Positions 1 to 64,000 of a stretch of DNA of 64,000 nt are shown here, one piece after another (the stretch's first letter is position 1; every line of letters begins with the position of its first letter). A program made the translations under genes and the position numbers. A model generated the notes under the pieces. It had not been told where the DNA came from. It did no database searches and saw only the letters and a program-made list of their open reading frames with translations. The DNA lies in contig OY762069.1 of assembly GCA_963665095.1 (NCBI GenBank), positions 4,480,001 through 4,544,000 on the forward strand. Reading direction: 5' to 3'. This stretch comes from an uncultured Desulfobacter sp. (GTDB lineage: Bacteria > Desulfobacterota > Desulfobacteria > Desulfobacterales > Desulfobacteraceae).

Positions 1-640
1 TGGTCAGATGAATAAAAGACAGCGGCACAAGGGATACAGCACAAAACAAGGCAAAAAACCGGACGCCAAGGCTGATGGATTTTACCCCGGATACCCCGGA
101 CAGATTCCCTTCAGGAAAAAACAGAGGGATACGAAAAAACTGGGACGTATGCTCCACCCAGAAGAAGGCCAGGCTCACGGTAATCAGTCCGCTGCCAAGC
201 CCCACCCGGATGCCCCCGGGAAATCCGACTGCCCGGAACAAAAGCGCCCCTATCGCCCAGACCGCGCCGTCCAGAATGACAATGAAAAACGGAGCATTAA
301 GTACCCTGCGCCGGGCCGCGTCCAAAAGATCCGGTGCCGGCGTTACCCCCTTATAAAACATGGACAGGCAGCGGCGAACAGGTTTTTCGTACCACAGAAT
401 CAGGGTGGAGAGGAGAACCGTACAGAATATGCCGTAAAAAATATCCAGGTAATATACCATCCCGATAAGGCTGGCAGACACCCCCTCTGCCCGGTTAAGA
501 AAAAACACATTGGTCATCCAGTCCCCCAGAATCAGGGCCAGGGCATTGCCTATGAGGACCTCGGCAAACAGATAATATTTAAACCATCTGTTTTTTATCA
601 GCCTGGCCGGGTCCATCTGCCATCCGGGTTGATCTGTCAT
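1..640 (-). CDS. Multi-pass membrane protein, N-terminal part only (runs off the window edge); possibly the sensor part of a signalling protein
   Basis: Not in the ORF track because it has no stop in the window. Hand translation from ATG 640 (or 616) is open to position 1: MTDQPGWQMDPARLIKNRWFKYYLFAEVLIGNALALILGDW...WYEKPVRR...ARRRVLNAPFFIVILDGAVW...FFWVEH...IPLFFPEGNLS; several hydrophobic helices; follows the rhomboid gene. Confidence 0.65.
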   Translation of the reverse strand, partial: MTDQPGWQMDPARLIKNRWFKYYLFAEVLIGNALALILGDWMTNVFFLNRAEGVSASLIGMVYYLDIFYGIFCTVLLSTLILWYEKPVRRCLSMFYKGVTPAPDLLDAARRRVLNAPFFIVILDGAVWAIGALLFRAVGFPGGIRVGLGSGLITVSLAFFWVEHTSQFFRIPLFFPEGNLSGVSGVKSISLGVRFFALFCAVSLVPLSFIHLT

Positions 641-664
641 GATTGGCCTGCTTTCATTGTACGG

Positions 665-1210
665 CTACCGTCTTCCCACCCGTAAAAATCCAAAGGCTGC
701 GCCAAAGCATCCGCCGGCAAGATGGCTGAACTGGGAGATCTGGTCTGCCCTGAGAATGGCCGTAATCTCGGACCCAATGTAAAGAACCGCAACCAGAATA
801 AAGGTTAATGGAATTTCTCTGGCCTTAAAGTTGGCAAAGGAGCTCAGAAGAATCATCATAAAACCAAGGCCGCTGGCCCCGATCAAAGAGGTGTGAAAAA
901 ACGCGGCATTGACCAGGGCTGTAGAGACCGCAGTCACCGCCATCATTTCAAACAACAGCCAGGATCCGTACTTCTCCTCCAGCAGCGGCCCCACAAGCAG
1001 GATAATCATAAAGTTGCCCATGAAATGGGACCAGCCCGCATGCCTGAAAACATGGGTAAAAAGCCTTAGGTAAAACTCTGGTTTTGAAAAGGCCAGCCCG
1101 GAGGGAGAGGCCATATTGAACCCCATGCTTTCTGCAACAGGCAGGGCAAGGCAGACCAGGGATAAAAAAGCAAAGGTGAGCACAACAGGGGAATTATATC
1201 TGATTCTCAT
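665..1210 (-). CDS. Rhomboid family intramembrane serine protease
   Basis: HAGWSHFMGN, catalytic GASG and SHLAGG motifs; about 6 TM helices. Confidence 0.9.
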   Translation of the reverse strand: MRIRYNSPVVLTFAFLSLVCLALPVAESMGFNMASPSGLAFSKPEFYLRLFTHVFRHAGWSHFMGNFMIILLVGPLLEEKYGSWLLFEMMAVTAVSTALVNAAFFHTSLIGASGLGFMMILLSSFANFKAREIPLTFILVAVLYIGSEITAILRADQISQFSHLAGGCFGAAFGFLRVGRR

Positions 1211-1219
1211 TATCCGTGC

Positions 1220-1627
1220 CTAAAACTCCTTGTAAATCCTTGCCAGAGGATGTCCCTGGGCCTCAATGACAAGATCATTATAGTATCCATACGCGGTTTG
1301 CGATGCATCATAGCCTGCGTTGAGAAGCCGCTCTCCAACCCTGTCTAAAAGTGCTTTTGCCTGATCAGGGTCTGCTTTTTCTTCTCCAAGATGTGTAAAT
1401 GAATGCAGCAGTATTTTAACAACATCCCACTTCCTTGCAAGCCATTTGGCATTTTTAACCAGTTTCGTCTCCGAGGAACTGGTGTCGCCCACATCTTTGG
1501 GTTCAACATGAACAAACGCGACAACCACTTTTTCCCTGGTGTCCGGTCCGGATTCAGGGACATGTTCCAGTGTTTTCATGGTTGGCGTCCAGGCAAATTT
1601 ATCACAATACCAGAATAGCACCCTCAT
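1220..1627 (-). CDS. Stand-alone archaeal-type threonyl-tRNA synthetase editing domain protein
   Basis: MRVLFWYCDKF..., VAFVHVEPKD, ILLHSFTHL, TAYGYY, GHPLAR resemble archaeal ThrRS N-terminal editing-domain motifs (YPYAHL, PFGWY, GHPL). Start moved to ATG 1627 (GAGGGAG RBS). Confidence 0.75.
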   Translation of the reverse strand: MRVLFWYCDKFAWTPTMKTLEHVPESGPDTREKVVVAFVHVEPKDVGDTSSSETKLVKNAKWLARKWDVVKILLHSFTHLGEEKADPDQAKALLDRVGERLLNAGYDASQTAYGYYNDLVIEAQGHPLARIYKEF

Positions 1628-1908
1628 TATTTGCTCCCTCATTTTTAAATAGACTGCCGACCGGAAAACCAATGGGTCCTCCATCAGCCGGCTATTGACG
1701 ATTCACACAGGACTTTACCACTGACGCCTTAATCTTTCCAGCCTGGAAACCCTGAAAGATAAGCACCCGGCCGTTCTGATAATAGTGGCGGAACGAAAAC
1801 CACGAGCCATCCAAACACTATAATATTTCCCCTTGACAGAAAATAAAGCCATATCTTACTTACCAGATATCAATTCAATGTTACGCCCAAAACAGCAATG
1901 AGGAATAT

Positions 1909-3306
1909 ATGAGACGTTTAACCCTGACAGCAGTCGTTATTTTGATTCTCCATTCTCTGACAACCAATGTTGAGGCGAATTTTGAAAAAATTAAAATTGC
2001 CGTACTCGACTTTAAAACCCAGGGCAACGACTTTGGGACCAAAGATATTGGTAAAATCGTGGCGGAATGGCTCATTACCGCCTTTGTCAATGAAGGTCGT
2101 TTTGAAGTCATCGAACGAAGACTTCTGGAGCAGATTCTTGAAGAACAGCAGATGAGTCAATCCGGGCTTGTTGATCAGGATACCGCCTCAGCAATCGGCA
2201 AACTGCTTGGTGTCAAGGTCATTATATCCGGCTCTGTTTCCAAACTTCAAAATTTCATGGAAGTCAATGCCAGGATTGTGGACGTAGAAACCGGATCCAT
2301 AATCACCGCTGAAAGTGTCTCCAGCCATCAGGTTGATGCGCTTGGCACACTGGTTCGGGACATGGCCAAAAAAATAATCAGGAACTTCCCGCTGGAGGGA
2401 TACATTGCCCACCGGGAAGATTCTGCGGTTGTCATTGACCTGGGCCGTAAAAGCGGGGTGAAGGAAGGAATGATTTTTGAGGTGTATAAAGAGGGGGAAA
2501 TTGTCAAGCACCCCAAAACCGGAGAAATCCTCTATGTCAAAAAAATTGACAGCGGCACGGTCAAAATCACCTCCGTGCAGGATAAAATAGCAAAGGGGAT
2601 AATTCTGGAAGAAATTGAGGAAACCGGCATACAATACGGAGATCAGATCAAGTCACAAACCAGTACGACCCTGCCTTCACCGCAGTCCCAAGCCACAGTG
2701 ACCGGCAGCAACAATTCCTCTGAAACAATCAGCAGTACAACCGGCCATCAGGGCCGTCTGTTTGTAACGACAACACCGTCCAGTGCCGTGGTAAGGATTC
2801 TCAACATCAAGCCCAAATATAACCCGGGGATGTCTCTGGAGGTTCAACCGTATCATATTGAGGTATCCTGTCCGGGCTTCAACACCCATACCCAGTGGTA
2901 CTCTTTGAAAGCAGGGGATAATGCACTGAATGTGGATCTGACCAGAACCAATATGGAAGCAAAAAACACCGCCCCTGATTCCTCCCCGGCGGTTAAATCC
3001 AAGCACAAAGAGTATTACACCATGCTTCTCTCAAAAGATTCAAGCCAGGTGCGGTACGGAGCTAAATATCTCTACAGAAAATTTAAAAGAGATCGGGAAG
3101 TCATTAATATGGCTCACTATGTCCTGGAAAAAAGATACATGGAAAACCCAAACGACAGGGCGTTTGTTGATGGTATGGCTTGGCTGTGCAACATTCTGGG
3201 TGCAAGCGGACAGTCCAGCCACAGGGCTTTGCTCTCCAAAGTTTCCCAGACTTCCTCCAATAAAAAACTGTGCGGTTATGCTGAAAAGAATTTGAAAAAA
3301 CTGTAA
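1909..3306 (+). CDS. Exported CsgG/HfaB (FlgO-like) domain protein with FlgT-C-like, PEGA-like and helical C-terminal domains
   Basis: Signal peptide; IAVLDF, RFEVIERRLLEQILEEQ, IGKLLGVKVIISGSV; VVIDLGRKSGVKEG; S/T-rich linker; GRLFVTTTP...Y.PGM.L..Y.IEVS.PG; GAGGA RBS. Confidence 0.75.
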   Translation: MRRLTLTAVVILILHSLTTNVEANFEKIKIAVLDFKTQGNDFGTKDIGKIVAEWLITAFVNEGRFEVIERRLLEQILEEQQMSQSGLVDQDTASAIGKLLGVKVIISGSVSKLQNFMEVNARIVDVETGSIITAESVSSHQVDALGTLVRDMAKKIIRNFPLEGYIAHREDSAVVIDLGRKSGVKEGMIFEVYKEGEIVKHPKTGEILYVKKIDSGTVKITSVQDKIAKGIILEEIEETGIQYGDQIKSQTSTTLPSPQSQATVTGSNNSSETISSTTGHQGRLFVTTTPSSAVVRILNIKPKYNPGMSLEVQPYHIEVSCPGFNTHTQWYSLKAGDNALNVDLTRTNMEAKNTAPDSSPAVKSKHKEYYTMLLSKDSSQVRYGAKYLYRKFKRDREVINMAHYVLEKRYMENPNDRAFVDGMAWLCNILGASGQSSHRALLSKVSQTSSNKKLCGYAEKNLKKL

Positions 3307-3386
3307 GTTGACGATGTGAGCATCTGCAGGGCACAGTGAAATCCAGGTGTCCTTTCAGCCAAATAACTCTCTGTCTGTCAAAACGA

Positions 3387-4157
3387 TTAAATCGTATCTG
3401 CCAAATGAATGACAACAATCCCGCCCCGGTCATATCCAAAAGGCCTGAACACCCCGGCATACCTGGAAGATATCCCTTTATAAAAGGTGGAAAACGGAAT
3501 GTGGTAGGGCCGTGTCTGGTCTGGGTCCACGTCCAGGATAGTGACCGTTCCGGTGGCCGGGTCAAAGTCTCCCACCGGCGAAATATGGGGGATGTTCAAC
3601 TCCCGGATAAAGCAGCCCTGATCAAAATGGGCAATGATCAGGCAGTTGCCTTTGGATTGAAAGGCGTTGAGGCACTGATAGATCGTGTTTCTTGCCGGAG
3701 CGCTCTTTTGTTTTTCAGCACCCTGGACCATCTCAACCCTGTGGAAGGGAATATGGTAAGCAGCAAGGCTGTCCCGGACCACATCGGTAAGGACCGCTAT
3801 GGGAAGCCCCCGCCGTCCGTTATAGCCATCCGGGCCCATGCGCTCTTTCCAGTGGGCAGTTCGCACGGTATCCAGAATGGACGCCTGGGTGACCTGTGGA
3901 CCGGAAATGCCATATTTCTCCCTGAGCGTATTGACCACGCAGACCACTGTCGCAACAGAACAGGATGATTCGTGATATTGTTTTACATGATGGCGTAACA
4001 GTCCGGCCTGAAGACTACGTCCCTTGGAAAAACCGGGAGAAGGAGCAAAAGGCCGGCCCTGGCCGGCACCAAAACACCCGGTACGTGTCAGCCAGTGAAA
4101 AAAATACCTCAGGGTCAAATAGCCCCGCACAATATAAAATCTGAACTGATTCATCAT
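3387..4157 (-). CDS. Phytochelatin synthase family protein (short prokaryotic form)
   Basis: QYHESSCSVAT (catalytic Cys, oxyanion Gln), HISPVG (His), ILDVDP (Asp). Confidence 0.8.
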   Translation of the reverse strand: MMNQFRFYIVRGYLTLRYFFHWLTRTGCFGAGQGRPFAPSPGFSKGRSLQAGLLRHHVKQYHESSCSVATVVCVVNTLREKYGISGPQVTQASILDTVRTAHWKERMGPDGYNGRRGLPIAVLTDVVRDSLAAYHIPFHRVEMVQGAEKQKSAPARNTIYQCLNAFQSKGNCLIIAHFDQGCFIRELNIPHISPVGDFDPATGTVTILDVDPDQTRPYHIPFSTFYKGISSRYAGVFRPFGYDRGGIVVIHLADTI

Positions 4158-4201
4158 GCCTGTGTTAAAAAAGCCACCCCTTTATCCGTATAAGCAGATT
4201 G

Positions 4202-4666
4202 CTATTTTTCAGGAATATCAAACTGTCTGCCGCCAAGTTCAAGACAAAGTGCCTGGTCTGTATCTTTGAGAACCGGTGTCATCTGGGCCAGTGCTTTGGG
4301 CGTGAATTTGATCAGGTGGGCCTGGCCTTGCATAAAAAGCGCGTCATCTTTTATGTACAGGGCCTCGGGAGCAAGACGGGTGACGTCCTGTGTATTCAGG
4401 GTCAATTCAATGGCATCACTGCCGATAGAAACACCCACGGCAAAGACAGCAGTCTCTTTATAGGGGAAATAAACCTTTTCTTCGCCACCGTTGATGGTCT
4501 GGCTTAAAAAATATCCCTGATCGTCCTTTTGGATGGACTGGTTGAAATATTTTATAATTTTGGGATGTTCCAGCTTTCCATGCTCATTGTGCCAGACCCC
4601 GTGGGCATCCATCCAGAAAACAGCCTGCTCTTTGGGGATGACGGTCTGTTTCTTTTCCTGGGTCAT
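4202..4666 (-). CDS. Conserved hypothetical protein (DUF1285-like)
   Basis: FWMDAHGVWHNEHGKLEHPKIIKYF...GYFL...EEKVYF motif pattern; start moved to ATG 4666 (GAAGGA RBS). Confidence 0.6.
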   Translation of the reverse strand: MTQEKKQTVIPKEQAVFWMDAHGVWHNEHGKLEHPKIIKYFNQSIQKDDQGYFLSQTINGGEEKVYFPYKETAVFAVGVSIGSDAIELTLNTQDVTRLAPEALYIKDDALFMQGQAHLIKFTPKALAQMTPVLKDTDQALCLELGGRQFDIPEK

Positions 4667-4789
4667 ACGGTTTTCCTTCTCTTGGAATTCAAGATTTCCT
4701 TGTATCGCAAATCCCCAGTGGACACAAGAAGTAAATATGGAAACCCATACGGCCCCATTGGGTCGGACAGACATTGATATATTTAACGT

Positions 4790-5983
4790 TTAAATGACGC
4801 CTGATTTCCGCAACGCTTTGATCTCTTCTTTACTGAAAGAGAGCAGTTCTGAAAGCAGGGCATCGGTATCCGCACCCAGAACCGGCCCGGCTTTATCAAC
4901 AAGGGAAGGCGTCCGGGAGAGCTTGATAGGGCAGTTCACGATGCGGTGTGGCCCGGCTTCGGGGTGCGTCACCTCTACGATCATATCCCGTTCCTTTACC
5001 TGGGGATCTGCCACAAGATCGGCCATATTATTCACCGGACCAAACATCACCTTTGTCCCTTTAAATGCATCGGCCCACTCCTGATAGGTCCGGGATCGCA
5101 TCAGAGATGTCATGGCCTCGTTAAACTCATCAAAGTGCTTAACACGTCCCAAAGGGGACCCGTAGATTTCATGTTCAATCCATGCTTCTTTTCCAGCCGC
5201 CTTGCAGAAACTGGCCCACAGGTCCACGGAATAGGCAATAAGAACCATGGGTTTATCTTTGGTTTCATACACCTGGAAAGGGGCGGCAAGGGGGTGCCGG
5301 GATCCGATGGGCTTAGGTATTTCACCGGTGGCCATGTACCGGACCATGGCGTTTTCAGCCAGGGCCACCTGGCTGTCCATCATGGAGACATCAACCCATT
5401 GGCCTTTCCCGCTGACCTGACGTTCCAAAAGAGCCGCCTGGATGCCGATTACGCAAAACAGGGCTGCTGCCAGATCCCCGATGGAGTAGCCGACTCTGAC
5501 GGCAGAATCGCCGGCATTTCCGCTGCCTGTCAGGCTGATGACACCGCCCATCCCCTGGGCCAGCATGTCATAGGCCGGCTGTTCAGCATAGGGGCCGGTC
5601 TGCCCGAAACCAGACACTGATGCGTAAACAAGTCCGGAATTGATCCGGTTCACTGCCTCATAGTCCAGTCCAAGCCGCTTCATCACACCCGGACGGAAAT
5701 TTTCCACCAGAATATCCGACTGCTTAATCAGTTCAATGGCGATCTGTCGCCCTTTTTCTTGTTTGAGATCCAGGGTCAGGCTTTTTTTTCCTCTGTTAAC
5801 ACTTAAAAAATAGCTGCTGACACCATTTATTTTAGGAATGCTGTTACGGGTCTGGTCCCCTGAACCGGGGGTTTCCACCTTAATAACATCCGCGCCTAAA
5901 TCTGCCAGGGTCATGGTGGCATAAGGCCCGGCCAGGGCTCTGCAGAAACTCAGCACTTTCAATCCGCTCAACGGTCCGCTCAT
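4790..5983 (-). CDS. CoA-transferase family III (CaiB/BaiF)
   Basis: LSGLKVL, LAGPY, DLGADVIKVE, NRGKKSL, VENFRPG, SGFGQTGP, catalytic Asp in SIGDLAAA. Confidence 0.95.
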   Translation of the reverse strand: MSGPLSGLKVLSFCRALAGPYATMTLADLGADVIKVETPGSGDQTRNSIPKINGVSSYFLSVNRGKKSLTLDLKQEKGRQIAIELIKQSDILVENFRPGVMKRLGLDYEAVNRINSGLVYASVSGFGQTGPYAEQPAYDMLAQGMGGVISLTGSGNAGDSAVRVGYSIGDLAAALFCVIGIQAALLERQVSGKGQWVDVSMMDSQVALAENAMVRYMATGEIPKPIGSRHPLAAPFQVYETKDKPMVLIAYSVDLWASFCKAAGKEAWIEHEIYGSPLGRVKHFDEFNEAMTSLMRSRTYQEWADAFKGTKVMFGPVNNMADLVADPQVKERDMIVEVTHPEAGPHRIVNCPIKLSRTPSLVDKAGPVLGADTDALLSELLSFSKEEIKALRKSGVI

Positions 5984-5998
5984 GGTTTTGATATATCC

Positions 5999-7207
5999 TT
6001 ATTGGCTGTGGTGAAGGATCTCGTCTTCATACAAGGCTTCTATGTCTTCATCTGAGTAGCCAAGAATTTCCGACAAGATCTGGTGGTTGTGTTCGCCAAG
6101 CTCCGGAAAGGCCCCCGCATCTCTATCCTCCGGCACATGTTTAATTTTCACCGGATTTCCGGCGATGTGAAAGTCCTGTCCGGAGATGGGCACCAGCATG
6201 TTCCGGGCCCTAATCTGATCAAATTCAAACAGGTCGTTGACCTGGTTGATCTTTGAGCAGGGAATGCGTGCCGCATCAATCTTTTTAAGCCAGTAATCAG
6301 CCGGACGTTCCACAAATACATCCTCCAGTATCCCTTTTAACTCATCTGCATGGTTGGTACGCGAATGGTTGTCCTTAAACCGCTCGTCTTCCGCAAGCCC
6401 GGGAAGATGGATCACCTGGCATAATTTTGTGAACAACACATCGTTTCCGGCTGCCACAATAATCTGGGTATCTTTGGTTTTAAATGCGCCAAAGGGCGTA
6501 ATGGAGGGATGCCGCGTGCCAATGGGGGTGGGGGCCTTCTGGTCTACCTGATACCGGGCAATGGCATTTTCAAGAATGGCCACACTGCTGTCCAGCATGG
6601 CAATGTCCACGTGGCCGCCACGGTTGATGATGCTCCGCCGGTAAAGCAGGGAAACTACACCGATTGCTGCAAAAACACCGGCCATGATGTCGGAAATGGA
6701 GGTACCCACACGGGTTGTTTCTCCATTCTGGTTGCCTGTGATGGAGATAAGCCCTGACAGCGCCTGGATGATCATGTCAAAGGCAGGATTATCCGACATG
6801 GGGCCGGTTTGACCGAATCCGCTGACACTGGCGCAGACCAGCCGGGGATTCACCCGGCTGATTGTTTCTTCAGAGAAACCGAGCTCTGCCATGGTTCCGG
6901 GCCTGAAATTTTCCACCAGCACATCTGAATTTTCGATAAGCCTGGTCAGAATCTCTTTTCCCCTGCTGGTTTTCAAGTCAAAACAGATGGACTGTTTTCC
7001 TGAGTTAACCGAGAGAAAATAGGAAGAAATCTTCCTGGAGCCCTCCTCTATGAACGGGCCGATATACCTTGCAAAATCACCACGCTCCGGGCGCTCAACT
7101 TTGATAACCGAAGCACCCAGATTTTTAAGGATAAGAGAACAATAGGGGCCGGCCAGGATATGTGTCATATCCAGGACACGTATGCCTTTCAACGGTTTTG
7201 AATCCAT
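5999..7207 (-). CDS. CoA-transferase family III (CaiB/BaiF), second paralogue
   Basis: PLKGIRVLDMTHILAGPY, VENFRPG, SISDIMAG; start moved to ATG 7207 because the longer ORF overlaps dctP. Confidence 0.93.
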   Translation of the reverse strand: MDSKPLKGIRVLDMTHILAGPYCSLILKNLGASVIKVERPERGDFARYIGPFIEEGSRKISSYFLSVNSGKQSICFDLKTSRGKEILTRLIENSDVLVENFRPGTMAELGFSEETISRVNPRLVCASVSGFGQTGPMSDNPAFDMIIQALSGLISITGNQNGETTRVGTSISDIMAGVFAAIGVVSLLYRRSIINRGGHVDIAMLDSSVAILENAIARYQVDQKAPTPIGTRHPSITPFGAFKTKDTQIIVAAGNDVLFTKLCQVIHLPGLAEDERFKDNHSRTNHADELKGILEDVFVERPADYWLKKIDAARIPCSKINQVNDLFEFDQIRARNMLVPISGQDFHIAGNPVKIKHVPEDRDAGAFPELGEHNHQILSEILGYSDEDIEALYEDEILHHSQ

Positions 7208-7259
7208 TATTTTTCCATAAATTTTTATATAAAAAAGCCAATTATCCGGACTGGTTTGT

Positions 7260-8309
7260 TTAATGAAACTGTATGGGTTTTCCCTGGGCTCTGGCCTGCT
7301 TGTTTTCATCTGCAATGGCCACCACTTTATTAAACAAATCGTCCGCTTTTGCGCCGAATTTTTCCTGCAGTGGTTTGAAAAATATCCCTGAAAGCGGTTT
7401 AATCCACGTTTGATACTCTTCTTCAGTCCACTGGTGGTATTCCTTAAAATTGTTTTTGTGCTGGGCCTTGATCTTATCCACGACACTGCGGGCGTCATTA
7501 TAGACGTACTCCGGCATCTGATAGCTGACTTTTTCAAAGGCTTTCTTTACAGAGTCAGGCATCTGGTTCCACTTTTCCAGATTCATGCAGACCAGTGCGC
7601 CGTTGCCGCCTGCACGGCTGTGTGTCACAGCATTTGAGATTTCCCACAGTTTGAGTGCCGAAACAGTGGCCATGGATGCATAAGCCCCGTCAACTATCCC
7701 CTTCTGCATGGCCATATATGTCTCTGCAGAAGAGACAGAGACGCCGGTTGCCCCCCAGAACTTGAGTATCCTGGACGATGAGCCCGGTGCACGGATTTTC
7801 AAACCCTTAATGTCGTCAAAGGTTTTAAATGTCCGGGGCCCCACAAGAACCTGAGGCTGGAGGAATCCGGACCAGCCGAGAAATTTCACCCCATCCTTGT
7901 TCAGAACCTTATCAATTTCATTGGCCAGCCGCGATATGATGGCCGCGGAATCTCCGATTTCCCACTTGGTTGTTTCATGGAGGATAAGCAAAAGAGGAAT
8001 TTTCCCTGCATAATAGGCCGGAACAATAGCGCACATGTCAATGGTTCCCTGGATCAGCGCTTCATACTGCTGGCGTGCCTTTACAAGCTGCTGGGCAGGA
8101 TAGAGTGTGATGCCCACCTGGTTGCCGGTCTCCTCTGCGATGCGATCAATAAAGTACCGCCAATAGGTGTTGCGGTAATCGTTGGGGGAAACATACTCAG
8201 ACCAGCTCAGCTGGATTTTGGATCCTGCAAGGGCCAGGTTGCTTGTTCCCGGCATGATCAGCGCCAGAGCCACGAGACATTTGGACAGGCTCATAAGAAG
8301 GTTTTTCAT
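7260..8309 (-). CDS. dctP: TRAP transporter substrate-binding protein
   Basis: Signal peptide; ITLYPAQQL, DIKGLKIRAPG, ETYMAMQKGIVDG; adjacent dctQ/dctM; GGAGG RBS. Confidence 0.92.
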   Translation of the reverse strand: MKNLLMSLSKCLVALALIMPGTSNLALAGSKIQLSWSEYVSPNDYRNTYWRYFIDRIAEETGNQVGITLYPAQQLVKARQQYEALIQGTIDMCAIVPAYYAGKIPLLLILHETTKWEIGDSAAIISRLANEIDKVLNKDGVKFLGWSGFLQPQVLVGPRTFKTFDDIKGLKIRAPGSSSRILKFWGATGVSVSSAETYMAMQKGIVDGAYASMATVSALKLWEISNAVTHSRAGGNGALVCMNLEKWNQMPDSVKKAFEKVSYQMPEYVYNDARSVVDKIKAQHKNNFKEYHQWTEEEYQTWIKPLSGIFFKPLQEKFGAKADDLFNKVVAIADENKQARAQGKPIQFH

Positions 8310-8353
8310 TTTCAAATTCCTCCAAAAAGGGTTTAGGACAAATGTGAATGTGG

Positions 8354-9673
8354 CTATGACATCATGTTGGGCAGAAACATAATCACATTCGGAAAAAGTA
8401 TCACAAGCACAATGGCCAGTAAGTACAGGATTACAAACGGAAATGATCCGGTTACAATATCTCCCATGGATGCATGCTCGGATGCGATGCCCTTGAGCAC
8501 AAAAAGGTTAAATCCCACAGGCGGGGTAATGGTTGCCGTCTCCAGCATCATGACGCAGATGACGCCAAAATAGATGGGGTCGAACCCCATTTGGGTGGCC
8601 AGGGGGAAGAAAATCGGCATGGTAGTCAGGATAATGGGCGTGGCATCCATGAAAAACCCAAGAAACATGAGCACAAATAATATCATGATCAGGACCGTGT
8701 AGGGTGAAAATCCCAGATCCACCACAAAACTGCAAAAACCGCTGGACACCCCGCCCCTCACGGCAGCATGCCCAAGTGCCAGTGCACCCAGAAAAATCAG
8801 GATGATAAAGGCGCCGATGCGGACACCGTCAATGGCTGCGTTGAGAATCTCTTTGAACGTGAGGCGTTTGTACAAAAGGCCGATCATGGCCGATCCCACA
8901 GCCCCGATGGAGGCCGATTCGGTGGGGGTTGCAACCCCCAGATAGATGGAAGCAAGTACCAGACCGATCAACCCCAGCAACGGCAAAACATCCAGTATCG
9001 ATTTGAGCAGACTGACGTTTTCTCCCAATGCCTCCTTGGGAATTACCGGGGCCAGGTCGGGGTTCATGATGCAGCGGATAACAATGTAAACGATGAACAG
9101 CCCAACGGTCATGATCCCGGGAAGAAATCCGCCGGCAAACATATGCCCGATGGACTGTTCTGTGACAATGCAGTACATGATCATGGCGACACTGGGGGGA
9201 ATCAGGATACCAAGCCCCCCGCCCGCAGCCAGGGCCCCGATGGATAATTTCATATTGTAGTTGTACTTCTTATATACCGGGATGGCGACCAGTCCCACAG
9301 AGGCTGCGGTTGCCACACTGGTTCCACTGATGGCGGCAAAAATAGCACAGGTCGCCACCCCCACCACGTTTAAACTGCCCGGCAGTTTTCTGAGCCAGTA
9401 TCCGATGCTTTTAAACAGATCTTCGCCAAATCCCGCCCGCTGGGCAAAGAGGGCCATCATGATGAACAGCGGTACGCAGGTAATGGCAAAGCTGTTAAGA
9501 TGATGAAAAAAATAGCCCGGGGCATCCGACAGGAATCGGGTTCCCCCTCCCAAAAGGGCCAGGTTCGCAATGGATGCGATAACCAGGGAAAAACCGACAG
9601 GGATGCCGATTGCAAGAAGGAAAAACAGCGAACCGAACATGATCATGCCAAAGGTATACCATTCTAGATCCAT
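8354..9673 (-). CDS. dctM: TRAP transporter large permease
   Basis: GIPVGFS, VPLFIMM, FAAISGTSVATAA, GILIPPS, TPTESA, ITPPVGFNLFV. Confidence 0.95.
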   Translation of the reverse strand: MDLEWYTFGMIMFGSLFFLLAIGIPVGFSLVIASIANLALLGGGTRFLSDAPGYFFHHLNSFAITCVPLFIMMALFAQRAGFGEDLFKSIGYWLRKLPGSLNVVGVATCAIFAAISGTSVATAASVGLVAIPVYKKYNYNMKLSIGALAAGGGLGILIPPSVAMIMYCIVTEQSIGHMFAGGFLPGIMTVGLFIVYIVIRCIMNPDLAPVIPKEALGENVSLLKSILDVLPLLGLIGLVLASIYLGVATPTESASIGAVGSAMIGLLYKRLTFKEILNAAIDGVRIGAFIILIFLGALALGHAAVRGGVSSGFCSFVVDLGFSPYTVLIMILFVLMFLGFFMDATPIILTTMPIFFPLATQMGFDPIYFGVICVMMLETATITPPVGFNLFVLKGIASEHASMGDIVTGSFPFVILYLLAIVLVILFPNVIMFLPNMMS

Positions 9674-9706
9674 TTTCTTCTCCAGGCGTTGGGGTAAATT
9701 ATGATA

Positions 9707-10252
9707 TCAGTACTTTTGGGGTTGAAAGGCATTGGGATCATTTAAATGAATCCGCATATAGGCTGCGTAAAGCCTTGACAGGCACTGCAGAAGAAAAAGC
9801 AGAAAACCAAAAGGGATAACGATCATGACCGGCCAAAGCAAGGTTTCATGTTCTGTGGCAGACCGCCACTCTCTCAAATAATAAAGGAGGGTTGTTTTGC
9901 CCCCGAAGTAGATAATAATCACAATACAGATAATCATCGCGATATACCCTGCAGTGGTAATGAAAAACTGAACCTTGGGAGAAAATTTATTGTTCAGCAG
10001 TTCGGCAGAAACATGGGATTCCAGGTAGGTTGCAAAGGCCAGAGCCAGGATGCAGTGGTAGATATAAATGTACGCAGCAAATTCATCACTCCAGGATATG
10101 GGACTGTGGAAAAAATATCTGAAAATAACTGCAATAAAAACCAGCACACAGAGGACAAGGCCCAACAGCCCGGAGATGATGCCAAAAAAGACAGTCACCT
10201 TGTCTATGACCCTGATTCCCTGTTCAATGATGTTCCTTGTCCTCGTTGTCAT
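9707..10252 (-). CDS. dctQ: TRAP transporter small permease
   Basis: 4 TM helices; VIFRYFFHSPISWSDEF, HVSAELL. Confidence 0.9.
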   Translation of the reverse strand: MTTRTRNIIEQGIRVIDKVTVFFGIISGLLGLVLCVLVFIAVIFRYFFHSPISWSDEFAAYIYIYHCILALAFATYLESHVSAELLNNKFSPKVQFFITTAGYIAMIICIVIIIYFGGKTTLLYYLREWRSATEHETLLWPVMIVIPFGFLLFLLQCLSRLYAAYMRIHLNDPNAFQPQKY

Positions 10253-10273
10253 GGTTTCCTCTCATTTAGTATT

Positions 10274-10436
10274 TAGTGTTTGGACGAAAAGTCACCCACC
10301 TGCGGCGTTGCTGCACAAAGCTGCCAAATCATATAATCGGGCCTCACCTACTGAAGTACGCTCCGGTTGCAGCTTTGCTTGCGCCTTGCATTTGGGCAAC
10401 TTTGCGTCCAAACACGGGGTTTTCGTTCAGGCACTA
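10274..10436. repeat. ERIC-like intergenic hairpin repeat/MITE, copy 1
   Basis: Terminal IR TAGTGTTTGGACGAAAA / TTTTCGTTCAGGCACTA; internal GCGGCGTTGC...GCGCCTTGCA core; near-identical inverted copy at 26540-26694. Confidence 0.85.
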
Positions 10437-10486
10437 TTTAAGTTGCAGATTACCAGCTCAATATCCTGCAATTCATCCTGCATCTG

Positions 10487-11272
10487 TCAGGTCCCGACGA
10501 ATACCGGGGGTCTTCTTTCCTTAAAAGCCGCTTTGGCTTCTTCATGGTCATGGCTGTTAAGTGCTTCCAGACTCAGTGCATTGAACTTTTGGATATCTTC
10601 ATCTGACGGCTCCGGGTCTCTGGCCAGCCGGTTCAGAATAAATTTAGCGCCCCGCAGCGACAGGGGGGCACAGCGGGCAACCTCTCCTGCCATCTGATAT
10701 GTATAGGACTCCACCTTATCCGGTTCGATCAGGTGGTTGACCATTCCCATGTTTAGGCAATCTGTGCTGTCGTAGGTGCGGGCGGTGAGAAAAATTTCCA
10801 GGGCGGTGTTGAATCCCAGGACCGTCATGAAGCGCTTGAAACCCTGATGGTGTGACACCAGCCCCATTCGGGAGGTGGGAATTCCCATTTTAACGGTGGT
10901 TGAGGCAATCCGGATGTCGCAGGCCAGGGCCAGGGCCAGACCTGCTCCCAATGTATACCCGTGCAGCATGGCTATCACTGGAAAGGGATATTGAACGATT
11001 GCCCGGGAGACCTCTCCCGGATCTGAATACCGGCTCTGGGAAAGATCATGGGAACGCTTGGGCATGGCAATGATATCTGCGCCGGATGAAAAGGCCTTCT
11101 CACCACTGCCCCTTAGAATGACAACCCGGATCTGGCGGTCCGTGGCCAGTTCCTTAAATGTCTGTGTCAAGGCTGACAGGCAGGCCGGTTTCAGTGCATT
11201 CCGCTTGGAGGGGTTGTTGATCGTCAATGTACAGATCTCCCCGTCTTTCTGAACTATCAACTCTTCGTGCAT
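10487..11272 (-). CDS. Enoyl-CoA hydratase/isomerase (crotonase) family protein
   Basis: LTINNPSKRNAL, AFSSGADI, PVIAMLHGYTLGAGLALALACDIRIA, AFKERRPP. Confidence 0.92.
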   Translation of the reverse strand: MHEELIVQKDGEICTLTINNPSKRNALKPACLSALTQTFKELATDRQIRVVILRGSGEKAFSSGADIIAMPKRSHDLSQSRYSDPGEVSRAIVQYPFPVIAMLHGYTLGAGLALALACDIRIASTTVKMGIPTSRMGLVSHHQGFKRFMTVLGFNTALEIFLTARTYDSTDCLNMGMVNHLIEPDKVESYTYQMAGEVARCAPLSLRGAKFILNRLARDPEPSDEDIQKFNALSLEALNSHDHEEAKAAFKERRPPVFVGT

Positions 11273-11319
11273 ATTCATTCCTAAATATCCATGTTGAAAA
11301 CAAATTTTATCTGGCAGCA

Positions 11320-11385
11320 TATAAATATTGTATTTATAAAGTTATAAGTTTATATTCTTATAATTAAAAGCAGATGACGCGTCAA
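11320..11385 (-). promoter_or_regulatory. Putative sigma70 promoter and palindromic operator sites of the crotonase-TRAP operon
   Basis: TTGACG (11385-11380), 17 nt, TATAAG (11362-11357); IRs TATAAATA-ttg-TATTTATA (11320-11338) and TTATAAG-N8-CTTATAA (11342-11363). Confidence 0.45.
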
Positions 11386-11532
11386 GCGATATTTCAGTTA
11401 TTTTTTAAACCCTGTCAGACCATATCCGGCAATGAAACCAGGTAAAGGGCAGACTGGGAAACCTCGTATGGATACCATTTAACTCAGGAAGCTGGACGTG
11501 GTTCCAGTGTTACTGGAAAGGCAAATTAAGCA

Positions 11533-13263
11533 TTGGAACACTTGATTTTCTTTGACCCGGCCGGAAGAACCCAGATTACCCATTCACATGCCCCCCGGCT
11601 TGATACGCTTCAGAACAAATGTATCGGGCTTTTGAGTAATGACCAGTGGCAGGCATACCGCGTCATGCCTTTTATTAAGGAATGCCTGGAAACACAGTTT
11701 CCGGGTTGCCGGATTATGCCAGTGGATACCTTCCCCCAGGGGGTCGCACAGATTGCCGATCCAGGGATGGTTGGGAAAGTGACCGCAGCCGGTGTGGATG
11801 CTGTCATCATCGGGAACGCGTCCTGAGGGTCCTGTGCCACTGCGTGCGGCCGTGCTGCCGCCAGAATGGAAGGTGCGGGGATACCTACGGTTACACTGGC
11901 CCGAAAGGACTTTATCGGTGTGTTCAAGAACGCCCTGTCAGGAACCGGCCTGGCTCCGGAGGCAGCTGTCGTGGAATTTCCTATGAATTTGTTCCTGGCA
12001 GACAGCGATCTTTTGCCCATCCGCAACCGCGTCCATGAATTCCATGACGGACTGACCCGATGGGCGCATGAGGGTACCGCCTCCAACGCGGCCGGCAATC
12101 CAAAGATTACCGTGAGCGGGGCGACCTATGAAGATGCCTTCAATAAAGCCAATCAATTGTTTATTTCCAATCTGTGGGGGGACGGGCTTCCCCTGTTCCC
12201 GCCAACCATGGAACGGGTCGACTGGATCTTGCAGGGCACACCTTTAGACAGAGATCAGAAGATCGGTATCTTTCCTCCCAGGGGCGGGGTTGTCACCGTG
12301 GAATCCTGCGCCATTGCCCTGGCAATGGCAGGGGGGCGTCCGGAGTACCTGCCTGTACTGATTGCCGCCGTGGATGCGTTTCTGGATCCATCGTCCGGGG
12401 CGGCGCATCTTCAGGCCGCCTCCGGAAGCGCGTTCCCGGTTGTGATTGTGAGCGGGCCGGTAACCAGACAGATCCGCCTCAGTTCCACATTCGGCTGCCT
12501 GGGACCGGATCCCCAGAGGCCGGCCGGAGCCAGCATAGGCAGGGCACTGCACCTGATGCAGCAGAATCTGGGTGGCGCGCTGCCTGGAACCGGGTCCATG
12601 GCCAATTTTGGGGCCATGCGGTTCACCAACGTGGTGGTGGCCGAAGATGACCAGGATCTGCCTGACGGGTGGCTGTGCCATGCCGCGGACAGACACGGAT
12701 ATACTCCGGGAACCAACGCGGCATCACTGGTCTTTGTGAACGGGGTGACCAATATCCGGCGGCGCGGCGCCAAAATGGAGACACCGCAGGAGGATGCACT
12801 GCAGGGAATGCACCGTATGGCCGACTTCATGAGAACACCCAATGTGGCCAGTCTGGTGGGCTATGAAAGAGGGACACCCGGCATTTTAATGATACCCCGG
12901 GTGGTGGCCCATCTGATGAGCAAAACGGGCTGGAGCAAATCCGCCATGAAAGCGTTCTTCTGGGAACACTCAAAAATTCCCATGGCCCATTTGAAACGCT
13001 CGGGCGCCTTTTCATGGCTGGAAGTGGACCGGGATCCCGTGACACTGGCAAGCCGGGATCTTGATCCCTGGCCCATCTCTTCAAAACCGGACAATTTTAT
13101 CATTGTCTGTGCTGGCGGGGCCCACCCCACCAACAGCCTGTGGCTTCAGGGATACAGCCCCAATGTCCTTGGACGAAGGCTTGATCTGCCCCGGGATTTC
13201 AGCCGGCTGATCCTTGAATCCAACAGGGATCTGGGATGCGGGTCGGATGCCTGTATGATTTAA
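11533..13263 (+). CDS. Probable UGSC-family selenoprotein (Sec at TGA 11824-11826) fused to a large conserved domain; 576 aa
   Basis: ORFs 11533-11826 and 11866-13263 are in one frame, joined by TGA plus 13 sense codons: GVDAVIIGNAS-U-GSCATACGRAAARMEGAGIPTV; downstream WGDGLPLFPPT and AMAGGRPEYLPVL motifs; C-terminal CGSDAC. Confidence 0.8.
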
Positions 13264-13292
13264 TTCCATTTCAACCGGAAACCGTATGGGCA

Positions 13293-16200
13293 CTACTCTT
13301 TTTTAACCCGGTACCATGCCGCCACCATACAGGGCAGCACAAAAAGGGTCAGAACGGTGGCGCCCAGAAGTCCGCCACCAATGCTCACGGCCATGGGGCC
13401 CCAGAACTTATCTGCAGCCAGGGGAACCATGCCCAGGATGGCTGCTGCAGCCGTCAGCATTATAGGCCGGAACCGGAACACAGTGGCTTTGACAATGGCG
13501 TGGTACCGGCTCTCTCCTGCCGCCACCTGGCGATCAATCTGATCCATGAGAATGACCGAGTTACGGATGATGATGCCGGACAGGGCCAGTATCCCCAGCT
13601 GGGCCAGAAACCCCATGGGCATGTTAAACACCAGAAGCGAGGCTATGACCCCCATCAGCCCCAAAGGTGCGGTCAGCAGTGTCAGGATCATGTTGGGCAC
13701 ATTTTCAAGCTGGATCATCAGAAGAATGACAATGAGCATGGACATGGCAGGGACCAGTTTCAGGATATGGGCAGTGGCGCTTTCGCTTTGTTCGGCAAGG
13801 CCACCGACTTCTATGGTGTACCCCCCAGGCAGACTATCCCGGACACTTTTCAGGGCATCGTAGACTTTCAGGGTGGCATCGTTGCCGGTCACGTCTTCGA
13901 CCGTTTCCGCCTGAACTGTGATGGTGGGCAGAAGGTTGCGCCGCCAGATCTCTCCTTCTTCCATGCCAACGCTGATGTCGGCAATCTGTTCCAGGGGAAT
14001 GGTTTGCCCTTTTCCCACATGGATTGGCAGAGTGCGGATATCGGCCAGGGACCTCCGGTCGCCGGGGTTCAGGCGCAGCACAATATCAACGGTTTTATCC
14101 TTTTCCCTGAACTGGCTCACGGGAATGCCGGAAATCTGGGACTGAAGGGTCAACGCCAGGTCAGAGCTGGCAATGCCCAGTATTCGTGCCTTATCCTGGT
14201 CCACTTTAAGCTGGATCTTCTTTGTTTTTTCATACCAGCTGAAGTTCACCTGCCGCAAGTCCGGGTCTGCCACCATGACATCCTTGACCTTGCCGGCAAT
14301 TTCCCGCACCGTGCCGTAGTCCGCCCCTGATACCCGCAGCATCACGGAATAGGGTTCCGGCGGTCCGAGCTGCAGGGTCTGCAGATGGCCCCGGACATTG
14401 GGAAAAGAGGTGTCCAGAAGATTTTTTATATCTTTTTCCAGCGCTTTTCTTTGGTTCAGCCCCTTGGCAACAATGATAAACTGGGCAAAGTTGGACTGGG
14501 GCGTGACCGGGTCAAAAGCCAGAACAAACCGGGGCGCGCCTGAGCCCACATAACAGGCAAAGTGGTCAATATGGGGATTGTCGGCAATGGCCTTGGCAAA
14601 GGCCCTGGCCTGCTGGTCGCAGGCCTTTATGGAGGCCCCTTCAGGCAGGGTCAGATCCACCAGCAGTTCCGGCCTTACGGATCCGGGAAAAAATTCTTTT
14701 TTAACGTATTTAAACCCATGCACAGCCGTGCCGAACATGATCAAAGTAAAAAGCAGCACCACATACCGGAACCGCAGACAGGTCTCCAGAATTCGCCTGA
14801 ACACCCGGTAAAAGGATTTATCGTAAATATCCCTTTCCTGTTCATCCGCGCCTGTGGGCCTGGCCTTGATCAGATAGGTGCCGAACAGCGGCGTCACCAT
14901 CACCGATACAACCCAGGAGATCAGCAGAGACAGGGTGATTACAGGAAAAATGGTCCGGCAGAACTCCGAGGAATCCCCCTTGGAAAATCCAATGGGGATA
15001 AAGCCTGCGCAGGTGATCAGGGTGCCGGTGAGCATGGGAAAGGCCGTGACAGTATAGGCAAAGGCCGCCGCCTTTGTCTTTTCCCAGCCCTGCTCCAGTT
15101 TTACAGACATCATCTCCACAGAGATCATGGCATCGTCCACCAGCAGACCCAAGGAGATGATCAAAGCGCCCAGAGAAACCCGGTGGAGATTGATACCGGA
15201 TATTTTCATGGACAAAAAGGTGGCGGCCACCACCAGAGGAATACAGAACGCCACCACCATACCGGATCGAAGGCCAAGACTTAGAAAGCTGACCACCAGA
15301 ATGATGGCAATGGCCTCGGCCAGGGTTTTGACAAATTCATCAATGGACTCTGTGACCACCCCGGGCTGGTTGGCCACCTGGTGGATATCCAGCCCCAGGG
15401 GCATGTTTTGTTTCATCCGGCTGAAGGCGGCATCCAGGGCTTTGCCCATCTCAATAATGTTATCTCCCTTTTCCATGGAGACAGCAATACCAATGGCAGG
15501 CTGCCCGTTATAGTACATCATGGGCTCGGGCGGATCGGCATAGGCCCTGTTAATGTCGGCGATATCCCCTAACCGGAAGGTACGGTCCAGCACCCGGATG
15601 GGCAGATTGCGCAGGGCACTGATATCATCAAACAGGCCTGTGACCCGGAGAAAAACATTATCCGTAGTTGTTTCCAGCATGCCTGAAGGCGTCACCGTGT
15701 TCTGCTTTTTTATGATGGCGGCTACCAGCAGGGGGTCAATGCCCATTTTGGACAGTTTTCTGCTGTCCATTTCAATGTAAATTTTTTCCGGCTGGACGCC
15801 TATGAGGTTAATTTTTTTAACACTGGGAATTCTCAACAGTTCCTGGCGGATATCTTCGGCCTTTACCCGCATCTGCTCAGGCGTAAAGCCATCTGATGTC
15901 AGGGCATAAATATTGCCGTACACATCATCAAACCTGTCATTGAAATAAGGTCCCACAATACCCTGGGGCAGTTCATTCACAATGCCGGCCACCATGTTGC
16001 GCACCTCAAGCCAGGTGGGCCGGATATCGCCGGGATCCACGGTGTCCTTAAGGGTAACAAAAATGACTGCTTTCTGGGGCCGGGAATAGCTTTCAAGGCT
16101 GTCCAGTCCCGGGGTGTCCTGGAGTTCTTTTTCAATTTTATCGGTGACCTGCTGTTCCATTTCTGCGGCAGATGCACCAGGCCACCCGACAGCCACGATC

Positions 16201-16343
16201 ATCTGGCGAATGGTAAAATCAGGATCTTCCATCCGGCCCATACCCTGGTAGGAATAGGCGCCTGCCACGGCAATCATGAAGATGCAGAACCAGATGAGCT
16301 GCCGGTGGTTCAGGGACCACTCTGTGAGATTGACGTGTTTCAT
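13293..16343 (-). CDS. RND efflux permease (AcrB/AcrD/AcrF family)
   Basis: GRMEDPDF, WPGASA, GLLVDDAM, GIIIRNS, RFRPIMLT; 1016 aa. Confidence 0.95.
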   Translation of the reverse strand: MKHVNLTEWSLNHRQLIWFCIFMIAVAGAYSYQGMGRMEDPDFTIRQMIVAVGWPGASAAEMEQQVTDKIEKELQDTPGLDSLESYSRPQKAVIFVTLKDTVDPGDIRPTWLEVRNMVAGIVNELPQGIVGPYFNDRFDDVYGNIYALTSDGFTPEQMRVKAEDIRQELLRIPSVKKINLIGVQPEKIYIEMDSRKLSKMGIDPLLVAAIIKKQNTVTPSGMLETTTDNVFLRVTGLFDDISALRNLPIRVLDRTFRLGDIADINRAYADPPEPMMYYNGQPAIGIAVSMEKGDNIIEMGKALDAAFSRMKQNMPLGLDIHQVANQPGVVTESIDEFVKTLAEAIAIILVVSFLSLGLRSGMVVAFCIPLVVAATFLSMKISGINLHRVSLGALIISLGLLVDDAMISVEMMSVKLEQGWEKTKAAAFAYTVTAFPMLTGTLITCAGFIPIGFSKGDSSEFCRTIFPVITLSLLISWVVSVMVTPLFGTYLIKARPTGADEQERDIYDKSFYRVFRRILETCLRFRYVVLLFTLIMFGTAVHGFKYVKKEFFPGSVRPELLVDLTLPEGASIKACDQQARAFAKAIADNPHIDHFACYVGSGAPRFVLAFDPVTPQSNFAQFIIVAKGLNQRKALEKDIKNLLDTSFPNVRGHLQTLQLGPPEPYSVMLRVSGADYGTVREIAGKVKDVMVADPDLRQVNFSWYEKTKKIQLKVDQDKARILGIASSDLALTLQSQISGIPVSQFREKDKTVDIVLRLNPGDRRSLADIRTLPIHVGKGQTIPLEQIADISVGMEEGEIWRRNLLPTITVQAETVEDVTGNDATLKVYDALKSVRDSLPGGYTIEVGGLAEQSESATAHILKLVPAMSMLIVILLMIQLENVPNMILTLLTAPLGLMGVIASLLVFNMPMGFLAQLGILALSGIIIRNSVILMDQIDRQVAAGESRYHAIVKATVFRFRPIMLTAAAAILGMVPLAADKFWGPMAVSIGGGLLGATVLTLFVLPCMVAAWYRVKKE

Positions 16344-17491
16344 TGGGCAACCTCGCTGGTTCTGACCTTCTGGCCTTCCAGAAGTTTATGAACGCCGGCT
16401 ACGGCAATCTCATCGCCGGCGGAAAGGCCTTCAACCACCTGGATGGTCTCTCCATGCCCGGCCTGTCCCAGACGGATTTTGCAAAGGGTTGCCCTGTTGT
16501 CCTGAATGACCCAGACCATGGGATCATCCCCGGTCTGATACACGGCGGAAAGCGGGATAAAGATCTGCTGGCCCGCCTCTTTATGCATTGTGCTGACAGC
16601 AGATGCAGTCATGCCCAGCCGCACGGTATCCGGGGGATCAGTCAACGTAATCCGTGTCTTGTAAGTCCGGGTGACAGGATCGGCCACCGGGGAGATATAT
16701 CGGACCTCGCCCTGAACTTCCACGCCGTCAAGCGCCCAGAAAGTGACATGAAACCGGGTGCCGGGGCTGAATTCACCCACCTGGTTCTCCGGCACAAAAA
16801 TTTCCACTTCCCGCTCAGCACCTGTGGCCATAATGACCACGGGTTGCCCGGCCGCCACCACCTGACCGGTTTCAGCCCGGACATCCAGGACCACGCCGGT
16901 ATCGTCGGCTGTCAAATCGCAATATGCCAGCTGGTTTGAGGTCCGGGTCAGCTGGGCCCGGGCCTGCTTTAAGACGGCTGCTGAGGAATCATAGGCGTTC
17001 TGGTACCGGTCGATCTCCGCTTTGCTCATATAATCCTGCTTATAAAGGGTTTTAAACCGTTTCAGCAGGTCTGCGGCCAGTTTATACTGGCTTTGGGCAG
17101 CTTCCACCTGGGCTTTGGCTGCTGTCACAGCCTCTTTAATATCCTTGGGGTCCACCTGCATGAGTATCTCCCCTTTTTTCACCATGGTGCCTGCCTCCAC
17201 ACGTCTGGCAACCACCTTGCCCGGAACCCGGAACCCAAGGGCTGTTTCATAACGGCCCCTGACCTCCCCGGAGAAGAGATGGATTTGACGGTCACCGGCC
17301 GGAGAAATGGTCATGCTGCTGACAAGAGGAGGTGTTTCCGGATCCGCCTTTTTGCTGTCATGATCCAATGGATTTTTACATCCGGCCACTGCAAAGAGGG
17401 CGGCAAGACAGATAGCAGCAGCTATCTTAAAACGCGTTTTGCCGGGTTGGCTGGTGCGGCTCATCTGATTTGTCTGATCCATCTGATCCAT
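16340..17491 (-). CDS. RND efflux periplasmic adaptor (MFP), lipoprotein
   Basis: Lipobox VAGC; LGFRVPGKV, GQVVAAGQPV, ADPVTRTY, GLSAGDEIAVAG. Confidence 0.93.
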   Translation of the reverse strand: MDQMDQTNQMSRTSQPGKTRFKIAAAICLAALFAVAGCKNPLDHDSKKADPETPPLVSSMTISPAGDRQIHLFSGEVRGRYETALGFRVPGKVVARRVEAGTMVKKGEILMQVDPKDIKEAVTAAKAQVEAAQSQYKLAADLLKRFKTLYKQDYMSKAEIDRYQNAYDSSAAVLKQARAQLTRTSNQLAYCDLTADDTGVVLDVRAETGQVVAAGQPVVIMATGAEREVEIFVPENQVGEFSPGTRFHVTFWALDGVEVQGEVRYISPVADPVTRTYKTRITLTDPPDTVRLGMTASAVSTMHKEAGQQIFIPLSAVYQTGDDPMVWVIQDNRATLCKIRLGQAGHGETIQVVEGLSAGDEIAVAGVHKLLEGQKVRTSEVAQ

Positions 17492-17497
17492 TTGGGG

Positions 17498-18856
17498 CTA
17501 CTCCTTTCCCATGGCGCGTTCCAGTTCGGAGATCGCAATGTTGTACATGCTTACAGCATGTATATGATTGGTTTTTGCCCGGGTCAGGGCCACTTCTGCA
17601 TCCAGGCGTTCAAGGGAGGTGCTCAGACCCACCTTGTAGCGGGTCCGTGCCGCATCCAGGGTTTCCTGGGCTGTGTCCAGGGATTTCTCCGCCACCGCAA
17701 TGGATTCCCGGGCGGCCTGGGCATTGTGAAACGCCTTTTCCACCTGAAGACGAATGCCCCGGACCAGCTGCTTTTCCGCGGTCTGTGCCTTTTCAAGCTG
17801 GCGTAGGGCCTGGGCCCGTTTATGGTGGGTCCGGCCACCGTCAAAAAGATCCACGCTGGCCACAATACCGATCTGGGCAGAGGGATCCTCATTTTCAGGT
17901 TCATAATGGTGGGCTTCCCCCACCAGGGCCAGGGTGGGCAGATAATCACTTTCAGCAATGGCAATCTGCTCTTTTGCCATTCGAATTTGAGCCTTCACAG
18001 CCCCTATTTCCGGACGGTTTTTCAAAGCAGCCTGAATAGAGGCGTCAAGATCCTGTGTCAAAGACAGAAGGCCGGGTGTTTCATCAAAAGTGAACCGGGT
18101 ATCCATATCCACGCCTAAAACATAGTTCAGCGAGGTCTGTGCCAGATCCACGTTGTTGTGGGCATAAAGCTGCTGCTGCCTGAGATCGGCCAGTTTCTCT
18201 TCGGCCCTGAGCAGGTCTATCCGGGGAACGATTTTCTGGTCATGGTAGGCCCGGGCCTCTTTGGCATGTTCGGTCATACTTTGGACCGCCTCATCCATGG
18301 TTCCGGCCATCTGCCTTGCAAGGATCACGGTATAAAAGGCTTTTCTGGCATCCAGGGCCAGATCGTTGTCTGATGTATTCAAATCTTTCCGGGACCTTTC
18401 CAGATTGGCCTGGGCCAGGCGCCGTGTGGCGGTCAGTTTATTGCCCGTATATAAAGGCTGGGTCAGTTTTACCAGGCCGCCGTAATAGGTCCGGCTGTCA
18501 CTGGGCAGATCCTGTTCCGGCACCTGTCCGCCTGTCATGGAAGATAAAAGGTTGTTCAGCTTCACAAGCCCCTGGTTTGTCTGCACCATGCTTGGCTGGT
18601 CATTATACCGGTAGACACCGCCCTGAAGGGTCAGGGTGGGCCAGAATTCAGCCTTGGCCCGGGACAGGCCTTCATCGGCGATATCCACATCCTTGGCAGC
18701 CATGCGCCGCTGCAGACTGTTTTCAAGGGCGATCTGAACCGCTTTTGCTACGGTCAGCGGCTGGTCAGCCCTGGAAATCCCTGCTGACACGGCCAGAGTC
18801 AGACCGATGGAAATAATAGGAAAAACAACCCAGGTCATTATCTTGGTTTTTTTCAT
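17498..18856 (-). CDS. TolC family outer membrane efflux protein
   Basis: Two OEP repeats (LTQPLYTG, DLFDGG, RYKVG..T.LE.LDA); start set at ATG 18856 (AAGAGG RBS). Confidence 0.92.
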   Translation of the reverse strand: MKKTKIMTWVVFPIISIGLTLAVSAGISRADQPLTVAKAVQIALENSLQRRMAAKDVDIADEGLSRAKAEFWPTLTLQGGVYRYNDQPSMVQTNQGLVKLNNLLSSMTGGQVPEQDLPSDSRTYYGGLVKLTQPLYTGNKLTATRRLAQANLERSRKDLNTSDNDLALDARKAFYTVILARQMAGTMDEAVQSMTEHAKEARAYHDQKIVPRIDLLRAEEKLADLRQQQLYAHNNVDLAQTSLNYVLGVDMDTRFTFDETPGLLSLTQDLDASIQAALKNRPEIGAVKAQIRMAKEQIAIAESDYLPTLALVGEAHHYEPENEDPSAQIGIVASVDLFDGGRTHHKRAQALRQLEKAQTAEKQLVRGIRLQVEKAFHNAQAARESIAVAEKSLDTAQETLDAARTRYKVGLSTSLERLDAEVALTRAKTNHIHAVSMYNIAISELERAMGKE

Positions 18857-18902
18857 GGGAAACCTCTTATGGGTCAACAATGCGAATCCTCTTTTATCCA
18901 TT

Positions 18903-19571
18903 TTAAAAATCACCGCCCCTGGGCAGTTCTTCCGCCCGGGGTGCTAAACTGGCAAGTATCAGCCGCTGAACTTCGGGCAGCAGACGATCAAAGCCTTTGC
19001 TGGCCGACGGCGTTTCCAGCGCTTCAAATGCCGCCTGAATCTCGTTTTTTACCGGCAGACACAGGTAGTGCAGGATCAGCGTGCCGATGACCATGGTATG
19101 GACAGCCAGGGGATCTGTCTTAATAAACAGCCCTTTTTCCACGCCTTCATCAATAATGGCCTGAACAATATTAAAGGTCACACTGACCTCTTCAAAGATC
19201 ACCTGCCCGAAATTGCTCCACCCGGAAACCATTTCCCGTATCATGATTTTTGTGAAATGGGGGTGGGTCTCCATGATGGCGGCCACCGCAGCGATATAGG
19301 TGCGCAATTTTTCCTCAGGCGTTTTTTGGGACTGGATCATCTGCCGGAGCTGTTCCGCCCGGTCACTGTAAATGTCATGAATCACTGCCTGGTAAAGGGC
19401 CAGCTTATTGCCGATGCGATAATAGATCATGGCTTTGTTCACCCCGGCCCTGCGGGCGATCTCATCAATCCGTGCACCGTTAAATCCCTTGTCGGCAAAA
19501 ATATGAAGCGCTGCATCCAGAATTTTACGAATGGACAGATCCCGTTTATCCTCTCTTATGGTTTCGGCCAT
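18903..19571 (-). CDS. TetR/AcrR family transcriptional regulator
   Basis: ILDAALHIFADKGFNGARIDEIARRAGVNKAMIYY HTH. Confidence 0.95.
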   Translation of the reverse strand: MAETIREDKRDLSIRKILDAALHIFADKGFNGARIDEIARRAGVNKAMIYYRIGNKLALYQAVIHDIYSDRAEQLRQMIQSQKTPEEKLRTYIAAVAAIMETHPHFTKIMIREMVSGWSNFGQVIFEEVSVTFNIVQAIIDEGVEKGLFIKTDPLAVHTMVIGTLILHYLCLPVKNEIQAAFEALETPSASKGFDRLLPEVQRLILASLAPRAEELPRGGDF

Positions 19572-19626
19572 AGTCTTTGTTCCTTCCGCCCGATTGATCC
19601 CGGCCTGTTTTGGGCAACCAAAAAAT

Positions 19627-19669
19627 TTAACTGTACGTTTAAAATAAACAGTTGGTTTAATTTTGTCGA
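19627..19669 (-). promoter_or_regulatory. Putative tetR-efflux operon promoter with tandem TetR operators
   Basis: TCGACA, 17 nt, TATTTT on minus strand, overlapped by TTAAC-N5-GTTTA (19627-19641) and TAAAC-N5-GTTTA (19645-19659). Confidence 0.55.
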
Positions 19670-19780
19670 GGGGGGATTGAAAGTTTTTTTAATCAGGATA
19701 TGAAAATAAGGGGAATGAGTAATTTGCAGCCGGGATTATAAGGCCTGGTGTTTTTACAGGCCTAACCCCGGCACTGGCAT

Positions 19781-20845
19781 TTAAAACGGCTCGACTTTGG
19801 GCAGCACATCCTTGAAAACAACGCCGTAAATATCCCAGATGGTGACGAACAAGGCGGCGATAATCGGACCAATGATGATACCGATGATGCCAAACATGGA
19901 GATCCCCCCCAGGGTGGAAAACAGAATGAGAAGATCGTGCATCTCCGTGTCCTTGCCCACAAGCCTGGGTCGCAGAAGATTGTCCACGCTTCCCACCACC
20001 AGTCCGCAGACAACAACAAGGATACCGGCCTTAACCCAGTACCCCTGGACCGCCAGCCAGAATGCTGCCGGTATCCAGATCAGGGCTGTGCCAATGCCCG
20101 GGATAATGGAAAGGACCGTCATCACGGCCCCCCAGAACACCGAACTGTGAATCCCCACAACAGCAAAGGCAATGCCCGAGGCGCCCCCCTGGATGATACC
20201 AATGATGGCGGTTCCTTTGATAGTGGCCCGGGCCACCGAGGTAAACCGGTCCAGAAGCCGGCGTTCGTCCCTGTCGTTCAGCGGCATATAAAATAGAATT
20301 TTTTCCAGCAGCTTATGCCCGTCGATGAGAAAAAAGAACATGGCATACAGTAAAATGGCCACCGTAAATATAAAATTCATTGTCCCCATGGTGGCGGCCT
20401 GCAGCCCGTTGACAAAAAACTGGCTTGCCGTTGCCACCAGTTGTCCCGCTTTTTTGTAAATGGTCTCTCTGTAAGGCTCAACATGTTCATAAAAGGGAAG
20501 GTCTTCCAGCCACTGGGAAATGGCCACCGGCGATTCCAGCTGTTTCTGAACCCAGGGCGTTGCCGTCTGCCCCACCTTGATGGCCTGGGAAGTGACAATG
20601 CCTAAAAGCCCGCTGGACGGAAGCAGCACAATAAGGATAATAATCAGAATGGTTGCCCCGGATGCCAGGGATTTTCTGTCTTTCAGCCATTTGCAGAGCC
20701 GCAGATACAGCGGATGGGCCAGGGAGGAAAAAATGCCGGCCAGAAGGATGGCCATGAGAAAGGATTTGATCATCACAAGAAAAATTGCTGAAATAAAAAA
20801 TACCAGCAGTAATAAAAAAGAGGGGTGGATCAGGTCACGATTCAT
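19781..20845 (-). CDS. AI-2E family transporter
   Basis: FFFLIDG, IGIIQG, SIIPGIGTALIWIP, DNLLRPRLVG, STLGGISMFGIIGIIIGP; AGGAGG RBS before ATG 20845. Confidence 0.92.
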   Translation of the reverse strand: MNRDLIHPSFLLLLVFFISAIFLVMIKSFLMAILLAGIFSSLAHPLYLRLCKWLKDRKSLASGATILIIILIVLLPSSGLLGIVTSQAIKVGQTATPWVQKQLESPVAISQWLEDLPFYEHVEPYRETIYKKAGQLVATASQFFVNGLQAATMGTMNFIFTVAILLYAMFFFLIDGHKLLEKILFYMPLNDRDERRLLDRFTSVARATIKGTAIIGIIQGGASGIAFAVVGIHSSVFWGAVMTVLSIIPGIGTALIWIPAAFWLAVQGYWVKAGILVVVCGLVVGSVDNLLRPRLVGKDTEMHDLLILFSTLGGISMFGIIGIIIGPIIAALFVTIWDIYGVVFKDVLPKVEPF

Positions 20846-20939
20846 GGCAAACGGCCTCCTGGATAATTTTTTTTGCAGTCTACCTGATTTGACGCAGGGT
20901 TTCAATCTCCTGATCTGCAAGGATTTTGTAAAAACTCCA

Positions 20940-21491
20940 TTAGAATTTGCAATGATGACAGATAAAACCGGCAATGGAAGCAATGTTATCCAGGGCAAGC
21001 AGGCCGGGGAGGGGTTCCTTTGTGTTCTCGGGGGGGGTGTCGCACACCAGGGCGCAGACACCTTTGAGGTTCGTATATAAAGGGGATTTTTCTATGCTTT
21101 GCCGCCAGATTTCTATTTTAGGATATGGTCCTGAAATCCAGCCCTCAATAAGGACAATATCTGCATGCCGGTAATAGGTCCGGATCAGATTGCCAGGCCG
21201 TGTATTTTCAGATGCCGGCAGATACAGGGCTGCCATTTTAGAATTGACCATGGCAGCCGGGACAGCGCCTGCATTCCGGTGCACATGGGAATCCTTGCCG
21301 GGTTTATCCAGCTCATAGGCGTGGCTGGAGTGTTTCAGGGTTCCCACAGCCAGGCCGTCCCGGGTAAAATGGCTCACCAGGGCGGCCACCAGGGTGGTTT
21401 TACCGGCACCGGGCTGGCCAATGATCTGAACAATAATTTGATCTCTGGTTGGAATTTGCTCTGTATTCGTCGTGTGTATTGGGGTCGGCAT
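20940..21491 (-). CDS. mobB: Molybdopterin-guanine dinucleotide biosynthesis protein B
   Basis: GQPGAGKTTL Walker A, LKHSSH, DKPGKDS..H..AGA, DIVLIEG; start codon uncertain. Confidence 0.85.
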   Translation of the reverse strand: MPTPIHTTNTEQIPTRDQIIVQIIGQPGAGKTTLVAALVSHFTRDGLAVGTLKHSSHAYELDKPGKDSHVHRNAGAVPAAMVNSKMAALYLPASENTRPGNLIRTYYRHADIVLIEGWISGPYPKIEIWRQSIEKSPLYTNLKGVCALVCDTPPENTKEPLPGLLALDNIASIAGFICHHCKF

Positions 21492-21504
21492 GGGCAGCCC
21501 TGGT

Positions 21505-22566
21505 TTAACTGCTTTTACCAAAAGAACAGTCCGGGAAGCGGCAGGTCTTGCAGTTTAGACACAGCCCGCCATGGCACAGGCTGGCCAGTTCCCTTTTTCC
21601 AGGGCGCTCCCCTGCCATGACCCGGGGAAGAATGAGGTCAAAAATGGTGGCCCGGTGGTACAGGCCACAGGCCGGAAGTCCCATGATCGCCGTCTGGGGG
21701 GTATATCCCAGAAGGAACATGGCACCGGGAAGGACTGCGGATGAATAGTGTGTTTCATCAAACCCGGCCGCCTCAATGGATTCCTTTGTCACATCGTCCG
21801 GATCCACGGACATGCCGCCGGTGGTGATGATCAGATCCGTGCCTTTAGCTATGTATTCCCGGATCTTTTCAGTAATTCTCTGTTTATCATCAGGCAGAAT
21901 GCAGACCTCCTGAATACTGGCTCCCAGATCCCCCACTTTTTCCTCGATAATGGCCTGGAAACGATCCTGGATCAGGCCTGTGTACACCTCGTTGCCCACA
22001 ATTATCAGGCGGATGGTCATGGGGTTAAAAACACTGACGGAAAAAATGGGGAAGGCCTGCTTTGCAAATGCCACGGCCTCATCCAGATGCTGACGGCTGA
22101 TCACCAGGGGAATGGCCCGGGTGGCAGCCAGGGCATGGCCTTTTGTAACGGCTGTATTTGTATGAATACTGGCGCACATGACGTCCGCCAGCATGTTGAA
22201 CCGGGTCAATGCTGCCACATTTACCCGGAAAAGGCCCGGATAGGCAGCCGTAAGTTCCAGCTTGCCCTCATGGGGCGTTGCGGAAAACACCACCCCGGGG
22301 CCAGCCAAAGCGGATGCCAGTTCAAGCACGGCGTCATCTTCATGCACATCACAGGTTTCATCCAGATCCAGAACATAGAGATTGTTCTTTCCCATGCGCA
22401 TTAACCGGCAGATATCCCCGGCCTGGACCCGGTGTCCCTTTTTAAAGGCCGGTCCCTTTGATTCTCCAGGAATAATTTCGGTCATATCATGGGCAATGGT
22501 CAAGCCCTGGGCATCCTGGACAGGAATGGTTTTAAACGGCTGCTTTGCTTCTTTCACTGTTTTCAT
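21505..22566 (-). CDS. Molybdopterin-binding (MoeA/MogA-like) protein with C-terminal Cys cluster
   Basis: AHDMTEIIPG, VHEDDA, GNEVYTGLIQD, TTGGMSVDPDDVT, VLPGAMFL, GGLCLNCKTCRFPDCSFGK. Confidence 0.85.
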   Translation of the reverse strand: MKTVKEAKQPFKTIPVQDAQGLTIAHDMTEIIPGESKGPAFKKGHRVQAGDICRLMRMGKNNLYVLDLDETCDVHEDDAVLELASALAGPGVVFSATPHEGKLELTAAYPGLFRVNVAALTRFNMLADVMCASIHTNTAVTKGHALAATRAIPLVISRQHLDEAVAFAKQAFPIFSVSVFNPMTIRLIIVGNEVYTGLIQDRFQAIIEEKVGDLGASIQEVCILPDDKQRITEKIREYIAKGTDLIITTGGMSVDPDDVTKESIEAAGFDETHYSSAVLPGAMFLLGYTPQTAIMGLPACGLYHRATIFDLILPRVMAGERPGKRELASLCHGGLCLNCKTCRFPDCSFGKSS

Positions 22567-23155
22567 TGGTATTCACAGGCTCAAAGTAGGATCCAAAGGC
22601 ACAGGGCCGGCACAGGATCTGGTTATTTTTACACACCTCTTTTTTATCCCTGACCACAATTCCACACCGGGCGCATACGGCTTTGAACCGTGTGGGCCCG
22701 GGCATATCAGAGGCCGGCACATCCACCTTCACTTCAGAGACAGTGAACAGTTCAGCATCCGCCATAACTTTGTAGGCTTCAAGCTGTTGCTGCCGGGGAT
22801 CCTGAATCTCGGGTTTAAGAACCGGGGCAAGATCCCTGGCTGTTTCCGTGGATACAATTCTGAAGGCAATACCGGTCTCAAGGTTCACAAAAGTGGCTGC
22901 CATGATACCGTTGTCAATAAATTTTAAAGATCTTCTGCCCAGCTTAACGCCTGTGACATAGGAGATGGCATCTGTTGCGCACCGGTCCATTTCCACATAT
23001 ACAATAATTTTTTTGATCTGGGGCAGGGTGGATGGCTCATCCAGGCCAATGAGGCGGCATCCGAGCATTGCCATGCGCACACCGATGATCTGGCCCGGAC
23101 ATAAATGGCCGTGAACCCGGGCCGACCCCTCAATCAATGAATCAAAATCATCCAT
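22532..23155 (-). CDS. FmdE (formylmethanofuran dehydrogenase subunit E) family protein with zinc finger
   Basis: HGHLCPG, VEMDRCATDA, CARC...CRPC. Confidence 0.9.
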   Translation of the reverse strand: MDDFDSLIEGSARVHGHLCPGQIIGVRMAMLGCRLIGLDEPSTLPQIKKIIVYVEMDRCATDAISYVTGVKLGRRSLKFIDNGIMAATFVNLETGIAFRIVSTETARDLAPVLKPEIQDPRQQQLEAYKVMADAELFTVSEVKVDVPASDMPGPTRFKAVCARCGIVVRDKKEVCKNNQILCRPCAFGSYFEPVNTNENSERSKAAV

Positions 23156-23298
23156 TCACACATCCTTTGGGCATTCATCTGTTTGAGTTGATATTAACCT
23201 CTCTTATGCTAAATGTAGCATAAGGTCAATAATGAAATATGTTTTCATTGACATAACGCCTGGGGGCAACCCGACAAAAGCAACCCCCGTCAGCCAAT

Positions 23299-24618
23299 CT
23301 ATGAATACATCAGGTGGGGCAGGAATAGAATAATGACGGGAAAGGCAATAAGGATGACGATCCCGATGACCAGGGCAACCAGGAAAGGCGTAATCCCCTT
23401 GAAGATTTTTTCCAGGGCCACGTTATGAGACAAGACATTTCTGGCCACCCCGTACACCACGTACACGTTGATACCCACAGGGGGGGTGATGACCCCCATC
23501 TCAGTCACCATTACAATGATAATGCCAAACCAGATGGGATCATAACCCAGCTCCATGACCACAGGGAAGAAAATGGGCACCGTAAGGGTAACAAAGGCCA
23601 GGGCATCCATGAAACATCCGCCCAGAAAATAGATCAGGATAATCACGGCAATGACCAGGGCCGGGGCCATCTGAAGCCCGCTCACCCATGATGCGATTTC
23701 AAAGGGAATCCGGGTGACTGCCAGAAATTTGCCGAAAATGACAGCGCCTGTGATCAGCATCAGAACCATGCAGGAAGTGCTCAAGGTCTCCATCAGGGAT
23801 TTCACAAAACCTTTCCAGGTGAGCTGACGTTTGGCAACCGAGATCACCAGGACGCCGAATGCACCAATGGAAGCAGCTTCTGTGGGCGTAAACAATCCAT
23901 AGAAAATACCGCCCACCACCAGGGCAAAGATGATCAGGGTTTCTCCCAGCCCCAGAAGGGCTTTAAACCGGTCTGCCCAGGAGAAGCGCTCCCCGGCCGG
24001 CCCGGCATTTTTGTCCAGAAGGCAGGTAACAAAAACCGCACATATGAACAGCACAGTCACAAGAAGGGCTGGAAAAATCCCGGCCACAAAAAGCTGGCCA
24101 ATGGACTGTTCCGTAAGAATACCGTATATAATTAACACCACAGAAGGCGGCATGATCATGCCGATACCACCGCCCGATGCCACAGACCCGGTTGCCAGGG
24201 CATCGTCATAATTGAACCGCTTCATCTCCGGCAACCCTACTGTGGCCATGGTGGCTGCTGTGGCAGGGCTTGAGCCGCATACAGCCCCAAATGCCGTACA
24301 TGCGGTTACCGTCGCCATGGCAAGCCCGCCCCGTATGCCTCCCAAAAATTTATACCCGGCCGAATAGAGACGCTTGGATATACCTGAGTTAAAACCCAGC
24401 TGCCCCATGAGAATGAACAATGGAATGGTGGTCAGGTCGTAGGAGGCAAAGGTTTCATAGACATTCCTGGACAACAACACCAGGCCCGCATCCGGGCTGG
24501 CCATTAAGGAGAATCCGACAAAACCCACCAGTGCCATGACAAAGGCCACAGGCATCTGGGTCATAAACATAACAATCATGGCAGCAATGCCGACTACTCC
24601 TGCAAGAATGGGGCTCAT
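23299..24618 (-). CDS. dctM: TRAP transporter large permease (second system)
   Basis: IPLFILMG, FGAVCGSSPATAA, MIMPPS, FTPTEAA, ITPPVGINVYV. Confidence 0.95.
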   Translation of the reverse strand: MSPILAGVVGIAAMIVMFMTQMPVAFVMALVGFVGFSLMASPDAGLVLLSRNVYETFASYDLTTIPLFILMGQLGFNSGISKRLYSAGYKFLGGIRGGLAMATVTACTAFGAVCGSSPATAATMATVGLPEMKRFNYDDALATGSVASGGGIGMIMPPSVVLIIYGILTEQSIGQLFVAGIFPALLVTVLFICAVFVTCLLDKNAGPAGERFSWADRFKALLGLGETLIIFALVVGGIFYGLFTPTEAASIGAFGVLVISVAKRQLTWKGFVKSLMETLSTSCMVLMLITGAVIFGKFLAVTRIPFEIASWVSGLQMAPALVIAVIILIYFLGGCFMDALAFVTLTVPIFFPVVMELGYDPIWFGIIIVMVTEMGVITPPVGINVYVVYGVARNVLSHNVALEKIFKGITPFLVALVIGIVILIAFPVIILFLPHLMYS

Positions 24619-25109
24619 CTGGTGGTGCCTTTTTTTAACTGATTGACGGTATCAACGATCTGCTGGAGGATGGTTCCTGAAAAAAAAGCCAGGCTTACCG
24701 CCAGAACAAGGACAATATAATGGAGGGGAAATTCAAGGTTCATGGAAACTTCATTTGCCTGCTGCATGTCTTTGGCATAAACAAACATCTGCCAGGCAAT
24801 CAGAGAGAAAAGGATCAGCGTTAAAGAACGGGTCAACAAATCCAGCACCAGACGGGTTTTCCGGGGCAGAAGCCGGGTAATGATTTCCACGCCCACATGC
24901 CCTCCGATTTTATAGGTATGAGGCATGGCCGCAGCAGCTACAGCAACCGCCAGGAAGCCCACAAGTTCTACAGATCCGAATATGGGGTGTTTGAAAAACC
25001 GGCCGGCGACATCAGCCACTGTAATGAGCATCATCAGAGTCAGCGCCAGAGCACCGGCGGATCGAAGCAGGTTAGAAACAAAGTTTAAAAAGCGATTCAA
25101 CAATTTCAT
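24615..25109 (-). CDS. dctQ: TRAP transporter small permease (second system)
   Basis: DVAGRFFKHPIFGSVEL, GHVGVEII; 4 TM; overlaps the dctM start. Confidence 0.9.
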   Translation of the reverse strand: MKLLNRFLNFVSNLLRSAGALALTLMMLITVADVAGRFFKHPIFGSVELVGFLAVAVAAAAMPHTYKIGGHVGVEIITRLLPRKTRLVLDLLTRSLTLILFSLIAWQMFVYAKDMQQANEVSMNLEFPLHYIVLVLAVSLAFFSGTILQQIVDTVNQLKKGTTR

Positions 25110-25143
25110 TTAACACCCTGTTATCTGGATGGACATAAGTTAT

Positions 25144-25189
25144 AAAAAAATTGGAAAGAATTCGTCAGATAACCTGACGAATTCTTTCC
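25144..25189 (-). terminator. Intra-operon hairpin/terminator between dctP and dctQ
   Basis: Perfect 16-bp stem GGAAAGAATTCGTCAG / CTGACGAATTCTTTCC (25153-25189) followed on the minus strand by AATTTTTTT. Confidence 0.7.
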
Positions 25190-25223
25190 GGAAACAAGTG
25201 CGTTGGATATTTATCTACGTGGT

Positions 25224-26216
25224 CTACATATTGGATTTTATAAAGTCTACAACGGCTTTGCCGTCCACGCCTTTTTTGGATACTTTTTCAATATATGCGG
25301 AAATAACCGGTTGAATTGCCTTCTGCCATTTTTCAGCCTCTTCATCCGACTGGGTAATCACTGTGCCGCCTTTCTCCTTGAAAAACGCCATGCCCTCTTT
25401 GTCGGATTCGTCCCATGCATTTGCATGTTTGCCGGCCCACTCCTGATTGACAGCCACAATTATACTCTGCTGCTCAGGCGTCAGTTTAGCCCATTGTCTT
25501 TTATTCATAAACACGGCAAAGGTGGTGGTGTAGGCGGTGGAAAAGTTCTGGGTCATGTATTTGACCACTTCACCCAGCTTCCAGCCCTTATTGGATTCAA
25601 TGGGATGACAGGAGCCGTCCACCACGCCTTTTTGCAGCATCTGGTAGCACTCCCGCATACTTTTTCCCACTGGAGACGCGCCCAGGGCAGCCATAACCAG
25701 GCCACTGGTTCCCGTGCTCCTTATTTTCAGGCCTTTAAGATCATCAAGGGTATTAATGGCCTTGTCACGGGTGTGAATCAGCCCCGGCCCATGGGCATGA
25801 AAAAACATGATCTGGGTATCTTTGAACTCTTTGGGTTTAAACTTGTTGTACATGGCATTGGCCACAGCCGTAGCCTGAACCCCGGAGTGGTAGCCCATGG
25901 GCAGGTCAATGGCTTCTGCCACAGGAAACCGTCCCCTGGAATATCCCAAAGCCGTCATGCCGATATCGGCAATACCCTGAACCACCCCATCGTAGGTCTG
26001 GGGGGCTTTGGTCAGGGTGGAGGCAGGGAAATATTCAAAGGTCACCTCCCCTCCGGTCCTTTTCTCAACTTCCTTACACCAGCTTTCAGCCAGCTGGCTT
26101 TGAATATGGGTGGGCGGAAAGAAATTGGAGTACCGCAATGTGGTTTTTGCCTCCAGATGGGGTGCCCAGGAAAGACACAGCAACAAAAGGATCAGTAAAA
26201 CAGGCCATTTTTTCAT
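25224..26216 (-). CDS. dctP: TRAP transporter substrate-binding protein (second system)
   Basis: Signal peptide; NFFPPTH, YDGVVQGIADIG, GRFP, DLKGLKIR, LQKGVVDG; GGAGG RBS. Confidence 0.93.
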   Translation of the reverse strand: MKKWPVLLILLLLCLSWAPHLEAKTTLRYSNFFPPTHIQSQLAESWCKEVEKRTGGEVTFEYFPASTLTKAPQTYDGVVQGIADIGMTALGYSRGRFPVAEAIDLPMGYHSGVQATAVANAMYNKFKPKEFKDTQIMFFHAHGPGLIHTRDKAINTLDDLKGLKIRSTGTSGLVMAALGASPVGKSMRECYQMLQKGVVDGSCHPIESNKGWKLGEVVKYMTQNFSTAYTTTFAVFMNKRQWAKLTPEQQSIIVAVNQEWAGKHANAWDESDKEGMAFFKEKGGTVITQSDEEAEKWQKAIQPVISAYIEKVSKKGVDGKAVVDFIKSNM

Positions 26217-26539
26217 GAATGCCTCCATTAAATGTGATTATAATATAACTATATATAAGCTTAAAACGTCTCCTTATCTTATCCAAGCAAGACCATGTGT
26301 CAAGCAAAAAAACGCCCGACTGGCGGGCTTCCTGGCTAAATTTAGTTGCACCATCAACCATGCATCATTAAAAGGTTCTGACTTTTATGTCCCGGCAATT
26401 ATCTGTTCAACAGATAAGCTTGATTAAAGCTAAATATTAGCTTCAGTTTACCAAAACAAACTCCCACCCAAGGAAGAAAAAATTTTTTTTCATGAAAATT
26501 TGGTAGAAACTGGCGTTCATTGCACCGTCAACCATAACC

Positions 26540-26694
26540 AGTGCCTGAACGAAAACCCCGTATTTGGTATTTGGACGCAAAGTTGCCCAGATGCAAGGCG
26601 CAAGCAAAGTTGCAACCGAAGCGTACTTCAGTACGTGAGGATTGCGGCTTTGTGCAGCAACGCCGCAAGTGGGTGACTTTGCGTTCAAACACTA
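26540..26694. repeat. ERIC-like intergenic hairpin repeat/MITE, copy 2 (inverted relative to copy 1)
   Basis: AGTGCCTGAACGAAAACCCCG...CAGATGCAAGGCGCAAG...GCGTACTTCAGTACGTGAG...GCAACGCCGCA...CGTTCAAACACTA. Confidence 0.85.
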
Positions 26695-26834
26695 ACGAAA
26701 AAGCGTGGTCCCATGCAGCATATCAGCAACCTCAAAATTATAAGAAATCATTGACTTTTATGTAGATTAAAAAACAAGTTCATGATAATTTCATACATAA
26801 TTTTTAACTCTCTATCAAAGTTCAAGTAAAAATT

Positions 26835-29123
26835 ATGAAAACCAAACTCAATTTCGTGTTGCAGCATCACTTGTTTTTTCTTGCAGTGTCGCTTGTCTTT
26901 GCACTGCCGTTTCTGCTTGGCGCCCCTTTTGTGAAAACAGTCGACAATGTCGATTACTTTACAATTGATAAAAATGACGACATGCAGTTTTACGATCAGA
27001 TAAAAGAGGTATTCGGGAATGATGAATTCTTTCTGATCGCCTTTAAAAAGCCGGATATTTTTACACCGGACAACCTGCGGATGCTCCAGCAGATTACTGA
27101 CGAAATTGATGGAATTGAAGAGGTCAGGGAGGTCAAAAGTCTTGCCAACATAGATGACACTATTGGCGATGATGCCTCTTTTGAGGTTAGAAAATTCCTG
27201 GAATCCATCCCTGATGATCCTGAAAGCCTTGCAGCCTTGAAAAAAAGTGCCCTGAACAACCCTCTTTATATAAACAATCTGATTTCAAAGGATGGTACAA
27301 CAGCCGCCATCGTTGTATTTACCTTTAAAAGGGATGGGGATGAGAGTTACCGGCGGGTATTGATTGATAAATGCCATGAGATATTGAATAAATATAATGA
27401 AGGGAAAACAGACAAAACCTCATTTCATATCGCCGGGTGGACAGCAACCAATTTGTATCTGAGCCAATACCTGAAAAGCGATATGGGTATATTTATTCCT
27501 CTGACCTATGTGCTGATCACCTTATGTGTATACTTTATATTCAGGAACATCCGACTCACCCTTCTGGCCCTTGCCAATATTTCCATGTGTGTGGGGTCAA
27601 CCATGGGCGTCTTTTATCACCTGGGTATTCAGCTGAACAATGTAACAACCATTGTCCCGCCACTTATCATGGCCCTGGCTCTGTGTGATACCGTCCACAT
27701 ATTCGCCCACATGGAACGTAATGTGCTGGTAAGGTTCAATAACAATAAGCGAGAAGCGCTTCTACATGTTATAAGTGTTGTTTTTGTTCCCTGCCTTATG
27801 ACCACCGTGACAACGGCACTGGGCTTTATTTCTCTTTATATCAGTGATATTCCGCCCATACGGCAGTTTTCAATTACGGCCAGTTGCGGCATGCTTTTTG
27901 AGTTTATTTTCTCTTTTATTTTTCTGCCGCCCATGATCCTTTTATTCGGCGGAGAAAAAGCTTTCATAGAGTACAGTGAAGAGAAATGGGTGCCGGGCAT
28001 CCTTGGCTGGATGCATGATCTGACAAAAAAATATGCAAGGCTGATTGTCCTCATGACTTTTGTCCTGGTTGCTGGCGCCATCTGGCAGACAACCACCATT
28101 AAAGTTGAGACCAACCTTCTTGAATTTTTTAAGAAAAGCAGTCCGGTTCGGCAGGCATTATCCTGGGTGGAAGCAGAGCTTTCCGGCATCAGTACCCTGG
28201 ATGTCTCTTTAAAAGCTGAAGATGATAACGCCTTCTTAGAACCTGACAACATCAAGGTAATTGACGCTGTCCAGACCTTTATTAAGCAGTGGCCCGGGGT
28301 GGATGTGGTCAACTCCTTTGCCGATTTTATCAAAGATATCAATCAATCCTTCCATAATGAAGATACAGCTCATTATGTCATTCCCGACTCAGGGCCGCTG
28401 ATCGCCCAGTACATGCTGCTCTATGACTCTGAAGATGTGAATGACTATATTAATGAAGACTACAGTCATGCCCGGATTGCAGCCAGAACCCATGTATACA
28501 GCTCCAGTGAACAGCGGGAACTGATTGAAGGCATTAAAAAATTCATCTCCACTCTGGATCATCCGGGGCTTCAGATCCGGGTTACTGGCCGGGCGGTCAG
28601 TGATGTCCTTGTGATTGACTCCCTGGTTAACGGTCAGGTGTCAAGCCTTTTACTGGCGGCCGGCATCATTTTGGGAGTTATGTTTCTGGTGCTGCGGTCT
28701 GTGAGTGCAGGGTGCTTAAGCATTATTCCCAACCTTTTTCCCATCATTCTCAACTTCGGCATCATGGGGCTTTTCAATGTCCCCCTAAACACGGCCACCT
28801 CGCTGATTTCAGCTGTAGCGCTTGGAATAGCAGTTGATGATACCATTCACTTTTTATATGAATATATCAAACAGCGGCAGACTGGTCAGAGCCGGGATGC
28901 GTCTCTTGACCGGGTCATCACCAGAAAAGGCCGAGCCATTCTGACATCATCAGTGATTCTTTGTATTGGCTTTGGAGTCATGGTATTTTCGAAATTCATA
29001 CCCATTGTAAATTTCGGCGTTCTAAGTGCAGTTATCATGATGACGGCCCTCATTGGCGACCTTGTGATTTTGCCTGCGGTTATTTACGTCGGCCCAGGGT
29101 CAAAAAAGACCAAAAACATATAA
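26835..29123 (+). CDS. MMPL/RND superfamily membrane transporter
   Basis: Two repeats of a periplasmic domain plus TM block; ALCDTVH and GIAVDDTIHF motifs; GDLVILPA. Confidence 0.9.
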   Translation: MKTKLNFVLQHHLFFLAVSLVFALPFLLGAPFVKTVDNVDYFTIDKNDDMQFYDQIKEVFGNDEFFLIAFKKPDIFTPDNLRMLQQITDEIDGIEEVREVKSLANIDDTIGDDASFEVRKFLESIPDDPESLAALKKSALNNPLYINNLISKDGTTAAIVVFTFKRDGDESYRRVLIDKCHEILNKYNEGKTDKTSFHIAGWTATNLYLSQYLKSDMGIFIPLTYVLITLCVYFIFRNIRLTLLALANISMCVGSTMGVFYHLGIQLNNVTTIVPPLIMALALCDTVHIFAHMERNVLVRFNNNKREALLHVISVVFVPCLMTTVTTALGFISLYISDIPPIRQFSITASCGMLFEFIFSFIFLPPMILLFGGEKAFIEYSEEKWVPGILGWMHDLTKKYARLIVLMTFVLVAGAIWQTTTIKVETNLLEFFKKSSPVRQALSWVEAELSGISTLDVSLKAEDDNAFLEPDNIKVIDAVQTFIKQWPGVDVVNSFADFIKDINQSFHNEDTAHYVIPDSGPLIAQYMLLYDSEDVNDYINEDYSHARIAARTHVYSSSEQRELIEGIKKFISTLDHPGLQIRVTGRAVSDVLVIDSLVNGQVSSLLLAAGIILGVMFLVLRSVSAGCLSIIPNLFPIILNFGIMGLFNVPLNTATSLISAVALGIAVDDTIHFLYEYIKQRQTGQSRDASLDRVITRKGRAILTSSVILCIGFGVMVFSKFIPIVNFGVLSAVIMMTALIGDLVILPAVIYVGPGSKKTKNI

Positions 29124-29151
29124 TCGGCTCTTCCGTGTTCGAGATGGGCAC

Positions 29152-29198
29152 CAAAAAGTAAAAGGCCCTGACTATCATATTGATAATCAGAGCCTTTT
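29152..29198. terminator. Intrinsic terminator, second copy (could act in both directions, also ending the MMPL gene)
   Basis: AAAAGGCCCTGACTATCA / TGATAATCAGAGCCTTTT stem with A/T tracts on both sides. Confidence 0.65.
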
Positions 29199-29308
29199 GA
29201 AGAAGAACCGGCGGCGTTCTACTCTCCCAAACAATACACTCATAGGCAGTACCATCGACGCTAAAGACTAAAACTTATAATCGGGTCTTCAGGGTTCGAG
29301 ATGGGCAC

Positions 29309-29354
29309 CAAAAAGTAAAAGGCCCTGACTATCTTACTGATAATCAGGGCCTTT
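29309..29354 (-). terminator. rRNA operon intrinsic terminator
   Basis: AAAGGCCCTGACTATC / GATAATCAGGGCCTTT stem followed on the minus strand by a U-rich tract, just after 5S. Confidence 0.8.
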
Positions 29355-29363
29355 CAAAGAAGA

Positions 29364-29480
29364 ACCGGCGGCGTTCTACTCTCCCACATAGTCTCCCATG
29401 CAGTACCATCGACGCTAAAGAGCTTAACTTCCGTGTTCGAGATGGGTACGGGTGTGGCCTCTTCGCCATTACCACCGGTT
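29364..29480 (-). rRNA. rrf: 5S ribosomal RNA
   Basis: CCCATCTCGAACACGGAAGTTAAG, GATGGTACTG, GGGAGAGTAG; terminal helix ACCGGTGG / CCGCCGGT. Confidence 0.95.
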
Positions 29481-29611
29481 ACACTGGTCGGACCTGGTAC
29501 TTCAGAAAGATATACATGACGTGTACCTTGGGTCCAAATATGTAATCTGTTGTAGCTATATCAAGCTTGCTATGTCCTTCATCAAAGCGTCTAAATTTAT
29601 TCGTGGAAAAA

Positions 29612-32589
<2,978 letters not shown>

Positions 32590-32620
32590 ATTAATTCCAC
32601 AAATAAGTTTAAACGCTTTG

Positions 32621-32747
32621 ATGTTTTTTGAAAATTTTGTGAAATTCGGCGTTGCAGTCTTTATCTCCTTCGATCGACGACCATAAGGTCGACTCACTCA
32701 GTCGAAAAGTCTGCGCCTTGACTTTCACTAAAATTTTCAAAAAACAT
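32621..32747. repeat. Divergent ERIC-like hairpin element inside the 16S-23S spacer
   Basis: ATGTTTTTTGAAAATTTT(A)GTGAAA inverted termini around CGGCGTTGC...CGACC/GGTCG...GCGCCTTG, the same core motifs as the other copies. Confidence 0.65.
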
Positions 32748-32909
32748 ACCTGTTTCGAAACTTTAGTTCGTTCAAGCGCCATTTCACAATATTTTCTTCA
32801 ACATAGCATGGGATGGTTGATTTTCATCTTCCATACCATTTTTATATTTAGTTGATTCAGCACCCTACGGTACTTTATCAACAACGCTATTGATATTTAC
32901 TACAACAAA

Positions 32910-32922
32910 TTGTCAAAGATCG
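32910..32922 (-). promoter_or_regulatory. Spacer boxA antitermination site
   Basis: CGATCTTTGACAA on minus strand. Confidence 0.6.
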
Positions 32923-33010
32923 AATGAGAGTACGACTACTTGATTCATCGGTTTGATCTCTCAAAGTTGGCCAGTGAAGCCGAAAAAAGCTTTTATTTAT
33001 TCTTTCCTTT

Positions 33011-34570
<1,560 letters not shown>

Positions 34571-34667
34571 ATAATCCTTTACTAAAACTTTTTAAGGTCT
34601 ACGCTTAAAGCTGTTAAGCTTGAAAGCGTATTGTCATTGACCCGCTCTTTTCTTTTTCACTGACCAA

Positions 34668-34680
34668 TTTTCAAAGATCA
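34668..34680 (-). promoter_or_regulatory. Leader boxA antitermination site
   Basis: TGATCTTTGAAAA on minus strand upstream of 16S. Confidence 0.65.
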
Positions 34681-34760
34681 AACTTAATTTTTCTTGCAAA
34701 CTATCCGCAAAAAAAATCTTTCCGAAGAACACTTGGCTTTGCTTGTCCCCTCGGAAAGAC

Positions 34761-34817
34761 CCGCGGAATATGCCTGAAAATTACAACGCTGTCAAACAGT
34801 TTTTTAATTTTTTTTTA
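34761..34817 (-). promoter_or_regulatory. rRNA operon promoter
   Basis: A-tract UP element, TTGACA (34795-34790), 17 nt, CATATT (34772-34767), GC-rich discriminator CCGCGG. Confidence 0.75.
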
Positions 34818-35063
34818 TCGATTTGATGTTAAAAACAAATTCGCACATTATTCCAACAAATTACACCATTATTTTTTTTGGGGTTAAATCTAAAACTTTA
34901 CTGACATCGTCAAATATTGGATGCATCCATGCTCTGACTGCTCCTGTAAAAAATTAAAATTTTTTTATTTTTTTGGTGATACTACGCGCATGTTTGACTA
35001 TCCATTCTCTTCCGAATTAAATTTTTTTCATACCGGTACATTCAGATCGTTCTTCAACCAGGG

Positions 35064-35915
35064 TTAATAGCACTTCATGATGCCAAGCGCCCGCTCAAGC
35101 CTCTGACAAAAAAACCGGATACACTCCTTGCGAAATGCCAGGCCCTTGAAAAACTCCTGATCACCGGAGGAGATGGTGGGGCAGTCCACCGCCATTCCCA
35201 TCTCTTCAAATGCACATCGCCAGCTGTCTTGATTTCCCATGAGGTCGTCTTCCACATGAATACCGGCCAGAAACATCATGGGGATCAGACGGATGCGGGT
35301 AAAATTGTTTTGAGCATGATCTTTACGGATCTGACTGACAATACTGTTAAAATTGGGAATACCTTCCACCGTGGCGGCATACACATTGTCATACCAGCCG
35401 GATACAAGATGGTTGATGCCCATATAAACCATGTTTACCGGGTCTGAAGCCAGAGGCGTTCCGTGAAGGGCCAGAAGATTAATCTCCTTTTCCCCGGTCA
35501 GAAAATCTTTGGAAACCACCTCCAGCACCTCTTCAATGAAATCCCAGCGGTGGCACAGGGTCTCGCCCATCACCACCCGCAGTCCCGGAAAATACAGGGA
35601 AGACTCCTTTACCTGCTGATATTCTGTCCCCGGAAACACATGCAGCGGCTGGACAACCGCTTTCCGGTATCCGTCGGCCTCCACTTTCCCCAATGTTTCC
35701 AGAAGACTTGGCAGCCCTTTTTTCCTGCGGATGATCTCCGAGGTATAGGCCCAGTATATGTCATAATCGGCAAATTTTTCGGCAAGCCGGGCTTCAACCG
35801 CATCGATGGCCGCCTGGCCACGTGAAGAGGTGCCAAAGGTGGCAATGACAATGGCCGGCTGTTCCTTGAGTTTGGGCTGGCGCATTTTTCGACCGATATA
35901 TCCGTGCTGATGCAT
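35064..35915 (-). CDS. cbiK: Sirohydrochlorin cobaltochelatase (anaerobic, class II), no signal peptide
   Basis: TFGTS, WAYTSEIIR, VQPLHVFPGTEY, LHGT, ATVEG.P, PMMFLAGIHVEDDL, KGLA. Confidence 0.88.
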   Translation of the reverse strand: MHQHGYIGRKMRQPKLKEQPAIVIATFGTSSRGQAAIDAVEARLAEKFADYDIYWAYTSEIIRRKKGLPSLLETLGKVEADGYRKAVVQPLHVFPGTEYQQVKESSLYFPGLRVVMGETLCHRWDFIEEVLEVVSKDFLTGEKEINLLALHGTPLASDPVNMVYMGINHLVSGWYDNVYAATVEGIPNFNSIVSQIRKDHAQNNFTRIRLIPMMFLAGIHVEDDLMGNQDSWRCAFEEMGMAVDCPTISSGDQEFFKGLAFRKECIRFFCQRLERALGIMKCY

Positions 35916-35982
35916 AGTAATATCCTTCTATTAAGGTTAAATGTGTTTGTTATACTGTTGTGTTGACATGCCGGTCAAATCC

Positions 35983-36744
35983 TCAGTCACACAGAGTGGC
36001 GCCCAGGGCCACGGTGAACTGCGGGAACCGGGTCACTTCAATGTCGCATAATAAAGCATCTTCCAGGGCTTCCACAAGGCCCCGGTTGGATGCGGGTCCC
36101 CCGTCCGCGAACACCTTTTCCTCCAGGGGCGCACTGCCGGCAAGCTTGGCAATACGGGCGGCCACGGAATTATTGATCCCCTTAATTATGGCCCGTTTGT
36201 CCACGTCATCCGCCATGAGAGAGACGATCTCACTTTCGGCAAATACCGCACAGGTGGCATTGATGCTCATGACCTCCACCTCGTCACCCACAGCGAACTC
36301 GGACAGGGGGGTGTCCAGGATATTGGCCGCAATTTCAAAAAACCGCCCTGTGCCGGCGGCACATTTATCGTTCATACGGAAATCTAAAATCCGACCGTCA
36401 TCCCCCAGCCGGATCACTTTGACGTCCTGGCCCCCGATGTTGATCAGGGTGCGGGCTTCTCCGCCGGTAAGGGCATGGATGCCCGCGGCATTGGCGGAAA
36501 TTTCATCCACCACATGGGTGCCCGAAGGGATGAGGTGACGACCGTATCCGGTGACGCAGATTTTTTCAATATCCGACGATCCCGCGATCAGGGCGGAAAG
36601 CCCCTCTGCCAGAAGATCATCCACCAGGGCTTTCTGTCCCGGCCGTGTGGGCACCACCTTTTTCCACAGGATCTGTGTGTCATTCTCTGCAAACACAATT
36701 TTTATGCCGGTGCTGCCGACGTCAATGCCAACTTTCATTTTCAT
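35983..36744 (-). CDS. ASKHA-type ATP-dependent activase (HgdC/BadF/BadG family; DCCP-reductase-like)
   Basis: GIDVGSTGIK, TGYGR, IGGQDVK, MNDKCAAGTGRF, CAVFAESE. Confidence 0.9.
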   Translation of the reverse strand: MKMKVGIDVGSTGIKIVFAENDTQILWKKVVPTRPGQKALVDDLLAEGLSALIAGSSDIEKICVTGYGRHLIPSGTHVVDEISANAAGIHALTGGEARTLINIGGQDVKVIRLGDDGRILDFRMNDKCAAGTGRFFEIAANILDTPLSEFAVGDEVEVMSINATCAVFAESEIVSLMADDVDKRAIIKGINNSVAARIAKLAGSAPLEEKVFADGGPASNRGLVEALEDALLCDIEVTRFPQFTVALGATLCD

Positions 36745-36877
36745 GTCCTTTCTTGCACTTCTTTCACTGCTCTTTTTCTAATTTGAAAGACACAACACTT
36801 AATTACTTGCGAGCAGATAATTACGTGTCGTGTCCGCCAAATTATGTACGTTCCAAGTGATGGTCCCTGGCCGAACA

Positions 36878-38164
36878 TCACCCCAGGCTTCGCGAAAACG
36901 CTTCCAGGCGCGTGATGATATTCTGTTCATCCGACACCACATAATCAGTTTCAATCTTCAGCACTCTGATGCCCGCCTTTCCTAAGTGCTGCTCCACAAG
37001 ACCCGCCTCCATATCAAAAGGATGGCACCCCTTGAGTACATGAAAAATCACCCCGCGCATACCGCTGTTCCGGACGTCTGCCACCAGGCGGTCCAGCCGC
37101 CGCCGGTTATCTGCAAACGTGGGGCAGGCACATGCCTTGTGATGGCGGTCGGCCAGGGCATGCAGCAGGCTGTACTCGGACGGATCCCGAAAGGCCGCAG
37201 CCCCGGGAAAGCCCCGTTCAAGGGTACAGATGTCATCACCTGTAACTGCCATACCGGCATTTTCAATGAGCCGGATCATCTTGTCATTGGGAAAGGCCAC
37301 GGGGCTGCCGCTTAAAAAAATTGGAATTTTCAGCCCATTGCAGGGGAGGGCACTCTCAACATAGACTTTTACCCCTTGAACCCACGCCTCAAGATCCATC
37401 AGGGAGAAAGCATTCATGATCAAAAAAAAGTCAATGCCCGGCACAGCCTGAGCCCGACGCAGGGTACAAAGGGTGTCAAACAAGGTCGCTGCCCGGTTGA
37501 ATATTTTTACGGATGCCAGAAGGGCTTTTCTTGAAATGGCCTGCCCGGTGATCGCCTCCAGCCAGGTCTTAAGGGCCTTTATCTCCCCCAGCCACCGGTT
37601 GCAGGCCCCTTCACCCTCCCGCAGATGTGGCAGTTCCATAAAATGCAGATTCGCGGTCTGGTCCAGCCCGGAAAGGGCGGCAAACTTCACCACCCAGTCG
37701 CAGGTGGTGGGAACAACAAGATTTAAAGGACCGCTATCCCTGCCCAGGCCCAGAAGTCCGGTTAAAGATTTCACCATGGGGCAGGAGAGGGCAGGAAGAT
37801 GCCCGGGGGCTGCATCCTTTGCCGCAAAAGAGCCGCAAGCCAGACGTTTCAGGCTCAGCCCCGCAGCATGAAACAGCTCCCCCGGGACCTGGACGCACAG
37901 GGAGAAGACGGTTTTCTTAGGCGTTCCAGGCGAGTCGCCGCCGGACAGGACATCTTTGGGGAAGGCCTCCAGAACCGCCAGAAAAGGAGCCAACCGCTCC
38001 GTCTCTTCCGTGGTCAGCCGCTGCCTGATCTCACCGGCCTCCTGGCCCAACCGGGTCCGGGTTCTTTTAATCAGCCGCTCCTGGCGGGCGCTGAGCCTGC
38101 TCGCCCCTGCAGCCGCCGGGTTTTTCGCTGTTTCTTTGGCCAAATCACTGGTCTTTTCTTCCAT
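36878..38164 (-). CDS. 2-hydroxyacyl-CoA dehydratase (HgdB) family protein, probable double-cubane cluster protein
   Basis: Cys motifs LCVQVPGEL, LACGS, LSCPMVKS, TTCD, DDICT, CACPTF, GCHPF; C-terminal LKIETDY...TRLEAF. Confidence 0.85.
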   Translation of the reverse strand: MEEKTSDLAKETAKNPAAAGASRLSARQERLIKRTRTRLGQEAGEIRQRLTTEETERLAPFLAVLEAFPKDVLSGGDSPGTPKKTVFSLCVQVPGELFHAAGLSLKRLACGSFAAKDAAPGHLPALSCPMVKSLTGLLGLGRDSGPLNLVVPTTCDWVVKFAALSGLDQTANLHFMELPHLREGEGACNRWLGEIKALKTWLEAITGQAISRKALLASVKIFNRAATLFDTLCTLRRAQAVPGIDFFLIMNAFSLMDLEAWVQGVKVYVESALPCNGLKIPIFLSGSPVAFPNDKMIRLIENAGMAVTGDDICTLERGFPGAAAFRDPSEYSLLHALADRHHKACACPTFADNRRRLDRLVADVRNSGMRGVIFHVLKGCHPFDMEAGLVEQHLGKAGIRVLKIETDYVVSDEQNIITRLEAFSRSLG

Positions 38165-39100
38165 TTACTGCTTCTCCCATTTCCGGGTCTGATAACTGCG
38201 GGATGAGGTGAACAAGGGAAATCCCAACCATTTAAATGAGAGGGTGTCGTCCGAAGGGCAATTCTCCACACAGGCCATGCAGCCTGTGCAATCCTGGCTC
38301 ATCACGTTCTTTTGATCCTTTTCAAGATAGGTGTCGCTGATGGTCATGGGGCAGGTGCGCTCGCAGTTGCCGCACCCGGAACAGGTCTCCACCTTTTTTT
38401 CAAACCGCACCGGGCTTAATTTTGCAAACAGATGCATCAGACCCAGCATGGGACAGAACATGCAGAAAAACCGTTCTTTAAAAAAGATCCCCACCAGAAA
38501 CCCTGCGGTAAGCACCATGGAGACCAGGGTAAAGCCCATGGTCACGCCATTGGTGAAGTTGATATGCACATGGGAAAAATCCCCGGCAAACATGGGCAGG
38601 ATCACCCGGCCCGGGCAGATCTGGCAAAAAGGGACAATCCAGTCCGGATGCAGTCCGAAATTCGCGATGGACAGGGGCAGAATCACCATGAGCGCCAGAA
38701 AGATATATTTTATGGGTTTCAGGGCATTGCGCTGTTTCCGGGTCATGATCATGGGCCGGACGCCCAGTTTTTTGCGTATCCAGGTCACCCAGTCCTGGAA
38801 CAGACAGAAGGGGCAGATCCAGGCGCACCACATTTTGGACAGGGGCAGAAACCAGAGCAGGAACAGCCCGAAAGGGATCAGTATCCCCATCACGCCCGAT
38901 GAAAAAATGACAGCAAAAGGGGTCTGAAACCCGGCAAAGGGGCGCTGGAACGCCATGAGATAACAGTTGCCCGCGCACCCGCTGACAAAGGGGCAGGAAA
39001 AACAGGGCAGGGACATGCCAAGGTCAATTCCCCACCTGCCGCCGTACATGAGGATCACAAAAAAAATGTGCTGGGAAATCTGCCTTAACCGCGCCACCAT
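38165..39100 (-). CDS. Membrane-bound 4Fe-4S polyferredoxin (NapH/MauN-like)
   Basis: CFSCP, WCAWICP, FCQICP, FCMFCP, two CxxCxxCxxxCP motifs; several TM helices. Confidence 0.88.
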   Translation of the reverse strand: MVARLRQISQHIFFVILMYGGRWGIDLGMSLPCFSCPFVSGCAGNCYLMAFQRPFAGFQTPFAVIFSSGVMGILIPFGLFLLWFLPLSKMWCAWICPFCLFQDWVTWIRKKLGVRPMIMTRKQRNALKPIKYIFLALMVILPLSIANFGLHPDWIVPFCQICPGRVILPMFAGDFSHVHINFTNGVTMGFTLVSMVLTAGFLVGIFFKERFFCMFCPMLGLMHLFAKLSPVRFEKKVETCSGCGNCERTCPMTISDTYLEKDQKNVMSQDCTGCMACVENCPSDDTLSFKWLGFPLFTSSRSYQTRKWEKQ

Positions 39101-39981
39101 GGCTGCCTCCTTTTCATCACCACCCAGCCGGAAAAAAAGACCGTGGCCCCAGCCAGAATGGACCAGCCGTACACCGCACTGTTCTGGGCAAATCTGGATC
39201 TGTGGACCATGAAGGTGTATGCGGCACTGATGCAGGTTCCCATAGTTTCCGTATTCATGGGCGTATCTAAAAATACAATATCTTCCCGAAAGGCCACAGC
39301 ACCCGTTCGGTTGAGTTCCCGGTCATGGCCTGGAACATGGGTCCAGTTTGTCTCTGAATCCTTTGTGCCATGACCTTTTGTATATGGGCTTTGGGTCAGC
39401 GCCCGGATCAGTTCTCTTTCCTTAACCTTCAAAGGCGCTGTCCGGGCCGGGGGCACGGTATCATCCAAACCTTTGTAAACAAAAAAATCAAAGGATTCAC
39501 CTGTCTGGGGCCAGAACCGTGTATGGAACATCTTAACCCCCACAAAGGGCACCCCCTTGAGCATGGCAACCTCTTCCGGTGCTGCCGGTGTCCTTGGGAC
39601 CGGCTCCTTTGAATTGCCCCACAGGTAGAATGAGGTGGATGCCGTCATCAAACGGCCACTGACGTTGGCAACGGCAAAAATGTTAAAAAACGCCCTTTGC
39701 CCGGAAACCAGATCCACCCGGCCCTGGTCCGGAACGGCTTTAAAAACAGTATCCGTCCCCGAGTGGGTATAAAAAACTTTTGCTGATAAGACCGCCTGGG
39801 AAGGCCCTTCCAGGATCAGCGTCCGTATAAACCGGCCATCTTTCTGTTTGACCACGGGCTGACATTTAAAATAAAACAACGGCACGGCCGCTTCCGGCAA
39901 CGCCTGGGCCTGCAATGGAAACGACAGGACTGCCAGCAGGAAAAACAAGGCCGGCAAAAGAACAATACGGTTAGAGTTCAT
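39085..39981 (-). CDS. Hypothetical exported protein with C-terminal membrane anchor
   Basis: Signal peptide (MNSNRIVLLPALFFLLAVLSFPLQAQA); C-terminal TM plus KRR tail; overlaps both neighbours. Confidence 0.7.
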   Translation of the reverse strand: MNSNRIVLLPALFFLLAVLSFPLQAQALPEAAVPLFYFKCQPVVKQKDGRFIRTLILEGPSQAVLSAKVFYTHSGTDTVFKAVPDQGRVDLVSGQRAFFNIFAVANVSGRLMTASTSFYLWGNSKEPVPRTPAAPEEVAMLKGVPFVGVKMFHTRFWPQTGESFDFFVYKGLDDTVPPARTAPLKVKERELIRALTQSPYTKGHGTKDSETNWTHVPGHDRELNRTGAVAFREDIVFLDTPMNTETMGTCISAAYTFMVHRSRFAQNSAVYGWSILAGATVFFSGWVVMKRRQPWWRG

Positions 39982-42900
39982 GAAGCTTCTGCCTTTTGTA
40001 AAATCCCAAAGAGACCAGGGCCAGCACCGCAAGCACAGCCAAAAGCCCCATCCACTCCATGCCCGAGGTACTCATCTTGGTGGTTTTATCTTTCATCTTC
40101 TTTATCTCTTCCATCTTAAACCCTTCCACGGTCTCCTGTTCCCCGGCACCGGTGTCCCCGGGCTTTGACGGACGCCCCATGTCGGCCCGGGAGCCGGGTG
40201 CGGTCAAGCTTTCCAGCAGCTCCTGCCGGGCCTTGACCTGATCTGTAAGCGTCTTGCCCGCCATTTCTTCCACAGCCATCTTAAAGGCATCGGCAATTTC
40301 CGGGCTCAGCACGCCGGGAATGGAGACAATGGAGACCACCATCTGGTTGAGCATGGGATTGTTGCAGGTATGTTCGCAGCAGGCAATACCCTTGGCCACA
40401 ATGCTTTTAGCATAATCTGCCGCCAAAGTTTCAAGCTTTTTCTGATCTGCTTTCCAATACCCTTTGCGATGGGTCTCCAGCATTCTGGCCGTGATGGACT
40501 GGAAGGCCCAGGGAGAGGCCTTGGCGAAAAATTCATCCATTTCCAGGCCGTATTTATCCGCCACATAGACATCATAGGTTTCGTTCCATTTGGACTCATC
40601 CACCTTGTCAGGCGTGGTCAGGTTCCACCCCCACAGGTACTCCACAAAATCGGCCATGGCCCTGGCCCCGGCATAGCCTTCTGCCTTCATGCCCTTTATC
40701 CACTTGGGGTTGAGGTACCGGGCCCGCATCTCCATGCCGATGCTTTGGGCAAGGTCTTCCACGGCCACGGTGGTCCCTTTGGTCTGTTTGGTGACAAGAG
40801 TCTCAGGGGACTTACCCGCCTCCTTGCGTACGGCCATGGCAAGACCGCCTAAGTACTGGAACATATCGTCGTTATCCATGAGGCCATATACATTGGATGA
40901 TTTGGAGTGGGTCACGGCATCCACCTGGGCAAGCTGGGCCTTCAGGGCTTTTTGGGCCGGGATCCCCCAGCTTTTGCCGGTACCGGTCTTGCCGAAGGCG
41001 TATCCTGTCCGGTTTTCCCACACTTCAGCCACCCGGTCGGGATCATCCCACAGGCTTGAGCCGGACGCCATCTCGCTCACCCCGTTGCCATAGGCCCCGG
41101 GCGGCTCGCTGAACACCCGAAACCGGGACACCTCTTCGGCCTCGTCCGGGTCCATGCCCTCTTTTATCAGCCGGGTCTTGGTCTCCTGGTTGTGCCGGGC
41201 AATGAGATTTTCCACATCGGTCTGGCGGGCAGCCAGGCGAACGGCTTCGTCTAAAAAGAGCATTTTGTCCGGAAACAGATCCCGGTAAAGCCCGGATGCA
41301 TTGATCATCACATCAATTCTTGGCCGGTTCAGTTCCGCCTTTGTCATCAGCTCAAGTCCCAGAACCCGTCCGGCCTTGTTCCATTTCGGCTTCACCCCGA
41401 TGAGATATAAAATGGTACACTCGTTCATGCCCTCGTTGCGCAGGGACTCTGTGGCCCAGAGGACCACTGCCACTTTATGGGGATACCCGCCTTTGTTTTT
41501 AAGGTGGTTGGCAATAATCTGGTCGCCGGCTTTTACCCCCAAAGCCCAGGCAGCCGGGCTTGGCATCTTTCCGGGGTTAAACCCGTAGAAATTTTTCCCC
41601 GTGGGAATGGCGTCCGGATTCCTCACCGGGTCATTGCCCGGGCCAGGCGCCACATACCCGCCATTGAGCCCGTGGATCAGCGCGGCCATCTCCGAAGGGC
41701 CGCAAGCCTTAAGGGCGGATTCAAATCCGTTGGCGTTTTTATTCTGGCTCGCCTCAGGATCCCAAGTTTTGATGGCGGCTGTCATCTCCTTAGCCGCCTC
41801 TGGAACCGGCGACACCCCAAATGTATGCATGCCATAGGGAATCAAACTCTCTTTGACCGCTTCCAGGTAATGCCCCAGAACATGGATCTTTTCATCTTCA
41901 TTTTCAGGCAGATGGGGAAGGTCTTTAAAGATCCCTGTCTTTTCAGCCAAGGCAAACAGCTCCACCTTTTTCTCCTCTATGGCCTGGCTGCCAATGGTTT
42001 CACCCTGTTCAATTTCCCCTGCCAGGTCCGCCATCCGCGCATACTCTTCGTCAATATCCGCGGATTTCAGCACCGGGGTGAGATGGGAGATGATCACACC
42101 ACGGCCCCGCCGCTTGGCCTGGATGCCCTCGCCCACATCATCCACAATATAGGGGTAAAGGTTAGGGATGTTTGTGGTCAGCACCTCGGGGGAACAGGAG
42201 GGGGAGAGTCCTGCCTGTTTGCCGGGCGTCCACTCATAGGTGGCGTGCGTCCCCAGATGAATCACGGCATGGGCCTTGAAGTTTTTCTGGAGCCAGAGGT
42301 AGACCGCCAGGTACTGGTGGTGGGGGTAAAGCGTGGTGTCATGGTAGAGCTTCATGGGGTCATCCCCCCAGCCCCTGGAGGGTTCCGGCAGCAGAATCAG
42401 GTTTTCGGTCCGGGCGGCAGGGATAATAAAGGCGTTGTCCTGGATCATGATTTTGGAATCGTCCACAGTTCCCCACTGCCGGATCACATTTTCCCGGAAA
42501 TCTTTTGGCAGGGTGGCAAACCAGGATCGATACTCATCCAGGGGCACCCGCACCACTTCTCCTGAAGCTGTCAGTTTATCAAGCTCCCCCGGGGCCCAGG
42601 AACCGATATTCCTTGCCGATGTGAGTAAAAGCGCTTTGACCTCATCTTTGCTTAAGGATTTTCCTGCCTGGTAACCCTGCTTATCCAGAGCATTCTGGAT
42701 GGCGGCAATACTTTTAAACACATTGAGATAGGACGCCCCGATATTCTGCTTGCCCTGGTGGTGGTTGTAGAACATGATGGCCACTTTTTTGTCCGGGTTG
42801 GCCGCCTTTTGAAGCCGGTCCCAGCCCTTGATCCGGTCAATGAGGCGGTCCAGGTTGGCCGAAGCCAGACTGCCGATATAATAGGTCTTTCCCGTACCCT

Positions 42901-43945
42901 CATCCTTCACCTTTTTCTTGCCGCTGAGTACCGTGGGCTCCGCAGCACCGGAGATCTCAGGCACAGCCATGGTCCAGGTCACCTGGAGGCTTTCCACCCC
43001 TTCCATGCTCTGTTCCCACTGGTCCAGGGTCTTGGCATACAGATTCACGGCATTGAACACCGGCACATCTAAAGCCGCCACCTGACGGGCCAGGTTGTCG
43101 GTCAGGGAACTGTTGAACTTTAAAGAAAAGGAGACCAGCATTTTGATGCGTGCCTGTTTATTCTTATCCAGAAAATAGGTGGGGATCACCTGTTCCTCCC
43201 GGCCAAAACAGGGCATTACATTGAATCCTGTTTCTTCAAACCGGCGGATGATCTGATCCATGATGGGCTTCTGGCCCGGTGTGAGATATGAAGGGTAAAA
43301 CAACAGGCCAATGGGTGTTTTTTTTGCATCAAACCCAGGGCGCCCCGCCTGCCAGGCAAGATAAGGTTCAGCTGTGGGAAAAGAGGCTTTTGCATCGGGG
43401 TGATACACGCCCATTTCCGGCTGCTTTTTCACAGGGCCATAGGCAATGGTGGAATCAATATGGCGATGGGCCACCAGACGCAGCATGTTCCGGATATTTT
43501 CAACATAGGTCTGACGGTAATATTGGGCCACCTCATCGTCAAAGAGATACCCCATCTTCTTTAAGGAGGCATCATCCAGGGAGCCGCGCAGGGCATACAC
43601 CGGTTTCCCCTTAAGCCCGTCACAGCCGGCCAGAAAATTTAATAGTTCCTTTCCCATGACATCGGCCACAACAACCTTTGCCCGGGCCACGGTCTGCCGG
43701 GCCGCTTCCGGCCGCTCCCGGGTCTGGCCCACTGAAATGGCCGACACCTTTACCTCCGGCTCAAGCCCCTGCAGCGCCAGATCCACGACATAGGAGTTCT
43801 GGTCCAGCACCAGGAAGGCGATATCATGGGATGATGCCGCATGGGCCCAATGCACGGCGCCCAGCAGCACCCAAAATACAGCCAGACCGTGTAACCGACA
43901 ACGGCGTACCATATTCTTTCCATATTTTTTATTGCTAAATTTCAT
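39971..43945 (-). CDS. CobN/BchH-like chelatase subunit, paralogue 1 (exported, C-terminally anchored)
   Basis: HLGTHATYEWTPGKQ, YPYIVDDVGEGIQAKRRG, PTGKNFY, RPRIDV, SGLYRD, LNPKWIKGM, CCEHTC; signal peptide (start may be 43912); C-terminal TM. Confidence 0.92.
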   Translation of the reverse strand: MKFSNKKYGKNMVRRCRLHGLAVFWVLLGAVHWAHAASSHDIAFLVLDQNSYVVDLALQGLEPEVKVSAISVGQTRERPEAARQTVARAKVVVADVMGKELLNFLAGCDGLKGKPVYALRGSLDDASLKKMGYLFDDEVAQYYRQTYVENIRNMLRLVAHRHIDSTIAYGPVKKQPEMGVYHPDAKASFPTAEPYLAWQAGRPGFDAKKTPIGLLFYPSYLTPGQKPIMDQIIRRFEETGFNVMPCFGREEQVIPTYFLDKNKQARIKMLVSFSLKFNSSLTDNLARQVAALDVPVFNAVNLYAKTLDQWEQSMEGVESLQVTWTMAVPEISGAAEPTVLSGKKKVKDEGTGKTYYIGSLASANLDRLIDRIKGWDRLQKAANPDKKVAIMFYNHHQGKQNIGASYLNVFKSIAAIQNALDKQGYQAGKSLSKDEVKALLLTSARNIGSWAPGELDKLTASGEVVRVPLDEYRSWFATLPKDFRENVIRQWGTVDDSKIMIQDNAFIIPAARTENLILLPEPSRGWGDDPMKLYHDTTLYPHHQYLAVYLWLQKNFKAHAVIHLGTHATYEWTPGKQAGLSPSCSPEVLTTNIPNLYPYIVDDVGEGIQAKRRGRGVIISHLTPVLKSADIDEEYARMADLAGEIEQGETIGSQAIEEKKVELFALAEKTGIFKDLPHLPENEDEKIHVLGHYLEAVKESLIPYGMHTFGVSPVPEAAKEMTAAIKTWDPEASQNKNANGFESALKACGPSEMAALIHGLNGGYVAPGPGNDPVRNPDAIPTGKNFYGFNPGKMPSPAAWALGVKAGDQIIANHLKNKGGYPHKVAVVLWATESLRNEGMNECTILYLIGVKPKWNKAGRVLGLELMTKAELNRPRIDVMINASGLYRDLFPDKMLFLDEAVRLAARQTDVENLIARHNQETKTRLIKEGMDPDEAEEVSRFRVFSEPPGAYGNGVSEMASGSSLWDDPDRVAEVWENRTGYAFGKTGTGKSWGIPAQKALKAQLAQVDAVTHSKSSNVYGLMDNDDMFQYLGGLAMAVRKEAGKSPETLVTKQTKGTTVAVEDLAQSIGMEMRARYLNPKWIKGMKAEGYAGARAMADFVEYLWGWNLTTPDKVDESKWNETYDVYVADKYGLEMDEFFAKASPWAFQSITARMLETHRKGYWKADQKKLETLAADYAKSIVAKGIACCEHTCNNPMLNQMVVSIVSIPGVLSPEIADAFKMAVEEMAGKTLTDQVKARQELLESLTAPGSRADMGRPSKPGDTGAGEQETVEGFKMEEIKKMKDKTTKMSTSGMEWMGLLAVLAVLALVSLGFYKRQKLHEL

Positions 43946-44037
43946 TTCAAGCTTTCAACTCTGATATAAAGTTAAAGCAACTTGCCAGTTAGCTTTTTAA
44001 ATTCACCCATCGGATATGCCAATTAATCCGTTATGGA

Positions 44038-44164
44038 CGTTTGGGGTAAGATTTATCCAGATGCAAGGCGCAAGAAAAGTTAAAACCGGAGCAACCTGAA
44101 GGTTGTGAGGATTTTAACTTTTTGCACCAACGCCGCAGGTGGATGAATTTTAGCCCAAACGCTA
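44038..44164. repeat. ERIC-like hairpin repeat, copy 3
   Basis: CGTTTGGG...CAGATGCAAGGCGCAAG...GAGCAACC/GGTTGTGAG...CAACGCCGCAGGTGG...CCCAAACGCTA; its terminal TAG is the DUF2149 stop codon. Confidence 0.8.
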
Positions 44165-44497
44165 GTCGGGAATATATATCATGGAGCCATCTTCGAGTTT
44201 GTAAGCAGTACCCAGACGCTCGCCTTTACCCTTGGCCTTAGCCTCAGTCACCTTCATGGCGGTAATCTTCTTGCCCTTTTTCTCAATGATCTCCACCTGG
44301 CCGTTGTCCGATTTTTTCATCAGGGTGATGTTACTCTCCTGGGAGAGCAGATCCTCCAGGTGAAAGGCCCCGAAAATAGCAATGAGCAGCCCCACGATAA
44401 AGACAAGCCCTAGGTCAAAAAGGTTGGCCACCCCGGACATGGGGTCGTTGTCGGAAAAGCCCGTACCCCGGTTCTGACTGACTTTAAGATACCGCAT
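44162..44497 (-). CDS. DUF2149 family protein (ExbD-like single TM)
   Basis: DPMSGVANLFDLGLVF...GERLGTAYKLEDGSMIYIP. Confidence 0.88.
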   Translation of the reverse strand: MRYLKVSQNRGTGFSDNDPMSGVANLFDLGLVFIVGLLIAIFGAFHLEDLLSQESNITLMKKSDNGQVEIIEKKGKKITAMKVTEAKAKGKGERLGTAYKLEDGSMIYIPD

Positions 44498-45095
44498 GAT
44501 CGCTGTCCTTGTCCGTGAGCAGTTCAGCAGCCAGTTCCATGGACTTGACATCGGCTTCCACCCACCGGCGCTGCACCGTAAACAGGCAATAGGCGATAAG
44601 CGTTAGGGCCATGCCCACAACGGTGGTGGTAAAGGCCACCACCAGATCCTGGGAGAGCTGGTTCAGGTCCCCCTGGCCCAGGGCGGCCAGACCCGTTCCC
44701 ATGGGGATCAGGGTGCCGATCAGCCCTAAGCCCGGGCCCAGCCGGATGATCATCTTCAGGGAATCCAGCGACTTCCACATCCGGTGTTCCTCATCCTGCA
44801 AAAGGCTGACAATGCGGATATGGTCACGATGGGTATCAAATCCGGCAAGCGCCCGGATAACTCTGGCCACAGAGCCGGGGAACAGCCCGTCGATCTTTTG
44901 TGCCACGATCTGGTCCGGCAGATCCCCGCCTGTTTTGGCACGCGTCACCGCAACTTTGCGCCTCTCAAGGAGAGCGCGCAAAAACCGCCCCAGATAAACC
45001 AGCATCCACAGGGACAGGCCTGACAAAATCAGGAGAACCGGCAGAAATAAAGATGAAGAGATCAGGTAAATCAGGGTCTTTAATACAGCAATCAT
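44484..45095 (-). CDS. MotA/TolQ/ExbB proton channel family protein
   Basis: RLGPGLGLIGTLIPMG, LVVAFTTTVVG. Confidence 0.9.
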   Translation of the reverse strand: MIAVLKTLIYLISSSLFLPVLLILSGLSLWMLVYLGRFLRALLERRKVAVTRAKTGGDLPDQIVAQKIDGLFPGSVARVIRALAGFDTHRDHIRIVSLLQDEEHRMWKSLDSLKMIIRLGPGLGLIGTLIPMGTGLAALGQGDLNQLSQDLVVAFTTTVVGMALTLIAYCLFTVQRRWVEADVKSMELAAELLTDKDSDHAVS

Positions 45096-45097
45096 AA

Positions 45098-45898
45098 TTA
45101 TTTACTCTCTTTTTTATAAATTTTTGGCCAGACAAAACCAATGACCACGGCAGCAAGAGCACCGCAGGCCAGCATCAGGCCTTTGGTGGAAATAGATCCC
45201 GCTTGCGCATCCGGCAATGAAATCCTGTAAATTTTATCCAGATCTGAAAATGCCGGTACCATGAAGATGGTGAGCAGAAAATAGGCAGACAGGTAGAGCA
45301 TCAAAGTGCCCAGCATCGGCTCCGGCGAAAACCGGTCCATGGCAAAAGATAGCGGCCAGGCCACGCCCAGGCTGACCAGAACAAAAAACAGGTACAGGGC
45401 CCATAAAAGGCCGGGGTGCCCGGGGTAAAGGATGTGCAGGAACGCCACGGACAAAAGGATCACGGTAAAACAGACCGGACAGGGGATCACCAGAGGAATC
45501 CAGCCCCGGGTGGTGCTGTGAGGTTCGCCAGGGGCGGCACTTTTTGTCCCCCTTTTATCCTGGCGCACACCTTGCAAAGCGTTTCCGCTTTTACCCGGTG
45601 TGGACACCAGGCGCGCCCCCCAGATGATCAGCAGCAATGCCAGGGCAAAATGCATGAACATGCCGCTTTTAAAAAAGGTCTGAAACTGATCCATGTGTGC
45701 GGTGAGATCAATTCCGGACAGAATCAGGCCTGCCAGAAAAAAAACCAGGGCATAAACCAGAGCAAAAAGTGCTGCGGCAAATGCTCTGTCCTTTGCCGTT
45801 TCCCGGGTGGAAAACAAGTAGGCAAGTCCGCCCCCGGCCTTGAGCGCAAAGGCGGCAAAGGAGACAAACAATCCCAGTATCAGTGTTTTTAATTCCAT
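45098..45898 (-). CDS. DUF2162 family membrane protein
   Basis: FALKAGGG, MFMHFAL, IPCPVC; about 7 TM; lies next to exbB-like/DUF2149. Confidence 0.8.
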   Translation of the reverse strand: MELKTLILGLFVSFAAFALKAGGGLAYLFSTRETAKDRAFAAALFALVYALVFFLAGLILSGIDLTAHMDQFQTFFKSGMFMHFALALLLIIWGARLVSTPGKSGNALQGVRQDKRGTKSAAPGEPHSTTRGWIPLVIPCPVCFTVILLSVAFLHILYPGHPGLLWALYLFFVLVSLGVAWPLSFAMDRFSPEPMLGTLMLYLSAYFLLTIFMVPAFSDLDKIYRISLPDAQAGSISTKGLMLACGALAAVVIGFVWPKIYKKESK

Positions 45899-45900
45899 GA

Positions 45901-47799
45901 CTAAAAATTAATACTCAAACCCGCCTCAAACCGGATCCCGTCATCCGGGTATCCGTAATGGGAGGAGTAATCTTTATCAAAGAGGTTGCGGATGTTGAAA
46001 AAGACCAGGCTCTTTTTGGTAAAAATAGTCACCGGCTGGGTCAGTTTGATATCGGTTGTCAGATAGGGATCAAGGGTCTCGTCTTCGGTGTTTTCATTGT
46101 CGGAGTATTGTTTGGAATACCCCCGGGTAATCCACTCAAACCGGGTTTTGGTCTTAAACTCGGTTTTAAAGATCATTTTTCCGGAGTGGGTGGGTGCATA
46201 GCTTAACCTGCAGCCATTGTCTTTGTTTTCCGTCTCCTGGAGGATGTAGTTGAACTCCAGATCGGTCTTTTTGGAAAAAGAATATTTATAACTTAGCTCA
46301 ACGCCCTGTTTATAGGCCTTGTCAACGTTTTCAGGGGAACTTACATTAAAACTGTCACGCTCGTATTTGATCAGATCCCGGGAGTCGGTTCTGAACAGGG
46401 AGGCAGACAATTTCTGATTGTCCCTGATCTTCTGGTCAAGGCCTAGGCTCATGCTGATATTTTTTTCCTTGTCCAGATCCGGATTTCCCCGCACCTGGTC
46501 AATGGCCCCGTGGCTGGGCTGGTAGAGCTGGCTGAAGGTGGGGATATGCTCGCTGTACCCGGCATTGAGCCGGATCTGGGTGGCATCGGAAAAGTTGTAG
46601 CTCACCCCGGCGTGTCCCCCGGGGCTGAAGTGATAATCATTGGTGTAATCCGCCCTGGCACCCAGGGTATAGGTGCAGGGTTTGGTGCGGATGTTGTATT
46701 CTGCGTGCCCGCCCGCACTGCTGCGGTTGTGCTTGCCGGACAGGGTATGGTCCACCCGGTTGCGTTCCAGCTGGAGCCCCACCCGCAGTTCGTCATCATC
46801 GTTCTCTTTGGGGGTGAAAAACAGATCCGATCCCAAACCTGCGGTAAAGGTATCTAAGGTAGACTTATCACCGTTATTGGCGGTTTCATCCAGCTTTTTG
46901 ATATCTGTCCATGCCTTTACGGTATAATCGGCGAAGCTTGCAAGATCTGAGTATTTGACATCAAGACTGCCCTTTTCATACCGCTGGGTGGCATTGGGCG
47001 TGGGGTTGTAGGTGGGGCCTGCCACACCATGGTCAGATATATACGCCTTCCCGTTCACCTGGAGCGCCCGGGTGCCTTTTTTCCAGTTATAGCCCAGGTT
47101 CAAATTACCCTGATCCTTCTGACTGTTGGTGCGTTTTCCGTCTTTGTGGGAGGCGCCGCCGGAGATGGTATACTGGCTTTTATCCTTGTCCATCTGGGCG
47201 GTGGCGCTTAAAGCTGCCAGGCCATAGGAGCCGCCTGTGGCCCGGACTTTTCCCTTTATTCCGGTTTTTGTTTTGGCTTTTTTCTGCTTGGTTTCAATGT
47301 AAATAGCCCCGGCAGCACTGTCCGGGCCCAGCCACACGGGTACGGGCGGCTTGAATACGGTAATTTTTTTAATGAGATCTATGGGGATACTGCTTAAATC
47401 CACGCCTCCGTACTGCATGGTGGAAGCCGGGCGGCCGTCAATAAGTACCAGTACGGAACCGGACCCGCCCCCGCCGCGGATGGAAATCCGTGTGCCCATG
47501 CCGGCCCCGCTGTCCTTGACATCCACGCCCGGCATGGCGCCAAGCACCTCCTGAACCTGAAGAAAATTGCGCTGTTCAATCTCCTTTGCCTCCATGGTCA
47601 CCACCTGGGAGGGGTTCTGCCGGGAAAAATCCTCTATCTTATCGCTGATGATGACCATCTCGCCAAGCTGTGTTCCCTGGCTTTGGGTGCCGCTGTCATG
47701 TCCCTGGGCAATTACGGATGGCACAGGCACACAAAAAGAAAAAATACATGCGAAATATCCGATTAACATCCAATGGCCCGTGAAGGGTCTCTTTTTCAT
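45901..47799 (-). CDS. TonB-dependent outer membrane receptor
   Basis: Plug motifs MPGV, ISIRG, VLVLIDG, IDLIKKITV; GNPDLDKE; NLFDKDY; C-terminal Phe; AAGGAG RBS before ATG 47799. Confidence 0.92.
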   Translation of the reverse strand: MKKRPFTGHWMLIGYFACIFSFCVPVPSVIAQGHDSGTQSQGTQLGEMVIISDKIEDFSRQNPSQVVTMEAKEIEQRNFLQVQEVLGAMPGVDVKDSGAGMGTRISIRGGGGSGSVLVLIDGRPASTMQYGGVDLSSIPIDLIKKITVFKPPVPVWLGPDSAAGAIYIETKQKKAKTKTGIKGKVRATGGSYGLAALSATAQMDKDKSQYTISGGASHKDGKRTNSQKDQGNLNLGYNWKKGTRALQVNGKAYISDHGVAGPTYNPTPNATQRYEKGSLDVKYSDLASFADYTVKAWTDIKKLDETANNGDKSTLDTFTAGLGSDLFFTPKENDDDELRVGLQLERNRVDHTLSGKHNRSSAGGHAEYNIRTKPCTYTLGARADYTNDYHFSPGGHAGVSYNFSDATQIRLNAGYSEHIPTFSQLYQPSHGAIDQVRGNPDLDKEKNISMSLGLDQKIRDNQKLSASLFRTDSRDLIKYERDSFNVSSPENVDKAYKQGVELSYKYSFSKKTDLEFNYILQETENKDNGCRLSYAPTHSGKMIFKTEFKTKTRFEWITRGYSKQYSDNENTEDETLDPYLTTDIKLTQPVTIFTKKSLVFFNIRNLFDKDYSSHYGYPDDGIRFEAGLSINF

Positions 47800-47809
47800 G
47801 GTCATCTCC

Positions 47810-49387
47810 TTATTTGGCAAGCAGTAAATCAAAATCAACCCGGTCATAAAATTTCTTTGACCGGGTTTCATGGGTATCCAGCTCAAGCTTACACAACGCC
47901 CCTTTTTCCGCCTTTTTCACTATTGCCTGGCCGTGAACCACAGGCAGGTGCGCAATAATGGCGCGGTGGTTCCCGGCGGCTGCCACGGCCACATTATCAA
48001 TGCTTCTAACGCAAGCGAACCGCAAATCCGCATCAGACAGGGCCTTTTCAGAAATCAGCACCAGGTCACAGCCCAGTTTTGCCAGTACTATGGCTGTTTC
48101 AGGCTGACGCAGATCTGCCATGGGCACCATGGCCACGCAGGCCGGGCCAAAATGGAGCAGTTGATACGGTATCTCCCCGGTTTCAGCCTGGAAGAAACTT
48201 GATCCGTTCCGGGAAATCAGCAGAAAAGAAGGGGCGTTATTTTTTTCAATTACAGATAGGGCAAAGGCGCAGTTCTTTTTTTCAGCAAGGGTCTGCAACC
48301 GGGCTGTGTCCAGGGCCTTTTCCGTCATTTGTGGCAGCAGCCAGAGGATGGGCATGGACGATGGCGCTTCTGCAGTCTGGTGTTCAATTGCAGCCATATC
48401 CAACTGCTTTGATGATGTGGTCATCACCCGGACAGACAGCGAGCCTGGCTCCGGCAGTTTATAATACCGGGTCAAATCGTCTGTCCACGGTTCAAGATAG
48501 AGGGGCCGGTAATTGTCCACCTTCCGTTCGTCCAGCTTTTTCAGACGCGGACCACTGTCTAATTTGCCCTTTGGGTTCAAGGGGATATCGGCAAACAGGA
48601 GCGTGGAATCATCCGATCTCTTTATAAACATCGGGGTACCGTCGGGTTTGACAACCGTAGACACAGCCTTGCTCAAATCCATGACCCGGTCCATTCCGGT
48701 CCGGTTGCAGGCGGCGATATATACCCCGTTCTCCTGGGCCCGGGTCTGCCAGACATCCTCGGGCGGCATGGTCCCGCCCGGCGGCCAGTTGGCCGGCACC
48801 CAGATCAGATCCGCGCCTTTTAAAGCCAGCATTCTGGGAATCAGGCTGAAATAGCTGTCCGCACAGATGGCAATGCCAATGTTTCCCCAGGGCGTTGAAA
48901 ACACCCCCTTCTGATAAGCCCCCCCGCTTCGGGCCCAGCGGATCTCCCCCCAGGTTTTGCGGTATTTGCAGACCAGCTGCCCTGCAGGAGAATAAACAGC
49001 CGCGGCATTATAAAAAATGTCTGTGGCAGGGTCCCGTTCCGGGAAGGTAATGCCGATGTATACGCCGAGCTCCTTTGCCAGGGCCGCCACTCTTTTCAGG
49101 GAAGGGCTCTCCATGGTCAGGGTGTAGGGGCGGACGTCATCCCGGGAGGTAAACGAATAGCCGGAAATGGCAAGCTCTGTATTAAAAATAATTTTTGCAC
49201 CGGCGGCAGCCGCCTGCCGGTGAAGCTGTTCAAGGGCGTCCAGGTTTTTTGCAGGCTTTTTGTAGGTTGCCTTGAAATGGACCAGGGCGATTTTCAGGGT
49301 TGAATCTGCTGCCCCGGCCGGTCCCGGCATAAAAAACAGAATCAGGACAGATAAAACAAACCCAATGGTCCGGATGCGCCTTTTCAT
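47810..49387 (-). CDS. Exported carbon-nitrogen hydrolase (nitrilase superfamily) with a degenerate second domain
   Basis: Signal peptide; triad Glu (NTELAISGY), Lys (YRKT), Cys (AICAD); LKGADL, ACNRTG. Confidence 0.85.
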   Translation of the reverse strand: MKRRIRTIGFVLSVLILFFMPGPAGAADSTLKIALVHFKATYKKPAKNLDALEQLHRQAAAAGAKIIFNTELAISGYSFTSRDDVRPYTLTMESPSLKRVAALAKELGVYIGITFPERDPATDIFYNAAAVYSPAGQLVCKYRKTWGEIRWARSGGAYQKGVFSTPWGNIGIAICADSYFSLIPRMLALKGADLIWVPANWPPGGTMPPEDVWQTRAQENGVYIAACNRTGMDRVMDLSKAVSTVVKPDGTPMFIKRSDDSTLLFADIPLNPKGKLDSGPRLKKLDERKVDNYRPLYLEPWTDDLTRYYKLPEPGSLSVRVMTTSSKQLDMAAIEHQTAEAPSSMPILWLLPQMTEKALDTARLQTLAEKKNCAFALSVIEKNNAPSFLLISRNGSSFFQAETGEIPYQLLHFGPACVAMVPMADLRQPETAIVLAKLGCDLVLISEKALSDADLRFACVRSIDNVAVAAAGNHRAIIAHLPVVHGQAIVKKAEKGALCKLELDTHETRSKKFYDRVDFDLLLAK

Positions 49388-49749
49388 TTTTTGTCTCCCT
49401 GTTTGCCGGATTCGCTGGGGATATAGATTACCCGGCCGTCTTTGAGCTGGTAGGCCGTGCCAAGCCTGAACCCTTCATCCCCGCCCACGGTTTTGTCCGT
49501 CACCTTTTTTACCTTTACCTGTTTACCCTTTTTAGTGATGATCTGCCACTGGTCCTTGACCTTCTTCATCACCGTGATCTCGCTGTCCGGGTTAAAGAAA
49601 TCAAGAACCTGGAAGGTGGACATCAAAGAGAGCAACAGGGCCACAATAAAAACCAGGGCCACATCAAACAGGTTGGCCACCCCGTTCATGGGGTCCTGGG
49701 AGGTGGTACTTCTGGCCCTGGCCGGCCGGGAACTGCTCATGAATCTCAT
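49384..49749 (-). CDS. DUF2149 family protein, copy 2
   Basis: DPMNGVANLFDVALVF...GFRLGTAYQLKDGRVIYIP. Confidence 0.88.
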   Translation of the reverse strand: MRFMSSSRPARARSTTSQDPMNGVANLFDVALVFIVALLLSLMSTFQVLDFFNPDSEITVMKKVKDQWQIITKKGKQVKVKKVTDKTVGGDEGFRLGTAYQLKDGRVIYIPSESGKQGDKK

Positions 49750-50363
49750 GGGTTCAGATCCTTTACCATGGCCTCGGACAACAGGTTGATCTGGCGAAGG
49801 TCATCCAGCACCCACAGCTCTTTGGTCACGGCAAAATAGTGGGCTGAAATTCCTAAAGCCAGCCCCACCACTGTGGTGGTAAAGGCCAGGATCAGGCTGG
49901 AGGAAAGTTGCGCCATATTACCCTGGGTGAGCCCGGCAAGACCGGTTCCCATGGGGATCAGGGTCCCCATCAGGCCAAGGCTTGGGCCTGCCCGGACAAT
50001 AAGTTTAACCCGGTCCACCTCTTTGAACATGGCAAGCTGGGCTTTCTGGTTGCAGGATTCGATTTTTTCCGTGAGAAACGGATCATTTGTCCGGCTGAGG
50101 TCTGAAATGGTTTTTGCGTACTCAACCACGCTGTAGGGCAGCTCTTTGGCCAGATCTCCGGGCAGGTGTTTTTCCTTGTGAATAAAATCCATGGCATCTT
50201 CCACATTGCCGGAAAGCCTGCGGCGTTTGATCCATTCGGCAAAAAAACCGCCGGTGTAGACCAGTAGCCACAGGCACAGCAGGATAAGACAGATCACCAC
50301 CGGATAGAGCAGTGCTGTTGAAATGGTATATAAAACCGTTTGAAAGGCGGGAAACAGGTTCAA
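49746..50363 (-). CDS. MotA/TolQ/ExbB proton channel family protein, copy 2
   Basis: RAGPSLGLMGTLIPMG, LILAFTTTVVG; TTG start overlapping the upstream stop. Confidence 0.9.
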   Translation of the reverse strand: MNLFPAFQTVLYTISTALLYPVVICLILLCLWLLVYTGGFFAEWIKRRRLSGNVEDAMDFIHKEKHLPGDLAKELPYSVVEYAKTISDLSRTNDPFLTEKIESCNQKAQLAMFKEVDRVKLIVRAGPSLGLMGTLIPMGTGLAGLTQGNMAQLSSSLILAFTTTVVGLALGISAHYFAVTKELWVLDDLRQINLLSEAMVKDLNP

Positions 50364-51109
50364 GAGCGTTCTCCTTTTTGTGCATATAGTTTTTTAATGA
50401 AACCAAACCCTGCCAGGACAATACAGCAGGCCGCCAAAATCAGCATGGCCCGGGTATCGGTGCCCTGTACCGGGTTATTGGAAACCGCCATGGCAAAGGC
50501 GGGTTTGATCTTAGGGTATATGGGGGCAATGAGCACCGTGGCAAGGAAATAGACCGAGATCAACACCATGGCGGCACCCAAAAAGCCGTTGTCCATGCCG
50601 GTTTGCCGCCGGAACAGGGCCAATCCCCCAAGGGTGACAAGAATGATCCCCCAGAAGATTCCGAAAAGCACCAGGGTGGTGGCCCACGGGGCCATTTTTG
50701 ACAAAGACAGGGCCATGGTCAGATTCAGCAGGATCACGGTGGCGCACACCGGACACGGCAGCATGAGAAAGAGCCCTGCCGAAGTGTGCTGGTGCCCGCC
50801 GGCCGGTGCAAGCAACAGCTTAAGCCCCCAGACAAACAGCCCCAGAGCAATCGCCATATGGATGTACATGCCAAACTGCATCATGCGCACAATCCGGTCC
50901 AGAAAGGCCAGAAGATCCAGCCGGGTCACCACCAGGAAAAGAACGGCAAACAACACCACATAGGTCAGAAGCGTGCCAAAGAAAAAGGCCAGGCCCGACT
51001 TCCGGGAGACCCCGGGATTGAACACCCGGGAGCCGATTCCCATGCCCGCTTTAATGCCAAAGGAGAGAAACGCCATGATCACGCCGCTCATCCATAATTG
51101 CTTAACCAT
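50360..51109 (-). CDS. DUF2162 family membrane protein, copy 2
   Basis: FGIKAGMG, MYIHMAI, LPCPVC. Confidence 0.8.
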   Translation of the reverse strand: MVKQLWMSGVIMAFLSFGIKAGMGIGSRVFNPGVSRKSGLAFFFGTLLTYVVLFAVLFLVVTRLDLLAFLDRIVRMMQFGMYIHMAIALGLFVWGLKLLLAPAGGHQHTSAGLFLMLPCPVCATVILLNLTMALSLSKMAPWATTLVLFGIFWGIILVTLGGLALFRRQTGMDNGFLGAAMVLISVYFLATVLIAPIYPKIKPAFAMAVSNNPVQGTDTRAMLILAACCIVLAGFGFIKKLYAQKGERS

Positions 51110-54100
51110 CAGATCTTCCTCCTTTTCCAGCCAAAGACCAGCAGGGCAAGGCCCAGGGCCACGATCACCATCACGGCCCAGGAGGAGCCCGAGGAGGTCA
51201 TCTGGGTCTTTTCAGCCTTTTCCTCCACCATCTCATAGCCTTTGATCTTTTTGTCGTCCTCTTTCCTGGCCGTCATCTTTTCTTCTTCTTTCAAAGGCTC
51301 AACCTTCTCCTCCTGCCGGTTCTTGGCCGAGGCATCTGCCAGCTCCTTGCGCATTTCCTGATGAGCCGCCTCATGTTCAGCCTGGGTTTTGCCCACAGCC
51401 TTGGCAACGGTCATCTTGAACTGCTCAATCTGTTTGGGGGTGAGCAGACCGTAAAGGGAGACAATATTGGTGACAAACTTCTGGAGCATGGGGTTGTTGC
51501 AGGTATGCTCACAGCAGGCCACGCCCTTTTCAATGACATCCAGGGCATATTCCCGGGCCAGGTCCTTTTTAACCTCTTCCGGGGCTTTCCAGTAGCCTTT
51601 GCGGTCGGCCTCCAGCATACGTGCGGCCATGGACTCCCGGGCCCAGGGGTTATTTTTGTCAAAGAACTCCTTGAGCTCCATGCCATACTTGTCCTGGATA
51701 TAGACCTCATAGATCTGCTGCCATTGGGTACCGTCCACGGCAAAGGGGGTGACCACCTGCCATCCCCAGAGATGTTCGGTGAACCGGTTCATCTCCCGGG
51801 CACCGGCGTAGTTCTCCTTTTTCATACCTTCAATCCATTTGGGGTTAAGGTATCGGGAGCGCAGCTCCTTACCGATGGCGGTTTCAATGTCCTCCACAAA
51901 GGCGTTGTCCGGATCTGCCTGGTTGGAGAGCACCACCTCGGGATAGCTTCCCTTGACCCGTTTGACCGCCAACGCCAGCCCCCCGAGCTCGGAAAAGACC
52001 CCGTCCGTATCCAGGCTTTTAAAGATGTTGGAAGAGCGGCTGTGCATGGTGATGTCCACCCCTTCCAGGTTCTTCTTGTATGCGGATTTTAAAGGCTTGC
52101 CCCAGATGCCTTTGCCATAGCCGAAAGAGACGAAATTGATAAAGACATCGGCTATTTCATCATCATTTTCCCAGGTGCCCGAGGCCGGTACCAGGTCTTC
52201 AATGGTGTTACCGTAGGAGCCGGGCTCGTTGGAGAAGACCCGCAGTTTTTTGAGCCGGTCGGCATCTTCCTTTGAATAGCCCTTTTCCACCAAATATTTT
52301 CCAATGGTCTCGTTGTGAAGGGCGATGAAGTTTTCCACATCTTTAAGCTGTCCCGCCTTTTGCACGGCCTCGTCCAGCAGCAGGATCAGGCTGGGAAAGT
52401 TGTCCCGGAAAAGGCCTGACACCTGCATGTGAACGTCAATGCGGGGACGCCCCAGCACCTGGCCCGGGATGGGTTCAATACCCCTGACCTTGCCGTTTCC
52501 GTCCCACACCGGCTCCATACCCAGCAGGTACAGGGCAGTGGCCACCTGGGTGCCTTCGTTGCGCTGCAGCTCAATGCTCCAGAAGACCAGGGCAATTTTT
52601 TCCGGAAATTTGTTGTGTTCCTTTTTATACTTGTCAATAAGCTGTTCAGCCTGTTCTTTACCGATCTGCCAGGCATCCCGGGAAGGTATCTTGGCCGGGT
52701 CAAATCCGTAGAAATTGCTGCCCGTGGGAATGGCTTCAGGGTTGCGCAGGGGGTCGTTGGCCTCGCCGGCCGGCACATAGCCGCAGGAGAGCCCGTTAAC
52801 CAGATGATTGATCTCCCGGTCGCACTGGCCCAATTTCTCTTTGACCCCGGCAAGTTTGAGTTCCGGGTTGCGCTCCACAATCAGGTCGGCAAACTCATCC
52901 AGGGCCTCTCCCTGGGGTGAATCTCCAAAGGTGTGCAGGCCGTAGGGCAGCATGGATTCATTGATTTCCAGCAGATAATGCTCTACCTTTTCCACAGCTT
53001 CCTCATCAAAAGCCTCAATCTTGAGATCCTTTAACAGGCCCAGCTTTTCCACCATATCCTGGATACGCACCCGTTTTTTTGCAGCCAACTCCGGATTGTT
53101 CTCCATGGTCTGGCTGTATTGGGAGATGAGATCGGACAGCTCTGAATACTCGGCATAAGACCCTGCCTTTTTCATGGGCGGAATGAGATAATCAATGATC
53201 ACAGCCCTTCCCCGGCGCTTGGCCTGGACCCCTTCGCCGATATCATCCATGACATAGGGGTAGATGTTGGGCAGATTCTGGATCAGCACCTCGGGGCAGT
53301 CGGACTGGCCCAAGCCTGCCTGTTTGCCCGGCAGCCACTCATGGGTGCCGTGGGTGCCAAGGGAGATCAGGGCATCGGCCCTGAACCCCTTGGTCAGCCA
53401 CAGGTAAAAGGTGGTGTACTGGTGATGGGGCCACAGCGTGGTGGAGTGATACAGCTTGGTGGGTTCGTCGTGCCATCCCCGGTTGGGCTGGGGCACCAGC
53501 ACCACGTTGCCAAGCGTGACGCCGGGCAGAATAAACTCACCGTTCTTTTTCATGATCTTGCCCTGTTCGGGCGTTCCCCAGTCCGCTTCAATCTCACGCC
53601 GGTATTCAGGGTCAAGCCCGGCATACCACTCTTTGTATTGGGACACGGGCAGACGCACCACCTGGCCCTTGGCGATCATTTTGTCCAGCTCGCCAGGCGC
53701 CCAGGAGCCGATGTTGCGGCCCGTGGAGAGAATCAGCTCCTTGATATCCTCTTCCGTGGGCATCTTCCCTGTGACGGTGTAGCCTTCAGTTTTGAGACGT
53801 GCCAGGATCTTTTCAATGCTTCTGAACACATTCAGGTAAGTGGCCCCGACATTCTGCTTGCCCGGGGTGTGGTTCCAGAACATGATCACCACCTTTTTGT
53901 CCTTATTGGCCTTGGCTTTAAGGTTGAGCCAGGCCTGGACCCGGGTGATGAAGAAATTTAGGTTTTCATCAATGGCGTCATAGGTGTACAGATCTTTCCC
54001 GGTGAGTGCATCCTTTTGAACCACTTTGCCCCCGATGGCCGAAGGCTCGATCAGTCCGTACATCTCAGGATTTGCCATGGCATAGCTCACCTCCATGGGG

Positions 54101-55077
54101 CCTAGGCCCTGGGCATCTTTCCGCCACTCAGGCACTGTCAAAAAATGTACCCGGAAAGGACTTAACACCGGCACATTGAGCCGGGAAAAGAGCTCTTTGG
54201 CAAAGGCTGCGTCATGGGGAGAAAACTTAAAGGCCATGGAGGCCACCAGATCCACCCGGGAGAGTCCGGTTGCCGCATCCATGAAATAGGCATTTACGGA
54301 TTTGGACGCAGGGTATGAATAGACCGAAAGGACATTCAGACCGGCAGCCTCCAGTTTATTGATCAGTTTTTCCACCACTGCCCCGGTCTCCCCGGGGTAA
54401 ACATAGGTGTTCATCTCGGGAATGCCGATCCAGTAACCTTTTGGGTGATAATTCCCGCTGGCTTTGTACCACTTAAGATACGTGTCAAAATCAGAAAAAA
54501 CCGTTTCACTTTTTGGGTGAAAAATGCCCTGGGCAGGGACAATCTGGGGCAGAGCATAGGCGATATCGAGTTTCAGTTCCCGGTGCATGAGAAAATAGAG
54601 CAGGTTGCTTAAATTCTTCTGTGTCAAAGGATGGGTGTACCCCTTGACCTTTGGATCGGAAATAATTTTATCCGGATCATTGGGAACTGTGGAAAGCCCG
54701 AAAAGTTTGGTGCGGGAAAAATCCACCTCTTTAACGGCAAACTCCCGCAGGGTTCTGAACATGTCATCCACAAGAACGATTTTAGACTTTTTAATAACGT
54801 CCACATCAATGCGGTCGGCGGCCAGGTCTTCTTCCGTATAATACCGGACATCCACAGTGGCCGCATCCGGGTTCTGGCGGACCTGTTCCAGGGCGCGGCT
54901 TATTTTCCAGGAATAGGTGGAGCCGCCCAGAAAGGTGATTGTGTCTGTCTTTTCATTGGCCTGGGCTGCCGTCATGGCGGTGCTCGCCAGTATGCAGATC
55001 AGGGATAGTTGGAACAGTGTCAGGCCCCAAAAGACCCGGTGGAAAAAAACACGTACCAAATTTTGAAAGGATTTCAT
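51109..55077 (-). CDS. CobN/BchH-like chelatase subunit, paralogue 2 (exported, C-terminally anchored)
   Basis: SLGTHGTHEWLPGKQ, GEGVQAKRRG, RPRIDV, SGLFRD, LNPKWIEGM, CCEHTC; signal peptide; C-terminal TM plus KRRK. Confidence 0.92.
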   Translation of the reverse strand: MKSFQNLVRVFFHRVFWGLTLFQLSLICILASTAMTAAQANEKTDTITFLGGSTYSWKISRALEQVRQNPDAATVDVRYYTEEDLAADRIDVDVIKKSKIVLVDDMFRTLREFAVKEVDFSRTKLFGLSTVPNDPDKIISDPKVKGYTHPLTQKNLSNLLYFLMHRELKLDIAYALPQIVPAQGIFHPKSETVFSDFDTYLKWYKASGNYHPKGYWIGIPEMNTYVYPGETGAVVEKLINKLEAAGLNVLSVYSYPASKSVNAYFMDAATGLSRVDLVASMAFKFSPHDAAFAKELFSRLNVPVLSPFRVHFLTVPEWRKDAQGLGPMEVSYAMANPEMYGLIEPSAIGGKVVQKDALTGKDLYTYDAIDENLNFFITRVQAWLNLKAKANKDKKVVIMFWNHTPGKQNVGATYLNVFRSIEKILARLKTEGYTVTGKMPTEEDIKELILSTGRNIGSWAPGELDKMIAKGQVVRLPVSQYKEWYAGLDPEYRREIEADWGTPEQGKIMKKNGEFILPGVTLGNVVLVPQPNRGWHDEPTKLYHSTTLWPHHQYTTFYLWLTKGFRADALISLGTHGTHEWLPGKQAGLGQSDCPEVLIQNLPNIYPYVMDDIGEGVQAKRRGRAVIIDYLIPPMKKAGSYAEYSELSDLISQYSQTMENNPELAAKKRVRIQDMVEKLGLLKDLKIEAFDEEAVEKVEHYLLEINESMLPYGLHTFGDSPQGEALDEFADLIVERNPELKLAGVKEKLGQCDREINHLVNGLSCGYVPAGEANDPLRNPEAIPTGSNFYGFDPAKIPSRDAWQIGKEQAEQLIDKYKKEHNKFPEKIALVFWSIELQRNEGTQVATALYLLGMEPVWDGNGKVRGIEPIPGQVLGRPRIDVHMQVSGLFRDNFPSLILLLDEAVQKAGQLKDVENFIALHNETIGKYLVEKGYSKEDADRLKKLRVFSNEPGSYGNTIEDLVPASGTWENDDEIADVFINFVSFGYGKGIWGKPLKSAYKKNLEGVDITMHSRSSNIFKSLDTDGVFSELGGLALAVKRVKGSYPEVVLSNQADPDNAFVEDIETAIGKELRSRYLNPKWIEGMKKENYAGAREMNRFTEHLWGWQVVTPFAVDGTQWQQIYEVYIQDKYGMELKEFFDKNNPWARESMAARMLEADRKGYWKAPEEVKKDLAREYALDVIEKGVACCEHTCNNPMLQKFVTNIVSLYGLLTPKQIEQFKMTVAKAVGKTQAEHEAAHQEMRKELADASAKNRQEEKVEPLKEEEKMTARKEDDKKIKGYEMVEEKAEKTQMTSSGSSWAVMVIVALGLALLVFGWKRRKI

Positions 55078-56984
55078 TTGCTTGTCTCCTTGGAGGATTC
55101 GATGCCGGCGATGAGCGCCCCAAGCCCTTTGGCAACGGCCGGAGGAATTTCATCACAGGTACAGGGTGCCGGCGCAAGTTCCCTGCCGCAGATGGCAGCG
55201 GTAACTTTTCGGCAGGTTTGATCCCAGAACGGGCTGTCCGTGATCAGATCCTTTTCACGGGCATCGGCCACAGCCAGGGCAGATTCTAAAAACGAGGCAT
55301 ACCAGGGGTCGTCCATGAGCTGTTCAAGGCGTGCCACAAGGGGCCTAAATGCCATGGTGGTCTGAAATTTTCTGACCAGGGCTTCCAGGCTTAGGCCCCG
55401 CTCATCAAGCCGCTGAAAAACCGTTCTGCCGGGCAGGATACCATTCTGGCCGGCAATGGCCCGGGTGACGCCTTCATGAACCGCTTTTGCCATAAGCTCG
55501 GCAATCTTGCTGTGCCCGCCGGCATAGGCCACGTCCAGGCCGTCTCCCTGGATGATCAGCATATTGTCCGTGCCGGTTCCTGTGGCAGGATTGCGCCACC
55601 CGGTATAGGTGCTGCGGATATCCAAGTCTTCAAGCGCTGCGGTTTTACCCTCGGTGGCGGAGATAATGGCCCTGGACATGGCGGCAACGGAAAGTTTTCT
55701 GTTGACTGCCAGGATAATGTTAATGGTGCCGTGGGAGAAATAGTACCCCTGGTCCTTGGAAAACCGCATGGCATTGCCCCGGACCCCGGCTGTTACAAAG
55801 GCTGTCACCGAAAGGTCTTTAAACCGTTTCGTTGCCACGGCCAGATTATCCATATCAGCCCCTGTCATAAGTCCGGTAAATTTGCCTTTGCCAAAGCCTA
55901 AGTTTTTTTCGCACGTCTCCTGGACTCTTTTTACCCCGGTGCGCATATGCCCGAGACTTGCAGCCATGGGAATATAGGTGTTGCCGCACCCGTCCAAATC
56001 GGTTTGAAGACCGTTCAGGGTGGAAAGAACCGTCTGAGGCGTCTTAAAGCGGAGGACGAGACTCTTATATGGGGTGTCTGCCACCCGGTGGCCGACCACT
56101 TCAGCATCGGAAAGATAAGGCAGGCTGTCCGGTTCAATTGACACCGTACGATGCCACAATTTTTTATCCTGGGTCACAGCCCGGTCAGGATCGGCAAACA
56201 CCTCGGGATAGAGCATGGCAGAAAGCCACTGAACAAAATCCCCGGTGGCAGTTGAGACCCGGCAGGTCAGCTCGCAGGGAAACATGTAGATCCGGCCGTT
56301 TTTTACGGCATCCACAGTTTTAAAGTCATCCGTGGCCAGCAGTTCCCGAACCGCATCCGCATTGGCATTGCAGCCGTACACCACCTGAGGGTTAAACTTT
56401 TTCCAGGCCTTTGCATCCATCTGAACCCAGGAGCCGCTTTGCCCCCACTGGGGAGCAATGCCGCCGGCCGACCGGATCATTTCATTCTGAAAAGAATCAT
56501 CCCCGGGGCAGCTCAGAGACGTCCCACTGCCGATCACCCGGGCCACCCGAACCTTATGCAGATCCTTTTCCCGGGCCTGGTCAAAGGAATTCGTGGTAAT
56601 GGGCAGCACCTTAACGCCTTCGCCTACCGCTTTTTTGATCTGTTCGACTTTTTTCAAAGGACAGATCACCAGATCGGGTGCGAATGTTACGATTGCCGGG
56701 AGATCAAGGTTAAAATAACCACCAAGACTTTCGGCCTTAAGTGCGGCATGGTACATTAGATCCTGCCGGGTTACCGCCACGATTCTGTCTTCTCGGCCCA
56801 TGGCAGCAAGCATCTGAGTCACCCCGGGCGCAAGGCAGACGATGCGTTCCGGGGGACTGGAAAAGCTTATTTCCCGGCCGTCAGCTCCTTGAATCAAGGT
56901 TGAAGCGTTCCCTGCAAAACAGACCTGGCCTGCGCAAAGGAAGAAAGCAACACTAAAAACAATCAAAAAAATTCTGGTTTTCAT
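55074..56984 (-). CDS. cbiZ: BtuF-like periplasmic binding domain fused to adenosylcobinamide amidohydrolase CbiZ
   Basis: Signal peptide; PERIVCLAP, PDLVI, DAVKNGRIY (class III SBP); GLMTGADMDN, VTAGV.GNA, GTINIIL, TEGKTAAL, ATGTGTD, GGHSK (CbiZ). Confidence 0.85.
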   Translation of the reverse strand: MKTRIFLIVFSVAFFLCAGQVCFAGNASTLIQGADGREISFSSPPERIVCLAPGVTQMLAAMGREDRIVAVTRQDLMYHAALKAESLGGYFNLDLPAIVTFAPDLVICPLKKVEQIKKAVGEGVKVLPITTNSFDQAREKDLHKVRVARVIGSGTSLSCPGDDSFQNEMIRSAGGIAPQWGQSGSWVQMDAKAWKKFNPQVVYGCNANADAVRELLATDDFKTVDAVKNGRIYMFPCELTCRVSTATGDFVQWLSAMLYPEVFADPDRAVTQDKKLWHRTVSIEPDSLPYLSDAEVVGHRVADTPYKSLVLRFKTPQTVLSTLNGLQTDLDGCGNTYIPMAASLGHMRTGVKRVQETCEKNLGFGKGKFTGLMTGADMDNLAVATKRFKDLSVTAFVTAGVRGNAMRFSKDQGYYFSHGTINIILAVNRKLSVAAMSRAIISATEGKTAALEDLDIRSTYTGWRNPATGTGTDNMLIIQGDGLDVAYAGGHSKIAELMAKAVHEGVTRAIAGQNGILPGRTVFQRLDERGLSLEALVRKFQTTMAFRPLVARLEQLMDDPWYASFLESALAVADAREKDLITDSPFWDQTCRKVTAAICGRELAPAPCTCDEIPPAVAKGLGALIAGIESSKETSK

Positions 56985-57106
56985 TCACTGCCTGTTCATC
57001 AAAAAGGTGGGGGCGGCGTCAACGCCGGGTGGCATTGACGCCTTTCTAAAGCGGTGTGAGTGAACTTTTTCACCCACACCTTTGTACTAATTTCAAGCTG
57101 TTTCGA

Positions 57107-59083
57107 TTAAAAAGAGTAGTTCAGGCCCATGTACATGGTTCTGCCGGGGGCCGTATATCCCTGGACCATGGCGTAATCCCTGTTAAACAGGTTTGTAATT
57201 TCACCTTTAAGCGACATCTTTCCAGATTTTTCAAAGGCACACAGAACCTTGGAGAAGGAGATATCGACAATGGTATCGCCGCCAAGCCGGGTTTCGCCTG
57301 TTCCCTCGTAGTCTGTAATATCATGTTTGCCATAGTAGGTAAAAGTCAGGCAGGAGGTAAACTCCAAGGCCTCATTATTCAGCTTGAGTCCCCAGGAAGC
57401 ATTCCAGTGCTGGACATAGGAAAGGTCTTCGCCAGTAGCGTCATCTTCATACTTGGTCATATAGGTAATAGATCCGTAAGGAATCAGTTCCGTATTCCAG
57501 CCAAGCATAGCCCCCATGTCAAACTGCATGTTACCTTCAAAGCCTTCAAAGGTAGCACCTTCTACATTTTCGTACTGGGTTACGCCCAGATCGGAATTAT
57601 ATGAATAACTGATCTTGTTTTTATATTTGGTGTGAAAACCGGTCAGGCCGACAGTGACGCTATTTTTGATATAGTCAATTCCCATTTCATAGGTCTTGCT
57701 GCTTTCAGGGTCCAGATCCTCGTTCCCGGACCAGATGCCGAAGCCCCAGGCACTGTAATCAGTGTACATGTAAAGCTGTTCAGCTGTGGGCATTTTAAAG
57801 GCTTCAGCATAATTGGCGCGCACTGAAAAACCGGCCGGCAGCTTGTATACAGCACCTACACTCTTAGACCAGTTGTCGTTTTCCTTGCTTCTGCCGTCGT
57901 CACCTTCCACTTCGTACTCATCATAGCGGCCGCCCAGGGAGAGGATCAGTTTGTCATCCAGCAGAAAGGTTTTGGCCAGCAAAAAGAATGCGGGGTTGTC
58001 ATAGGTGTTGTCTTTACCCTCATCCGTATTTGTGTTGACAATGGAATAACTGGTCCAGTCAAAACCGCCGGTAAGATTCAGGAAGTCCCACTTGGCGGTA
58101 ACCTGTGCCTGGGCGCCCTTATGCTCTGTATTTCTGAAATAGGAAGCTTCTTCGCCGGGAGCGTCATAGGTTTCGTATTCATCTTTTCCCTGGAAGTAGC
58201 GCAAAGACCACAACAGAAATCCATCCATGGCCTGGCCGTCATAGAACATATCGGCAGACCGCAGGGCATGCTCAATACAACCTTCCAGATCATTATCGCT
58301 TAAATAATCAGGGGCCCCGATCTGGTTGCCTTCGTAATCGGAAAAAGAGAAACCGATCCGGTTCTTGGGCATGAAGGTATACCCCGCTGTGATATCGAAC
58401 TTATCCTTGGAGTCGTATCCGGTGTTGTAATAGTGGAGCCCGTCACCGGTATCATAATCACCCTGGGATGCTTTGGATGCACTTACGCTGAAATCAAAAT
58501 TGGCAACATCGCCGGAAAGATCCACCTGGCCTTTTTTGTAATCCCAGCTGCCAAGGGTGCCTTCAACAGATCCGTGAACTCCGTTGGAACCGCGCTTGGT
58601 GATGACGTTAATGACCGCGCCCATGGCGGACGCCCCATACTGGACAGATCCGGGACCCCGGATAATCTCCACCCGCTCCACATTGTCCATGGAAATTTTG
58701 GCCAGGTTGCCTGTGCCGGATCTGCGCCCGTCAATAAGGATCAGCACAGAGCTTGACAGGTCATTACCGTGGGTTTCGGTGTTAAACCCCCGGGCATACA
58801 CTGAAATAGTGGAATTCGGATATTCCCGAATCAGCAGCCCTTCTTTGGCAAGAACGTCGCTTAAGTCATCCGCAGAGAGCACTTCAAGCTCTTCGGGTCC
58901 ATACACCGTTACATTGGTGCTGACATTTTGTTTTTTTTCAAGAATTCTACTTGAAGTGACCACCATGGTCTCCTGGACCACAGTTTCGGTTTCGTCATTT
59001 GTCTGGTTTTCTGAGGCTGCCGCAGATTGAACAAAGGCCAGCAGAACAAAAGATACAGCAAGGAAAATCAGCTGCTTTTTCAT
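57107..59083 (-). CDS. TonB-dependent receptor, BtuB-like (first gene after the cobalamin riboswitch)
   Basis: TonB box ETMVVTS, LILIDGR, VERVEIIRGPGSVQYG, GNEDLDPE, NLFNRDY, PGRT, C-terminal Phe; AGGAG RBS. Confidence 0.93.
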   Translation of the reverse strand: MKKQLIFLAVSFVLLAFVQSAAASENQTNDETETVVQETMVVTSSRILEKKQNVSTNVTVYGPEELEVLSADDLSDVLAKEGLLIREYPNSTISVYARGFNTETHGNDLSSSVLILIDGRRSGTGNLAKISMDNVERVEIIRGPGSVQYGASAMGAVINVITKRGSNGVHGSVEGTLGSWDYKKGQVDLSGDVANFDFSVSASKASQGDYDTGDGLHYYNTGYDSKDKFDITAGYTFMPKNRIGFSFSDYEGNQIGAPDYLSDNDLEGCIEHALRSADMFYDGQAMDGFLLWSLRYFQGKDEYETYDAPGEEASYFRNTEHKGAQAQVTAKWDFLNLTGGFDWTSYSIVNTNTDEGKDNTYDNPAFFLLAKTFLLDDKLILSLGGRYDEYEVEGDDGRSKENDNWSKSVGAVYKLPAGFSVRANYAEAFKMPTAEQLYMYTDYSAWGFGIWSGNEDLDPESSKTYEMGIDYIKNSVTVGLTGFHTKYKNKISYSYNSDLGVTQYENVEGATFEGFEGNMQFDMGAMLGWNTELIPYGSITYMTKYEDDATGEDLSYVQHWNASWGLKLNNEALEFTSCLTFTYYGKHDITDYEGTGETRLGGDTIVDISFSKVLCAFEKSGKMSLKGEITNLFNRDYAMVQGYTAPGRTMYMGLNYSF

Positions 59084-59114
59084 CTTACACATCTCCTAAA
59101 TAGAGCCCGGGCAT

Positions 59115-59150
59115 AAAAAAACCCGGACTTTAAAAATAATTAAATCCGGG
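59115..59150 (-). terminator. Intrinsic terminator in the riboswitch expression platform
   Basis: CCCGGATTT...AAAGTCCGGG followed by T7 on minus strand, between the aptamer and the receptor RBS. Confidence 0.75.
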
Positions 59151-59217
59151 GATTTCCCAAACTATCCTTTAGGATCTGTTGCGCACGCGCCCCCAGTCCA
59201 CGAGGGTGCCGGCTTTA

Positions 59218-59400
59218 TGCTCAGACAGGTCTTCTGACTCCCGAGTCATCCTTGCCCTGCCCCTTCCCGGCAGTGACTGCCAGTGGTTTTTGCAGAGAAA
59301 GTCTTCGGTTACAGCGGCGGGCCCGTTCCTGACTTTAACAGGATTCCCTTGGACCGTCCATCCCCATGGAACGATCAAGCGGTTTTCACGCACCTGAGCA
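59218..59400 (-). ncRNA. Cobalamin riboswitch
   Basis: P1 TGCTCAGG / TCTGAGCA; AGGTGC, AAGGGAA, GCCCGCCGCTGTAA, CCACTG...GGGAAGG, B12 box AGTCAGAAGACCTGTC. Confidence 0.93.
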
Positions 59401-59527
59401 AATAATTTTGTAGGTTATTATTCCCTTTTGTCTGTATTGTCAATGGCGGAACAAAAACAGACCCGGTTAATTATTTGGGGGTCACCCTCCCTTTTACCAG
59501 CCGGTTAAATCTATTCCATATAAAAAA

Positions 59528-62500
59528 TTATACATCGGTTAATTTATATCCTGCAAACAGGAGCAGCAGGATGCCGGCGGCAATGACCATGACCTGCCAG
59601 GCAGAGCCCGAGGAGGTCACGGATGTCTCTTTTGCCTTTTCCTCCACCATTTCAAAGCCTTCGATATTTTTTTCTTTGGTTTGGGCCTGGGAATTTTCCG
59701 GCTGCTCAATCTCCTTGATCACCTTTTCAAGGCCCTGGCGGGCCTGTTTGTGCGAAGCGATTCTCTCTTCCAGGGGTTTGCCAGCTGCCTTGGCCAGTGC
59801 TATTTTAAATGCGTCCATCTGTTTGGGGGTTAAAAGGCCTGCCAGGGAAAGATAATTGGTGACATACTGCTGGAACATGGGGTTGTTGCAGGTGTGCTCG
59901 CAGCAGGCCACCCCTTTTTCAATCACGTTCATGGCAAAGGTTCTGGCAATATTTTTCTTCATCTCCTCCGGGGCTTTCCAGTAATCTTTCCTGTCCGCTT
60001 CAAGCATACGGGCCGTGATGGACTGAAGTGCCCATGGGTTATTTTTGTTAAAAAAATCGTTGAGGTCCTCTCCGTATTTATCCTGGACATAGACATCGTG
60101 AATCTCTTCCCAGTATTTACCGTCCACGGCCCAGGGGGAGGTAACCTGGAATCCCCACAGGTTTTCCACAAATTCGTCCATGGCTTTGGCACCGGAATAG
60201 CCTTCCTGTTTCATGCCTTCAATCCATTTGGGGTTGAAGTACCGGGTCCGCAAGGCCTTGCCAATGGCCTTGGGAAGATCGTCTATGTCCACATTTTTTC
60301 CGTCCTGCATCTGTGCCACAACTGTTTCCGGAAAAGCACCGGTCTGCTGCTTGACCGCCAGAGAGAGTCCGCCCAAAAATGCAAACATATCGTCATTGTC
60401 CAGCAAGTTATATACATTGGATGACCTTGTGTGCATGGTCATTTTGACATCTTTGAGGTTGGACAGGTAGCCGCTTTTTAAAGATTTCCCCCAGATCCGG
60501 CTGCCATAGGCATAGGAGTAATGATGGATAAACACATCTGCGATCTCCTTTTCATTCTCCCAGACCCCGCTATTGGGGATCAGCTCCTGCATTGCATGGG
60601 AATAGGCCCCGGGCATGGGGGCAAACACCCTGGCCCGGCTCAGGTCCCTGGCCTCTTCCGGGGCGTAGCCATTCTCAAGCAGGGCCGCCTCAATGGTCTG
60701 ATTGTGAATTGCCACAAAATTTTCCACATCCTTCAGGTCCGATGCCATGCGGACGGCCCGGTCCATGAGCTTGATCAATTTTGCATAGCTGTCCCTGAAA
60801 AGACCGGATGACTGGACAAGTACGTCAATTCTGGGCCGGTTAAGCACCTGGCCAGGGATGGGCACGATGTCCACCACCTGATCTTTTTTATCCCATACAG
60901 GCGTTATGCCTAACAGGTGAAACACGGCAGCCACACTGGCCCCTTCATTTCTCTGGAGCTCCGTACTCCAGAGAATCAGCCCCATTTTTTCCGGATAAAC
61001 CCCATGCTTTTCCCGGTAGGTGGCGATCATCTCATCTGCCAGCTGTTTGCCCATGGACCAGGCTTCCTTTGACGGCACCTTGTCAATATTGAAGCCGTAA
61101 AAATTTTTCCCGGTGGGCACGGCATCGGGATTTCTGACAGGGTCATTGCCTTCAGCCGCTGCTATGAAGCCGCCGTTCAGGGCCTTGACAAGGGAAGCCA
61201 GCTCATTTCCCCCGCAGGCAGTGAGCCGGACTTTCATGTTTTCCAGTTTTATTTCAGGGCTGGCATCACAGATGGCATGGGCCAGGTCATCCAGGGCATC
61301 TCCGTCCGGGGAGACTCCGAAGGTGTGGAGACCGTAAGGAATCATGGTTTCCTGAAGCTCAAGTATATAGTGTTCCACCTCTTCAATGGTGTCATGGTCA
61401 AAGGTGTTAATGCCAAGATCATTATGAATGCCCAGCTTTTTTATCAGGGCTTCAACGCTGGAAAGTTTTTCTGCAGCAAGGGCGGAATCGGTCTTAAGGG
61501 CGCCATGGTAAGCATCAATCAGTGCGGTCAGTTTTCTGTATTCCATGTATTTCCCGCCTTTTTTCAGGGGGGGAATTAAATGGTCAATAATGACACCTCT
61601 GCCCCGTCTTTTGGCCTGGATGCCTTCACCCACATTGTCCACTATATAAGGATAGATATTGGGGATGTCCTGGAGCAGTATGTCGGGCGGGTCCGTGATG
61701 GACAGGCCGATCTGTTTTCCGGGCAGCCATTCATGGGTACCGTGCTTGCCCAGGCTGATGACGGCATCTGCCCGGAACTCTTTTTTCAGCCACAGGTAAA
61801 AGGCAATGTATTGATGGTGGGGGAAAAGTTTGGGGTCATGGTATAATTTTTCCGGGTCTTCCCCAAATCCCCTGGTCGGCTGGGGCATGAGTAAAAGATG
61901 TCCCATTCGGATGCAGGGAATGATGAAATTCTTATCCTTCATCATGATATCGGTGGATTCCGGTGTGCCCCACTGCTCAACCACATGGCGTTGAAAATCA
62001 GGCGGCAGCTCTTCAAACCACGCCTTATACCGGGGCAAAGAAATTTTTACAACGCTGTTATTGGCAATCAGCCTGTCCAGTTCGCCCGGTGCCCAGGAGC
62101 CCACGTTCCGGGCACCGGAAAGAATCCTTTTCTTGACCATCTCTTCGGTGAGTTTTTTGTTTTCAATGGTGTACCCCTCTTCTTTGAGCCGGGAGATGAT
62201 CGTGGCAATGGATCTGAAGCAGTTCATATAACTGCCCCCGATATTCTGCTTACCGGGTGGATGGTTCCAGTAAAGCATGGCAATCTTTTTGTCACAGTTG
62301 GATTTTATTTTCAGGTTTTGCCAGGCCTGAATCCGTTTGACCAGATAATCAATCTGGTCCGGTAAAGGCACCCTGTCGTACAGGACATCGGTCATGCCTT
62401 TAAGGCGCACCGATGTTTTGCCGCCCACCACCATGGGCTCGATGCCGCCGTTTTCCTCAGGAATGCAGACCTGCCAGGCTGTCCGAAGGGTGGAAATTCC

Positions 62501-63430
62501 CTGATCTGATTTTTTCCACTGGTCTATGGTGACCCCGTGGGCCTCCAAGGGAATGAACACCGGTGCATTGATCCGGGATAAGGTCTGTATGGTTTCCTCG
62601 GGATATCCTCTTAAAAAACGAAAGGAGAATCCGATCAGGGCATCCACCCGGGAGTTCCCCTTCTGATCCAGGAAACAGGACTCAAGGGATTTATGATAGG
62701 GTGGTTTCCCAAATGCCGGAAGGACATTGATGCCGTTTTTTTCAAGGGCTGCAATGATGCCGGCTTCCAGTTTGCCGTTTTCTTTCACGGCAGAGGACCT
62801 GAATGTGTGAATCCCCACCCAGAACCCCTTGTCCGTATAGTGGTTGGTATTTTTGTACCATTTCAGAAAGGTGTCATAATCTGTGAACAGATGGTCTGCA
62901 TCGGGATGGAAAATGCCCTTGTCCGGCAGGACAAAGGGTTTTGCATAGGGCATGCTGATCCCCTTGAACGACAACACCATGAAAATCAGATTTTTTAAAT
63001 TCGCCACTGTGGGCGGCTGGTAATAGACTTCCGTGCGTAAATCCGGAATAAATCCAATTTTTTTTAATTTATCTGCCAGGTAGCCGCAGCGCAGACTGTA
63101 GATCTGTGTATTTTTATTCTTAAGGACTGAAGAGAGAAAATCATCAGATTCCCGTTTCATGAAATCCGCCAGAATGATATCCGCGGTATTTACATCCTCC
63201 GTCCCCACCCGCTTATTCCGGATTTCCCGGTCCGTAAAAAACCTTAAACGGCACAGGCCTGCAACTTCAGGCATGGCTGACAGCTCCCTGATGGCCCTGG
63301 CCGTAACAATACTGTCCCGGGCACTGACGGTAAAAACAATGTCCAGTCTGTCCGGAGCACTGTGGACAAAGGATGGTAATAAAAGGCCTGAGACCAGCAG
63401 GCACAGCCCCAGAAGCCTAATCAATTTCAT
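59528..63430 (-). CDS. CobN/BchH-like chelatase subunit, paralogue 3 (exported, C-terminally anchored)
   Basis: SLGKHGTHEWLPGKQ, GEGIQAKRRG, RPRIDV, SGLFRD, FNPKWIEGM, CCEHTC; signal peptide MKLIRLLGLCLLVSG; GGAGG RBS. Confidence 0.92.
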   Translation of the reverse strand: MKLIRLLGLCLLVSGLLLPSFVHSAPDRLDIVFTVSARDSIVTARAIRELSAMPEVAGLCRLRFFTDREIRNKRVGTEDVNTADIILADFMKRESDDFLSSVLKNKNTQIYSLRCGYLADKLKKIGFIPDLRTEVYYQPPTVANLKNLIFMVLSFKGISMPYAKPFVLPDKGIFHPDADHLFTDYDTFLKWYKNTNHYTDKGFWVGIHTFRSSAVKENGKLEAGIIAALEKNGINVLPAFGKPPYHKSLESCFLDQKGNSRVDALIGFSFRFLRGYPEETIQTLSRINAPVFIPLEAHGVTIDQWKKSDQGISTLRTAWQVCIPEENGGIEPMVVGGKTSVRLKGMTDVLYDRVPLPDQIDYLVKRIQAWQNLKIKSNCDKKIAMLYWNHPPGKQNIGGSYMNCFRSIATIISRLKEEGYTIENKKLTEEMVKKRILSGARNVGSWAPGELDRLIANNSVVKISLPRYKAWFEELPPDFQRHVVEQWGTPESTDIMMKDKNFIIPCIRMGHLLLMPQPTRGFGEDPEKLYHDPKLFPHHQYIAFYLWLKKEFRADAVISLGKHGTHEWLPGKQIGLSITDPPDILLQDIPNIYPYIVDNVGEGIQAKRRGRGVIIDHLIPPLKKGGKYMEYRKLTALIDAYHGALKTDSALAAEKLSSVEALIKKLGIHNDLGINTFDHDTIEEVEHYILELQETMIPYGLHTFGVSPDGDALDDLAHAICDASPEIKLENMKVRLTACGGNELASLVKALNGGFIAAAEGNDPVRNPDAVPTGKNFYGFNIDKVPSKEAWSMGKQLADEMIATYREKHGVYPEKMGLILWSTELQRNEGASVAAVFHLLGITPVWDKKDQVVDIVPIPGQVLNRPRIDVLVQSSGLFRDSYAKLIKLMDRAVRMASDLKDVENFVAIHNQTIEAALLENGYAPEEARDLSRARVFAPMPGAYSHAMQELIPNSGVWENEKEIADVFIHHYSYAYGSRIWGKSLKSGYLSNLKDVKMTMHTRSSNVYNLLDNDDMFAFLGGLSLAVKQQTGAFPETVVAQMQDGKNVDIDDLPKAIGKALRTRYFNPKWIEGMKQEGYSGAKAMDEFVENLWGFQVTSPWAVDGKYWEEIHDVYVQDKYGEDLNDFFNKNNPWALQSITARMLEADRKDYWKAPEEMKKNIARTFAMNVIEKGVACCEHTCNNPMFQQYVTNYLSLAGLLTPKQMDAFKIALAKAAGKPLEERIASHKQARQGLEKVIKEIEQPENSQAQTKEKNIEGFEMVEEKAKETSVTSSGSAWQVMVIAAGILLLLFAGYKLTDV

Positions 63431-63776
63431 CGATCTTTTCCTCCGGTATATAGACAATCCTGCCGTTTTTCAGCTGGTAGGCCGTGCCCAGCCTGAAGCC
63501 TTCATCCCCGCCGATCTTATGATTTGTCACCTTCTTGACCTTGATCTCTTCTCCTTTTTTGGTGATGATCTGCCACTGCTCCTTCACCTTTTTCATGACA
63601 GTAATTTCACTGTCCGGATTGAAAAAATCCAGCACCTGGAAAGTGGACATCAGGGTGAGCAGCAATGCCACAATAAAGACAAGGGCCACATCAAAAAGAT
63701 TGGCAACACCGTTGAGCGGTTCTTCATGCCGGGACTTCAGCAGATGGTCGGACCGGCTGTTTTTTAAATAATTCAT
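63417..63776 (-). CDS. DUF2149 family protein, copy 3
   Basis: EPLNGVANLFDVALVF...GFRLGTAYQLKNGRIVYIP. Confidence 0.88.
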   Translation of the reverse strand: MNYLKNSRSDHLLKSRHEEPLNGVANLFDVALVFIVALLLTLMSTFQVLDFFNPDSEITVMKKVKEQWQIITKKGEEIKVKKVTNHKIGGDEGFRLGTAYQLKNGRIVYIPEEKIDEID

Positions 63777-64000
63777 GGCGCATCCGCAGGGTGTGGGCCT
63801 TTGGAAAGGCCGTTTGCCATGGCTTCGGTGATCAGGTTGATCCGGCGCATGTCTTCAAGCAACCACTGCTCTTTGACCACGGTAAAAAAATAGGCACTGA
63901 TGCCTAATGCTATGCCCACCACCGTGGTGGTAAAGGCCAGGATCAGGCTGGAGGATAACTGTGCCATGTTGCCCTGGGTCAGCCCGGCCAGGCCTGTGCC
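63773..64000 (-). CDS. MotA/TolQ/ExbB family protein, copy 3 (C-terminal part; 5-prime end outside the window)
   Basis: GTGLAGLTQGNMAQLSSSLILAFTTTVVG, identical to copy 2. Confidence 0.85.
   Translation of the reverse strand, partial: GTGLAGLTQGNMAQLSSSLILAFTTTVVGIALGISAYFFTVVKEQWLLEDMRRINLITEAMANGLSKGPHPADAP

Follow-up and report, generated by a model that had tools for sequence, protein, structure and literature searches.

The window analyzed here is a 64,000-nt stretch from an uncultured Desulfobacter sp. (GCA_963665095.1, contig OY762069.1, positions 4,480,001–4,544,000), and the locus under study occupies 35064..64000. Open reading frames and Pfam matches confirm the gene order and the shared minus strand proposed in the first-pass annotation. 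A cobalamin riboswitch (59207..59412; Rfam RF00174, 104.3 bits), with a perfect TTGACA immediately upstream, heads modules 2 and 1. It is followed by TonB-dependent receptor (TBDR) 2 (57107..59092; Pfam), an exported BtuF-like binding domain fused to a CbiZ amidohydrolase (55074..56984; PF01497 and PF01955), the CobN-like chelatase 2 (51109..55077), a DUF2162 protein with ~7 membrane helices (HmuT-like; 50360..51109; Pfam), a MotA/ExbB-like protein (HmuU-like; 49746..50363; Pfam), a DUF2149 protein containing one helix with a conserved Asp (HmuV-like; 49384..49749), and an exported carbon-nitrogen (C-N) hydrolase of ~525 aa (47810..49387; PF00795). Next come TBDR 1 (45901..47799) and the DUF2162 (45098..45898), ExbB-like (44484..45095) and DUF2149 (44162..44497) proteins of module 1, all four assigned by Pfam, then chelatase 1 (39971..43945), a periplasmic C-terminally anchored protein (39085..39981; no Pfam match), a membrane NapH/MauN-like polyferredoxin (38165..39100; profile matches), an HgdB/double-cubane-like cytoplasmic Fe-S protein (36878..38164; PF06050), an ATP-dependent activase of the BcrAD/BadFG family (35983..36744; over the TIGR00241 cut-off) and a leaderless, cytoplasmic CbiK-type cobaltochelatase (35064..35915; PF06180).

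The genes mostly touch, as first read, with intergenic gaps of -16 to +7 nt bar five of 67-216 nt. A palindromic genomic repeat of ~110-125 bp (44039..44164) separates DUF2149 from chelatase 1 in module 1; it has 69 blastn matches in the genome, self included, and loose contig ends fall at it. The third module noted upstream of the riboswitch is present, comprising chelatase 3 (59528..63430; PF02514), DUF2149 (HmuV-like; 63417..63776; Pfam) and the 3' part of an ExbB-like gene (63773..64000). The rest of this gene lies beyond the window end, together with DUF2162, a TBDR and the module's own cobalamin riboswitch (~3.6-3.8 kb out). The stated absence of btuCD, chlID and tonB from the window held in tblastn searches with same-genome homologues of btuC, btuD, chlD, chlI, tonB and exbD, none of which had a match there. 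Elsewhere, the genome carries btuF-cbiZ-btuFCD, chlD/chlI and a full anaerobic B12 pathway with its cbi genes; tonB is found ~7.7 kb past the window end. It belongs to an operon divergent from module 3, which we take, from BLAST-based gene labels, to be DUF3450-exbB-exbB-exbD-tonB-TPR-like. Promoter-like counts across the locus were no higher than chance, and a terminator scan, uninformative here, gave none convincing between genes.

Chelatases and their partner proteins

Each of the three chelatases is CobN-like by Pfam and motifs, and the periplasmic location first proposed for them is backed by N-terminal leaders and C-terminal anchors predicted from hydropathy. They score 624-668 bits against TIGR02257, under its cut-off of 822, and among PDB entries they match the de-chelatase HmuS (9D26) best, with 507 bits and a TM score of 0.78 over the C-terminal half. 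HmuS is the sole characterized protein of such architecture, and it removes metal (PMC12583661); according to the same paper, most clusters cannot be annotated. The equivalent of its catalytic His538 is present in 96/96 surveyed chelatases (H567, H576 and H572 in chelatases 1, 2 and 3). In contrast, the HmuS His1209 site holds D in 82, G in 12, a gap in 2 and H in none of the 96. Direct alignment to 9D26, in a comparison that also took in CobN and ChlH, places Asp at this site, as in CobN, and the LSLDHxxEFMGG motif with His1209 and Glu1212 is absent; chelatases 1 and 3 read DNDD here and chelatase 2 reads DTDG. Asp likewise occupies the site in most exported CobN-like families among the top matches (101 of the top 150 representatives at 50% identity, against 35 with His as in the characterized HmuS). 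Since the His1209 site is missing, heme, one of the substrates first suggested, is unlikely. The Met-rich insertion (HmuS 780-898) has no room in chelatase 3, where 154 aa (572 to 726) correspond to the 369 aa between HmuS His538 and residue 907, and none is seen in alignment A1. For chelatase 2, the alignment begins at HmuS 263, past the Met79/His254 head-neck heme site, and the segment before contains no His. A C-terminal CCxHxC tail is conserved in 89/96 chelatases (CCEHTC in chelatase 3).

The CbiZ domain of BtuF-CbiZ scores 164 bits against PF01955 (gathering score 27), and cobinamide amidohydrolase activity is predicted. The BtuF half is damaged in the window strain by a 108-nt (36-residue) in-frame deletion; a close relative retains the 108 nt. 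An assembly slip is unlikely, as contigs from two runs, possibly the window's own source, bridge the site without differences. The tandem C-N hydrolase has a nitrilase superfamily N-terminal domain with the Cys nucleophile motif kept. As the first-pass annotation proposed, these trimming enzymes share the chelatase compartment: where the chelatase is exported, so are CbiZ and the C-N hydrolase, and where CobN is cytoplasmic they are too, with one exception (locus L183), where an exported BtuF-CbiZ adjoins a cytoplasmic CobN. The cytoplasmic twin clusters combine ChlD/ChlI with the same two partners. The hydrolase–chelatase link is confined to one clade, that of chelatase 2, and thus counts as one event; chelatase 1 falls in a clade often paired with BtuF-CbiZ. 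The genome's second BtuF-CbiZ lies with btuFCD and no chelatase. A metagenome scan with the C-N hydrolase yielded nothing confirmed.

DUF2162 has a conserved His84 and a PCPVC motif. Its confident model (pLDDT 89.6) gave no Foldseek match at E<=0.001, be it to a solved LysE/CcdA/NicO-type or BtuM-type carrier or to any other structure, and only generic helical structure matches (best Z 8.9); profile searches gave no clear match. CbiK scores 130 bits against PF06180, over the cut-off of 26, and 90 bits against NF047852, under the cut-off of 400. For the anchored protein, a weak lead is an Atlas score of 0.86 to a DUF4198 cluster, and its positional equivalents have sub-cut-off DUF4198 matches in 3 loci.

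The cassette of HgdB-fold protein plus activase is similar to a double-cubane cluster protein and its ATP-dependent reductase, reportedly described by Jeoung and Dobbek in 2018, yet it differs in being tied to a TBDR, the anchored periplasmic protein and the membrane polyferredoxin. The HgdB-like protein has at least six Cys in a context matching the genome's second copy and scores 186 bits against NF040772, under the cut-off of 350. Reductive help for demetallation, as first envisaged, was not supported, because the cassette faces the cytoplasm and is mostly found without a chelatase. It occurs in 2/65 chelatase loci, and a chelatase accompanies it in 1/11 cassette loci of other genomes, so that it is not, as a rule, an integral part; in congener G011 it is headed by the equivalent of TBDR 1.

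Regulation, mosaic origin and known relatives

B12-riboswitch control, claimed for this locus, proves to be the rule, with the motif upstream in 66/75 evaluable loci. A neighbor survey of 65 loci of ≥14 kb recovered the ExbB-like protein in 63, DUF2162 and DUF2149 in 59 each, a TBDR in 58, CbiK in 25, BtuF-CbiZ in 22, cbiA/C/D in 12 and btuC in only 7; CbiK is thus absent from 40 loci, CbiZ from 43 and the C-N hydrolase from 58. The proposed tie to de novo B12 synthesis also stands: CbiK and anaerobic cbi genes often lie nearby, and module-bearing genomes are mostly producers, with CbiD in 32/36 against 157/364 others, an enrichment that is overstated because related genomes are not independent. 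Three of the 36, 99-100% complete and from one family, have no CbiD. DUF2162 also turns up in the control genomes of methanogens, organisms that lack an outer membrane; import across that membrane therefore need not be what the module serves.

The claim of a single conserved 24-kb machine was not borne out. By clades and synteny, the locus is a mosaic in which three modules of receptor, chelatase, DUF2162, ExbB-like and DUF2149 genes, drawn from three old clades, stand together with a separate receptor-linked reductase cassette. A recent tandem triplication is ruled out by 40-48% identity and the three separate clades. Chelatase 3 groups with cbiK in congeners: four of them (G003, G020, G021 and G022) carry a minimal operon, riboswitch-TBDR-DUF2162-ExbB-like-DUF2149-chelatase-cbiK, in which cbiK, at 85-86% identity, directly follows chelatase 3 after a gap of ~25 nt, so in the window the two have probably been parted by the arrival of ~23.5 kb. 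The three modules probably differ in substrate preference. Apparent T-U, U-V and V-FZ fusions in relatives are artefacts, caused by an N gap or by start codons called too far upstream in the wrong frame. In locus L153, an apparent chelatase-TBDR read-through was observed.

The first-pass annotation saw a candidate new system, yet the core has the HmuS/BtuS architecture, and cobalamin-riboswitch hmu-like operons were already remarked on in 2023 (PMC10100974). The likeness to Bacteroidetes hmuSTUV was borne out: hmuYRSTUV (PMC12583661, PMC13227078) likewise combines a TBDR and a class I chelatase, doubly anchored in the periplasm, with DUF2162, ExbB-like and DUF2149 proteins, and it shares the catalytic His, a Cys-containing C-terminal extension and no AAA+ partner in the locus. 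Unlike hmuYRSTUV, the window has no HmuY (by Pfam, across the region), no Met-rich insertion and Asp or Gly for His1209, a B12 riboswitch instead of iron induction, and additional CbiZ, C-N hydrolase and CbiK. The BtuS family, including the B. fragilis btuS1 locus, shares an exported CobN-like protein, a nearby cbiK, a B12 riboswitch and a proposed part in metalloporphyrin/cobalamin salvage; metalloporphyrin salvage was proposed by Rodionov 2003, as cited in PMC6460266. In gene content and setting, the window differs from BtuS loci in its three paralogous modules, its Desulfobacterota genome and its exported BtuF-CbiZ and C-N hydrolase. Rodionov 2004, on delta-proteobacteria, makes no mention of btuS, cobN or cbiZ. 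The class I cobaltochelatases CobNST and CobN-ChlID share the fold and DxDD at the domain-V loop, whereas the window chelatases are exported and anchored, score below the TIGR02257 cut-off and have no ATP motor in the locus, and the host uses the early-insertion CbiK pathway. Remodeling by CbiZ with BtuBFCD shares the CbiZ and BtuF-like domains and the riboswitch; here, however, CbiZ forms an exported fusion with BtuF, and btuCD is usually absent from the locus. New are the absence of His1209, the riboswitch frequency, the CbiD enrichment and the compartment-tracking of CbiZ and the C-N hydrolase.

Proposed function and alternatives

We tentatively propose, with a probability of about 40%, that the locus is a B12-repressed system by which anaerobic B12 producers trim corrinoids in the periplasm and strip them of cobalt to feed CbiK. 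TonB receptors would bring in corrinoids, or cobalt tetrapyrroles related to them. In the periplasm, BtuF-CbiZ, presumably placed there by its leader, would cut off the nucleotide loop by known chemistry to give cobyric acid. In the chelatase-2 clade, the C-N hydrolase may strip side-chain amides towards an a,c-diamide-like form, CobN's ligand. The membrane-tethered CobN-like protein, working in the HmuS direction with a CobN-type corrin pocket, would release Co(II), possibly driven by proton-motive force through the ExbB-like/DUF2149 pair rather than by an ATP motor. Cobalt could then pass from the CCxHxC tail via the His and CxxC of DUF2162 to CbiK in the cytoplasm and on into de novo synthesis. 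This proposal draws on gene content, topology signals, motifs, the regulation motif and co-occurrence; it is supported by the riboswitch frequency, the neighbor counts, the CbiD enrichment, the minimal operon ending in cbiK, the HmuS match with its invariant His, the CobN-like Asp at the His1209 site and the compartment matching. It is weakened by the resistance of cobalt corrins to cobalt removal unless the ring is destroyed (PMC6771967), by B. fragilis btuS1 btuS2 mutants that still release porphyrin (PMC6460266), by the ChlD/ChlI of the twin clusters, whose known direction is insertion, by the genomes without CbiD, by the loci without CbiK or hydrolase, by L183 and the second BtuF-CbiZ without a chelatase, by G011, where module 1 is co-oriented with btuFCD, and by the damaged BtuF domain in the window strain.

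In a stronger form of this proposal, which we regard as doubtful, late corrin biosynthesis would run backwards in the periplasm under proton-motive force: CbiZ and a dedicated amidase would undress the cobamide to the a,c-diamide, a CobN-type enzyme with an ExbBD-like motor would extract cobalt with the corrin intact, and a Cys/His hand-over to CbiK would shield it from sulfide. If true, this extraction would be a reaction that chemists have not achieved without ring destruction. If cobalt is removed at all, sulfate reducers would destroy the B12 of other microbes to rebuild their own, with consequences for how cobalt and the vitamin cycle through sulfidic sediments, and an enzymatic route to metal-free corrins would be at hand. 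For the exported CobN-like families with Asp, the locus supplies candidate substrates (cobyric acid or the a,c-diamide), candidate partners (CbiZ, the new amidase and CbiK) and three paralogues in one genome. It also makes the roles of HmuT, HmuU and HmuV directly testable.

The known role of CbiZ is ring-preserving remodeling, and periplasm-trimmed corrinoids might instead be held by the CobN-like protein and cross the inner membrane with their cobalt, through DUF2162 driven by the ExbB-like pair or through BtuCD. The chemical difficulty of corrin demetallation, the module kept in genomes without CbiD, the suggestion that HmuT imports intact heme (PMC10100974) and the scarcity of btuC, by which another importer may be needed, all favor such salvage; however, the genomes enriched for the module are those of de novo producers, not of non-producers, cbiK ends the minimal operon, the catalytic His is invariant and the genome has a separate btuFCD, and we consider it rather unlikely. 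The DxDD pocket and the shared partners of the ChlID twin clusters would also fit a forward chelatase, which would load cobalt into scavenged corrins that lack a metal or hold the wrong one, with proton-motive force replacing CobST/ChlID, and purple sulfur bacteria short of cobalt do release cobalt-free corrinoids (PMC6771967). This is clearly unlikely, given that the only characterized protein of like architecture removes metal, that free Co(II) should, by our own reasoning, be scarce in a sulfidic periplasm, and that an importer for the product is missing from most loci.

A further alternative is that, much as in HmuS, Fe or Ni is taken out of heme, siroheme or F430, B12 control being only incidental. 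This is suggested by HmuS being the best structural match and by B. fragilis BtuS1, from a predicted operon with cbiK, which in the double mutant adds to the use of heme iron; we judge it very improbable in view of the missing His1209, the lack of room for the Met-rich insertion, the lack of HmuY and the prevalence of the B12 riboswitch. Cobalt may also be captured from non-tetrapyrrole chelates, the CobN-like protein relaying cobalt through the periplasm to DUF2162, with CbiZ and the hydrolase as co-regulated passengers. Although the many loci without these two enzymes and the Cys/His motifs of the tail and DUF2162 would suit such an ion hand-over, there is little likelihood of it, as the 1300-residue tetrapyrrole cavity is conserved and the partners switch compartment together with the chelatase.

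Architecture and active site of the exported chelatases

Each ORF of the gene string is named by Pfam as the first-pass annotation described it, and Rfam places a minus-strand cobalamin riboswitch at 59207-59412. The genes do mostly touch, neighbours abutting or overlapping save for five gaps of 67-216 nt. The string holds three modules, each with a receptor (TBDR), a CobN-like chelatase and DUF2162, ExbB-like and DUF2149 proteins; chelatases 1, 2 and 3 lie at 39971..43945, 51109..55077 and 59528..63430, respectively, and module 3 has its own riboswitch outside the window. The claimed lack of btuCD, cobST/chlID and tonB holds within the window but not for the genome, which elsewhere contains btuF-cbiZ-btuFCD, chlD/chlI and a periplasmic cbiK with cbiA/C/D/ET/F/G/H/L/P; an ExbB-ExbB-ExbD-TonB-like operon begins ~4 kb past the window end, divergent from module 3. 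The window's own genome, G000, yields 14 riboswitch-like matches; within G000:C1:206,000-212,100 a further B12 riboswitch leads into a TBDR gene, several of binding-protein/ABC-like type and one that is NifH-like.

The closest named relatives of the chelatases come from Desulfobacteraceae and other Desulfobacterota, and their best solved relative is HmuS (PDB 9d26), the heme de-chelatase of hmuYRSTUV, which is also the top structural match of a C-terminal-half model (TM 0.78). All three window chelatases have a predicted hydrophobic N-terminal leader and C-terminal anchor; both features are absent from the three further CobN proteins encoded in the genome. The equivalent of His538, catalytic in HmuS, is kept in 96/96 chelatases, while at the His1209 position 82 have Asp, 12 have Gly, two show a gap and none has His. 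Pairwise alignment at this site gives SLDH in HmuS, DSDD in CobN, DVSH in ChlH and DNDD in chelatase 3; His therefore goes with the porphyrin-handling members and Asp with the corrin-handling CobN. We infer from these three characterised families that the residue may track a porphyrin or corrin substrate. Among the best 150 representatives at 50% identity, 101 have Asp and 35 have His. A CCxHxC tail, present in 89/96 chelatases, has a two-Cys version in HmuS, and in DUF2162 a PCP motif is invariant, with His84 and Cys122 near-invariant.

Distribution, regulation and known relatives

DUF2162 scores above cut-off in 37/401 genomes of the phylum, own genome counted, and has matches in two methanogen control genomes, one of them above cut-off. 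We annotated 123 loci by BLAST against the proteins of the window genome; merging gave 102 units, of which 27 were discarded as cut off upstream. Riboswitch calls came from an nhmmer profile trained on 12 Rfam hits, and a few of the training loci are among the units. A same-strand upstream riboswitch is found in 66 of the 75 evaluable units, a proportion biased slightly toward matches since a unit qualified either by a riboswitch match or by having 600 nt of sequence upstream. Units of 14 kb or more number 65 and contain ExbB-like (63), DUF2162 (59), DUF2149 (59) and TBDR (58) genes, then CbiK of leaderless and exported types (25), BtuF-CbiZ (22), cbiA/C/D (12), tonB (9), btuC (7), C-N hydrolase (7) and HgdB-like (2) genes.

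CbiD is above cut-off in 32/36 module-bearing genomes versus 157/364 others, or in 21/23 by family; because related genomes are not independent, we place no weight on the p-value of this enrichment. The module-bearing genomes lacking CbiD are three of one family and one that is 93% complete. In family f51, the small genomes at L085, L087 and L091 keep the module without CbiD and have stand-alone BtuF-like genes, with an ABC importer also present in L087; they offer a natural test case for ring-preserving use. In two congeners, a divergent exported CobN-like protein (L022:8698-12810, L023:7824-11954) has ExbB-like, DUF2149 and TBDR genes alongside but no DUF2162; the protein lacks the DxDD and CCxHxC motifs, and no B12 riboswitch was found at either locus.

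The gene string is real but not the categorically new system that the first-pass annotation had proposed as a candidate: its architecture is that of HmuS, and, in Mesle 2023 (PMC10100974), hmu-like operons under a cobalamin riboswitch are described as "perhaps involved in the metabolism of cobalamin". The module shares the HmuS architecture but falls outside HmuS membership. Nath 2025 (PMC12583661), where HmuS is defined, states that annotation of most other clusters was not possible. In Rocha 2019 (PMC6460266), BtuS, the exported CobN-like family, and metalloporphyrin salvage are attributed to Rodionov 2003, and the btuS1 operon includes cbiK. Excerpts of PMC10846266 report BtuS in Methanosarcina, those of PMC13227078 leave HmuT/U/V uncharacterised, and those of PMC10418091, PMC8620254 and PMC545781 contain nothing on the module. 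The module would best be classed with the BtuS kind, as an Asp-type variant under B12 regulation. Literature searches, which covered few subscription journals, turned up no paper on this module in Desulfobacterota, on an exported BtuF-CbiZ or on the link to the hydrolase.

Accessory enzymes and the putative corrinoid substrate

Beside exported chelatases, CbiZ is BtuF-fused with a leader in 33/36 rows (three are truncated at contig ends and two pairs are duplicates), as in the window (55074..56984), and the stand-alone CbiZ of cytoplasmic clusters has no leader in 7/7; an exception, L183, places an exported fusion beside a cytoplasmic CobN. The C-N hydrolase (47810..49387) has full-length relatives in 20/401 genomes. 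At 20 loci in other genomes, cytoplasmic CobN occurs in 14, one further locus has cbiZ, chlI, cbiK and a riboswitch, and five have none of these. The hydrolase has a leader in 0/19 scored at these loci versus 5/5 full-length beside exported chelatases; those five come from a single clade, the DTDG clade of chelatase 2, so that this link counts as one event. The product of CbiZ is cobyric acid. The ligand of CobN itself is the a,c-diamide (10.64898/2026.10.09.757910), and an amidase would bridge the two. The accessory enzymes would restrict the possible substrate to a corrinoid in trimmed form; their compartment matching is the best support for a corrin, and does not fix the direction.

We consider it possible, at roughly 40%, that the module strips cobalt from corrinoids. 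This reading is favoured because the sole characterised protein of the same architecture removes metal, because most hosts are de novo producers, and because the minimal operon ends in cbiK. On the other side, cobalt is hard to remove from corrins (PMC6771967), cytoplasmic twin clusters have an insertion-type ATP motor, and CbiD is missing from some hosts.

Two convergent B12-riboswitch operons at G000:C1:226,000-268,500 (L001-L003) are a cytoplasmic twin of the window gene set, plus a nitrogenase-like reductase, and similar clusters recur across the phylum. One encodes ccsA/resB-like proteins, an ABC importer, radical SAM, three cytoplasmic CobN, ChlD/ChlI, a leaderless C-N hydrolase, CbiZ and a TBDR; the facing one reads TBDR-anchored protein-polyferredoxin-HgdB-like-activase-ABC-NifH/NifD/NifK-like (CfbC/DPOR-like).

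Reductase cassette and mosaic origin

The reductive help proposed for demetallation has its candidate in the cassette at 35983..39981, but the chelatase module is present at 0/10 other fetched loci, and the cassette enzymes have no leaders. The polyferredoxin has close relatives in 10/401 genomes, and at the 10 fetched loci the HgdB-like gene is next in 10, activase present in eight, a TBDR nearby in nine and a riboswitch in three. An eleventh locus, L077, carries both cassette and chelatase module. The cassette looks like an independent unit, putatively one that frees metal by reduction from chelates taken up via TonB. Its conserved set (window, L160-L169, L077) comprises TBDR, DUF4198-like anchored protein, polyferredoxin, double-cubane-like protein and activase, joined at times by exbBD/tonB or, in L166 and L168, by a DsbD_2 membrane protein. 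The best 20 of 1,263 literature matches on double-cubane proteins with TonB or cobalamin contain no description of the cassette.

The three window chelatases share 39-48% pairwise identity and fall into three separate, well-supported clades in a quick midpoint-rooted tree of 96 rows, short or N-containing rows excluded. In four congeners (G003, G020, G021, G022) the operon runs riboswitch-TBDR3-DUF2162-ExbB-like-DUF2149-chelatase 3-cbiK, with cbiK 85-86% identical to that of the window (35064..35915) and ~25 nt past the chelatase stop. In a fifth, G011, a single block reads riboswitch-TBDR2-BtuF/CbiZ-chelatase 2-DUF2162-ExbB-like-DUF2149-hydrolase-TBDR1-anchored protein-polyferredoxin-HgdB-like-activase, and module 1 sits behind btuFCD. 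Because chelatase 3 and cbiK adjoin in the four congeners, the simplest reading is that ~23.5 kb would have been inserted between these two genes in the window lineage, though the congeners may instead have lost it.

In G022 (L020:14274-15473), only the C-terminal 399 residues of chelatase 3 are left and DUF2149 is gone, with riboswitch, TBDR and cbiK kept. In the window strain, 36 residues are missing from BtuF-CbiZ at a site flanked by short GGCC repeats, a deletion present in two sequencing runs and absent from a close relative. A palindromic ~110-125 bp repeat at 44039-44164, with 69 blastn matches in the genome, is probably a REP- or MITE-like element, and a complete 16S-23S-5S rRNA operon (29363-34571, minus strand) begins ~490 nt downstream of cbiK.
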